Below the pieces are notes generated by a model that had not been told where the DNA came from, did no database searches, and saw nothing but the letters and a program-made list of their open reading frames with translations. Shown here in pieces: positions 1 through 32,000 of a DNA stretch of 32,000 bases (positions are counted from its first letter, which is position 1; each line of letters starts with the position of its first letter). The position numbers were made by a program, and so were the translations under genes. Source of the stretch: Phycisphaera mikurensis NBRC 102666 (GTDB lineage Bacteria; Planctomycetota; Phycisphaerae; Phycisphaerales; Phycisphaeraceae); assembly GCF_000284115.1 (NCBI RefSeq), contig NC_017080.1, positions 660,001 to 692,000 on the forward strand, given 5' to 3'.

Positions 1-821
1 TTGTCGCGGCGGAAGGTCTCGAGGTAGCGGCCGTGCTGGCCGCTGGCGGAGTTGCGGACCGAGGTCACCAGCCGCTGCACGTGCGGGTCGTGGGGGTACG
101 CGTCCTCGAGGGCGTCGCAAGCGGCGTCGGTCCGGCCGACGCCGCCGGAGTCCGCCCGCGAGCTGTACAGCCGGCGGAACGCGTCACGCAGGTGCAGCCG
201 GCTGTCGTCGCCGATGCCCTGCCGCTTGAGGCCCACGGAGTTGAGCCGGCGGACCTCGGCGGGGTTGCCCTCGATCGTCATGAACGGCGGCGAGTCCTTG
301 GTGACGCGGGTCATGCCGCCGACGAAGCCGTGCCCGCCGATCGTCACGAAGTGGTGGATCGCCGAGGCGCCGCCCACGGTCACGTGGTCCTCGACGAGCA
401 CGTGACCGGCCATCTGCACGCCGTTGGCGAGCACGACGTGGTTGCCGACGCGGCAGTCGTGGGCGACGTGCACGTACGCCATCAGCAGGTTGTGGTTGCC
501 GACGCGGGTCTGGCCGCGATCGTTGGCGGTGCCCTTGTGCAGGGTCACGCTCTCGCGGATCTCGTTGTGGTCGCCGATCACCAGCTCCGTGTCCTCGCCT
601 CCGAACTTCAAGTCCTGCGGATCGCCGCCGAGCACCGCGTTGGGCCAGACGGTGTTCCCCTCGCCCATCGTGGTGCGGCCGGTGACGGTGACGTGCGAGA
701 TGAGCGTGGTGCCGGCGCCCAGGCGGGCCTTGGGACCGACCCAGCAGAACGGCCCGACGCGCGCGTCTTCCGCGAGCTGGGCGCCGGGTTCGATGATGGC
801 GGTGGCGTGGATCGTGGGCAT
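1..821 (-). CDS. lpxA: Acyl-ACP--UDP-N-acetylglucosamine O-acyltransferase (LpxA), 3' end cut by window edge
   Basis: My own reverse-strand translation from the ATG at 821. It is not in the ORF track because it runs off the window. It gives MPTIHATAIIEPGAQLAEDARVGPFCWVGPKARLGAGTTLISHVTVTGRTTMGEGNTVWPNAVLGGDPQDLKF..., a hexapeptide-repeat left-handed beta-helix with an LpxA-type helical C-terminus. It lies 41 nt downstream of fabZ, matching the conserved fabZ-lpxA order. The 33..932 + ORF is its antisense shadow. Confidence 0.9.
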   Translation of the reverse strand, partial: MPTIHATAIIEPGAQLAEDARVGPFCWVGPKARLGAGTTLISHVTVTGRTTMGEGNTVWPNAVLGGDPQDLKFGGEDTELVIGDHNEIRESVTLHKGTANDRGQTRVGNHNLLMAYVHVAHDCRVGNHVVLANGVQMAGHVLVEDHVTVGGASAIHHFVTIGGHGFVGGMTRVTKDSPPFMTIEGNPAEVRRLNSVGLKRQGIGDDSRLHLRDAFRRLYSSRADSGGVGRTDAACDALEDAYPHDPHVQRLVTSVRNSASGQHGRYLETFRRD

Positions 822-862
822 GACGGGGGCCCCGGGAGGAGCGTCTCCTTTCTCGACCGGCT

Positions 863-2176
863 TCAGCTCTGGTCGTCGTCGACCAGCATGAACTTCACTT
901 CCGCCTCGGCGGCGACCTCCTCGGCGACGTAGGCCCGGCACCGCATGTGCGCGATGCGGCTGCGGATGCGGACGGCCTCGGCCTCGAGGATGAGCTGGTC
1001 GCCGGGGGTGACGGTGCGGCGGAGCTTGACGCGGTCCAGCGAGAGCATGATCGGAAGCTTGCCCACCTGCTCGAGGCTCTGGCCGATCAGCACCCCGGAG
1101 AGCTGAGCCATCGCCTCGACGATCAGCACGCCGGGCATGATCGGCGTGCCGGGGTAGTGGCCCTGGAAGAAGGGCTCGTTGATTGTCACGTTCTTGACGC
1201 CCAACGCCCGGCGGTCGCCGTCGATCTCCAGCACGCGGTCGACCAGCAGCATCGGGTAGCGGTGGGGCATCATCCGCAGCAGCCGGCGGACGTCGGCGAC
1301 GTTCGCGGTCCGGGCGAGCTCCATCCGGCCCTGCCGCCGCCCCTGCGTCACCAGCGCCCGGGCCAGCTCGTGGTTGAGGGGGTGGCCGGAGCGGCGTGCG
1401 ATGACGCGGCCGCGGATCGGCGAGCCCACCAGGGCGAGGTCGCCGAGGAGGTCGAGGATCTTGTGGCGGACCGGCTCGTCGGCGAAGCGGAAGGCGTTGC
1501 CGCCCAGCGGCCCGTCCTCGCCGATGACCAGCACCTCGGAGGGCGAGAGGTGGGCGAACAGGCCCTGGGCGAGGGCGGCCTTCGCCTCCGCCTCGAGGCT
1601 GAAGGTGCGCGAGGGGGCGATCTGATCGCGGTAGTCGTCGCCGTGCGTGCGGAACTGCTGCAGCTGCCGGCCGATCAGCGCGTTCTGCGGGCTGTAGTCC
1701 AGCTGGTAGGTGAGGTCCAGCCCGGGGTCGTGCGACGGCAGCGCCACCAGCTCGGCCTCGTCCTGCACGATGGTCACCGGCTCTTCGACCACCAGGTAGC
1801 GGCGGGCGGCCGCCTGCTCCCGCACGCCCGCCGAGGCGATGGCCTCGTAGAAAGGCAGCGCCGAGCCGTCGACGCCCGGCACCTCGGCCGCGTCGAGGTC
1901 GATGATCAGGTTGTCGATGGACCAGCCGGCGACGGCGGAGAGCACGTGCTCGCAGGTCTCGATCACCGCCTCGCCGAGCTTGAGCGCCGTCCGCCGCGAG
2001 CGCTTCACGACGTGATCCACCAGCGCCGGGACCGTCGCGTTCCCCAGGTCGGTGCGGCGGAAGACGATCCCGTGGTTCTCGGGGGCCGGGCGGAAGGTGA
2101 GCTCGGCGTCCTTGCCGTGGAACAGCCCCTTCCCGGCGATGCCGACCGGTTCTGCGATGGTCTTCTGTGTCTCCAT
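863..2176 (-). CDS. lpxC-fabZ: Bifunctional UDP-3-O-acyl-GlcNAc deacetylase / 3-hydroxyacyl-ACP dehydratase (LpxC-FabZ fusion)
   Basis: ORF 863..2509 trimmed to the in-frame ATG at 2176 (METQKTIAEPVGIAGKGLFHG...). The N-terminal ~290 aa are LpxC-like (HKILDLLGDLALVG, SGHPLNHELARAL). The C-terminal ~145 aa are a FabZ hotdog domain (LPHRYPMLLVDRV, FFQGHYPGTPIMPGVLIVEAMAQ). The 111 upstream codons of the ORF are Arg/Gly-rich with no recognisable homology. Confidence 0.92.
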   Translation of the reverse strand: METQKTIAEPVGIAGKGLFHGKDAELTFRPAPENHGIVFRRTDLGNATVPALVDHVVKRSRRTALKLGEAVIETCEHVLSAVAGWSIDNLIIDLDAAEVPGVDGSALPFYEAIASAGVREQAAARRYLVVEEPVTIVQDEAELVALPSHDPGLDLTYQLDYSPQNALIGRQLQQFRTHGDDYRDQIAPSRTFSLEAEAKAALAQGLFAHLSPSEVLVIGEDGPLGGNAFRFADEPVRHKILDLLGDLALVGSPIRGRVIARRSGHPLNHELARALVTQGRRQGRMELARTANVADVRRLLRMMPHRYPMLLVDRVLEIDGDRRALGVKNVTINEPFFQGHYPGTPIMPGVLIVEAMAQLSGVLIGQSLEQVGKLPIMLSLDRVKLRRTVTPGDQLILEAEAVRIRSRIAHMRCRAYVAEEVAAEAEVKFMLVDDDQS

Positions 2177-2264
2177 GGCGCCCGCGGGAGCGGGTCGGGA
2201 TCCTAGAGGATCGCGGTGCGGCTTGTGGCCCCCGAGCACGCCGCAAGCGAGGGCCCGACGCGAC

Positions 2265-2310
2265 CCGCGGACCGCCCGCCGCAGAACCGCGCGGACGCGA
2301 CGGTCCGCGG
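2265..2310. repeat. Copy A of dispersed 46-bp palindromic element (CCGCGGACCG-N26-CGGTCCGCGG)
   Basis: Left arm at 2265-2274, 26-nt spacer, perfectly complementary right arm at 2301-2310. Lies in the divergent lpxC-fabZ / glnA intergenic region. Confidence 0.85.
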
Positions 2311-2411
2311 ATCCGTGGCGGTTCTCGGGCAGGAGGCGGACCGCCCGCCCGCCCACCCCTCCGCCGAGCGGCCGCGCCCGGGCTCCCCCGGCATCGCGAT
2401 ACGCTGGAAGC

Positions 2412-3824
2412 ATGACCGCGGACGAAATCGCCGGGCACATGAAGACCGGCGAGTTCGAGTTCCTCGACTGCCGCTTCCTCGACTTCCCGGGCCTCTGGCA
2501 GAACTGCACCTACACCGCCAGCGAGGTCGACGCCGACCGCCTCGCCGGCGGCTTCGGCTTCGACGGCAGCGCGATCCGCGGCTGGCAGGCGATCAACGAG
2601 TCGGACATGCTCCTGGTGCCCGACTGCGACACCGCCCGACGCGACCCCTTCGCCGAGCGGGCGACGCTCGCGGTGATCTGCGACGTCCGCGACCCGGTGA
2701 CCAAGAAGACGTACGGCCGCGACCCCCGGGCCGTCGCGAAGAAGGCGCAGAAGCACCTGGAAGCCACCGGGATCGCCGACACCGCGCACTTCGGGCCCGA
2801 GCTGGAGTTCTTCCTCTTCGACCGCGTCCGCTTCGACCAGACGACCAACGCCGCCTGGTACGAGGTGGACTCGGCCGAGGGCGTGTGGAACCGCGGCAGC
2901 GACCACCCCGGCAACCGCGGCCACCAGATCCCGATCCGCCAGGGCTACTTCCCCTGCCCGCCGGTCGACACGATGCACGACCTGCGCGGCGAGATGGCGG
3001 CGACGATGCAGAGCCTGGGCATCCGCGTGGAGTGCCACCACCACGAGGTCGCCACCGGCGGGCAGCAGGAGATCGACCTCCGCTTCGACGCGCTCCTGCC
3101 GATGGCCGACAAGTGCATGTTCTACAAGCACGTGGTCAAGCGGGTGGCCGCCAACCACGGGCGCGTCGCCACGTTCATGGCCAAGCCGCTGCTCGGCGAC
3201 AACGGCAGCGGGATGCACACGCACTTCTCGCTGTGGAAGGACGACGAACCGGTCTTCGCCGGCCGCCGCTACGCCGGGCTCTCGCAGCTGGGGCTCTGGG
3301 CGATCGGCGGCATCCTCCGCCACACGCCGTCGCTGCTGGCCTTCTGCGCCCCCGGCACCAACAGCTACAAGCGGCTCGTGCCCGGCTTCGAGGCGCCCGT
3401 CTCGCTGGTCTACTCCTCGCGGAACCGCTCCGCCGCGATCCGCATCCCGCGCTACGACGACCGGCCGGGCTCCAAGCGCCTGGAGTTCCGTTGCCCCGAC
3501 CCCAGCGCCAACCCGTACCTCGCCTTCTCCGCGATCCTGATGGCGGCGCTGGACGGCATCCAGAACGAGATCGACCCCGGCGACCCGGTCGACCTGGACC
3601 TCTACGACCTCGAGCCCGAACGATTCGCGGCCATCCCCCGCACGCCGGCCACGCTCGACGAGGCCCTCTCCGCCCTCGACGCCGACCGCGGCTACCTGCT
3701 CGCCGGCGACGTGTTCCCCGCCGACCTGATCGACGGCTGGATCGCGTACAAGCGGCAGCACGAGGTCGATGCGCTGCGGGCCCGCCCGCACCCGCACGAG
3801 TTCGAGATGTACTTCCACAGCTAG
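2412..3824 (+). CDS. glnA: Glutamine synthetase, type I
   Basis: ORF 2052..3824 trimmed to the ATG at 2412 (MTADEIAGHMKTGEFEFLDCRFLDFPGLWQN...). Full-length GS-I similarity: GPELEFFLFD, HHHEVATGGQQEIDL, GSGMHTHFSLW, NSYKRLVPGFEAP, RIP...RLEFRCPDPSANPYLAFSA. The DLYDLEPE segment resembles the adenylylation-site Tyr region. Confidence 0.95.
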   Translation: MTADEIAGHMKTGEFEFLDCRFLDFPGLWQNCTYTASEVDADRLAGGFGFDGSAIRGWQAINESDMLLVPDCDTARRDPFAERATLAVICDVRDPVTKKTYGRDPRAVAKKAQKHLEATGIADTAHFGPELEFFLFDRVRFDQTTNAAWYEVDSAEGVWNRGSDHPGNRGHQIPIRQGYFPCPPVDTMHDLRGEMAATMQSLGIRVECHHHEVATGGQQEIDLRFDALLPMADKCMFYKHVVKRVAANHGRVATFMAKPLLGDNGSGMHTHFSLWKDDEPVFAGRRYAGLSQLGLWAIGGILRHTPSLLAFCAPGTNSYKRLVPGFEAPVSLVYSSRNRSAAIRIPRYDDRPGSKRLEFRCPDPSANPYLAFSAILMAALDGIQNEIDPGDPVDLDLYDLEPERFAAIPRTPATLDEALSALDADRGYLLAGDVFPADLIDGWIAYKRQHEVDALRARPHPHEFEMYFHS

Positions 3825-3839
3825 GGGATTCCATCCCGC

Positions 3840-3863
3840 GGGCGCGGCGTCGCGGCCGCGCCC
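3840..3863. terminator. GC-rich stem-loop between convergent glnA and rpsO (candidate bidirectional terminator)
   Basis: GGGCGCGGC (3840-3848), loop GTCGCG, GCCGCGCCC (3855-3863): a perfect 9-bp stem. It sits 16 nt after the glnA stop and 5 nt after the rpsO stop. No clear U-tract. Confidence 0.4.
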
Positions 3864-3868
3864 CCGCG

Positions 3869-4138
3869 TCAGCGGCGCAGCCCCAGCTTGGTGATGAGGG
3901 CCTGGTAGCCGGGGCGGTCCTTGCGCTGCAGGTAGGTCAGCAGCCGGCGGCGGCGGGAGACCATCTGGAGCAGGCCGCGCTGGCTGGAGAAGTCGTGGCG
4001 GTGCTGCTTGAGGTGCTCGGTCAGCGACTTGATGCGCTCGGTGAGGATCGAGATCTGGACCTCCGGGCTGCCGGAGTCGTTCGCCGATCGCTGGCTGTCC
4101 GCGATCACTTCCTTCTTGCGGGCCGTCGTGATGCTCAT
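3869..4138 (-). CDS. rpsO: 30S ribosomal protein S15
   Basis: ORF 3869..4462 trimmed to the ATG at 4138. The 89-aa product MSITTARKKEVIADSQRSANDSGSPEVQISILTERIKSLTEHLKQHRHDFSSQRGLLQMVSRRRRLLTYLQRKDRPGYQALITKLGLRR is a canonical S15. Confidence 0.95.
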   Translation of the reverse strand: MSITTARKKEVIADSQRSANDSGSPEVQISILTERIKSLTEHLKQHRHDFSSQRGLLQMVSRRRRLLTYLQRKDRPGYQALITKLGLRR

Positions 4139-4418
4139 GGGGTTCGCCTTTCCAGCGAGGTGTCGCCGCGGGGGACAGCCGGAAACGCTCCAGCCGGTCG
4201 CCCCGGGCCGCCGCGCAGTGTAACGGAGGGACGGACGGACGCTTCCAGGGGCCCGCTGCCCCCGACGAAGCGAAGAGACGGAGGCGAGGAAGCGCTCCGC
4301 CCACGCCCGGCTCGGTCGGCCGGTGGCGCAGACGACCGCGTTCTCGGCGGCCACGCCGCGGCTCTGGCCGGTCGTCTGGGTCGCGCGGTGGCGGCTGCGC
4401 CGGCGTGGAAGCGCAAGC

Positions 4419-4453
4419 GGCGAGGCGGAGCGGCCCAGCCGCTCCGCCTCGCC
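4419..4453 (-). terminator. Perfect 16-bp stem / 3-nt loop hairpin downstream of the 4482..5054 gene
   Basis: GGCGAGGCGGAGCGGC-CCA-GCCGCTCCGCCTCGCC, with the stem fully complementary. It begins 28 nt after the stop of the upstream minus-strand gene and lies upstream of rpsO. No U-tract. Confidence 0.5.
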
Positions 4454-4481
4454 TCGCCTCACCCCGCTCGGCGCGACGCTC

Positions 4482-5054
4482 TTAGGCCTTCCGCCAGCCG
4501 CCGCCCGCGCCGCGGCGGCCGTTGGACACGGCGTTGCCCTCGCGCTTGAGCTTCAGGAGCGCCGAGGTGGGGTCGAATCCGACCTTCTCGGTGATGTCGC
4601 TCTTGGGGACGAACGCGGCGCTGGCACGCGGCAGCGCCTTCAGCACGGCGGCGGTCTCTTCGGCAAGGGTTTCGGAGCTCTTGCGGTTGCGGCGGCCGTC
4701 CGTCTTCTGTGCGGCCGCGGAGGAGCGGGTCTCGCCCTTGGGCTTGAGCTTCACCGGGACACGCAAGCCGTTGGTGACGACGACGAGGGCCTCGGCCACC
4801 AGCCGCAGGTTCTCCTTCTTCTGGCTGGCGTTGCTCACCGAGAGGTTGCGGAGGCTTTCATCGAGCACCTCGCTCGCCGCCTTGTAGGCCGGGTCGTCTT
4901 CCCCGAGGCTTTCGCGGACGCTCTGGCGGCGGCGTTCGATGGCAACGCGTTGCTCTTCGGTGGCGTTGGCGCCCGGAGAGGGCTGCGCGACGAAGTCTTC
5001 GACGAGGGGGGTGAGGGCGGCGCGGATCTTATCGGATAGCTGTTCTTTTGTCAT
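4482..5054 (-). CDS. Hypothetical 190-aa protein, helical N-terminal half and possible winged-helix-like basic C-terminus
   Basis: C-terminal part of ORF 4482..6536, starting at the ATG at 5054 (MTKEQLSDKIRAALTPLVEDF...). An alternative ATG at 5102 would add 16 aa. The rest of that 684-aa ORF is antisense to hemL and is rejected. No family recognised by eye. The C-terminus (ETLAEETAAVLKALP...VPKSDITEKVGFDPTSALLKLKREGNAVSNGRRGAGGGWRKA) has a wHTH-like pattern. Confidence 0.6.
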   Translation of the reverse strand: MTKEQLSDKIRAALTPLVEDFVAQPSPGANATEEQRVAIERRRQSVRESLGEDDPAYKAASEVLDESLRNLSVSNASQKKENLRLVAEALVVVTNGLRVPVKLKPKGETRSSAAAQKTDGRRNRKSSETLAEETAAVLKALPRASAAFVPKSDITEKVGFDPTSALLKLKREGNAVSNGRRGAGGGWRKA

Positions 5055-5240
5055 CTGAGGGTTGGCGGAGCCGTTGGCGTCATGAAGCGGCGAATGTCGC
5101 ATCTCCGAACGATAGGAAAGCGATGGGATCGCCCGGATTCCCGCGGCACGATAGCGCTTCGTCGGGCGTTGTGCAAACGGCGTACGCGATGCGCGGCGCG
5201 GCCGCGGCGGGCGAGCGGTCGCTGCGCGTAGGGTTGGAGC

Positions 5241-6626
5241 ATGACCGCGAATCCCGCGCCCGCCGCTCCGCCCGCCGAACGCTACGCCCGCTCCGCGGCA
5301 TCGCACGCCGAGGCGAAACGCTACATGCCCGGCGGGGTGAACTCGCCGGTCCGCGCCTACCGCGCCGTCGGGCGCGAGCCCGTGACGATCCGCAGCGGGG
5401 CCGGGGCTTGGGTCACCGACGTCGACGGCAACCGCTATGTGGACTACGTCGGCAGCTACGGTCCGCTGATCCTCGGCCACGCGGCGCCGCAAGTGCTTGC
5501 CGCCGTGGGCGAAGCGATGCGCAACGGGACCACCTTCGGGATGCCCACCGAGGCGGAGACGCGGCTGGCCCGAACCGTGGTGGACGCGGTGCCCGGCGTC
5601 GACGTCGTGCGTTTCGTGAACTCCGGCACCGAAGCCGCGATGTCGGCGTTGCGCCTGGCGCGGGCGGCGACGGGCGGGCACCGCGTGATCAAGTGCATCG
5701 GCTGCTACCACGGCCACACCGATGCGATGCTGGTCTCCGCGGGCTCGGCGGCGACCTCGCTGGGTGTGCCCAGCAGCCCGGGCGTGCCCGCGGCGGTGGC
5801 GGCGTCCACGCTGCTCGTGCCCTTCAACGACCTGGACGCGGTGGAGCGGGCCATGGCCACCCACCGCGGCGAGATCGCGTGCATGGCCGTCGAGCCGATC
5901 GCGGGAAACATGGGGCTGGTCCCGCCGGCGCCGGGGTACCTGCAGGGGCTCCGCGCCCTGTGCGACCGCTTCGGCGTCCCGCTGCTCTTCGATGAGGTGA
6001 TGACCGGCTTCCGCGTCGATCACGGCTGCGCCCAGGGGCTGTACGGCGTCACGCCCGACCTCACGTGCCTGGGCAAGGTGGTCGGCGGCGGCCTGCCGTG
6101 CGCGGCCTACGGCGGCCGGGAGGAGCTGATGCGCCAGGTCGCGCCCGACGGGCCGGTCTACCAGGCCGGAACGCTCTCGGGCAACCCCCTGGCGATGGCG
6201 GCGGGGCAGGCGCAGCTCGACGCGCTCGCCGCGGACGGCTTCGCCGCGTACCGCCGGCTCGAGGCGGCGTCGGCACGCCTCGAAGAAGGCCTCCGCGGCC
6301 TCGCCGCCGACGCCGGCTGCCCGCTCACGACCACCCGCGTCGGCTCGATGCTCGGCGTCTTCTTCGTCGAGGAGGACGGCAGCCCCGTCCGCGACTACGC
6401 CGACGCCACGGCGCAGTCGACGCGGCGGTACGCCGCCTTCTTCGGCGCCATGCTCGACGCCGGCGTCATCCTCGCCCCCGCCGCCTTCGAGTGCTGGTTC
6501 GTCTCGACGGCGCACGACGACGAAGCCATCGAGCACACGCTCGCCGCCGCCGGGCCGGCCTTCGCGGCCGCGGCGGCGACGCCGTTCCGCTCGGCGGAGG
6601 TCCGCTCGCCGGAGGCGGACGCGTAG
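5241..6626 (+). CDS. hemL: Glutamate-1-semialdehyde 2,1-aminomutase
   Basis: 461-aa ORF with ATG preceded by GGAG. RYMPGGVNSPVRAY, YVDYVGSYGPLILGH, RFVNSGTEAAMSALRLAR, FDEVMTGFR and LGKVVGGGLP (PLP-Lys region) are all HemL-typical. Confidence 0.95.
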   Translation: MTANPAPAAPPAERYARSAASHAEAKRYMPGGVNSPVRAYRAVGREPVTIRSGAGAWVTDVDGNRYVDYVGSYGPLILGHAAPQVLAAVGEAMRNGTTFGMPTEAETRLARTVVDAVPGVDVVRFVNSGTEAAMSALRLARAATGGHRVIKCIGCYHGHTDAMLVSAGSAATSLGVPSSPGVPAAVAASTLLVPFNDLDAVERAMATHRGEIACMAVEPIAGNMGLVPPAPGYLQGLRALCDRFGVPLLFDEVMTGFRVDHGCAQGLYGVTPDLTCLGKVVGGGLPCAAYGGREELMRQVAPDGPVYQAGTLSGNPLAMAAGQAQLDALAADGFAAYRRLEAASARLEEGLRGLAADAGCPLTTTRVGSMLGVFFVEEDGSPVRDYADATAQSTRRYAAFFGAMLDAGVILAPAAFECWFVSTAHDDEAIEHTLAAAGPAFAAAAATPFRSAEVRSPEADA

Positions 6627-6646
6627 CGACTTACGCTCCCCGCCCC

Positions 6647-8305
6647 ATGCCGGAAGCCTCCCCCAAGAAGACGATCCTCGCCGCCGACAAGCTCGCCCCC
6701 GAGGGGTTGGATTGGATCCGCAGCCAGCCCGACGCGGAGCTGCTCGAGAAGCCGGGGCTGTCCGAGGCGGAGTACGCGGCGATCCTCAGAGGCGGCGGCG
6801 TGCACGCGATGATCGTGCGCTCGGCCATCACGGTGTCCGCCGGGGTGCTCGCGGATCCAGGGGACCTGGCCGTGATCGCGCGGGCCGGCGTGGGCGTCGA
6901 CAACATCGACATCCCCGCCGCGACGGCCAGGGGCATCCTCGTCGTCAACACCGCGGAGGCCTCGACCATCACCACCGCCGAGCACGCCTTCACGCTGCTC
7001 GCGTCGCTGCTGCGGAACATCGCTCCGGCGGCGGCTTCCATGCGGGAGGGCCAGTGGGACCGCTCCAAGTTCCAGGGCCGCCAGCTGCACGGCATGACGC
7101 TGGGCGTCGTCGGCCTGGGCCGCATCGGCCGGACGGTGGCCGAGCGGGCGCTGGCCTTCGGCATGAAGGTCGTCGGGCACGACCCCTTCGTGCACGCGGA
7201 CCTGCAGATCGACGGCCACACCGTGCGGACCTTCCGCAGCTTCGCGGAGCTGGCGCCGCACGCGGACGCCGTCACCTTCCACGTGCCCAAGACCGCGGAA
7301 ACCACCGGCATGCTCGACGAAGCGTCGTTCGCGCTCTGCCGCGACGGCGTCTTCGTGGTCAACGCCTCCCGCGGCGGCATCGTCGACGAGCAAGCCCTGG
7401 TGGCGGCGCTGGGCAGCGGCAAGTGCGGCGGGGCCGCGTTGGACGTCTACACCAGCGAGCCTCCGCCGGCCGACAGCCCGCTGCGATCGGCTCCGCGCCT
7501 GCTGCTCACGCCCCACCTGGGCGCGAGCACGCAGGAGGCGCAGACCGCGGTCTCGGTCGAGGCGGCCAAGGCGTGCATGGCCTACCTGCGGGGGGAGGGG
7601 ATCTCCGGTGCGGTCAACGCGGGCGGCGTCCGCGTCGACCTGTCGCCGCGGCAGCGGGCCTTCGTCGAGCTGGCGGGGAAGATGGCGACGCTGCTGTCGC
7701 CGATGATCACCCGCGGCATCGCCGGCGTGGAGGTGGCGCTCGACGGCGACGACCTCGCGCCCGCCGCGGGCACCGTCGAGCGGACCGTGCTCGTCGGCCT
7801 GCTCCAGCGTCACCTCGCCTCGGCGCTGAACGTCATCAACGTCGCCGACGTGGCGGAGAAGCGCGGCATCCGGGTCACCACCCGCAGCTCCGGCGGCGAC
7901 CCCGGCGGCGGCAAGCTCACGCTGACCGTGCACGGCCCCGCCGATGCGGTCGACGCGAGCACCGAGGCGGCCGACCGCAGCCGCCGGATCGTCGGCCGCG
8001 TGTACGCCGACGGCGCCCCGCGCGTCGTGGAGGTCAACGGCTACGCGATGGACATGGTGCCCGCCGGCGCGATGGTGCTGATCCAGAACGAGGACAAGCC
8101 GGGGATCATCGGCGCCGTCGGCACGGCCTTCGGATCGGCCGGCGTGAACATCGCCGACATGACCATCTCCCGGCGGTCCCGCGAGGGTGAGCACGTGGCG
8201 ACGGCGCTCATGCTCCTCAAGCTCGACGCCGCCGCGCCGGCGGGATTGCTCGCGGACCTGGAGGCCCTGCCGGCGGTGCGGAAGGTCGCCGCGGTGCAGG
8301 TCTAG
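6647..8305 (+). CDS. serA: D-3-phosphoglycerate dehydrogenase with C-terminal ACT domain
   Basis: ORF 6065..8305 trimmed to the ATG at 6647 (MPEASPKKTILAADKLAPEGL...), 20 nt after the hemL stop. Contains the 2-hydroxyacid dehydrogenase NAD-binding motif GVVGLGRIGRTVAERA, plus NASRGGIVDE and TPHLGAST. The ACT-like end is MVLIQNEDKPGIIGAVGTAFG. Confidence 0.93.
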   Translation: MPEASPKKTILAADKLAPEGLDWIRSQPDAELLEKPGLSEAEYAAILRGGGVHAMIVRSAITVSAGVLADPGDLAVIARAGVGVDNIDIPAATARGILVVNTAEASTITTAEHAFTLLASLLRNIAPAAASMREGQWDRSKFQGRQLHGMTLGVVGLGRIGRTVAERALAFGMKVVGHDPFVHADLQIDGHTVRTFRSFAELAPHADAVTFHVPKTAETTGMLDEASFALCRDGVFVVNASRGGIVDEQALVAALGSGKCGGAALDVYTSEPPPADSPLRSAPRLLLTPHLGASTQEAQTAVSVEAAKACMAYLRGEGISGAVNAGGVRVDLSPRQRAFVELAGKMATLLSPMITRGIAGVEVALDGDDLAPAAGTVERTVLVGLLQRHLASALNVINVADVAEKRGIRVTTRSSGGDPGGGKLTLTVHGPADAVDASTEAADRSRRIVGRVYADGAPRVVEVNGYAMDMVPAGAMVLIQNEDKPGIIGAVGTAFGSAGVNIADMTISRRSREGEHVATALMLLKLDAAAPAGLLADLEALPAVRKVAAVQV

Positions 8306-8966
8306 ACGGCGCCGCATCGGCCCGGGCGCGCGACCGGGCGGGCGTGTCGAGCGAGCGCCAGAGCAGCCACGCCGCGAGCGTGCGGTGCGGACGCCACCGC
8401 TCGCCGATGGCGGCGGTCTCCCGGGCCGTTGGCCGCTGGGCCAGGCCGAGCACGCGGCCGGTGGCGATGCGGATCGCGAGGTCGTCCACCGGCCAGACGT
8501 CCGGTCGGGCGGCCCCGAAGATCAGCCACATCTGCGCGGTCCAGCGGCCGACCCCGCGGACCGCGGTGAGCGCGGCGACCGCCTCGTCGTCTCCCATGCG
8601 GTTGAGCTTCCGCGCGTCCAGCCGGCCCCCGGCGAAGTGCTCCGCGAGGTCGACCAGGTACGACTTCTTCTGGCGCGACAGCCCGCAGAAGCGGAGCGTG
8701 TCGTCGTCGAGGCTCCCGTCGCGGCACGCCGCGAGGACGCTCGCGGGCGTCGCCCGGCCGGCGTGCGCCTCGAAGCGCGCGAACAGCGTCGCCGCCCCCT
8801 TGGCCGAGAGTTGCTGCGCGAAGACGGCGCGGGCCAGCCGGCGGAACACGCCCCGCTCCGGGGCGAAGGGGCACGGCGGCGCGCTCGCGATCAGCGGGCC
8901 CAGGTGCGGGTCTGTGCGGAGGGCCCGGGTGCCGGCGTCCCACCGGGAGGAGGCGGGTTCGGGCAT
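8217..8966 (-). CDS. DNA-3-methyladenine glycosylase II family (AlkA-like, HhH-GPD)
   Basis: ORF 8217..9101 trimmed to the ATG at 8966 (MPEPASSRWDAGTRALRTDPHLGPLI...). The HhH-GPD signature is LTAVRGVGRWTAQMWLIFGAARPDVWPVDDLAIR. The last ~40 aa are Pro/Arg/Ala-rich low complexity and overlap the serA 3' end. Confidence 0.8.
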   Translation of the reverse strand: MPEPASSRWDAGTRALRTDPHLGPLIASAPPCPFAPERGVFRRLARAVFAQQLSAKGAATLFARFEAHAGRATPASVLAACRDGSLDDDTLRFCGLSRQKKSYLVDLAEHFAGGRLDARKLNRMGDDEAVAALTAVRGVGRWTAQMWLIFGAARPDVWPVDDLAIRIATGRVLGLAQRPTARETAAIGERWRPHRTLAAWLLWRSLDTPARSRARADAAPSRPAPRRPSAPPAGPPGPRAIPPARRRRA

Positions 8967-9154
8967 CCCCGCAACGTAGCCGGCGGCGGCGCACCACGCC
9001 CGGCTTCCGGGGCGCCTCCGCGGGCGGGTCGTGCGCCCCGCTCCGTCGGCCGCGTCGCCCCGCGGAGGCGGGGTGGCTCCGTCTTCTCGCGAAGGACACA
9101 CCCCGCGGACGCAGGCCGATCCGGAAGCGGCGCACGATGCTCTAGCTTCTCCGC

Positions 9155-9655
9155 ATGGATCAGCCGCGACGACGGAACCTGCACTTCCAGAAGCTCGACG
9201 ACCTCGTCGCCGACGCCCGGGCGGTCGCCCTGCACCCGCACGAAACCACCGGGAACTGGAACGCCTCGCAGATCCTGCTGCACGTCGCGGCGCTGATCGG
9301 CGTGGCCAACCGCGGGACCGACGTCCGCCTGCCGCTGCCGGTCCGGCTCGTGGGGAAGGCGTTGAGAGCGTTCGGGATCCACCGCCGCGAGATCCGCGCC
9401 GGGATCAAGGCGCCACCGGCGCTGATGGCAGAGAACGACGCCAACGCTTGCGTGCCGGTGGAGGAGGCGGTGGCCACGCTGGAGCGCGAGGTGGCCGAGG
9501 CCCAGGCCAAGCCGATGTCGCACCCGAGCCCGCTCTTCGGGAAGCTCAGCCACGACGACTGGGTGGCCCTGCACTGCCGCCACGCCGAGCTGCACTTCTC
9601 GTTCCTCCAGCCGACGCCCGATCCGGTCGCGGGTGCGCCGACCGGCGGCGGCTGA
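9155..9655 (+). CDS. DUF1569 / DinB-superfamily protein
   Basis: 166-aa ORF with an ATG start. The C-terminal pattern SHPSPLFGKLSHDDWVALHCRHAELHFSFL matches the DUF1569 four-helix-bundle family (HPxFGxLxxxxWxxxxxxHxxHH). Confidence 0.7.
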   Translation: MDQPRRRNLHFQKLDDLVADARAVALHPHETTGNWNASQILLHVAALIGVANRGTDVRLPLPVRLVGKALRAFGIHRREIRAGIKAPPALMAENDANACVPVEEAVATLEREVAEAQAKPMSHPSPLFGKLSHDDWVALHCRHAELHFSFLQPTPDPVAGAPTGGG

Positions 9656-9665
9656 ACCGACTTCT

Positions 9666-11063
9666 TCAGCCTCTGGCCGTTTTGCGGTACGCCGCCTGCA
9701 TCGCCGCCGAGACGGTCGGGTAGGTCAGCACGGCGTCGCAGAGCCGGCTCTGCGAGCAGCCCTCGTGGATCGCGACCGCGAAGACGTTGACGACCTCCTC
9801 GCTCTCGGGCCCGGCGAGGTGGGCGCCGATCAGGCGGCGATCGGCGTCGAAGATCAGCTTGTAGAAGGCGTGCTCCACGCCGAGCTGGCGGTAGAACTTC
9901 TTGGTGGTGAGGTCGCCGCTGGCGACGTGGAGGGCGCCGCCGTGGGCGCGGCGTGCGTCGGCTTCGGTGAGGCCGACCGAGGCGAGCGTCGGCGTGGTGA
10001 AGGCCACGGTGGCGATCGGCTGGTCCTCCACCTCGAGCAGGGCCCCTCCGTTCGCGGCGGCGGCGAGATTCTTCACCAGCACCCGGGCGTCGGCCACCGC
10101 GGTGGGGATGAGCGCGGGCCGGCCGGTGTCGGCCACGTCGCCCCCGGCCCAGACGCGCGGGTTGCCGGGGCTCCGCAGGGTCGCGTCGACCTTCACGCCC
10201 GCCGCGCCCGCCTCCACGCCCGCCGCCTCCAGCCCGAGGCCGTCGACCGAAGCGACGCGGCCGGTGGCGTTGACCACCAGGTCCGCGACCGCGGCGGGTG
10301 CGTCCGCGTCGGTGAAGACCGCGACGCCGTCGCCGCGGGGCTCCAGCCGGGTCGCCCGCGCCCCGGCGACCAGCCGCACGCCGTGGGGGCCGAGTGTCGG
10401 CAGCGCCGCCTCGAGCACCGCGACGGCGTCGGCGTCGAAGCCGGTGAGCGGGTGCTCCCGCGAGCCGATCACCACGACCTCGCGGCCGGCGAGGGCCGCC
10501 GCGCACGCGAACTCCATCCCGATGTAGCCCGAGCCGATCATCGCGACGCGCGGCGGCAGGTCGTCGAGCTCCAGGAAGGCGTCGGAGTCGATCGCCAGCG
10601 CCCCGCCGGGGATCTCCAGCGGGCGGGGGTGCTGGCCGGTCGCGACCACCACGGCTCCGGCCCGCACCTCCCGGCCGTCGCTGAGGCGCAGCGTGTCCGG
10701 CCCGGTGAAGGCGGCGGTGCCGGCGTGCAGCTCCACCCCCGCCGCCGCGAGGTCCTGGCGCGTCCGCGGGTCGGTCACACGCGTGAAGCTCTTCTTGAAG
10801 GCGGCCGTTCTCGACCAGTCCATCGAGAGCTCGCCGACGACCCCGCCGCCCGCCGCCTGCAGCCGCTGCACCGCGTGCACCACCGCGGCGGCGTGGACGT
10901 ACGGCTTCTTCGCGTCGCAGCCGCGGTTGGGGCAGGTGCCGCCGAAGTCGCCGGCCTCGACGAGCAGCACGCTGCACCCGCGCTCGCGGCCGTTGTAGGC
11001 GGCGGTCTGCCCCACCGCCCCGGAACCCAGGACGACCCGATCGAAGGCGTGCGTGCGGCTCAT
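9666..11063 (-). CDS. Class I pyridine nucleotide-disulfide oxidoreductase (glutathione/dihydrolipoamide reductase family)
   Basis: 465-aa ORF with an ATG start. FAD site VVLGSGAVGQTAA...LVE, redox-active CxxxxC (GGTCPNRGCDAKK), second Rossmann motif MIGSGYIGMEFA and GDVAD. A C-terminal dimerisation domain is present. Confidence 0.85.
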   Translation of the reverse strand: MSRTHAFDRVVLGSGAVGQTAAYNGRERGCSVLLVEAGDFGGTCPNRGCDAKKPYVHAAAVVHAVQRLQAAGGGVVGELSMDWSRTAAFKKSFTRVTDPRTRQDLAAAGVELHAGTAAFTGPDTLRLSDGREVRAGAVVVATGQHPRPLEIPGGALAIDSDAFLELDDLPPRVAMIGSGYIGMEFACAAALAGREVVVIGSREHPLTGFDADAVAVLEAALPTLGPHGVRLVAGARATRLEPRGDGVAVFTDADAPAAVADLVVNATGRVASVDGLGLEAAGVEAGAAGVKVDATLRSPGNPRVWAGGDVADTGRPALIPTAVADARVLVKNLAAAANGGALLEVEDQPIATVAFTTPTLASVGLTEADARRAHGGALHVASGDLTTKKFYRQLGVEHAFYKLIFDADRRLIGAHLAGPESEEVVNVFAVAIHEGCSQSRLCDAVLTYPTVSAAMQAAYRKTARG

Positions 11064-11134
11064 CGGCCGAAGCTAGCCGCCGCGGCGGCGGCCCGTCTTG
11101 CGGCGACCGCAGCGGCGAGGCCGCCGGCTCCCGC

Positions 11135-12604
11135 TCAGGACGCGTCCGCGTCCGGCGGCGTCGCCTCCCGCGTCACGGTCGCCTGGCCGGGCACGCCGAG
11201 GCGGCCCAGCGCGGCGGCGTCGGCGGTGAAGCCGACCGTCTTGGCGTCCCAGTGCTTGTAGGTGTGGCAGGTGCCCCGCATCCACAGCAGCGCCGTGTCG
11301 CCGCCGGGCCGACGCGGCACGACCGGCCGGGTGTTGTCCTCGGCGGAATCCCAGGTCACCGGCGTCCAGGCCCAGCTCGCGCCGCCGTCGCCGGTGACGC
11401 CCTTGAAGATCTCGTAGCGGTCGAGCTTGGCGTCGTCGCGCGGGTCCACCGGCGTGGAGACGAAGATCAGGTCGGGGTTCTCGGGGTGCAGCGCGACCAG
11501 GCCGGTGTAGTCGTTCTCGGCTTTGTAGAGGTAGCCGCCGGCGCGGGCGACCTCGTGGACGGCCCAGGACGAGCCGTCGTGGCGGGCGTAGAAGAAGCGG
11601 TGGTCGCCGTCGTCGTCCCGCGCCCGGGCGCTGAAGACGGTCCAGGGGTTGCCGTCGTCGTCCACGTCCAGGTCGATCGTCCAGCCGCGGTGCATCGGCA
11701 CGCCGGCGAAGCGCTGGCCGGGCGTGAGCAGGGCGGTGAAGTCGGCGGCGTGGTGCGGGCTCCGGGGCTCGCGGGCCAGCGGGCCGAGCACGGTGCCGCC
11801 GGAGGCCTCGAGCTTGCCCGCCCGCAGCACCCCGTGGTAGACGCCGTTGTCCTCGTCGCGCGGGTGGCCGTCGGTCGTCGTGAAGTGCACGCTGCCGTCG
11901 GCGCCGGGCGCGTACTTGACGTAGGGCCGCTGGTTCCCCGCGCCGTTGCCGTCGGGCCCGGTGAGCAGCTTCCCGCCGTAGGTCCAGGTGCCGCCGTCGT
12001 CCTCGGAGACGAACCAGTTGGGGTCGTACCCGTTGGACCGGGCGAAGTTGAGGAGCCGCGTCCGCCCGTCGGCCATCTTCGCCGGGACGATGTTGCTGTA
12101 GCAGATCTCGGCGTTGTGCCGCATCTGCTTCTCCTGGGACCAGGCCGTCGGATCGTGCGGGTTCGTTGACACCCGGTAGCGGATGAGGTTCTCGCCCCAG
12201 TGCCGCGCGTACAGCGCGACGTAGCGCCCGTCGGCCCGGACGTGGATCGCGGCGCTGTTGTGGTCGTCCGGCGGCATGCCGGTGTTGAGCGTGAAGGCGC
12301 CGGTCTGGCCGGTTGCGAGGTTCCGCCAGAGCAGGTCGATGTCGCCGCGACCGGGCGTGCCCTCGGGCCCGAAGCCGACCGTCGACGCCAGCAGGATCGG
12401 GCCCCCGGGCGCGTCGTCGTCGATCACCACGCGCTCGTCCTGATACCAGCACCAGGCGCCCCCGGTGTCGGGCCGCTCGGACGTGAGGTCAAACACTTCG
12501 GGGACCGCGTTCACCGCGGCAGCGTAAGCCGTTCCCGTGGCGACCGGCAGGAGCGTGCCGGAGGCCAGGAGGAGCGCGAGAGCGGGAAGCAGAGGCAGGC
12601 GCAT
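11135..12604 (-). CDS. Secreted BNR/Asp-box beta-propeller protein (sialidase-like fold)
   Basis: ORF 11135..12643 begins at a GTG. I prefer the ATG at 12604 because it gives a clean signal peptide (MRLPLLPALALLLASGTLLPVATGTAYAAAV). Asp-box motifs SEDDGGTW and TGDGGASW are present, and the overall pattern resembles the BNR-repeat (BNR_4-like) family. Confidence 0.75.
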   Translation of the reverse strand: MRLPLLPALALLLASGTLLPVATGTAYAAAVNAVPEVFDLTSERPDTGGAWCWYQDERVVIDDDAPGGPILLASTVGFGPEGTPGRGDIDLLWRNLATGQTGAFTLNTGMPPDDHNSAAIHVRADGRYVALYARHWGENLIRYRVSTNPHDPTAWSQEKQMRHNAEICYSNIVPAKMADGRTRLLNFARSNGYDPNWFVSEDDGGTWTYGGKLLTGPDGNGAGNQRPYVKYAPGADGSVHFTTTDGHPRDEDNGVYHGVLRAGKLEASGGTVLGPLAREPRSPHHAADFTALLTPGQRFAGVPMHRGWTIDLDVDDDGNPWTVFSARARDDDGDHRFFYARHDGSSWAVHEVARAGGYLYKAENDYTGLVALHPENPDLIFVSTPVDPRDDAKLDRYEIFKGVTGDGGASWAWTPVTWDSAEDNTRPVVPRRPGGDTALLWMRGTCHTYKHWDAKTVGFTADAAALGRLGVPGQATVTREATPPDADAS

Positions 12605-12683
12605 GAGCGGATTCCGGAAGGATGGGAAGCGGTCGAATGTCACATGTTAACTAAAGGACCATCCCGCACCGGCCGCCGCCCGG

Positions 12684-12729
12684 CCGCGGACCGCCGCGCC
12701 CGCCGGTCGCTCGGCCTCGCGGTCCGCGG
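12684..12729. repeat. Copy D of dispersed 46-bp palindromic element
   Basis: CCGCGGACCG at 12684-12693, 26-nt spacer, CGGTCCGCGG at 12720-12729. Lies in the divergent intergenic region between the BNR gene and rsmB. Confidence 0.85.
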
Positions 12730-12852
12730 CCCCGCCCGCCGCCCGCCGCCCGCCGCGCGTACCCTCGGCCCCTCGCCCACCCGCGGAGCGGACCCCTGCC
12801 AAGCCAAGCCCGGTGGGCCGCCACCGCCTACCTCAAGAAGTCCGCCGAGGCG

Positions 12853-14091
12853 ATGCCGGAGCTGCAGCCCGCCGAACCGGCCGCGCTGGGCGAGGGGCTC
12901 TCGCCCGCCGACGCCCGGCTCGCGCTCGCGATCGTGCGGACCGTGCACCAGCGTTGGCTGACGCTGGGGCCGCTGCTGCAGTCGGTCGGCTGCCCGGCGG
13001 TGTCGACGCTGTCGCCGGGGCTGCAGGCCGTGCTGCTCGGCGCCGCCGCCCAGCTGCTGTTCTTCGACCGGCTGCCCGCCCGCGCCGTCGTCCACGAGGC
13101 GGTGGACCTCGCCCGGCGCTTCGCCAATCCCAACGCCGCCGGCTTCGTCAACGCGGTGCTGCGCGCGCTGGACGAGGCGGTGATGTCGTCGCCCGAGGCG
13201 ACGGGCGAGCCCTGGACGCCGGGGAGGTCCCGGCTGCCGGTGGACCCGCGTGGCGGCCAGGCCCTCACCTCCCGCCCGCTCTGGGGCGACCTGCTCCCCG
13301 ACCCGTCGAACCCGGTGCGGCACCTCGCCGCCGCGTGCAGCCTGCCGCGGCCGCTGGTCCGCGCGCTGGTCGAGGCCCACGGCCCCGAGGCCGCCGCGGG
13401 CGTCGCCGCGGCGGCGGTCCGGCGGCCCCCGGTCTTCGTGGCCGAGGGCACCGGTCCGCCCGAGCGGTACGACGGTGCGCCCGTCTGGCTCGCCGCCCAC
13501 CTCGCCGAGAACCCCGCCCGCCGCGTGCAGGACCCGGCGTCGGCGCTCGCGGTGGCCGCGACCGCGGGCTTGACGCCGCGGAGGGTCCTGGACCTCTGCG
13601 CCGGCCGCGGCACCAAGACCCGGCAGCTGCTCGCGACCCACCCCGACGCCGAGGTGTCGGCCTGGGACCCCGACGCGGAGCGTGCCCGCGACCTGGCGGC
13701 GATCCCCGGCGTGGACGTCGGCGAACCGGCGGCCGACGCGCGTTTCGACCTCGTCCTGCTCGACGTCCCGTGCACGAACACCGGCGTGCTCGCCCGCCGG
13801 CCCGAGGCCCGCTACCGCTGGAGCGCCCGGCGGCTCGCCTCGCTGGTCGCCCTGCAGCGCGAGATCCTCACCCGCGGCGCCGGGTTCGTCGCCCCCGGCG
13901 GGCACCTGCTCTACAGCACCTGCTCGGTGGATCCCGCGGAGAACCAGGAGCAGGCGGCGTGGCTCCTGGGCCAGCCCGCGGGCGCACGCTTCGCGCCCGT
14001 GGGCGAGCGCCTGCGCCTGCCCGGCGGCGTGGGCGAGGCCTACGCGGACGGCAGTTACCATTCGCTCTTCTGCGCGGGGTCCCGACCATGA
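12853..14091 (+). CDS. rsmB: 16S rRNA (cytosine-C5)-methyltransferase RsmB/Sun family
   Basis: 412-aa ORF. NusB-like N-terminal region (FANPNAAGFVNAVLRAL), SAM-binding motif VLDLCAGRGTKT, and the catalytic Cys motifs DVPCTNTGV and YSTCSVDPAENQ. No in-frame ATG/GTG/TTG lies further upstream. Confidence 0.88.
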   Translation: MPELQPAEPAALGEGLSPADARLALAIVRTVHQRWLTLGPLLQSVGCPAVSTLSPGLQAVLLGAAAQLLFFDRLPARAVVHEAVDLARRFANPNAAGFVNAVLRALDEAVMSSPEATGEPWTPGRSRLPVDPRGGQALTSRPLWGDLLPDPSNPVRHLAAACSLPRPLVRALVEAHGPEAAAGVAAAAVRRPPVFVAEGTGPPERYDGAPVWLAAHLAENPARRVQDPASALAVAATAGLTPRRVLDLCAGRGTKTRQLLATHPDAEVSAWDPDAERARDLAAIPGVDVGEPAADARFDLVLLDVPCTNTGVLARRPEARYRWSARRLASLVALQREILTRGAGFVAPGGHLLYSTCSVDPAENQEQAAWLLGQPAGARFAPVGERLRLPGGVGEAYADGSYHSLFCAGSRP

Positions 14092-14522
14092 CCGACAGCA
14101 CCGAGCCACTCGTCCTGATGGAGCTCTCGCGGGTGTTGATCCGCGAGACCGAGGACACGCACTTCCTGGAGCTCCGCGAGGCCGAGCCCGACGCCGACCA
14201 CGAGGCGCGGACCTTCCCGATCGTCATCGGCTTCACGGAGGCCGCCGCCATCGAGCGGCGGCTGATGGGGCAGACGCCCGAGCGGCCGCAGACCCACGAG
14301 CTGCTCTCCGCGGTCATCGAGCGGCTCAACCACGTGCTCGACCGCGTCGTCATCAACGACTTGCACGACCAGACCTTCTTCGCCCGCGTCCACCTGCGGC
14401 ACCGCGGCAGCGGCGAGGTGGTCGAACTGGACGCCCGGCCCAGTGACGCGATCGCGCTGTCGGCGGACCGCGAGACGCCGATCTTCGTGGCCGAGCACGT
14501 GCTCTCGCACGTCAACGCCTAG
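14088..14522 (+). CDS. Bifunctional nuclease domain protein (DUF151/BFN)
   Basis: In-frame tail of ORF 12813..14522, starting at the ATG at 14088. This start overlaps the rsmB stop as ATGA. The 144-aa product contains FPIVIGFTEAAAIERRL, RPQTHELL and LDARPSDAIALS...PIFVAEHVL, which match the DUF151 pattern. Confidence 0.85.
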   Translation: MTDSTEPLVLMELSRVLIRETEDTHFLELREAEPDADHEARTFPIVIGFTEAAAIERRLMGQTPERPQTHELLSAVIERLNHVLDRVVINDLHDQTFFARVHLRHRGSGEVVELDARPSDAIALSADRETPIFVAEHVLSHVNA

Positions 14523-14578
14523 CGCGCCAAGCTCGGTCAAGACGCGGCGCAGCATCCGGCCGCGGTAGCGTCCCGCCC

Positions 14579-15730
14579 ATGTCCGACCGCATCGCCGGCG
14601 CCCTGCTGCTCTCTGCCTACGGCGACGCCGCCGGGCTGCCGCACGAGGCGGGCGGGGGGCTGGACGGGGAGGCCGGCGACCCCGCGCGCGAGCCGCTGCC
14701 GGTCGTCGACACGTTCCGCGAGGCGGCGGCGGAGCCCTGGGGCGTGTGGTTCCCGCCGGAGGAGACGGCGGGGCTGCGGGGGGTGGTCAGCGACGACACG
14801 GCGACGAAGATCCGGCTCACCGAGCCCTGGCTGCGGTCGCGCCCGGACCGGTGGGCACCGGAGGCGAGGGACGCGCTGGGCGGCTTTGGGGCGCGAGCGG
14901 AGCCCGACCGGTCCGGAGAGTTCCGGGCGTGGCTGGCGGACCTCGTCCGCCCGGACCCGCCCCGCCCGGTGCCGGAGGTGGCGGCGGCGCAGGCCAGCGA
15001 CTGGATCGCCATGTTCGCGGCGCAGGAAGCCCGCACCCCCGGCCGGACCGTCTTCTACGAACCGGGCGTGCCGGTGGTCTTCGGCCCCTTCCTCTACCAG
15101 GGTCTCGCGCTCTCGCCCGCTTCCGCGGCGGCGCCGCTGAAGCGGGTCTTCGACCGCTTCGCCGGGATCTGCGCCCTCGACGAGGGCATCGCCAAGAGCG
15201 TCACCGGCGTCTTCGCCGCGCTCACCGCGGCCGCCGTGGACGCCCCGCACGACGCCGTGCCCTTCGACCCCTGGCTCCGCGGCACCCTCGAGCACCTCCG
15301 CGGCGTCGTCCGCGGGAGCCCGGGCGCCGACGAGCTCGTCGGCCGGATCGATGGGCTGCTCGGGGTTCGCTCCCTCGGCGGCGACCCCGAGGCCTTTCTC
15401 GCGTGGATGAAGTCCGGGCTCTACGACCACCCCGAGCGGGCACCCCGCCACGGCCTCAAGCCCTTCGACAGCCTGCTCCAGCTCAGCCAGGTCCTCGCCT
15501 GCCTGCTCCACGGCCGCGGCGACGCCGCCGCCACGATGGCCGTCGCCACCAACGTGCCCGGCGATGCCGACACGGTGGCCGCCTCCCTTGGGCTGATCCT
15601 CGGCGCCTGGCACGGCCGCGACGCGCTCATGAACAGCGGCCTCGCCGGGGGCCTCGCCGCCGTCGGGGCCACCACGCAGCGCCTCTTCGGCGTCGCGCTG
15701 AGCGAACGCGTCGCCGCCTACACGCCCTAG
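14579..15730 (+). CDS. ADP-ribosylglycohydrolase family protein
   Basis: 383-aa ORF with an ATG start. N-terminal DRIAGALLLSAYGDAAGLPHE, the SDDT motif (VVSDDTATK) and the C-terminal metal-site motif VPGDADTVAASLGLILGAWHG. Confidence 0.8.
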   Translation: MSDRIAGALLLSAYGDAAGLPHEAGGGLDGEAGDPAREPLPVVDTFREAAAEPWGVWFPPEETAGLRGVVSDDTATKIRLTEPWLRSRPDRWAPEARDALGGFGARAEPDRSGEFRAWLADLVRPDPPRPVPEVAAAQASDWIAMFAAQEARTPGRTVFYEPGVPVVFGPFLYQGLALSPASAAAPLKRVFDRFAGICALDEGIAKSVTGVFAALTAAAVDAPHDAVPFDPWLRGTLEHLRGVVRGSPGADELVGRIDGLLGVRSLGGDPEAFLAWMKSGLYDHPERAPRHGLKPFDSLLQLSQVLACLLHGRGDAAATMAVATNVPGDADTVAASLGLILGAWHGRDALMNSGLAGGLAAVGATTQRLFGVALSERVAAYTP

Positions 15731-15804
15731 CGCACCGCGCGTCCTCGCCGGATCGGTGAGCGCCCGCAGAGGCGATCCCGGGAAGGATGCACGGTGCGCT
15801 CCGA

Positions 15805-15850
15805 CCGCGGACCGCGAGCCTTCGCACCGGAAAACGACGACGGTCCGCGG
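15805..15850. repeat. Copy B of dispersed 46-bp palindromic element
   Basis: CCGCGGACCG at 15805-15814, 26-nt spacer, CGGTCCGCGG at 15841-15850. Lies in the convergent gap between the ARH gene and the zinc-ribbon gene. It is immediately followed by a second small hairpin, CGCACC-GGC-GGTGCG (15851-15865). Confidence 0.85.
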
Positions 15851-15911
15851 CGCACCGGCGGTGCGGGGGCCTCCGGCCCGGTGGATCGCGGCCGGCTCGA
15901 GGCGGAACCCC

Positions 15912-16664
15912 TCAGCGGCCCGCCAGCTCTTCTTTCATCTGGGTGTCGGCGACGAGGATCCGCCCGCACGAGGGGCAGTGGGTCAGCTCGTCGGGCCGGC
16001 TCAGCGTCGCGTTGACGGCCTGCACGGGCAGGCTCATGTAGCAGCCGCCGCAGGTGTACTCCATCCGCTTGCGGTCCTGCTCCTCGATGCCGCAGACGGC
16101 CTCGCCCTCGGTGTCTTCCTGCAGCCGGTCGTAGGTCCTGCGGATCTCCTCGGGCACCTCCGCGGCGGCCCGGTCGCGGTCGGCCTCGACGTCGCCCAGC
16201 CGGTCGCCCACCTCGGCGGTGGCCTCGGCGATCTCCGTCTCCGCTTCGCTCACCAGCTGCTTCTGCTCGGCCACCCTCTCCTGGGTCTTGCCCGCCTCGT
16301 TCGTCAGCGACTCGATGCGGCCCATCTGGTCGAGGGCGAGCGACTCGAGCTTGCCCTGCTGGATCTTGAGGTTGTTGACCTCCACCGAGAGGGCGCTGAA
16401 GGCTTTCGGGTCGCTGGTGTTCTGCAGCTGTTCCCGCAGCTTCTTCACACGCGCCTCGCTGTCCGAGGCCTCGCCCTCGAGCGTCGACGCGTGGGCCTTG
16501 GCCTTCTTCAGCTCCTCCGTCCGCTCGCGGTGCTGCTCCTCGAGCTGCGCCAGCCGCTCCTGTTGCAGGTCGCGGCGGCGGGTCGCGGCGTCGAGGCGGC
16601 GGCGGAGGGAGCGGACGTTGGAGTCCTTCTCAAAGAGCGTGGAAAGTTGGTCTTGCAGGGTCAA
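15912..16664 (-). CDS. COG1579-type coiled-coil protein with C-terminal C4 zinc ribbon
   Basis: ORF 15912..16766 has a long coiled coil followed by CGGC...(18 aa)...CPSC. The track start at 16766 is a GTG. I prefer the TTG at 16664 because GGAG lies 6 nt upstream and the ~250-aa size fits the family. The start is uncertain. Confidence 0.72.
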   Translation of the reverse strand: MTLQDQLSTLFEKDSNVRSLRRRLDAATRRRDLQQERLAQLEEQHRERTEELKKAKAHASTLEGEASDSEARVKKLREQLQNTSDPKAFSALSVEVNNLKIQQGKLESLALDQMGRIESLTNEAGKTQERVAEQKQLVSEAETEIAEATAEVGDRLGDVEADRDRAAAEVPEEIRRTYDRLQEDTEGEAVCGIEEQDRKRMEYTCGGCYMSLPVQAVNATLSRPDELTHCPSCGRILVADTQMKEELAGR

Positions 16665-16803
16665 AGCGGGCTCCAAGGCGGGGGGCGTCAGTGTAGAGCC
16701 GTTGGGGCCGCACGCGGGCGGCTGGGGCGGCTTGGCAAGCCTCCACGGCGTCGATACACTCCCCACCCGACGCCCGGCGGCGGCCCCCTCCGCGAGGAAC
16801 CCC

Positions 16804-16876
16804 GGGGCCTTAGCTCAGCTGGGAGAGCGCTTGTATGGCATACAAGAGGTCAGGAGTTCGATCCTCCTAGGCTCCA
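16804..16876 (+). tRNA. tRNA-Ala (anticodon GGC)
   Basis: GGGGCCT-TA-GCTC-AGCTGGGA-GAGC-G-CTTGT-ATGGCAT-ACAAG-AGGTC-AGGAG-TTCGATC-CTCCT-AGGCTCC-A folds as a cloverleaf. The anticodon loop AT-GGC-AT gives GGC. The G3:U70 alanine identity pair is present. CCA is not encoded. Confidence 0.93.
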
Positions 16877-16900
16877 CTCGCCTCCGGGTGTCGAATCAAG

Positions 16901-16932
16901 GGACCGCCGCCCGGCTTGCCGGGCGGCGGTCC
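16901..16932 (+). terminator. Perfect 14-bp stem / 4-nt loop hairpin after tRNA-Ala
   Basis: GGACCGCCGCCCGG-CTTG-CCGGGCGGCGGTCC, located 25 nt downstream of the tRNA 3' end. No U-tract follows. Confidence 0.55.
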
Positions 16933-17003
16933 TGCACGCCCCTGCCGCCCTCCGGGAGGACCGGGATTCCCCGGGGTGCCGGATCCGGTGCGCCCGGCGT
17001 AGG

Positions 17004-17978
17004 GTGGCACGCTTGGAGCAGCTCGGCTACCACGCCCGCGCGGCACGCCGCGGATCGGAGATCGACGCCGAGGCGGCGACCGCCATCGTTCGGCGCCACC
17101 TCGGGCACCTTGGCGACGGCCTGACGGTCATCCGCCAGCGGAAGCTGTACGGCGGTTCGATCAATCGGGTGATCGAGTGGACGGTCCGCGACGCGACCGG
17201 GCGCGACCGCCCGCTCGTCGCGAAGGTGAACAACCTCAGGAGCGCGAAGCTGTTCCGCCGCGAGATGGCGTCGCTGGAGGTCTACCGCACCCAGACGGAC
17301 CTGCCGGTGCCCCGGCCGCTCGCGTACCTGGAGGACGAACCCGAGTTCGACGGATCGGGCCTGCTGATGCAGCGCATCGACGGCGTGAATCTCTCCGAGG
17401 CGAAGGTGACGCCCGCGGGCATGCGGCTGCTCCAGCGGGACCTCGCCGGTCACGTGGTCGCCCTCCACAGCCACCACCGAAGCGCCTACGGCACCGCGCT
17501 GGAGCCGACCGGCCCGCGTCGCTGGCTCGACAGCTTCGGCCCGGTCATCGGCGAGGAGTTCTTCCGCGTCCGCGACGCGATCCCCTCCGCGACCCGCGAG
17601 GTCATCGACGACATTGTGAAGAACCTCGAGGTCTGGCTGCCCGAGCAGAGCACGCCGACGCTGGTCCACGGCGACCTGTGGTCGAACAACATCCTCGTCG
17701 ACGACCGCCACCCCGACCGGCCGGAGATCCTCGCCTTCATCGACGTCTCGGCGAGTTACTGCGACCCGGAGTACGAGCTGGCCTACCTGCGGATGTTCCA
17801 GACGGCCGACGATTCCTTCTTCGAGCGCTACCGCCGCCGCCACCCGCTCCGCTCGGGCTTCTCCCGCCGCTGCCGCGTGTACTGGCTGAACACGATGATG
17901 ATGCACGTCCGCGTGTTCGGCGACCGGTACCTGCCGCAGCTCGAGGACATCGTCCGGCAGATCCGGACGCTGGGCTGA
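17004..17978 (+). CDS. Fructosamine-kinase / aminoglycoside-phosphotransferase-like kinase
   Basis: In-frame tail of ORF 15756..17978. Contains YGGSINRVIEW, LVAKVN, the catalytic loop LVHGDLWSNNILV, FIDVSASYCDPEYELAYL and YWLNTMMMH. The conserved N-terminus has no in-frame ATG, so the start must be non-ATG. GTG 17004 is chosen, with TTG 17013 as the alternative. Confidence 0.78.
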   Translation: MARLEQLGYHARAARRGSEIDAEAATAIVRRHLGHLGDGLTVIRQRKLYGGSINRVIEWTVRDATGRDRPLVAKVNNLRSAKLFRREMASLEVYRTQTDLPVPRPLAYLEDEPEFDGSGLLMQRIDGVNLSEAKVTPAGMRLLQRDLAGHVVALHSHHRSAYGTALEPTGPRRWLDSFGPVIGEEFFRVRDAIPSATREVIDDIVKNLEVWLPEQSTPTLVHGDLWSNNILVDDRHPDRPEILAFIDVSASYCDPEYELAYLRMFQTADDSFFERYRRRHPLRSGFSRRCRVYWLNTMMMHVRVFGDRYLPQLEDIVRQIRTLG

Positions 17979-18045
17979 CACGACCGCGCTTCTCTGCCCG
18001 CTCCGGCGAGCTCCCCATCGGCGACGGCCCGAAGACCCGGCCGCA

Positions 18046-18690
18046 GGTGGCTCATCGACGCCGTCGATGTAGAAGCGGATTGCAACCGGAGCAGCCCGAG
18101 TCCGCGATTGAGCGTCGTTCCCCGTTCCCGCTTCTCCGTCCGCCTCAGCCGCCACATCCACGGAGTGGATGAGCCACCCGGTCAGGTGGCTCATCGACTC
18201 CGTCGATGTAGAAGCTGGTTGAACCCGAGACGGCCCGAAGCCGCAACCGGGTGGGGTTGCCGCTTCCAGCTCATCCGCGTCCCTAAGCCGCCACATCCAC
18301 GGAGTGGATGAGCCACCCGGCCAGGTGGCTCATCGACTCCGTCGATGTAGAAGCGGATTGCAACCGAGACGGCCCGAAGCCGCGACCGGGCGTGGTTCCC
18401 CGTTCCCGCTTCTCCGTCTGCCTGAGCCGCCACATCCACGGAGTGGATGAGCCACCCGGCCAGGTGGCTCATCGACTCCGTCGATGTAGAAGCTGGTTGA
18501 ACCCGAGACGGCCCGAAGCCGCGACCGGGCGTGGTTCCCCGTTCCCGCTTCTCCGTCTGCTTAAGCCGCCACATCCACGGAGTGGATGAGCCACCCGGCC
18601 GCAGGTGGCTCATCGACTCCGTCGATGTAGAAGCCGACTGCAACCGAAACGGCCCGAAGCCGCGACCGGGCGGGCGTGGCACCCGGGAGG
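18046..18690. repeat. Tandem array, ~4.6 copies of a 139-bp unit built on a ~60-nt nested palindrome
   Basis: GGTGGCTCATCGAC starts at 18046, 18185, 18324, 18463 and 18604, giving spacings of 139, 139, 139 and 141. There are four full palindromic cores of the form CCACATCCACGGAGTGGATGAGCCACC-CGGCCA-GGTGGCTCATCGACTCCGTCGATGTAG. They lie at 18152-18211, 18291-18350, 18430-18489 and 18569-18630. A solo right arm lies at 18046-18072. The array fills the gap between the convergent genes ending at 17978 and 18705. Confidence 0.92.
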
Positions 18691-18704
18691 GTGCGAGCGT
18701 TTGG

Positions 18705-19703
18705 TTACTGCTGCTGCTGCATCTGCTGCGACTGGTAGCTGAAGGGCAGCGGCTCGTCGGGGATGCTCTGCGGCTTGTCCGGCGGGATCCAGCCCGAACG
18801 CGGCCGCGAAGAGGTCCGCGGGGTCTCGTGGAGCGACGCGACGTGGACGCTCACCCGCAGCGAGGAGGCGGCGCTCCCGCGGAAGACGCCCTTGGTCGGC
18901 GGGACGTCGGCGTAGTCGCGGCCGATGGCGGTGCGGATGTGGTGCGCGCCGCACGCGGTGCCGCTGGTGGGATCGAAGCCGGCCCAGCCGTAGCCGGGGA
19001 GGAAGCACTCGACCCAGGCGTGGGTCGCGGCGAGGTCCGCCACGTCCGCGGCGGCGGCCTCGCCGTGCAGGTAGCCCGAGACGTAGCGGCACGGCAGGCC
19101 GTGGTGGCGGGCGGCGGCGATGAGCACGTGGGCGAAGTCCTGGCACACGCCCGCGCGGCTCTCCAGCGCCTCGTCGATGGGCGAGTCGGCGGTGGTGCTG
19201 GCGGTGCGGTAGGTGAAGCCCTCGTGGACCGCGCGGCACAGCGTGGCGATCGCCTCCAGCGGCGACGCGGGCCGCGCCGGCAGAGCGCCGTCGGCGAAGG
19301 CCGTCAGCGCCGCGGTCCGGTGGGCGAAGTGGCTGCCCTGGAGCATGTCCCAGAGGAATTGCCCCTCGTTGTCCTCGCCGACGAGGCCGTGGAGCTTTTC
19401 CCACCCGAAGGCCTCGCCGCGGGCCTGCTCCTCCGAAGGCAGCGGCGTCGGCTCGTCCACCACGACGTGCGACTCCGCCTCGATCACCTGCTCGACGTGC
19501 ACATTGGGGAGCGTGAAGTGGTGCACGGCGTTGCCCAGCCAATCGGAGAACGTCTTCAGCTGCACGCGCGGGCTGACCCATAGGTCGAAGGCCCGCAGCC
19601 GCTGGTGCCACTCGTCCCGGGGCTTCATGCGGAGTTCCATGACGGACTCCCGGACGGGCTTGTCGTACGTGAACGTGTTCCGGTGGGTGATCGTGTATTG
19701 CAT
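18705..19703 (-). CDS. Transglutaminase-family protein (Bact_transglu_N plus transglutaminase core)
   Basis: ORF 18705..19928 trimmed to the ATG at 19703 (MQYTITHRNTFTYDKPVRESVMELRMKPRD...). The Cys-His-Asp triad context is intact: RAGVCQDFAHVL, THAWVECFLPGYGWAGFDPT. The C-terminus is a Gln-rich tail (SYQSQQMQQQQ). Confidence 0.9.
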   Translation of the reverse strand: MQYTITHRNTFTYDKPVRESVMELRMKPRDEWHQRLRAFDLWVSPRVQLKTFSDWLGNAVHHFTLPNVHVEQVIEAESHVVVDEPTPLPSEEQARGEAFGWEKLHGLVGEDNEGQFLWDMLQGSHFAHRTAALTAFADGALPARPASPLEAIATLCRAVHEGFTYRTASTTADSPIDEALESRAGVCQDFAHVLIAAARHHGLPCRYVSGYLHGEAAAADVADLAATHAWVECFLPGYGWAGFDPTSGTACGAHHIRTAIGRDYADVPPTKGVFRGSAASSLRVSVHVASLHETPRTSSRPRSGWIPPDKPQSIPDEPLPFSYQSQQMQQQQ

Positions 19704-19854
19704 GGGTCTCCGCTTCACGGGAGGGGTCGGGGGGGCGATCCGCTCGCCCCGGCGGCTCGGCTGCGCCTCCACCTGGGCGTGCCGCCGGCGGCGGGTGGGC
19801 GACCGGCCGCGGGCGCTCCGGGGCCCCGGCGGCCGCACCACCGGCGGCGTCGGG

Positions 19855-20841
19855 TCAAAGGACGCTCGCGATGGGGTAGGCGACGAAGCCCTGGAAGGTC
19901 CCGTCGACGACCTCGCGGGCGCGGGCATCGACCTCGTCGAGGAACGCCCCGAGGCCGCCCTCGACCAGGTCGCCGGGGTCGGTGAACTCGACGCGGCTCT
20001 TCAGGCGGCCGGCCGCCCGCAGCGGGCCGCCGGCGAGGCGGTCGCCGGCGGTCTCGGCGATGCGCTTGAGGTCGTAGTGGATCGCGTCGACCGTGTAGCG
20101 GATCGACCGGGGGAACCCGTTGTCGAGCGCCAGGAAGCCGACGACCTCGTCGAGGCCCGTGCCGGTGGGGTGCTGCGAGAGGAAGCTCTCGTAGGCGGAC
20201 ACGCACCGCATGAGCGTCACGCCGGTGAGGTGCCGGTCGGGCTCGAAGCCGGCGTCGGCGTCGGCCCCGAGCTCCTCGCCGAGGTCTCCGCCGCGGGGGT
20301 CGTTCATCGCGGGCCGGCACAGGTGCACGCGGAGCAGCCGGGTCAGCGCGTCGAGGCGTTCGAGGTGGCGGCCCAGCCGCAGGAAGAAGTAGGCCTCGTC
20401 GTGGCGGACGGTGGCGTCGGTGATGCCGGTGAAGAGGCGGACGCCCTCACGCACCCGCGCGAAGTAGTCGGAGTTGGTGCCCTCCCAGGCCTCCGCCGCC
20501 TCGGCCCGGAGCACGTCGAAGTAGAGCGCGTTGAGCTGCTCGAACATCTCCGTGGAGACCCGCTCGCGCACCTGCCGGGCCGACTCGCGGGCCGCCGAGA
20601 CCGAGGAGCGGACGCTGCAGGTCAGCTGCGGGTCGAAGCCGATGGCGGCGATCGCCGACGAAGACGAGAGCGGCTCGGGCAGCGGGCAGGCGAGGCTCTC
20701 CAGCAGCATGGCCCAGCGCCGGCGGCCGGCGCTGGTGTCGAGCATCGAGGCCATCTCGGTCTCGACCACGCGAGCGGCGTGCTCGGCGCGTTCGAGCTGG
20801 CGGCCCAGGTGAAGGAGTGTGTCGGCGACGCGTGAGAGCAT
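19855..20841 (-). CDS. Alpha-E domain protein (DUF403)
   Basis: 328-aa ORF with an ATG start. The all-helical sequence begins MLSRVADTLLHLGRQLERAEHAARVVE, which is the characteristic ER-motif N-terminus of alpha-E proteins. It sits between the CP-ATP-grasp and transglutaminase genes, as in the conserved triad. Confidence 0.85.
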   Translation of the reverse strand: MLSRVADTLLHLGRQLERAEHAARVVETEMASMLDTSAGRRRWAMLLESLACPLPEPLSSSSAIAAIGFDPQLTCSVRSSVSAARESARQVRERVSTEMFEQLNALYFDVLRAEAAEAWEGTNSDYFARVREGVRLFTGITDATVRHDEAYFFLRLGRHLERLDALTRLLRVHLCRPAMNDPRGGDLGEELGADADAGFEPDRHLTGVTLMRCVSAYESFLSQHPTGTGLDEVVGFLALDNGFPRSIRYTVDAIHYDLKRIAETAGDRLAGGPLRAAGRLKSRVEFTDPGDLVEGGLGAFLDEVDARAREVVDGTFQGFVAYPIASVL

Positions 20842-20997
20842 GGCGAGGGTTCCGCTGGGCGGGTCGGGCCCCGGGTGTCTCGGGGCTCCGAGGCGGCAAC
20901 CGCCGCCTCGGCGTGAGGAGCCCGTCGGCTCCGCGGGGGGTCACCCCGGCGAGGGTTCGGGGTCCCGCCGGCCGTCGCCGCGGGATCGGTGGGGCCG

Positions 20998-22563
20998 CTA
21001 CTGCCGGTCCACGCCGATGGCGGCGGGCGGGGGAGCGTTGGCGGGCGTGGGCACGTCGCCCTCGAGCACCCAGGTGTCCTTGCTGCCGCCGCCCTGGCTG
21101 GAGTTGACGACGAGGCTGCCGCGGTGGAGCGCGACGCGGGTCAGGCCGCCGGGGGTGATCCGGGCCTTCTCGCCGTCGAAGAGGATGTACGGCCGCAGGT
21201 CGATGTGCCGGGGCTCGACCTGCGCCCGGCCCCGCTCTGCGGGTGGGGCGTCGCTCCCGGCGTCCGCGTCGATCAGGCAGGGGGCCCGGCTGAAGGACAG
21301 CGTCGGCTGGGCGATGTAGTTGCGGGGGTTGCTCCTGATGGCCGCGGCGAACTCGTCCTGCTGGGCCCGGGTCGAGTGCGGGCCGATGAGCATGCCGTAG
21401 CCGCCCGCCTCGCCCACGGCCTTGACCACGAGCTTGTCGAGATTCTCCAGCACGTGCTGCCGCTGGGCGGGCACGCTGCACAGGAAGGTTTCGATGTTGC
21501 GGAGCTTGGGCTCCTCGCCGAGGTAGTAACGGATGAGGTCGGGCACGTAGGCGTAGAGCGCCTTGTCGTCGGCGATGCCGTTGCCGATCGCGTTGCCGAT
21601 GCCCACGTTGCCCGCCCGGTACGCGTTGAAGAGGCCCGGCACGCCCAGCACCGAGTCGCGGCGGAAGGCCACCGGGTCGAGGAAGTCGTCGTCGATGCGG
21701 CGGTAGATGACGTCGACCCGCCGCAGGCCGCCGGTGGTCCGGGCGTAGACGACCTCGTCGTGCACGAGCAGGTCGCGCCCCTCCACCAGCAGCGCCCCCA
21801 TCTGGCGGGCCAGGAAGGTGTGCTCGAAGTAGGCCGAGTTGTAAACGCCCGGCGTGAGCACCACGACGCTGGGCTTGTCCACCGGCCGCGGGCACAGCGC
21901 CCGCATCGTGTCCATCAGCGACTGCGGGTACGCGTCCACCGCCCGCACCTCCTGGTCCTGGAACAGCCGCGGGAAGGTGCGCTTGGACACCTCGCGGTTC
22001 GCGAGCATGTAGGAGGCGCCCGAGGGCACGCGGAGGTTGTCCTCCAGCACCGCGTAGCTGCCGTCGGCGTCGCGGATGAGGTCGCTGCCGGCGATCGACA
22101 CGTAGACGTCGCGTGGCACCCGCATCCCGAGCATCTCGCGGCGGTAGTGCTTGCAGGAGAGCACCAGCTCGCGCGGCACCACGCGGTCGTCGAAGAGCTT
22201 CTGCTCGCCGTAGAGGTCTTCCAGGAACTTGTTGAGCGCGAGGATGCGCTGGCCGAGCCCGTCCTCGAGCCTCGCCCATTCGTCCGCCGCGATCACCCGC
22301 GGCAGCGGGTCGTACGGGAAGATCTTCTCGGTGCCCTCGCTCTGGCCGTACACCGTGAAGGTGATGCCCTGCGAGCGGAAGGACGCCTCGGCGGCGGCTT
22401 GGCGACGCGCGAGCTCTTCCGCCGACATGCCCGCGAGCCGCCCGTGCAGGCGGTCGTAGTGCGAGCGGGCCACGCCGGGCGACTCGAACATCTCGTCGTA
22501 GAACCCGCCGCCGAGGTCGTAGGCGTCGAAGGAGACCGGTTGTTCGCGGGCGGCGGGGGGCAT
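20998..22563 (-). CDS. Circularly permuted type-2 ATP-grasp protein (DUF404/DUF407)
   Basis: 521-aa ORF with an ATG start. FDAYDLGGGFYDEMF, GITFTVYG, IFPYDPLPRVI, VLEDNLRVPSGASYML, VYNSAYFEHTFLARQMG, VIYRRIDDDFLDP, GNAIGNGIADDKALYAYVP and VVKAVGEAGGYGM all match this family. Confidence 0.9.
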   Translation of the reverse strand: MPPAAREQPVSFDAYDLGGGFYDEMFESPGVARSHYDRLHGRLAGMSAEELARRQAAAEASFRSQGITFTVYGQSEGTEKIFPYDPLPRVIAADEWARLEDGLGQRILALNKFLEDLYGEQKLFDDRVVPRELVLSCKHYRREMLGMRVPRDVYVSIAGSDLIRDADGSYAVLEDNLRVPSGASYMLANREVSKRTFPRLFQDQEVRAVDAYPQSLMDTMRALCPRPVDKPSVVVLTPGVYNSAYFEHTFLARQMGALLVEGRDLLVHDEVVYARTTGGLRRVDVIYRRIDDDFLDPVAFRRDSVLGVPGLFNAYRAGNVGIGNAIGNGIADDKALYAYVPDLIRYYLGEEPKLRNIETFLCSVPAQRQHVLENLDKLVVKAVGEAGGYGMLIGPHSTRAQQDEFAAAIRSNPRNYIAQPTLSFSRAPCLIDADAGSDAPPAERGRAQVEPRHIDLRPYILFDGEKARITPGGLTRVALHRGSLVVNSSQGGGSKDTWVLEGDVPTPANAPPPAAIGVDRQ

Positions 22564-22682
22564 GGCCGCTTCAACCTAACGCCTGACCCGGCCGCCCGGG
22601 GGAGGGAGAATCCTGATCGCGACGGAGCGGGGAGCCGGTGGGGCAAGCGGCACACGCCCGGAGGGCGGCCACCGGCCGGCTT

Positions 22683-22728
22683 CCGCGGACCGCCGAGCCC
22701 GAAGGCCCGGAGCGGCCGCGGTCCGCGG
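22683..22728. repeat. Copy C of dispersed 46-bp palindromic element
   Basis: CCGCGGACCG at 22683-22692, 26-nt spacer, CGGTCCGCGG at 22719-22728. Lies between the GH125 stop (22805) and the ATP-grasp start (22563). Confidence 0.85.
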
Positions 22729-22804
22729 GATCGTCGGCGCGGGCGCCGGCCGGCCATCCGGCGACGCGGGCGCGTCCGACCCCGGCTCCGCGGGAGGCCG
22801 CCGG

Positions 22805-24193
22805 TCAGTCGCCACCGAAGCGACGCCAGACCAGCTCGGCGAAGAGGGCGTTGGGCCAGCAGAACCAGGGCCGGGTGAAGGCGGTCGCGTCGTCGCGGTG
22901 GAAGGTCTCGTGCATCACGAAGCGACCGGCGTGGGTGGAGCACAGCGTGGCGAGGTCCGCCTCGGCCTCGGCGGGATCGGCGGCGGTGAGCGCGTGGATC
23001 AGGATCGACATCGGCCAGAGGTTGGACCGGCCGACGTGCGGGCCGCCGATCGCCGCGGCCGCGGAGCCGGAAACGAAGTACGGGTTGTCGGGGCTCCACA
23101 GCAGAGCGCGGGTGCGGCGGTAGAGCGGGTCCTCCGGCGGGCAGAAGCCCAGGTACGGCAGCGCGAGCAGGCTCGGCACGTTCGCGTCGTCCATGAAGTA
23201 GGCGTTGCCGAAGCCATCGACCTCGTAGGCGAAGACGCGGCCGGCGGTGGGGTGCTCGGCGACGCCGTGGCGGAGGACGGCGTCGTGGATCTCGGCGCCG
23301 AGCGCGCGGCAGTCGGCGGCGAGGGCGGGGTCGAGCCGGAGCGCGCCCATCAGGTCGGCGACGCCGAGCAGGCCGACGGCGGCCATGGCGTTGGCGGCGA
23401 CGGGGAAGGGCAGCTGGGCGGCGTCGTCGCTGGGGCGGAAGGGGCTCTTGGAGAGGCCGCAGCGCCGGGCGGGCTGGCCGCGGCCGCGGAGGACCAGCGT
23501 GTCGATCGCGCGGGAGGTGACGCGCGAGAACGTGTAGGGCGGGCCGGCGGGATCGGCCTCTTCCTCGTCGCTGCCGGCCTGCTGGGCCCGGATCGTCTCG
23601 ACGGCCCGGCGCAGCGCCCCGAGCCAGCCGTCGCCGAAGGCGGCCGGGTCGCCGCCGGCTCCGTGGTAGCCGACGCTGAGGCGGAGGAAGGCGGCGAGCG
23701 TGTCGAGCTCGTGCTTCCGCTCGTGCAGCCCCGGACCCATCGCCGTGGCGTCGTCGGCGTGCACGCCGAAGCGCGGGTGGGCCCGGTCGGCGTCGCTCAC
23801 GCCGTTGACGAAGTCGTAGAAGGCGTTGGCGTAGGGGTCGAGCCGCAGGCACGCGGCGACGCGGTTCAGCACGCCCTCGACCACGCGGTGCGCCGCGTCG
23901 TCCTCGCGGATGAACGGCAGCAGCGGCCAGACGGAGGCGACGGCGTCGCGCGGCCACATCGCGGGGATGTCGCCGGTGATCACGAAGGCGTCGGGCCGGC
24001 CGTCGGCCTCGCCGAGCGTGACGGCGGTGTCCAGCGTCATCGGCAGCGCGTTCTCGAACACCGCCGCGACGGCCGGCTCCGCGGCGGCGTGGACCCGCTG
24101 GATCGCCGCCTCCACGGCGGGGCAGACGACGCGGCGCTCCCCGGCGGGCGGGCGGCGGTACGGCGTGGCGGTGGGGTCGAAGCGGGTCGTCAC
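22805..24193 (-). CDS. Glycoside hydrolase family 125 (exo-alpha-1,6-mannosidase family, DUF1237)
   Basis: ORF 22805..24979 trimmed to the GTG at 24193, which overlaps the GH38 stop as GTGA. VITGDIPAMWPRD, PYANAF, ERKHELD, RPSDDA, YFMDDANVPSLLALPYLGF, SNLWPMS and WFCWPNALFAE match GH125. No signal peptide is seen. Confidence 0.88.
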   Translation of the reverse strand: MTTRFDPTATPYRRPPAGERRVVCPAVEAAIQRVHAAAEPAVAAVFENALPMTLDTAVTLGEADGRPDAFVITGDIPAMWPRDAVASVWPLLPFIREDDAAHRVVEGVLNRVAACLRLDPYANAFYDFVNGVSDADRAHPRFGVHADDATAMGPGLHERKHELDTLAAFLRLSVGYHGAGGDPAAFGDGWLGALRRAVETIRAQQAGSDEEEADPAGPPYTFSRVTSRAIDTLVLRGRGQPARRCGLSKSPFRPSDDAAQLPFPVAANAMAAVGLLGVADLMGALRLDPALAADCRALGAEIHDAVLRHGVAEHPTAGRVFAYEVDGFGNAYFMDDANVPSLLALPYLGFCPPEDPLYRRTRALLWSPDNPYFVSGSAAAAIGGPHVGRSNLWPMSILIHALTAADPAEAEADLATLCSTHAGRFVMHETFHRDDATAFTRPWFCWPNALFAELVWRRFGGD

Positions 24194-26949
24194 GCCGGGC
24201 TCCCGAATCGGAAAGTCTCGAAGGCTTTGGCGGCGAGCGTCGCGTGCAGCACGCCGTCGCGGAGCGTATGGGGCTCCTCCAGCGGCCGGCTCTCGCCGTT
24301 GACGCGCTGCGCGGTGGCGAGCGGCCCGCGGGCGGGCGGATGCAGCGAAAGCGAGAAGGCGGCGGGCTCGCCGGCGGGGTTGAAGAGGCGGGCCTCGATC
24401 CCGTCGCCGACGCGGCGGAGGCTCGAGAGCACGACGGCGCCGCGCAGCTCGGCGGCCGAGCCGGCCGCGGCGAGGCCGGCGGGGCGGTGCCAGAAGCCGG
24501 CGTGGACGCCCTGCTTCTGCACGGCCTGCGCACCGGCGTTGAGGCGCTGGCCGGCTTCGGTGAGCCCGACCGGGTCGGGCGCGGCGGAGAGCGGGTGGAT
24601 GCTGAAGCCGAAGCCCATGGCCCCGGGCAGCTGGCCGTCGGGCTCGCCCTCGCTGAAGGGCGTGCGTCGGTTCGAGCGGAAGAGCGTCAACGCGATCGGC
24701 CGATCGGGCAGGTCGCGCACGCAGGTTTCCATCAGCCCGGCCGTCACCACCGCGAGCCCGCGGCGGCCGTCCCAGGCCGCGGTCCAGCTCTGCTGCGGGC
24801 CGACCTCGTACGCGGTCTCCCGCCAGCCCGCGGCGTCCGCGGCGACCCCCACCGGCCGCTCGACCGCGTCGAAGGGCGAGTCGACGGCGTAGCGGTCGAC
24901 GTCGGCGCCGGTCGGGAAGAGCACGCGGAGGCGGTGGTCCTCGGCGGTGTTCTCGACGGTGCAGCGGACGCGGACGCAAGCTTCGCCGCCGCGGACCGTG
25001 ACCCGCTGGGTGACCGGGAGCTCCACGGTCCGCGGCGAGCGGGTCAGGCCGTGGCGCTGCAGAGAGGCGGGGACCCGCAAGCGGGTGGTCACCTCCAGCG
25101 TCGCCTGCAGCGGGCCGTCCTCGACGAGCGCGACCGAGAAGGGCGCGCCAAGCGAGCCGATCAGCCGGTCGTTGACCGGGGCTTCGTGGTGCCAGCCGTC
25201 GCCGGCGTCGCCGTTGTCCTCGAGCCCGAGCAGGCCGCGGTAGGCCTCGCCCGAGGCGTGATCGAGCACGGCGAGCGTGCCGTCGTTCCCGACGCTCACG
25301 CGGAGCCGGCCGTTGTCGATCGACGCGGCCCCGGTCGCGAGGCCGCGCCCGAGGCGGCGGCCCGGAGCGGGTTCGTCCGCGGGCACGGCCCGCACCGCGA
25401 GGGCCCGCCAGCCCAGCGGCGGGAGCCCCGCGCGCAGCGCGACGCGCACGCGGTGGCAGCGCTCCTGCTTCGGGTTCCGCGCCGGCAGCCGGAAGACCCG
25501 CTTCGCGTCACGCCGCTGGGAGAGCAGCTGGTACGGCACGCGCTCGCCGCCGCCGTCGACGAGGACGAAGGCGGTGACCGGCTCCTCGTCGATGCCGAAG
25601 GTTTCGGCTTCCGGCCAGCCGGTCGGCACCTCGACGTCCACCTCCGCCACGCCGTCGTCGGCGCGCGGCAGCGGGTTGAAGAGCACGAGCCGCTCCTCGT
25701 CGGCTCCGACCGCGGTGTCGATGCCGCCGGCGATCCCCGCGAGCGACGCCCGGGTCGACTTCAGCGCGAGCTGCTCGACCTGCCGGAAGCGGCCGGCCAT
25801 GTCGCGGTGCACGTCGTCGATGCTGCAGCCGCAGATGGAGTCGTGCGGGTGGTTCTTCATCAGCGTCGCCCACGCGTGATCCATGAAGCCGGGGGCCTCG
25901 GGCCTTCCGCGGACGCCCTCGGCGAGGAAGCCCCAGGGCTCGGCCCAGTGGCACAGCAGCGCCTGGCAGCGGCAGTTCTGCTGCTTGATCCACACGCGGC
26001 TGGCGGAGGTCCCGCCCGTCAGCCACTGCTGGTCGATGCCGATGGGCTCGGTGCCGAATGCGCGCAGCTCGCCTTGCTTCCGCTCGGTGATGCGGGCCGC
26101 CTGGTCGACCACCGCCCGCTGGTGCTCGTCGAGGCCGACGTGCCGCAACGCGAAGCGTTCGCCGCCCGCCTCGATCTCGCCGAGGTTCTCCTTGAGCAGC
26201 CCGTACGTCGCCGCGTCGAGCCCGTTGTGGTCGGGGCCGTCGAACAGCAGCACGGCGTCGATCGGGGTTCTCGCCGCCTCCGCCGCCAGGTATTCGCGGA
26301 GGCGTCGGTGGTACGCGGGGACGCCGTCCTCCACCCGCGGCCGGGCCTCCGCGTGGTCGGTGAACTGGCCGACGTTGACCGCGTAACCCCAGTAGCCGTT
26401 GGTGCCGAAGCGGTGGCAGGGCAGCTGGGTGCCATCGGCTCCGGTCCAGAGGAAGTTGCGGGTGGCGTGCAGGTTGATGCCGCGCCACAGGTAGGCGGCG
26501 GGGATGTCGAAGGCGGCGAGGATCCCGGGCATCTGGCTGTTGTGGCCGAAGAGGTCGCAGAGGAAGCCGGCGTCGCTGGGCTCGGCGCCGAGGGCGCGGA
26601 CCCGCTCGCGGCCCAGCCGCAGGTTGCGGATCAGCGACTCGCCGCTCACCAGCAGCTCGTCGGCGAGCGTGTACCACGGGCCCGAGACGATGTCGCCGCG
26701 GCGGAGCGCCCGGCCGAGTTCTTCGCGTCGCTCCGGCCGGATCTCCAGGTAATCCTCCAGCTGGACGCACTGGCCGTCGGTGAAGAAGGGGCCGGCCAGC
26801 TCGCCCGAGGCCAGGGCGTCGAGCACGCGGTCGAACAGCTCGACGAGCTCGTAGCGGAAGACCTGCAGCGGCCGGTACCACTCGCGGTCCCAGTGGCTGC
26901 TGAAGACGTAGAACGCCGGGCGGGGCGCGGGGGGCGGGGCGTCGGGCAT
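24190..26949 (-). CDS. Glycoside hydrolase family 38 alpha-mannosidase
   Basis: 919-aa ORF with an ATG start. The N-terminal catalytic domain has FYVFSSHWDREWY, WYTLADELLVSGESLIRNL, DLFGHNSQMPGIL and KNHPHDSICGCS. A central helical region and C-terminal beta-sandwich domains follow. No signal peptide is seen. Confidence 0.88.
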   Translation of the reverse strand: MPDAPPPAPRPAFYVFSSHWDREWYRPLQVFRYELVELFDRVLDALASGELAGPFFTDGQCVQLEDYLEIRPERREELGRALRRGDIVSGPWYTLADELLVSGESLIRNLRLGRERVRALGAEPSDAGFLCDLFGHNSQMPGILAAFDIPAAYLWRGINLHATRNFLWTGADGTQLPCHRFGTNGYWGYAVNVGQFTDHAEARPRVEDGVPAYHRRLREYLAAEAARTPIDAVLLFDGPDHNGLDAATYGLLKENLGEIEAGGERFALRHVGLDEHQRAVVDQAARITERKQGELRAFGTEPIGIDQQWLTGGTSASRVWIKQQNCRCQALLCHWAEPWGFLAEGVRGRPEAPGFMDHAWATLMKNHPHDSICGCSIDDVHRDMAGRFRQVEQLALKSTRASLAGIAGGIDTAVGADEERLVLFNPLPRADDGVAEVDVEVPTGWPEAETFGIDEEPVTAFVLVDGGGERVPYQLLSQRRDAKRVFRLPARNPKQERCHRVRVALRAGLPPLGWRALAVRAVPADEPAPGRRLGRGLATGAASIDNGRLRVSVGNDGTLAVLDHASGEAYRGLLGLEDNGDAGDGWHHEAPVNDRLIGSLGAPFSVALVEDGPLQATLEVTTRLRVPASLQRHGLTRSPRTVELPVTQRVTVRGGEACVRVRCTVENTAEDHRLRVLFPTGADVDRYAVDSPFDAVERPVGVAADAAGWRETAYEVGPQQSWTAAWDGRRGLAVVTAGLMETCVRDLPDRPIALTLFRSNRRTPFSEGEPDGQLPGAMGFGFSIHPLSAAPDPVGLTEAGQRLNAGAQAVQKQGVHAGFWHRPAGLAAAGSAAELRGAVVLSSLRRVGDGIEARLFNPAGEPAAFSLSLHPPARGPLATAQRVNGESRPLEEPHTLRDGVLHATLAAKAFETFRFGSPA

Positions 26950-26995
26950 GTCGGGCGGGGGAGAGGATTCGAGAGAGGGGACGCCGGCGCCGCGC

Positions 26996-28510
26996 TCAAG
27001 ACGGCGGCGCGGCGTGGTAGATCGTGGTCAGCCAGCGGTCGCAGACGTTCTCGCCGGTGTCCTCGCCGAGCCCGAAGGCCCAGACGATCTCGCGGGGTTC
27101 GGGCGGGCGGTCGATGAGCGCGACCACCTCGTGGGTGCCGGGCCCGAAGCGTCGGCGGGCCATCTGGTTGGCCGGTGCCCGGTGCATCGCCGGGCACATG
27201 CGGCCCCCCTCGCGCTCGAAGGCCAGCTTGCCGTCGATGTACACCCGCACCGACTCGGGGGTGTTGAAGAGCACCTTGGTGGCCGTTTCGTCGTCGAAGT
27301 CGAAGCGGTAGCGGACCGCCATCGTGCCGCCCTCGAAGCGATCGGCCGGCCAGCGAGCGACCGTGCCCGGCAGCTCCACCGAGTGCATCTCCCCCAGCCG
27401 CGGGAGCGGGACCGCGGCGCCCAGCGCCGGCTCGCTCGCCTGGTTCCGCGAGCGGATGACCGGGAGGAAGCCGATCTCCGCGGGCACCGCGAGCCGCGGC
27501 GGTTCCGCCCGCGGCGGCGACGCCGGCGGGGCCCCGCCGATGCGCCGGCGGAGGTCGAGGACGAGGTCGGTGAAGGCGTCGAGCGTGGGCGGGTGGCCTG
27601 GCAGCTCGATCGACGGGCTGAGCACCAGGTCGCGGCCGATCGGCTCGAGCCACTTGGCGGGGATGCCGCCGGGGTCGAGGATCCCCAGCAGAGCCCCGAG
27701 GGTCGCCCCCGTGCAGTCGGTGTCCTGCCCGCAGTTCACCGCGATGCAGAGGCTCTCCCCGAAGTCGCCGCCGCCGGCGAGCCAGCCGAGCACCGTGAAG
27801 GCGACGTTCTGCACAACGTCGGTGCAGTTCTCGTGGCCCCAGCGCGAGAGGATCCGGCGGCGGACGTCCCGCCAGTCGGGCCGCTCGGCGTGCCACCGCC
27901 GCGTGTCCGCGACGGCGAGGCGGACCTTCGAGGAGGCGGGCAGCAGAGCGGACGCGGCGTCGAGCAGCGCGTCGCGGTCGCTCTCCACGAAGGCGAGCGC
28001 CTCCAGCGCCGCGAAGAAGCGGGCCGCCTCGATGCCCTCGCCCGCGTGATCGAGGCAGGCGTCCTCGTACGCGTAGTCCGCCGCGAGCCCGGGGTCCCCC
28101 GCCGCCAGGCACGCCCAGAGCTCGGTGCGGATCGCGGCGCCCATCCCGTGGGCGAACCAGTTGTCCCACGACCCGGTGTGGGGCGGGCGCAGGCCCAGCG
28201 CCAGGTTGCGTTTGCAGAGGCCGTACTCGTCGGGCGACATGTGCACGTGATCGGTCCACAGCGGGATGAGCATCTCGCGTCCCACCCGCGGCCGCTCCAT
28301 CCGGTCCAGCAGAGCCGCCGCGACGACCTGCAGGTCCAGGTCGTCGTTGGGGATCATCTCCGCGGGGACGGGGTCGTAGTAGCGGAGCCCGAGCGCGTGC
28401 GTGACGCCCTCGTACGGCTGGCCGAGCGTGCCGCCGACGGCCTTGCCCAGCCAGCAGCCGGTCGCCTTGGAGCGGAGGGTTTCGTCGTCGAGAGGCGGTG
28501 CGGTGGTCAT
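26996..28510 (-). CDS. ADP-ribosylglycohydrolase-fold protein with extra C-terminal beta-sandwich-like domain
   Basis: ORF 26996..28804 trimmed to the ATG at 28510 (MTTAPPLDDETLRSKATGCWLGKAVGGTLGQPYEG...). The ARH-like core includes NDDLDLQ and NCGQDTDCTGATLGALLG. The extra ~170 aa (FEGGTMAVRYRFDFDDETATKVLFNTPESVRVYIDGKLAFE...) is absent from the ARH at 14579. The gene lies 46 nt upstream of GH38. Confidence 0.8.
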   Translation of the reverse strand: MTTAPPLDDETLRSKATGCWLGKAVGGTLGQPYEGVTHALGLRYYDPVPAEMIPNDDLDLQVVAAALLDRMERPRVGREMLIPLWTDHVHMSPDEYGLCKRNLALGLRPPHTGSWDNWFAHGMGAAIRTELWACLAAGDPGLAADYAYEDACLDHAGEGIEAARFFAALEALAFVESDRDALLDAASALLPASSKVRLAVADTRRWHAERPDWRDVRRRILSRWGHENCTDVVQNVAFTVLGWLAGGGDFGESLCIAVNCGQDTDCTGATLGALLGILDPGGIPAKWLEPIGRDLVLSPSIELPGHPPTLDAFTDLVLDLRRRIGGAPPASPPRAEPPRLAVPAEIGFLPVIRSRNQASEPALGAAVPLPRLGEMHSVELPGTVARWPADRFEGGTMAVRYRFDFDDETATKVLFNTPESVRVYIDGKLAFEREGGRMCPAMHRAPANQMARRRFGPGTHEVVALIDRPPEPREIVWAFGLGEDTGENVCDRWLTTIYHAAPPS

Positions 28511-28538
28511 CGGGAGAGGTGGGGCGGGCCAGAAGGTC

Positions 28539-28551
28539 CTGTATGATACAT
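28539..28551. promoter_or_regulatory. Candidate operator 1 (CTGTATGATACAT, contains perfect palindrome TGTAT-G-ATACA)
   Basis: An AT-rich palindrome in otherwise GC-rich DNA, 29-41 nt upstream of the ARH-like / GH38 / GH125 operon start codon. Its GT-N-AC symmetry is typical of GntR-family operators. A related site lies at 28764-28776. Confidence 0.45.
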
Positions 28552-28763
28552 GATGCGGAACCGATCCGGTGGGCTTCGGGGCGTTCCGCGGGCTGCCGGC
28601 CGCGCCGGCGGTGCCGCGGCGACGCGGCGAGGAGCCCCTGTTGACGGCCGCGGATCCGCCCGCTGGCCGGACCCGCCGGCGGCGTCCACGCGGCGGAGCC
28701 GGGAGAGAAACTTCCGCGACCGGCCGGATCTTCCGCAAGATCCCTTGCAATACACCCGCGACC

Positions 28764-28776
28764 CAGTACCATACAG
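28764..28776. promoter_or_regulatory. Candidate operator 2 (reverse complement CTGTATGGTACTG)
   Basis: Matches site 1 at 10 of 13 positions in inverted orientation. It ends 4 nt before the regulator ATG (28780) and overlaps a possible TTGCAA-N16-TACCAT promoter-like pair. Confidence 0.4.
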
Positions 28777-28779
28777 TCC

Positions 28780-29880
28780 ATGCCGGTGATCGACCCCAAC
28801 CCACTCGTTGAGCAAGTCCGGGCGGACCTGCGTCGGCGGGCCGGCAGCACCTACGCGGTGGGCACCCGCCTGCCGCCGATGCGCCGCCTCAGCGACGACT
28901 TCGGCTGCAGCCTCGGCGTGGTGCAGATGGCGATCAACACCCTCGTCGCCGAGGGCCGGCTGCGCAGCGAGCCCCGGAAGGGGATCTTCGTGGCCGAGCC
29001 GCCGGTCACGCAGAAGCGCGACGTCGCGCTGGTGCTCCCGACGCTGAAGCTCGAGGCGATGGACGCGATCATCCGCGGCGTCCGCGGCGGCCTCCGCGAC
29101 GAGTCGCTCCGCCTGGACATCCAAGCCGCCGACGCGAGCTATGCCGGCCAGATCGGCTTGCTCGATCGGCTCGACCTCACCCGCCTCGCCGGCGTCATCA
29201 TCTGTCCGCCGATCGCCGACGCCTACGCGGACGCCATCCAGCGCTTCGCCGACCGCGGCGTCCCGGTGGTGCAGGCGACCCACCGCCTCTCGGAGGTCCG
29301 CTGCGACACCGTCGTCATCGACGGCTTCGACCTCGGCCGCGGCGCCGCCGAGCACCTGCTCGGCTGCGGTCACCGCCGCATCGGGCTGCTCGGGATGTCG
29401 CAGGCGTCGCGCACGATGCGGGACACCCTCAGCGGGGTCCGCACCGCGTTGCGGAACGCGGGCCTCGATCCCGACACCCTGCCCTCGGCCGACTTCGACC
29501 TCTCGCAGAACGACGTCGAGCACCCCTGGGCCTCCGCCGAGGCCGCCGCGACGCGGCTGCTCACCGAGAACCCCGGCCTCACCGCCGTGCTCGCCGGCTC
29601 GCACTACCCCGCCCTGGGGGCGGCCCGCGCCGCGGCCACGCTGGGCCTGTCCATCCCCGGGGACTTCTCGCTGATGGCGATGGGGGCCGACATCCAGGGC
29701 CTCCGGCTCTGGCAGCCCGGCATCACGCTGATGGAGGACCCGATCGAGTTCATCTGTCAACGGGCGGCCGTCCGCCTCGAGCAGGTCCTCGCCGAACCCG
29801 GGCAGCCGCCCGAGGTGATCCAGCTCCCGCCGCGGCTGATCGTCCGCGGCAGCGTCGCCGCGCCCGCTTCGGGCGGCTGA
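28780..29880 (+). CDS. AraR-type transcriptional regulator (GntR-family wHTH plus LacI/PBP1-type sugar-binding domain)
   Basis: 366-aa ORF with an ATG start. The N-terminal GntR HTH is LPPMRRLSDDFGCSLGVVQMAINTLVAEGRLRSEPRKGIFV. The remainder resembles a periplasmic-binding-protein-like effector domain (VALVLP, GVIICP, VPVVQ, HRRIGLLG, PGDFSLMAMG). It is divergent from the mannosidase operon. Confidence 0.85.
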   Translation: MPVIDPNPLVEQVRADLRRRAGSTYAVGTRLPPMRRLSDDFGCSLGVVQMAINTLVAEGRLRSEPRKGIFVAEPPVTQKRDVALVLPTLKLEAMDAIIRGVRGGLRDESLRLDIQAADASYAGQIGLLDRLDLTRLAGVIICPPIADAYADAIQRFADRGVPVVQATHRLSEVRCDTVVIDGFDLGRGAAEHLLGCGHRRIGLLGMSQASRTMRDTLSGVRTALRNAGLDPDTLPSADFDLSQNDVEHPWASAEAAATRLLTENPGLTAVLAGSHYPALGAARAAATLGLSIPGDFSLMAMGADIQGLRLWQPGITLMEDPIEFICQRAAVRLEQVLAEPGQPPEVIQLPPRLIVRGSVAAPASGG

Positions 29881-29895
29881 GCCCGCCGCTTCTCC

Positions 29896-29926
29896 GCGGG
29901 CGTTCGTGCCCGCCGCGTTTCTGTTT
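29896..29926 (+). terminator. Candidate intrinsic terminator after the regulator gene
   Basis: GCGGGC-GTTCGT-GCCCGC (29896-29913) followed by the T-rich CGCGTTTCTGTTTCC. The stem is short (6 bp). Confidence 0.4.
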
Positions 29927-29991
29927 CCAGCCGCTTCTCCGGCACCGCTTCTTCCCCGCATCCCCTTCACCCCCTCTTCACGGAGTCCCCG

Positions 29992-30723
29992 ATGTCCACG
30001 TCCCCTCCCGCCCCGTCCACCCGCGCGGGCTTTACCCTGATCGAGCTGCTGGTGGTGATCTCGATCATCGCCCTTCTGATCGGCATCCTGCTGCCGGCGC
30101 TGGGCGCCGCGCGCAACACGGCCCGCTTGTCGGCGTGCCTGAGCAACCAGCGGCAGATCTCGATCGCCTACGCCGTCTACGCGGCCGACTTCAAGGAGAC
30201 CTGGCCGCTCGCCTTCGGCCTGGGCACCTTCTTCAGCTCGCCGCCGATGCCCTTCATGTCGTGGAACGAGACGCACCTGTGGCCGCAGATGCAGGGCCGC
30301 GAGCAGCCGTGGAACTTCGACAACGTCGTGAGCTCGGTCTTCGTCTGTCCCGAGTACGAGAAGTCCAGCGTCGCCCAGCCGCACGACATCTCCTTCGGCA
30401 TGAACCAGATGCTGCCGTCCGTGGGCTCGACCGGCCCCAGCGGCCCGGTGCCCTTCTACTGGGACTATAAGAAGCCCGAGCAGATCAAAGACGCGACGGG
30501 CGCGATGGTGGTGATCGACAACAACGGCTCGGCGATCTCCGGCCAGGCGGCGCAGATGCAGACGCTCAAGGAGGTCTCGGACCGGCACATGAACGCCGTG
30601 ACGATGCAGTTCGCCGACGGGCACGCGGAGTCGCGGAAGTTCGAGGAGATCCCCCCGAACCTCGAGGCCGACGGAGCCACCAGCGCCGGTCACGCCGAGG
30701 ACACCTTCTGGCGTGGCGACTGA
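29992..30723 (+). CDS. Prepilin-type N-terminal cleavage/methylation domain protein of the H-X9-DG (DUF1559-like) family
   Basis: 243-aa ORF with GGAG 6 nt upstream of the ATG. The N-terminus [27 protein letters not shown] is a type IV pilin-like leader plus hydrophobic helix. The C-terminal [12 protein letters not shown] is an exact H-X9-DG motif. Confidence 0.88.
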
Positions 30724-30857
30724 ACGCCGCCGTGGCCGCGCCGGCGCGCGGCCCGGAGCTCGCCCTGCGGGAGCCAACCCTCCCGCGCGGCCTTCAAACC
30801 CGGCGGAGCGTTCCGTCGACACCTCACACGCCGCATCCTGCGGCAGAAACGGATTGG

Positions 30858-31682
30858 ATGAAAATGATGAGCACGACCCCCTCTTGCCGTCTCCCACGGG
30901 TCGCCGCGGCCGCGATCGCAGCGGCCGGCGTCGCCTCCAGCGCCTCCGCGGCCTCCTTCAACGACACCTTCGACAGCGCGGGCGACATCGCCAGCAACTA
31001 CACCGGCTTCGAGCTGACCAGCTCCGAGACGGCGGCCGGTGTCGACAGCAACACCTACAGCAGCGGCAGCAGCTTCGCGCTGGACCCCGTGGACGGCCAG
31101 GTGGACTTCACGGTGACGATCCCCAGCGGGTTCAACCTGAACATCCTCCAACGCAGCGTCGACGCGGCGAACCTCTACGACATCAACCAGGGCATGAGCC
31201 TGACGATGAACGCCAGCGGCCTCGATCCCACGTTCTTCGACGCGATCCGCAACCCGGCCACCTTCGGGACCTCCGGCGGCACGCTCAACGCGGACATCAC
31301 CGTCTCGGTGCAGAACATCGACTTCGGCCAGTACCGCCTCGGGGTGCAGGTGGGCGGCGTCGATCTGCCCGGCGGCGGCCAGCAGAACTACGCCGGTTCG
31401 CCGGACGGGGTGAACTTCACGCTGAACATCGACAACGACAGCTACAGCGTGCTGGCCGACGGCGCCGAGCTGATCGCCGACACGGCCCACGGCATCGTCT
31501 TCAGCTCGCTGGAGGGCGTGACGCCCACGGTCGGCGCCCAGAACGTCTTCGCGGGCGGGGGCAACACGTCGCTGTCCATCAACAGCTTCGCGGGGACCGG
31601 CGTCGCCGTGCCCGAGCCCGCCACCGCCACGCTCGCCGCCGCCGGCCTGGGCCTGCTGACGCTCCGCCGCCGCGGACGGTGA
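30858..31682 (+). CDS. PEP-CTERM sorting-domain secreted protein
   Basis: ORF 30732..31682 trimmed to the ATG at 30858, giving the signal peptide MKMMSTTPSCRLPRVAAAAIAAAGVASSASAAS. The C-terminus VPEPATATLAAAGLGLLTLRRRGR is PEP motif, then TM helix, then Arg cluster. The middle is Ser/Thr/Gly/Asn-rich and probably a beta-sandwich. Confidence 0.85.
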   Translation: MKMMSTTPSCRLPRVAAAAIAAAGVASSASAASFNDTFDSAGDIASNYTGFELTSSETAAGVDSNTYSSGSSFALDPVDGQVDFTVTIPSGFNLNILQRSVDAANLYDINQGMSLTMNASGLDPTFFDAIRNPATFGTSGGTLNADITVSVQNIDFGQYRLGVQVGGVDLPGGGQQNYAGSPDGVNFTLNIDNDSYSVLADGAELIADTAHGIVFSSLEGVTPTVGAQNVFAGGGNTSLSINSFAGTGVAVPEPATATLAAAGLGLLTLRRRGR

Positions 31683-31709
31683 GCTCCGACGCCGAGATGC
31701 ACCCCCGAT

Positions 31710-31743
31710 CCGCGGGCGGCCCACCGGCCTCCCGCGGCCTTTT
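31710..31743 (+). terminator. Candidate intrinsic terminator after the PEP-CTERM gene
   Basis: CCGCGGG...GGCC-CACC-GGCC...CCCGCGG composite stem (31710-31737) followed by CCTTTT. This is one of the few hairpins in the window with a T-tract. Confidence 0.55.
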
Positions 31744-31780
31744 GAGTCCGCGTCCCACTCCTTCCCTTCAGGATCACTCG

Positions 31781-32000
31781 ATGCCCTCCACCCTCCTGCT
31801 CGCCGGCGGCGGCCTGCTCGCGCTCACCTCCACGCTGCTCGCCGCCGGTGCCGCCTCCGCCGCGCCCATGTCCGGCGTGACCGTCGGCTTCGGCGAAGCG
31901 GTGCCCGTGAACCGCGGCGCCTTCGGCCTCAACAACAACAACGCGGCCGCGGACGCCCGCACCAACGGCGACGCGTACCCCGCGCTCATCAAGGCCTTGG
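31781..32000 (+). CDS. Signal-peptide protein, 5' fragment (continues past window end)
   Basis: My own translation from the ATG at 31781: MPSTLLLAGGGLLALTSTLLAAGAASAAPMSGVTVGFGEAVPVNRGAFGLNNNNAAADARTNGDAYPALIKAL... It is not in the ORF track because no stop is reached. Function is not assignable from 73 aa. Confidence 0.5.
   Translation, partial: MPSTLLLAGGGLLALTSTLLAAGAASAAPMSGVTVGFGEAVPVNRGAFGLNNNNAAADARTNGDAYPALIKAL

Follow-up and report, generated by a model that had tools for sequence, protein, structure and literature searches.

A 46-bp palindromic motif with near-invariant arms and a fixed 26-nt interior is dispersed in Phycisphaera mikurensis and its relatives

A 32,000-nt stretch of Phycisphaera mikurensis DNA (the window) contains four perfect copies of the motif CCGCGGACCG-N26-CGGTCCGCGG, in which two inverted 10-nt arms enclose an interior of constant length, and four related lineages share this pair of arms and its spacing, which occur in L124, L178, L183, L187 and L188. 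We consider it almost an even bet, at a probability of roughly 0.45, that the motif is a bipartite recognition site read by a lineage-specific factor and kept by selection or drive. Fixed arms, a drifting interior and at least one copy created in place together point to such a site rather than to an ordinary jumping repeat. Palindromic repeats scattered through a genome are mostly classed either as REP-like mobile DNA or as terminators. The family described here, from a little-studied phylum, looks like a REPIN, and yet it arose in place where this could be tested, with arms that are letter-perfect across species and an interior that drifts.

Census and placement of the motif

The initial annotation of this DNA reported copies A to D, whose 10-nt arms are perfect and 26 nt apart, two of them reaching 11 bp, and we recovered all four in the gene contexts it had described (Table 1). 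The tally itself was incomplete, as the window also holds copy E, with one additional spacer nucleotide, and copy F, with two mismatches. Because copy E lies inside a gene, the description of the motif as wholly intergenic is true for the four copies and false for the family. The membership of copy F is ambiguous: its left arm codes for RRRGR-stop, the C-terminal end of a PEP-CTERM protein, its right arm belongs to a terminator-like stem, and in a syntenic relative both arms are identical while the inner spacer has diverged. Just one exact arm in the window has no partner; it is not a family member and fits the chance expectation of about one. A look-alike at 28648-28693 was rejected on its poor arms and its lack of conservation in the syntenic relative.

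Table 1. Motif copies and the single unpaired exact arm in the window
Feature	Position	Strand	Arms and spacer	Context
Copy A	2265..2310		perfect arms, N26	235-bp divergent gap, lpxC-fabZ start (2176, -) / glnA start (2412, +)
Copy D	12684..12729		perfect arms, N26; inner C-G pair extends arms to 11 bp	divergent gap, BNR gene / rsmB
Copy B	15805..15850		perfect arms, N26	convergent gap, ARH-like (stop 15730) / CT398-like zinc-ribbon (stop 15912)
Copy C	22683..22728		perfect arms, N26; inner C-G pair extends arms to 11 bp	GH125 / ATP-grasp gap, 77 bp downstream of GH125 stop (22805, -) and 120 bp upstream of ATP-grasp start (22563, -)
Copy E	24989..25035		perfect arms, 27-nt spacer	inside GH38 alpha-mannosidase gene (24190-26949, -); encodes SPRTVELPVTQRVTVRGG
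Copy F	31670..31715		N26, two mismatches (CCGCGGACGG / CGATCCGCGG)	ambiguous membership
Lone exact arm	8554..8563	+	unpaired	within coding region

At three or fewer mismatches, the window contains five pairs where shuffled sequences lead us to expect 0.15, and none of 100 shuffles reached five, which bears out the earlier claim that the element is discrete and not due to chance, its arms being conserved and its spacing fixed. Across the 70.7 kb of P. mikurensis that we sampled from its 3.8-Mb genome, there are 15 copies with a 26-nt spacer at two or fewer mismatches (11, 3 and 1 copies with zero, one and two, respectively). When gaps of 16 to 40 nt were scanned in the same 70.7 kb, only N26 (15 pairs) and N27 (one pair) were populated, and the other gaps gave no pair at two or fewer mismatches beyond overlap noise; nor did this sample contain an above-background tail of copies with three or four mismatches. 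The density of about one copy per 4-5 kb, in P. mikurensis and in close relatives, extrapolates to several hundred sites per genome.

It is pairs of arms, and not arms by themselves, that make up the unit. Of 11 exact arm 10-mers in the window, ten belong to such pairs, as do 20 of 21 once the contig flanks are included; unpaired single arms occur at about chance level, and enrichment is confined to the N26 pair. The half-site can be written (at)CCGCGGACCG(Y), inverted, with half-site centers 36 bp apart. The 46-bp unit is two-fold symmetric. CCGCGG and CGGWCCG, two palindromes of restriction type, lie within its arms, neither of which has a REP-like hairpin.

Genes are strongly avoided: only 2-3 of 14 copies are fully genic in DNA that is 89% coding (P about 8e-9 for 3 of 14). 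The 13 intergenic copies are distributed over three divergent, three convergent and seven tandem gaps, a mix that matches random placement; copies occupy unconstrained sequence and enter genes rarely. At least one gene end lies upstream of 10 of these 13, and some copies fill an entire intercistronic gap (for example L121 15854-15899 and L122 20108-20153). We found no visible target-site duplication around the copies and no T-run or U-run after the right arm.

Conservation, in-place origin and the spacer

Some motif copies of the relatives occupy corresponding intergenic gaps, with diverged spacers and flanks. Upstream of rsmB, for instance, L178 has a perfect copy and L183 one with a single mismatch, each about as far from the gene as copy D. 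In this gap and in the one that separates rsmB from a BFN-domain gene, both shared, the arms are identical at 19-20 of 20 positions, the spacers at 9-15 of 26 and the flanks at about one third. Both orthology and separate gain in the same gap fit these shared-gap copies. Compared across these genomes, the arms and spacing hardly vary, be it inside one species or from one species to another, even as the spacers and flanks diverge.

The initial annotation had proposed looking for the motif in orthologous gaps of relatives, and these gave a divided picture: copies exist in four lineages, sometimes in the same gaps, whereas 19 kb of the L179/L184 lineage contained no pair at three or fewer mismatches against about four expected. 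Altogether, no motif was found in one close (sister) lineage and two distant relatives. The relatives that carry it have 69-72% G+C, and the sister lineage that does not is equally G+C-rich. Its absence from particular lineages fits a motif dependent on a factor that a lineage may lose.

Two copies inside genes allowed us to ask how the motif arises. The copies in the GH38 and glycosyltransferase genes are both colinear with homologous proteins and so are not insertions. The spacer of copy E is orthologous to a relative's GH38 gene (22 of 27 positions identical), and its arms differ from that relative at five and two nucleotides, a total of seven substitutions that cause four amino-acid changes. 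In this gene an outgroup, L181, matches L124 at 8 of 10 positions of the right arm and 4 of 10 of the left, as well as in residues such as the Leu that the right arm of copy E made Val. As judged from these alignments, the arms of copy E are derived in the P. mikurensis lineage and were built on either side of pre-existing DNA. This polarization with an outgroup covers copy E alone; the glycosyltransferase copy, for its part, contains the rare codons CGT, TTG and GCT inside the element. The flanks of the intergenic copies are too diverged to distinguish insertion from origin in place. Similar spacers in L178 and L180 result from duplicated units on a 300-bp scale, not from a lone 46-mer, and other copies increased in number only when carried along in larger duplications.

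The claim that the spacers are free held insofar as those of P. mikurensis are all different, and near-random apart from one segmental duplicate, but it missed a weak two-fold-symmetric profile, with Y at position 1, R at 26, G at 3 and C at 24. The half-site profile thus continues symmetrically into the spacer, which is also richer in A/T around positions 7-10 and 17-20, in two patches that lie about 10 bp from each other on the two sides of the dyad. Some few copies at dispersed sites agree at 18-19 of 26 spacer positions, more than in shuffled controls. Spacers of P. mikurensis have a folding z-score of -0.18, and those of relatives and metagenomes fold slightly better than shuffled sequence (mean z -0.6). 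The likeness of dispersed pairs and this slightly better folding could reflect common descent or a hairpin function.

Hidden covariation inside the spacer, which the initial annotation had suggested looking for, fell below shuffled controls, and 60-75% of inner pairs were unpaired. In P. mikurensis, positions 11 and 36 vary independently of one another, and compensatory change in the arms was absent in the seven imperfect copies. The arms can form a stable stem on either strand; at the gathering score, Rfam left the element unmatched and matched only tRNA and SRP RNA in 134 kb.

Candidate explanations

If the motif is a recognition site, its reader would be a sequence-specific factor, common to P. 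mikurensis and to most of its relatives at genus level, that recognizes the whole 46-bp unit. Most likely this would be a dimeric or dimer-of-dimers protein that binds duplex DNA and gauges the distance between the arms; the interior is weakly constrained, and two A/T-richer patches flank its dyad. Purifying selection at each site, or molecular drive favoring perfect sites, could account for upkeep; transposition of a 46-bp cassette probably would not. Among the three ideas put forward in the initial annotation, a two-half-site binding site fits best, given the strict spacing, the independent half-sites, the lack of compensation and at least one copy made in place. Creation in place and letter-perfect arms point to a strong sequence-specific reader at what extrapolates to several hundred sites, and candidate roles include nucleoid or chromosome organization, a self-DNA or uptake signal and the site of a DNA-modifying enzyme. 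Besides the spacer likeness and folding noted above, two observations run counter to the binding-site reading: 20 near-perfect positions at hundreds of sites exceed usual binding-site selection, and the architecture of the motif is that described for REPINs (PMC3116915).

Alternatively, the motif may be a REPIN-like miniature mobile element, a possibility that we take seriously while judging it unlikely. The arms would then be ends recognized, on a single-stranded hairpin, by a REP-associated tyrosine transposase or similar enzyme, and the 46-bp unit would be copied to new extragenic sites, where the spacer decays and only copies with intact ends stay active. Here the architectural part of the initial annotation's mobile-hairpin idea stands: the ends, fixed distance, less-conserved spacer, excess of doublets over singlets, random extragenic placement and flank-including tandem clusters all match, and patchy presence among close lineages is expected if one enzyme gene is needed. 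The weak common spacer consensus, the dispersed pairs with shared spacer positions and the slightly better folding in relatives also favor mobility. However, neither genic copy is an insertion, the GH38 spacer being the gene's own orthologous sequence, and the P. mikurensis copies (about 70 kb) share no full-length master sequence. Further evidence against mobility comes from the larger duplications behind the similar spacers of L178 and L180, from the missing target-site duplications and from arms of just 10 nt without a REP-like hairpin. Compensatory changes are lacking in spacer and arms, although they are common in REPINs (PMC3116915), and no RAYT was noticed among the Pfam labels of the called genes in roughly 190 kb of family-bearing loci. 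A rather improbable further reading is a genome-wide "self" signal spread by molecular drive in place of per-site selection, either as a bipartite DNA-uptake or recombination signal of the planctomycete or as a site that a dedicated enzyme would write or repair onto existing DNA. Such a signal would explain why nearly all copies are perfect without a decaying tail, why arms lie around native genic sequence and why one sister lineage has lost the motif.

An element acting in RNA, with the 10-bp G+C-rich stem and 26-nt loop serving in either direction as a terminator, 3'-end protector or processing site, is very improbable. The stable stem, the frequent position downstream of gene ends and the copies that fill whole intercistronic gaps would suit it, but this third idea of the initial annotation finds no support beyond the arms and sits badly with the copies in divergent promoter regions, where three of the 13 intergenic copies have no gene end nearby. 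The gap types are those of random placement, no U-run follows the stem, the arm sequence itself is invariant and not pairing alone, with mismatches left uncompensated, and a loop need not be exactly 26 nt; Rfam families are likewise unmatched. As for an artefact of CCGCGG-rich, 73% G+C composition, we give it practically no chance. Single-arm variants with one mismatch do occur in the window at the shuffled expectation (30 versus 28.3), and in many other high-GC genomes chance produces a lone perfect pair. Yet exact arms occur almost only as pairs at one spacing, pairs far exceed the shuffled number, chance matches in unrelated high-GC genomes are single per locus with a flat spacing distribution, and the family is common to G+C-rich relatives while missing from an equally G+C-rich sister. 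The initial annotation had reasoned that an artefact would place arms as densely in genes and spread their spacing broadly; we found gene avoidance and, in 70.7 kb, N26 plus a single N27, and this spacing control refutes a compositional origin.

Knowing the reader would bring to light a nucleoid-organizing or self-recognition system of Planctomycetota, or else a new way in which REP-like families originate. In practical terms, one exact pattern picks out a genus-level clade of Phycisphaerae in metagenomes. We know of no DNA-uptake or recombination signal of this kind in Planctomycetota.

Comparison with known systems

Two familiar classes were rejected. An intrinsic (Rho-independent) terminator does not fit a right arm without a following T-run, a 26-nt loop and three copies in divergent gaps, and an integron attC site, which marks the 3' ends of co-oriented cassettes beside intI, does not fit copies whose neighbors are housekeeping genes in both orientations and which, in the window, have no integrase close by.

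CIRCE, an inverted-repeat operator with 9-bp arms and a 9-nt spacer, represents operators that a dimeric repressor recognizes in double-stranded DNA. Such operators share with the motif perfectly conserved inverted arms, a free interior of fixed length and conservation across species. They are, however, few per genome and sit at specific promoters, whereas the motif occurs at several hundred sites by extrapolation, has no promoter link and has a far longer gap of 26 bp.

In USS, phased A/T-rich patches adjoin the core. Like the DUS of Neisseriaceae and the USS of Pasteurellaceae, the motif is exact, mostly perfect and over-represented, present in related species and missing in others; it can likewise originate in place by substitution, including in genes with accommodating codons, and DUS and USS often form inverted pairs near gene ends (PMC2397512). 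In contrast to these signals, the single arm of the motif is not over-represented, only the N26 pair is, and the unit is 46 bp long, two-fold symmetric and far more strongly biased toward intergenic DNA. To our knowledge, neither competence nor uptake bias is known in Planctomycetota.

The cyanobacterial HIP1 (highly iterated palindrome), GCGATCGC, is a palindromic motif whose over-abundance is upheld by selection and not transposition, as may be the case here, and it is conserved at orthologous positions; no gene-level function has been found for it, and it has been tied to chromosome structure and methyltransferases (PMC5861425, PMC4390886). HIP1 is a single 8-mer, abundant in genes at about one per gene, whereas the motif has two parts 26 bp apart, lies mostly outside genes and is present about once per 4-5 kb.

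In form the motif resembles REPINs, hairpin-forming REP doublets that RAYT transposases mobilize (Bertels and Rainey 2011, PMC3116915). REPINs have invariant inverted ends at a fixed distance around a less-conserved spacer, their doublets far outnumber singlets, and they are extragenic and can form tandem clusters with their flanks (PMC3116915). The motif shares the invariant inverted ends, the fixed distance, the excess of pairs over single ends and random extragenic placement, as well as hundreds of copies per genome (an extrapolated number for the motif), occasional flank-including tandem clusters and vertical persistence in a clade. It differs in having 10-nt ends and a total of 46 bp against invariant cores of 16 nt and 71 bp or more, in a spacer without pairing or compensatory change, and in the lack of a full-length master sequence, with two genic copies that arose without insertion.

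Spacing and placement of the paired motif

The initial annotation described four perfect copies of a 46-bp element, in which two inverted 10-nt arms flank a 26-nt spacer (N26), and a pattern search of the window recovered all four at the positions claimed for them (see table), together with a 2-mismatch N26 copy, F. These 5 matches compare with 0.15 expected in this ~73% G+C sequence, and 0 of 100 dinucleotide-preserving shuffles reached 5. A variable-gap scan found a fifth perfect-arm pair, whose spacer is 27 nt. All but one of the 11 exact copies of the arm 10-mer in the window are members of element pairs, and single-arm one-mismatch variants occur at the shuffled rate (30 versus 28.3); thus, the signal is the pair and not the 10-mer. 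The gene map, which we based on third-position G+C and Pfam, was as previously described. A weaker look-alike was rejected as a member for its poor arms and because the corresponding stretch of the syntenic relative is dissimilar and has a 9-bp gap. We also set copy F aside as conservation evidence, since its arms are additionally constrained by protein C-terminal codons and a terminator stem.

Through gene look-ups, which placed the window on contig JACHEL010000006.1 of assembly GCA_014207395.1, we reached a P. mikurensis sample of ~70 kb. The contig flanks of the window, L121 and L122, hold five further perfect N26 copies, and only one of the 21 exact arms across window and flanks (49.9 kb) lacks a partner; a second region of the genome, L180, added two perfect and three 1-mismatch copies. 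Over the 70.7 kb entering our spacing table, N26 pairs number 11, 3, and 1 at 0, 1, and 2 mismatches and there is one perfect N27 pair, with the remaining gaps in the 16-40 range averaging 0.00, 0.09, and 0.14 pairs at the same mismatch levels. N26 does not rise above background at 3-4 mismatches, and we therefore see no tail of copies in decay or in formation, although this is a rough bound only. Among the matches listed from unrelated high-GC genomes, perfect pairs were single per locus and distributed uniformly across gaps of 20-32. Given that the spacing is restricted to N26 and one N27, we conclude that this is a discrete element and not a compositional artefact, the alternative that had been raised alongside it. 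Extrapolated, its density of one copy per 4.4 kb would correspond to several hundred copies per genome.

Called genes make up 89% of the three P. mikurensis loci, and just 3 of 14 copies are fully genic (binomial P about 8e-9), one of them in a 150-aa ORF of doubtful status. Of the 13 copies at gene ends or between genes, 7 are in tandem gaps and 3 each in divergent and convergent ones, approximately as in random placement among gaps, and some occupy almost an entire gap (in L121, for example, a divergent one of 78 bp and an intercistronic one of 65 bp). Because of this near-random split and these gap-filling copies, we find no tie of the element to promoters or 3' ends. A stem-loop acting solely at the RNA level, one of the roles first proposed, is unlikely; transcripts will nevertheless contain the stem, and it may incidentally affect termination or stability. 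The element had no match in Rfam or among viral contigs.

Element copies and neighboring features (window coordinates unless a locus is named; single numbers for copies are starts)
Feature	Coordinates	Context
Copy A	2265	flanked by starts of lpxC-fabZ (2176, -) and glnA (2412, +)
Copy D	12684	between BNR gene and rsmB
Copy B	15805	between convergent ends of ARH-like gene and zinc-ribbon gene
Copy C	22683	between GH125 stop and ATP-grasp start
N27 copy	24989-25035	within GH38 mannosidase gene (24190-26949, -)
Copy F	31670	
Rejected look-alike	28648-28693	
Genic copy in L121	L121 16275-16320	WaaG-like glycosyltransferase
SRP RNA gene	L122 14328-14427 (window about -2250 to -2151)	just left of window, 137 bp from one element
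Heptamer GCCCGCC run (ccccgcccgccgcccgccgcccgccgcg)	12730-12757	directly adjoins copy D
rsmB first ATG	12853	
Conserved peptide PSQARxxAATAFLKKS	about 12795-12853	upstream of rsmB first ATG
tRNA gene	16804-16876 (+)	between zinc-ribbon gene and following gene
ADP-ribosylglycohydrolase (ARH) gene	26996-28510	
Small perfect palindrome TGTATGATACA	28540-28550	near divergent ARH gene; not conserved in L124
Sigma-70-like TTGCAA-N16-TACCAT	28744-28782	immediately upstream of GntR/LacI-type regulator gene (ATG 28780)
Terminator-like hairpin CCGCGGGCGGCC-CACC-GGCCTCCCGCGG, then TTTT	31710-31750	3' of PEP-CTERM protein gene; kept in L124; 5' stem overlaps copy F right arm
109-nt repeat units	L180 4269-4377, 4491-4599, 4855-4963	
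Repeats of 168-nt and 152-bp units	L178 1-7600 and 9402-9856	168-nt stretch adjoins rve-family integrase gene
Inside-out arms	L186 ~2700, L187 ~770, L188 ~1030	upstream of rsmB
Copy on metagenome contig	L132 1488-1533	

Distribution and turnover among relatives

Identical arms and spacing occur in four related lineages. In a MAG relative whose proteins are 75-77% identical, locus L124 contains three perfect and three imperfect copies and L178 contains eleven perfect ones; L183 and L187/L188 also bear the element, as do some 30 contigs from a single marine metagenome. Across 68 kb of these relatives (L124, L178, L183, and L186-188), N26 pairs number 17, 4, and 1 at 0, 1, and 2 mismatches. A sister lineage (L179, L184/185) has no element in 19 kb, against about 4 expected, and none was present in the loci fetched from the distant relatives L181 and L182. 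We considered CCGGAAACCG-N28-CGGTTTCCGG in L181 as possible kin of the element and rejected it, as it occurs once only. RsmB identities are 74-84% within a star-like clade and 50% for the outgroup, and on this weakly resolved tree the simplest reading would be ancestral presence followed by one loss. A perfect copy of the motif also lies on a 39% G+C metagenome contig, L132, with a spacer rich in restriction-type sites (ACCGGT, GGTCACC); it is unlikely to be a family member and could stem from a linker or vector or be a coincidence.

The gap upstream of rsmB is occupied in P. mikurensis, L178, and L183, and that between rsmB and the next gene is occupied in L183, L187, and L188. Arms in these shared gaps are identical at 19-20 of 20 positions, spacers at 9-15 of 26, and flanks at about one third; orthology of intergenic copies is putative, assigned by position and not by alignable flanks. 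Copies have also turned over: the one in GH38 is absent in L124, and an L178 copy after a BFN-domain gene is absent in P. mikurensis, with a 13/20 match at that place in L179.

Upstream of rsmB, the lineage represented by L186-188 is without the element and carries the arms inside out, right arm then left arm (GGTCCGCGG-N8-CCGCGRACC), which may be left over from two neighboring copies or may be a short hairpin. Relatives begin rsmB with an ATG at the position of a conserved peptide, where the window has CTG, so that the start codon is either non-canonical or wrongly assigned, and the gene probably starts upstream of its first ATG. Elsewhere in the window, the sigma-70-like site of the GntR/LacI-type regulator gene (conserved as TTGACA...TACCAT in L124) lies only 7 nt from the start codon, which suggests a near-leaderless transcript, and the small palindrome nearby could be the operator of this regulator.

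Copies inside genes and within larger repeats

Alignment of the GH38 protein with ten homologues and solved GH38 structures revealed no indel across the N27 copy. Its spacer is identical at 22 of 27 positions to the orthologous L124 gene (80% over the whole gene), and its arms match at only 5/10 and 8/10. The more distant orthologue in L181 agrees with L124 (right arm 8/10, fast-changing left arm only 4/10), and the two share residues such as Leu, which the P. mikurensis right arm turned into Val. Because L181 and L124 agree, the perfect arms are derived in P. mikurensis, having arisen through seven substitutions with four amino-acid replacements; this is the one copy whose in-place origin is polarized by an outgroup. 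The glycosyltransferase copy is colinear with the family fold and uses the genome-rare codons CGT, TTG, and GCT exactly at positions where the element profile wants T. These two genic copies are not insertions, and a composition-based estimate of ~3e-5 perfect pairs per 70 kb rules out chance for both. The ARH and GH38 genes, separate in the window, are called as one 1365-aa fusion in L124 (10001-14098), and GH125, which overlaps the GH38 stop in the window, is missing there.

Similar spacers, where checkable, ride on larger duplications, namely, a 586-bp tandem duplication in L180 and an L178 array whose units measure about 280-340 bp. A few dispersed P. mikurensis copy pairs share 18-19 of 26 spacer positions (shuffle 99.9th percentile, 16), which could reflect old common descent or merely a shared positional profile. 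L180 also contains a different repeat of three 109-nt units, 98-100% identical, each of them a long hairpin whose 24-nt inverted arms (GGTGCCACGCCGCTTGCGGGGTGG) are perfect and separated by 58 nt; it has the appearance of a genuine MITE- or REPIN-type element copied in the recent past. In L178, 14 copies of a 168-nt unit (start GGCCTAAC, end GTTAGGCC-like), spaced about 280-900 bp apart, make up a 7.6-kb stretch, and the 46-bp element follows many of them. Immediately upstream of rsmB, L178 carries another, separate tandem repeat, three copies of a 152-bp unit; the L178 repeats have no Rfam match.

Spacer profile and competing explanations

The spacers had been described as largely different, and across 66-78 distinct pooled copies they are indeed largely free, although a two-fold-symmetric profile is present (the left arm is followed by Y, S, and G, and the right arm is preceded by their mirror image). 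Two patches richer in A/T, T-biased at element positions about 17-20 and A-biased at about 27-30, lie one helical turn apart. The dinucleotide AT directly adjoins the outer side of an arm at 23% of ends, compared with an expectation of about 2%; roughly independent at both ends, it was rejected as an orientation marker and is a half-site extension without polarity.

The main rival explanation is a mobile hairpin of REPIN type, which we retain because the architecture closely matches the published description of REPINs (Bertels and Rainey 2011, PMC3116915), but it fails on three counts: spacer pairing, a master sequence in the ~70 kb sampled, and, for the two genic copies, insertion. Hidden spacer covariation, suggested earlier as a check, fell below shuffled controls (35 copies), with inner pairs 60-75% unpaired. 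The sole inner-pair association in the pooled copies, T-A/C-G at the first inner pair (positions 11 and 36), was rejected as a hairpin extension: it is a lineage effect that vanishes within P. mikurensis, where the counts (C-G 5, C-A 5, T-A 2, T-G 2) are exactly those of independence. Seven imperfect copies carry changes at arm positions 1, 8, or 9, and the partner arm never compensates. Relative to shuffled sequence, P. mikurensis spacers show no gain in folding (z -0.18), and the gain over all copies is only slight (z -0.6). There is no selection for base pairing across the spacer.

Several features together point to a factor that would read both arms at once, most simply a predicted dimeric protein on duplex DNA: the strict spacing, arms that are invariant in sequence and not in pairing, half-sites that vary independently, the symmetric profile with its A/T patches, and in-place creation. 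Of the ideas first proposed, a two-half-site binding site is thus the one that these sequence patterns favor. The perfection of the family could reflect unusually strong site-by-site selection or, by analogy, drive of the kind invoked for uptake sequences. The searchable literature yielded no paper with the arm sequence in a relevant context and none describing the motif. As motifs maintained in place, HIP1 and DUS are its nearest analogues.

What the first reader, a model, noticed from the sequence alone, without database searches (positions are those of the whole stretch)
17979..18704. 139-bp tandem array of nested three-hairpin palindromes filling a convergent intergenic gap
Seen directly in the sequence. 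The whole 726-bp gap between the kinase stop (17978) and the transglutaminase stop (18705) is a head-to-tail array.

Periodicity and coding. The motif GGTGGCTCATCGAC starts at 18046, 18185, 18324, 18463 and 18604, with periods of 139, 139, 139 and 141. The period is not a multiple of 3. The ORFs drawn through the array therefore change frame every unit and are not coding repeats.

The core. Each junction carries a ~60-nt palindrome: CCACATCCACGGAGTGGATGAGCCACC, a 6-8 nt loop (CGGCCA, CGGTCA or CGGCCGCA), then GGTGGCTCATCGACTCCGTCGATGTAG.

Local hairpins. Each arm is itself a hairpin. The left arm is CATCCAC-GGA-GTGGATG and the right arm is CATCGAC-TCC-GTCGATG. The centre forms a third hairpin, AGCCACC-loop-GGTGGCT, extendable to 11 bp.

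Compensatory changes. Two of the three differences between the arms are a C/G swap at the two positions that pair with each other inside the local 7-bp stems. This keeps both small hairpins perfect while putting C.C and G.G mismatches into the long arm-arm duplex. That pattern is compensatory and argues for selection on the three-hairpin fold rather than on one long stem. The only substitution in the solo arm at 18046 (T to G) falls in a hairpin loop.

Conservation pattern. The cores are near-identical across copies: the arms do not vary among the four full cores, and only the central loop does. The ~72-nt linkers diverge. I count 14 differences over 45 nt between the linker segment of units 2 and 4. 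The first 12 nt of the linker alternate between GGATTGCAACCG (units 1 and 3) and TGGTTGAACCCG (units 2 and 4), which hints at a 278-bp higher-order duplication. In unit 2, two linker substitutions turn GCGACC...GGTTCC into a perfect GCAACC-GGGTGG-GGTTGC hairpin.

Two possible parses. (a) REPIN/BIME-like doublets of inverted REP-like hairpins. (b) Head-to-tail ~133-bp MITE-like elements with ~27-nt terminal inverted repeats separated by 6-bp linkers. The flank CCCGGCCGCA before the first arm (18036-18045) is identical to the linker before the fifth (18594-18603). This favours expansion by tandem duplication.

Possible roles (inference): a bidirectional transcription barrier or mRNA 3' stabiliser, a structured tandem ncRNA, or a protein-binding array. 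The C-rich, G-poor linker on the + strand also looks like a possible Rho loading region.
Basis: partly seen in the sequence, partly recalled or inferred. Interest (0 to 1): 0.75.

Follow-up and report, generated by a model that had tools for sequence, protein, structure and literature searches.

The report
Tandem REP-like palindrome cluster, Phycisphaera
The gap between two convergent genes of the planctomycete Phycisphaera mikurensis is filled by about five tandem copies of a 139-bp unit built from two inverted hairpin modules; it behaves like the REP/BIME palindromic repeat clusters long known in other bacteria, so it is a new family of an ordinary kind of element.

Summary
TRF finds a 139-bp array of 4.6 copies at 18035-18672, with five R arms and four L arms and no other copy in the window. 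An independent assembly of Phycisphaera mikurensis carries it unchanged.

The arm is a 34-nt module: a 7-bp hairpin with a GGN triloop, followed by an invariant AGCCACC box. The same module lies at three non-homologous places in two related metagenome contigs (L006, L007). Their stems differ but pair fully: 5 of 7 pairs change on both sides. Their linkers are unrelated. The local hairpin and its box are therefore the conserved unit, and the two arms of each dimer carry different stems, as in published REP "heterodimers".

In this genome the predicted fold is one long stem (-42.9 kcal/mol), not three hairpins (-29.0).

Within 68 kb of P. mikurensis DNA the arms occur only in this array. A second palindromic family (termini GGTGCCACGCC) is dispersed there, mostly in convergent gaps, and one of its termini abuts the array.

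No Rfam family, coding potential, target-site duplication, parent IS or HUH transposase was found.

Best reading: a BIME/REPIN-like mosaic cluster expanded by local tandem duplication. It probably acts as a structural barrier at the 3' ends of both transcripts; that role is inferred.

The parts
17013..17978 (+). Fructosamine/APH-type kinase gene (321 aa), upstream convergent neighbour
   Evidence: Pfam Fructosamin_kin and APH cover only the C-terminal 290 aa of the 740-aa ORF. The gene call in L003 at 11726-12691 maps to these coordinates.
17979..18045 (.). Degenerate left flank. 18023-18045 is a linker piece (GACGGCCCGAAG) fused to ACCCGGCCGCA, i.e. the end of an L arm plus a junction loop. 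This looks like an internally deleted unit.
   Evidence: Repeat family D3, alignment A1, and the identical CCCGGCCGCA.
18046..18184 (+). Unit 1: R arm 18046-18072 (loop variant GCC), linker 18073-18151, L arm 18152-18178, junction CGGTCA. This is the most diverged unit.
18185..18323 (+). Unit 2: R arm 18185-18211, linker with the perfect GCAACC-GGGTGG-GGTTGC hairpin, L arm 18291-18317, junction CGGCCA.
18324..18462 (+). Unit 3: R arm 18324-18350, linker, L arm 18430-18456, junction CGGCCA.
   Evidence: As RNA the unit folds at -72.5 kcal/mol on the + strand and -79.9 on the - strand.
18463..18603 (+). Unit 4: R arm 18463-18489, linker, L arm 18569-18595, junction CGGCCGCA. It is 95% identical to unit 3.
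18604..18672 (+). Unit 5, truncated: R arm 18604-18630 plus the first half of a linker; no L arm.
18673..18704 (-). Right flank. GGTGCCACGCC (- strand, 18673-18683) is the terminus of a second palindromic repeat family that is dispersed in this genome. The hairpin GCACCC-GGGA-GGGTGC (18679-18694) lies just after the transglutaminase stop codon.
   Evidence: A terminator-like site on the - strand lies at 18671-18652.
18705..19703 (-). Transglutaminase-family gene (332 aa), downstream convergent neighbour. It is the last gene of a CP_ATPgrasp / Alpha-E / transglutaminase operon.
   Evidence: Pfam. P0001 is 100% identical and named as Phycisphaera mikurensis. Gene calls.

Best explanation
The array is a BIME/REPIN-like mosaic cluster of small palindromic repeat modules. 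This is a DNA-level repeat family, not a gene.

The basic module (shown): about 34 nt, 5'-(Y)A-CA.....-GGN-.....TG-AGCCACC-3'. That is a 7-bp hairpin with a 3-nt loop and an invariant 7-8-nt box.

The unit (shown): two modules in inverted orientation, with the boxes outward (GGTGGCTC ... GAGCCACC), enclose a structured spacer of about 65-80 nt. This gives a 113-133-nt REPIN-like unit. The unit occurs alone or partly duplicated elsewhere in related Phycisphaerae.

Origin of the array (inferred from the sequence pattern): in P. mikurensis one such unit, plus a 6-nt junction, was amplified in place by tandem duplication or unequal recombination. The result is four full copies and a truncated fifth, with later exchange between units. 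The two arms of each unit carry different stems, so each keeps its own hairpin while the long arm-arm palindrome is interrupted.

Function (inferred by analogy with REP/BIME): transcripts entering from either convergent gene fold into a series of very stable stem-loops. These impede read-through and block 3'-to-5' exonucleases. The array would then insulate the two genes from each other and stabilise both mRNA 3' ends.
For: Reality of the array:
- establish the array, and one search shows it identical in a second assembly.

The same module elsewhere:
- It occurs at L006:5011-5133 (one R-linker-L unit), at L007:15963-16150 (L-21 nt-R-75 nt-L, 152-bp period) and at L007:12237-12272 (single).
- Covariance model R1 scores these and the window arms at 42-52 bits. 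The next best hit is 16 bits in 133 kb. There are no hits in 433 kb of viral loci.

Selection on the hairpin:
- 5 of 7 stem pairs change on both sides and 100% of cells are paired. Controls slid by 1-3 columns give 11-55% paired.
- The box is invariant.
- The linkers are unrelated between genomes.

Stability:
- The core folds at -48.5 and -52.6 kcal/mol (z -8 to -9).
- Units fold at -71 to -80 kcal/mol.
- The whole gap folds at -398 and -451 kcal/mol (z -10.7 and -14.4).

Position:
- All four family loci lie at gene 3' ends, three of them in convergent gaps.
- A second palindromic family in the same genome (GGTGCCACGCC termini: 14 exact hits in 68 kb, none in relatives) also lies at gene 3' ends, mostly in convergent gaps. 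It forms a three-copy cluster in L055, and one terminus abuts this array.

Literature:
- REP dimers are commonly heterodimers with different stems. REPs lie mainly between convergent or co-directional ORFs, and some families are clustered in blocks (PMC3733652).
- The tandem REP325 cluster of E. coli acts as both a partial terminator and an mRNA stabiliser. REPs between convergent genes go with higher expression of both genes (bioRxiv 10.64898/2026.03.23.713779).
Against: - Within P. mikurensis the arms were seen only in this array: 1 locus in about 68 kb sampled. High-copy dispersal, a hallmark of REPs, is therefore not shown for this genome.
- Exact-pattern scans of species-representative genomes and JGI metagenomes found only chance matches in inositol-monophosphatase genes.
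- The unpaired tag is neither GTAG nor CGTC.
- No RAYT or Y1 transposase gene appears in any held locus.
- Two of the relatives' copies were picked by a script that required a perfect hairpin, which inflates the 100% pairing.
- No expression data exist, so the terminator/stabiliser role is pure analogy.
- There is no U-tract. The only terminator-like consensus hit is a weak one in the last linker.
Confidence: 0.6

Rival explanations
1. Tandemly inserted or duplicated MITEs. On this view the 133-bp unit is a non-autonomous derivative of a DDE-type insertion sequence with ~27-35-nt terminal inverted repeats (GGTGGCTCATC...), mobilised in trans. The array has no host function.
For: - The unit is bounded by inverted repeats of 27-35 nt at 83-92% complementarity.
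- A solitary unit of similar size (113 nt) exists in L006.
- The relatives' contigs are rich in IS66, IS3 and IS4/5 transposases.
Against: - No target-site duplication flanks the L006 or L007 units or the array.
- No IS in the held loci ends in this sequence.
- Between genomes the inverted-repeat stems change by compensatory substitutions that preserve intra-arm hairpins. That is not what a DDE transposase binding site is expected to do.
- A single arm exists on its own at L007:12237.
Confidence: 0.15
2. Neutral or selfish minisatellite. A palindromic element landed in a permissive convergent gap and expanded by slippage or unequal crossing-over, with no effect on the flanking genes.
For: - The region downstream of the transglutaminase gene is highly variable in relatives. 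L007 has a 276-bp gap with a different inverted-repeat element. L005 has a 9.7-kb insertion with IS elements and HicAB. L006 and L057 have other neighbours.
- Linkers diverge freely (78-95% identity between units).
Against: - Arms and box are perfectly conserved across all copies while linkers drift.
- The hairpin is kept by compensation across genomes.
- However, this would also follow from selection for mobility rather than for host function.
Confidence: 0.2
3. An array of protein-binding or recombination sites. Each junction (GATGAGCCACC - 6 nt - GGTGGCTCATC) has the architecture of a tyrosine-recombinase core site, or of a dyad operator for a nucleoid or partition protein.
For: Perfect 11-bp inverted repeats around a 6-8-nt spacer occur four times at a 139-bp period.
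Against: - The spacing is not conserved. It is 21 nt in L007, and in L006 the boxes face outward, about 100 nt apart.
- There is no resemblance to dif.
- No recombinase gene lies nearby.
- No copy was found on plasmids.
Confidence: 0.04
4. A tandem structured non-coding RNA or cis-regulatory 3'-UTR element selected at the RNA level on one strand.
For: - Very strong predicted structure on both strands.
- Covariation in the hairpins.
Against: - No Rfam family reaches threshold. The only hits are generic long-hairpin miRNA models far below their gathering scores.
- The module occurs in both orientations at every locus, so there is no strand asymmetry.
- The interior of the unit is not conserved between genomes.
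- There is no promoter-like site in the gap.
Confidence: 0.05

Closest known systems
BIME (bacterial interspersed mosaic elements) of enterobacteria, especially BIME-2 clusters such as REP325
   Same: - Extragenic clusters of short palindromic modules in strictly alternating orientation, separated by conserved short and long linker motifs.
- Amplified head-to-tail to a variable copy number.
- Placed at gene 3' ends.
- The two module types differ in their stems (Y/Z types there, R/L arms here).
   Different: - The sequence is unrelated.
- The unpaired tag is GGTGGCTC/GAGCCACC rather than GTAG.
- The hairpin is shorter (7 bp with a triloop).
- The long linker is 79 nt and is itself structured.
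- Genome-wide abundance and a RAYT partner are not shown.
- The host is a planctomycete of class Phycisphaerae.
REPINs (REP doublets forming hairpins) with RAYT transposases (Bertels and Rainey 2011, PMC3116915)
   Same: - Two inverted REP-like hairpins separated by a spacer of about 70 nt.
- The whole unit can fold into one long hairpin.
- Solitary arms exist as likely decay products.
   Different: - REPIN populations number tens to hundreds of near-identical copies per genome and accompany a single-copy RAYT. Here there is 1 locus in 68 kb of P. mikurensis, and no RAYT was seen in the held DNA.
- Tandem head-to-tail amplification is not typical of REPINs.
GTAG- and CGTC-tagged REP superfamilies (Di Nocera et al. 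2013, PMC3733652)
   Same: - A stem-loop with an unpaired conserved motif at one end.
- Head-to-head and tail-to-tail dimers.
- Heterodimers whose stems differ at paired positions.
- A preference for convergent gaps.
- One family (T. roseum GTAG-23) is clustered in blocks.
   Different: - The tag does not fit GTAG or CGTC.
- The CTAC/CCAC next to the stem lies on the opposite side from a GTAG head.
- The Planctomycetes listed in that study are Planctomyces brasiliensis and P. limnophilus, not Phycisphaera.
Class 3 TnpA-Y1 'REPtron-like' elements of Planctomycetes/Acidobacteria (Quentin et al. 2018, PMC6006769)
   Same: - A phylum-level precedent for HUH-transposase-associated hairpin repeats in Planctomycetes.
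- Atypical secondary structures present in high copy number.
   Different: - Those hairpins have a 5' CnGA foot; the arms here do not.
- No such gene was found in the held loci.
- Phycisphaera is not mentioned in the text or the held supplements.
MITEs (e.g. Correia, Nezha, RUP)
   Same: Size of 100-150 bp, terminal inverted repeats, intergenic location.
   Different: - No target-site duplication.
- No parent IS.
- The inverted repeats evolve by hairpin-preserving compensation.

Membership tests
REP / BIME (general definition) | Short (20-40 nt) imperfect palindrome able to form a stem-loop | tested here: met
   The module is 34 nt with a 7-bp stem and a 3-nt loop. Pairing is perfect in all 9 window arms and in 6 arms of relatives.
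REP / BIME (general definition) | Many copies dispersed through the extragenic space of one genome | tested here: inconclusive
   In P. mikurensis there is 1 locus (this array) in about 68 kb held. Relatives have 3 non-homologous loci in about 93 kb. The complete genome was not available to any tool.
REP / BIME (general definition) | Modules in alternating orientation joined by conserved linker motifs (mosaic cluster) | tested here: met
   The order is R-linker-L-loop repeated 4.6 times. A terminus of a second repeat family lies at 18673-18683.
REP / BIME (general definition) | Located at the 3' ends of genes, between convergent or co-directional ORFs | tested here: met
   The window array, L006 and L007:15963 lie in convergent gaps. 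L007:12237 lies 65 nt after the stop codon of a co-directional gene.
GTAG / CGTC REP superfamilies | Unpaired GTAG or CGTC tetranucleotide at the head of the stem | tested here: not met
   The conserved unpaired motif is AGCCACC, 3' of the stem. The 5' side reads CTA, CCA, GTA or AAA.
REPIN-RAYT system | Two inverted REPs plus a spacer that fold as one hairpin | tested here: met
   The units fold at -71 to -100 kcal/mol with z-scores of -5.8 to -9.
REPIN-RAYT system | A cognate RAYT (Y1 HUH transposase, PF01797) gene flanked by the same REPs | not testable with these tools
   No Y1_Tnp domain appears among the called genes of any held locus. The rest of the genome could not be searched.
MITE | Terminal inverted repeats | tested here: met
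   The arms are 27-35 nt and 83-92% complementary.
MITE | Target-site duplication flanking each copy | tested here: not met
   L006 flanks are ...GGGCC | unit | GGCGGCC.... L007 flanks are ...CTCTCA | unit | TGCCGG.... The window flanks are ...GGCCGCA | unit | CGGTCA. None is a direct repeat.
MITE | A parent IS with the same termini | tested here: inconclusive
   None of the IS66, IS3 or IS4/5 copies in L005-L007 ends in the box. There was no genome-wide test.
Any Rfam 15 RNA family | Score at or above the family's gathering threshold | tested here: not met
   Only tRNA-Ala in the window reaches threshold. Relaxed hits are miRNA hairpin models at 30-37 bits against a threshold of 100.
Xer/dif-type or other tyrosine-recombinase core site | Two inverted binding arms at a fixed spacing of 6-8 bp, conserved among relatives | tested here: not met
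   The spacing is 6-8 nt here, 21 nt in L007, and there is no adjacent pair in L006.
CRISPR array | Direct repeats separated by unique spacers | tested here: not met
   The arms alternate in orientation and the 'spacers' are 78-95% identical to one another.

The most novel reading that the evidence does not exclude
The 'hairpin + AGCCACC' module, together with the GGTGCCACGCC-terminated elements of the same genome, might represent an undescribed superfamily of REP-like elements in Phycisphaerae. They share one plan: an outer GGTGG...CCACC stem closing on two different hairpins. Such a superfamily could have its own mobilising enzyme, not a GTAG-type RAYT. Planctomycetes may also use such clusters as their main factor-independent, bidirectional transcript-end structures in convergent gaps.
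Probability: 0.25. Interest if true: 0.45.

Novelty: new member of a known kind. Interest (0 to 1): 0.3.

Why it matters
REP/BIME-type repeats are well studied in Proteobacteria but hardly at all in Planctomycetes, and not in Phycisphaerae.

- This locus gives a clean example with a new box sequence.
- It shows clear hairpin-preserving covariation between genomes.
- The palindromic repeat copies found in the sampled P. mikurensis DNA lie mostly in convergent gaps, and the long convergent gaps examined each hold one.

This is useful for annotation: the repeats cause spurious ORF calls and break short-read assemblies. They are also a starting point for asking how transcripts end in a 73% G+C planctomycete that shows few canonical terminators. 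It does not overturn anything known.

Tried and rejected
1. Exact-pattern scans for the arm (GGTGGCTCATCSACNCCGTSGATG).
 - Genome and metagenome collections: one hit each, both inside inositol-monophosphatase genes (motif WLIDPVDG). These are chance matches.
 - Viral collection: no hits.

2. Box-pair patterns in viral contigs. 44 loci matched, but none was confirmed by the covariance model, so they are chance.

3. Plasmid collection, blastn in distant mode: no match.

4. A six-frame 'spurious ORF' query of the array against 5.8 billion proteins: no hit at E<=1. No called ORF anywhere overlaps a near-identical unit.

5. Rfam at gathering and at relaxed thresholds: nothing meaningful.

6. A paralogue search to reach more of the P. 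mikurensis genome gave only one new locus, L055.

7. L057 was fetched as another orthologous gap, but its downstream gene is not the kinase, so it says nothing about the ancestral gap.

8. Rejected readings:
 - Actinobacterial origin (first guess from G+C); the source is Phycisphaera mikurensis.
 - Coding repeat.
 - CRISPR.
 - dif-like site.
 - A link to the group II intron next to the L007 copy; the intron ends about 185 nt upstream and is not adjacent to a hairpin.
Full report
**1. Observation**

The region reads as the first-stage reader described it.
- Tandem Repeats Finder reports one array at 18035-18672: period 139, 4.6 copies, 87% matches, score 965.
- The 27-nt R arm GGTGGCTCATCGACTCCGTCGATGTAG occurs on the + strand at 18046 (one mismatch), 18185, 18324, 18463 and 18604.
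- Its inverted partner, the L arm CCACATCCACGGAGTGGATGAGCCACC, occurs at 18152, 18291, 18430 and 18569.
- Nothing similar occurs elsewhere in the 32-kb window, and shuffles give zero matches.
- The arms differ at three positions. Two of these are the C/G swap at paired positions of the local 7-bp stems.
- The junction loops are CGGTCA, CGGCCA, CGGCCA and CGGCCGCA. CCCGGCCGCA is identical at 18036-18045 and 18594-18603.
- ORFs drawn through the array have no Pfam match. A six-frame query built from the array finds no homologue among 5.8 billion proteins.
- The array is not an assembly artefact. It is 100% identical over 726 bp in a second assembly (L003). A short-read Logan assembly breaks 66 bp into it (L004).

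Small corrections:
- 17979-18034 and 18673-18704 are not regular units.
- Units 2 and 4 differ at 13 linker positions.
- The 278-bp higher order is only partial. Units 3 and 4 are the closest pair at 95%, u1-u3 and u2-u4 are 90%, and u1-u2 is 78%.

**2. Source and context**

- The flanking transglutaminase is 100% identical to a Phycisphaera mikurensis protein carried on a 3,803,225-bp contig. The organism is therefore a planctomycete with 73% G+C, not an actinomycete.
- The upstream 740-aa ORF is largely spurious. It runs across a tRNA-Ala(GGC) gene at 16804-16877. The kinase domains cover only its last ~290 residues. The real gene is 17013-17978.
- The downstream gene (18705-19703, minus strand) ends a CP_ATPgrasp / Alpha-E / transglutaminase operon.
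- The array therefore fills a convergent gap.
- The region downstream of the transglutaminase gene is variable in relatives. L007 has a 276-bp gap carrying a different inverted-repeat element. L005 has a 9.7-kb insertion with IS elements and HicAB. L006 and L057 have different neighbours.

**3. The conserved module**

BLAST of the unit against the fetched loci picked up two 31-nt matches in L007, 8 kb from the orthologous genes. Listing every AGCCACC in the held DNA then showed further copies:
- L007:15963-16150 has L arm, 21 nt, R arm, 75 nt, L arm. This is a 152-bp period of about 1.5 units.
- L007:12237-12272 is a single arm.
- L006:5011-5133 is one solitary R-linker-L unit.

Aligned in the hairpin-to-box orientation, eight distinct arms share A-CA.....-GGN-.....TG-AGCCACC. 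The box is invariant and the inner five stem pairs are variable.
- Five of seven pairs change on both sides and every cell is paired.
- Sliding the 3' partner by 1-3 columns drops pairing to 11-55%.
- A caveat applies. The L006 arms and the L007 single arm were recognised by a script that demanded a perfect hairpin, so the 100% figure is partly built in. The L007 tandem L arms were found by BLAST alone; the R arm between them (L007:16012-16047) came from the AGCCACC listing. A perfect 7-bp hairpin abutting a chance AGCCACC is expected at well below 1e-3 per occurrence.
- Covariance model R1, built from these arms, separates them cleanly: 42-52 bits against 16 bits for the next hit in 133 kb. 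It finds nothing in 433 kb of viral loci that matched box-pair patterns by chance.
- Linkers are unrelated between genomes.

The conserved entity is therefore the small hairpin with its box. The solitary L006 copy shows that the basic unit is box-outward (GGTGGCTC ... GAGCCACC, 113-133 nt).

**4. Folding**

- In P. mikurensis the minimum-energy structures, as RNA or DNA and on either strand, are long arm-arm duplexes with 1-nt internal loops at the C.C and G.G positions.
 - The core folds at -48.5 and -52.6 kcal/mol (z -8.2 and -8.9).
 - The units fold at -71 to -80 kcal/mol.
 - The whole gap folds at -398 and -451 kcal/mol (z -10.7 and -14.4).
- The explicit three-hairpin fold of the core costs 14 kcal/mol more: -29.0 against -42.9 kcal/mol.
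- In L007 the two arms have unrelated stems (CATCGTC against CACTCAC). There the three-hairpin fold is the minimum.
- In all three genomes the two arms of a dimer differ by compensated stem changes.
- This is the 'heterodimer' arrangement described for many REP families. One proposed explanation is that interrupting the long palindrome protects it from hairpin-cleaving nucleases, while each REP keeps its own stem-loop (PMC3733652, section 14).
It does not show that three hairpins are the functional fold here.

**5. Is it dispersed?**

I assembled 46.9 kb of contiguous P. mikurensis DNA around the window (L008, L010) and fetched one further 20.8-kb locus (L055).
- The arms occur only in the array.
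- Relatives carry three loci in about 93 kb.
- Exact-pattern scans of species-representative genomes and JGI metagenomes returned only chance matches inside inositol-monophosphatase genes. The source genome itself was not hit, so it appears to be absent from that collection.
- Dispersal is therefore shown for the lineage but not for this genome.

A second palindromic family is plainly dispersed in the same P. mikurensis DNA.
- These are 105-nt elements with 24-nt termini GGTGCCACGCCGCTTGCGGGGTGG enclosing two different hairpins (DNA fold -50.9 kcal/mol).
- Copies lie at L008:14246-14351 and L010:14537-14640, with three copies in L055:4272-4963. Longer and shorter elements with the same termini lie at L055:17565-17887 and 20587-20653.
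- GGTGCCACGCC occurs 14 times in about 68 kb of P. mikurensis DNA and never in the relatives.
- Its only copy in the window is at 18673-18683, at the right edge of the array. The array linkers carry the variant GGAACCACGCC.
- Most of these copies lie in convergent gaps. The exception, L055:20587-20653, lies between co-directional genes.

The array is the largest example of a general habit of this genome: long convergent gaps are built from mosaics of palindromic repeats.

**6. Explanation**

The best-supported reading is a BIME/REPIN-like mosaic cluster.
- A REPIN-like unit of a lineage-specific palindromic family sits in a convergent gap.
- It was amplified in place by tandem duplication. The evidence is the identical junction CCCGGCCGCA at both ends, the fixed 6-nt junctions, the 95% identity of units 3 and 4, and a comparable 1.5-unit duplication in L007.
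- Mobility by a single-strand (HUH-type) mechanism is suggested only weakly. There is no target-site duplication, the hairpin rather than the sequence is conserved, and solitary arms exist. No such gene was seen in the held loci, and I could not search the genome.

The functional part is inference from enterobacterial REP clusters.
- REPs lie mostly between convergent and co-directional ORFs close to stop codons (PMC3733652).
- The tandem REP325 cluster is both a partly Rho-dependent terminator and an mRNA stabiliser. REPs between convergent genes go with higher expression of both (bioRxiv 10.64898/2026.03.23.713779).
- I therefore expect the array to stop or slow read-through from both genes and to protect both 3' ends.
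- The specific Rho-loading suggestion is weak. The most C-rich, G-poor 78-nt window (C 45%, G 23%) lies between the 95th and 99th percentile of the window, and it sits between very stable helices.

**7. Rivals**

- A MITE from a DDE-type IS. There is no target-site duplication and no parent IS, and the terminal repeats evolve by compensation.
- A neutral minisatellite. This cannot be excluded; it differs from the best reading only in denying host function.
- A recombinase or operator site array. The spacing is not conserved in relatives.
- A strand-specific ncRNA. The element is symmetric, there is no Rfam hit, and the interior is not conserved.

**8. Comparison and novelty**

- It works like a BIME-2 cluster or a REPIN. 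It is not a member of the GTAG or CGTC REP superfamilies, because the tag was tested and not met.
- REPIN-RAYT membership cannot be claimed without the transposase and the copy-number test.
- The Planctomycetes previously listed with tagged REPs are Planctomyces brasiliensis and P. limnophilus. Class 3 TnpA-Y1 elements of Planctomycetes have a CnGA foot that these arms lack.
- It is therefore a new family of a well-known kind of element. It is of modest interest, mainly for annotation and for the question of how transcripts end in planctomycetes.

Noticed in passing
window 15756-17978 (ORF), 16804-16877 (tRNA): The 740-aa ORF taken as 'the kinase' runs straight across a tRNA-Ala(GGC) gene. Only its last ~320 codons (17013-17978) are the kinase. 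A Zn-ribbon/coiled-coil gene lies on the opposite strand at 15912-16664.
   Followed up: yes
window 16901-16932: A perfect 13-bp G+C hairpin (GGACCGCCGCCCGGCTTGCCGGGCGGCGGTCC) lies 24 nt after tRNA-Ala. It is a likely terminator without a U-tract.
   Followed up: no
L008:14246-14351; L010:14537-14640; L055:4272-4377, 4494-4599, 4858-4963, 17565-17887, 20587-20653; window 18673-18683: A second palindromic repeat family specific to P. mikurensis. Its termini are GGTGCCACGCC(GCTTGCGGGGTGG), enclosing two different small hairpins. Copies are 88-100% identical and mostly lie in convergent gaps. Three copies are clustered in L055, where gene callers placed spurious ORFs of 150 and 57 aa across them.
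   Followed up: partly
window 15805-15854; L008 (2.4 kb left of the window); L010:18019-18065: A third small (~50 nt) self-complementary repeat, with three copies at 84-85% identity in 47 kb.
   Followed up: no
L007:7962-7994 and 8150-8185 (also 5552-5583): In the related MAG, the gap orthologous to the array (between the transglutaminase and kinase genes) holds a different element. It is bounded by inverted (CACGGAGG)n repeats, and the same octamer repeat recurs between two other genes.
   Followed up: no
L007:~13900-15781: A group II intron (RVT_1 ORF at 14679-15722, with domain V/VI-like sequence up to ~15781) lies 185 nt upstream of the L007 arm cluster. An IS66 copy lies just beyond.
   Followed up: partly
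L005:11063-20745: In another relative, a 9.7-kb insertion separates the transglutaminase and kinase genes. It carries IS3 and IS4/5-type transposases, several hypothetical genes and a HicAB pair. This site appears to be a hot spot for insertions.
   Followed up: no
L001:893-916; L002:1773-1796: The arm matches 22 of 24 nt of the coding sequence for the inositol-monophosphatase motif W-L-I-D-P-V-D-G in unrelated bacteria. This is a chance convergence that can mislead pattern searches.
   Followed up: yes
window 18705-19928: The 407-aa ORF overstates the transglutaminase gene. The database protein and gene calls start at 19703 (332 aa).
   Followed up: yes
window 4419-4453: A 35-nt near-perfect palindrome (GCGGCGAGGCGGAGCGGCCCAGCCGCTCCGCCTCGCC) lies about 280 nt upstream of the ribosomal protein S15 gene (3869-4138, minus strand).
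   Followed up: no
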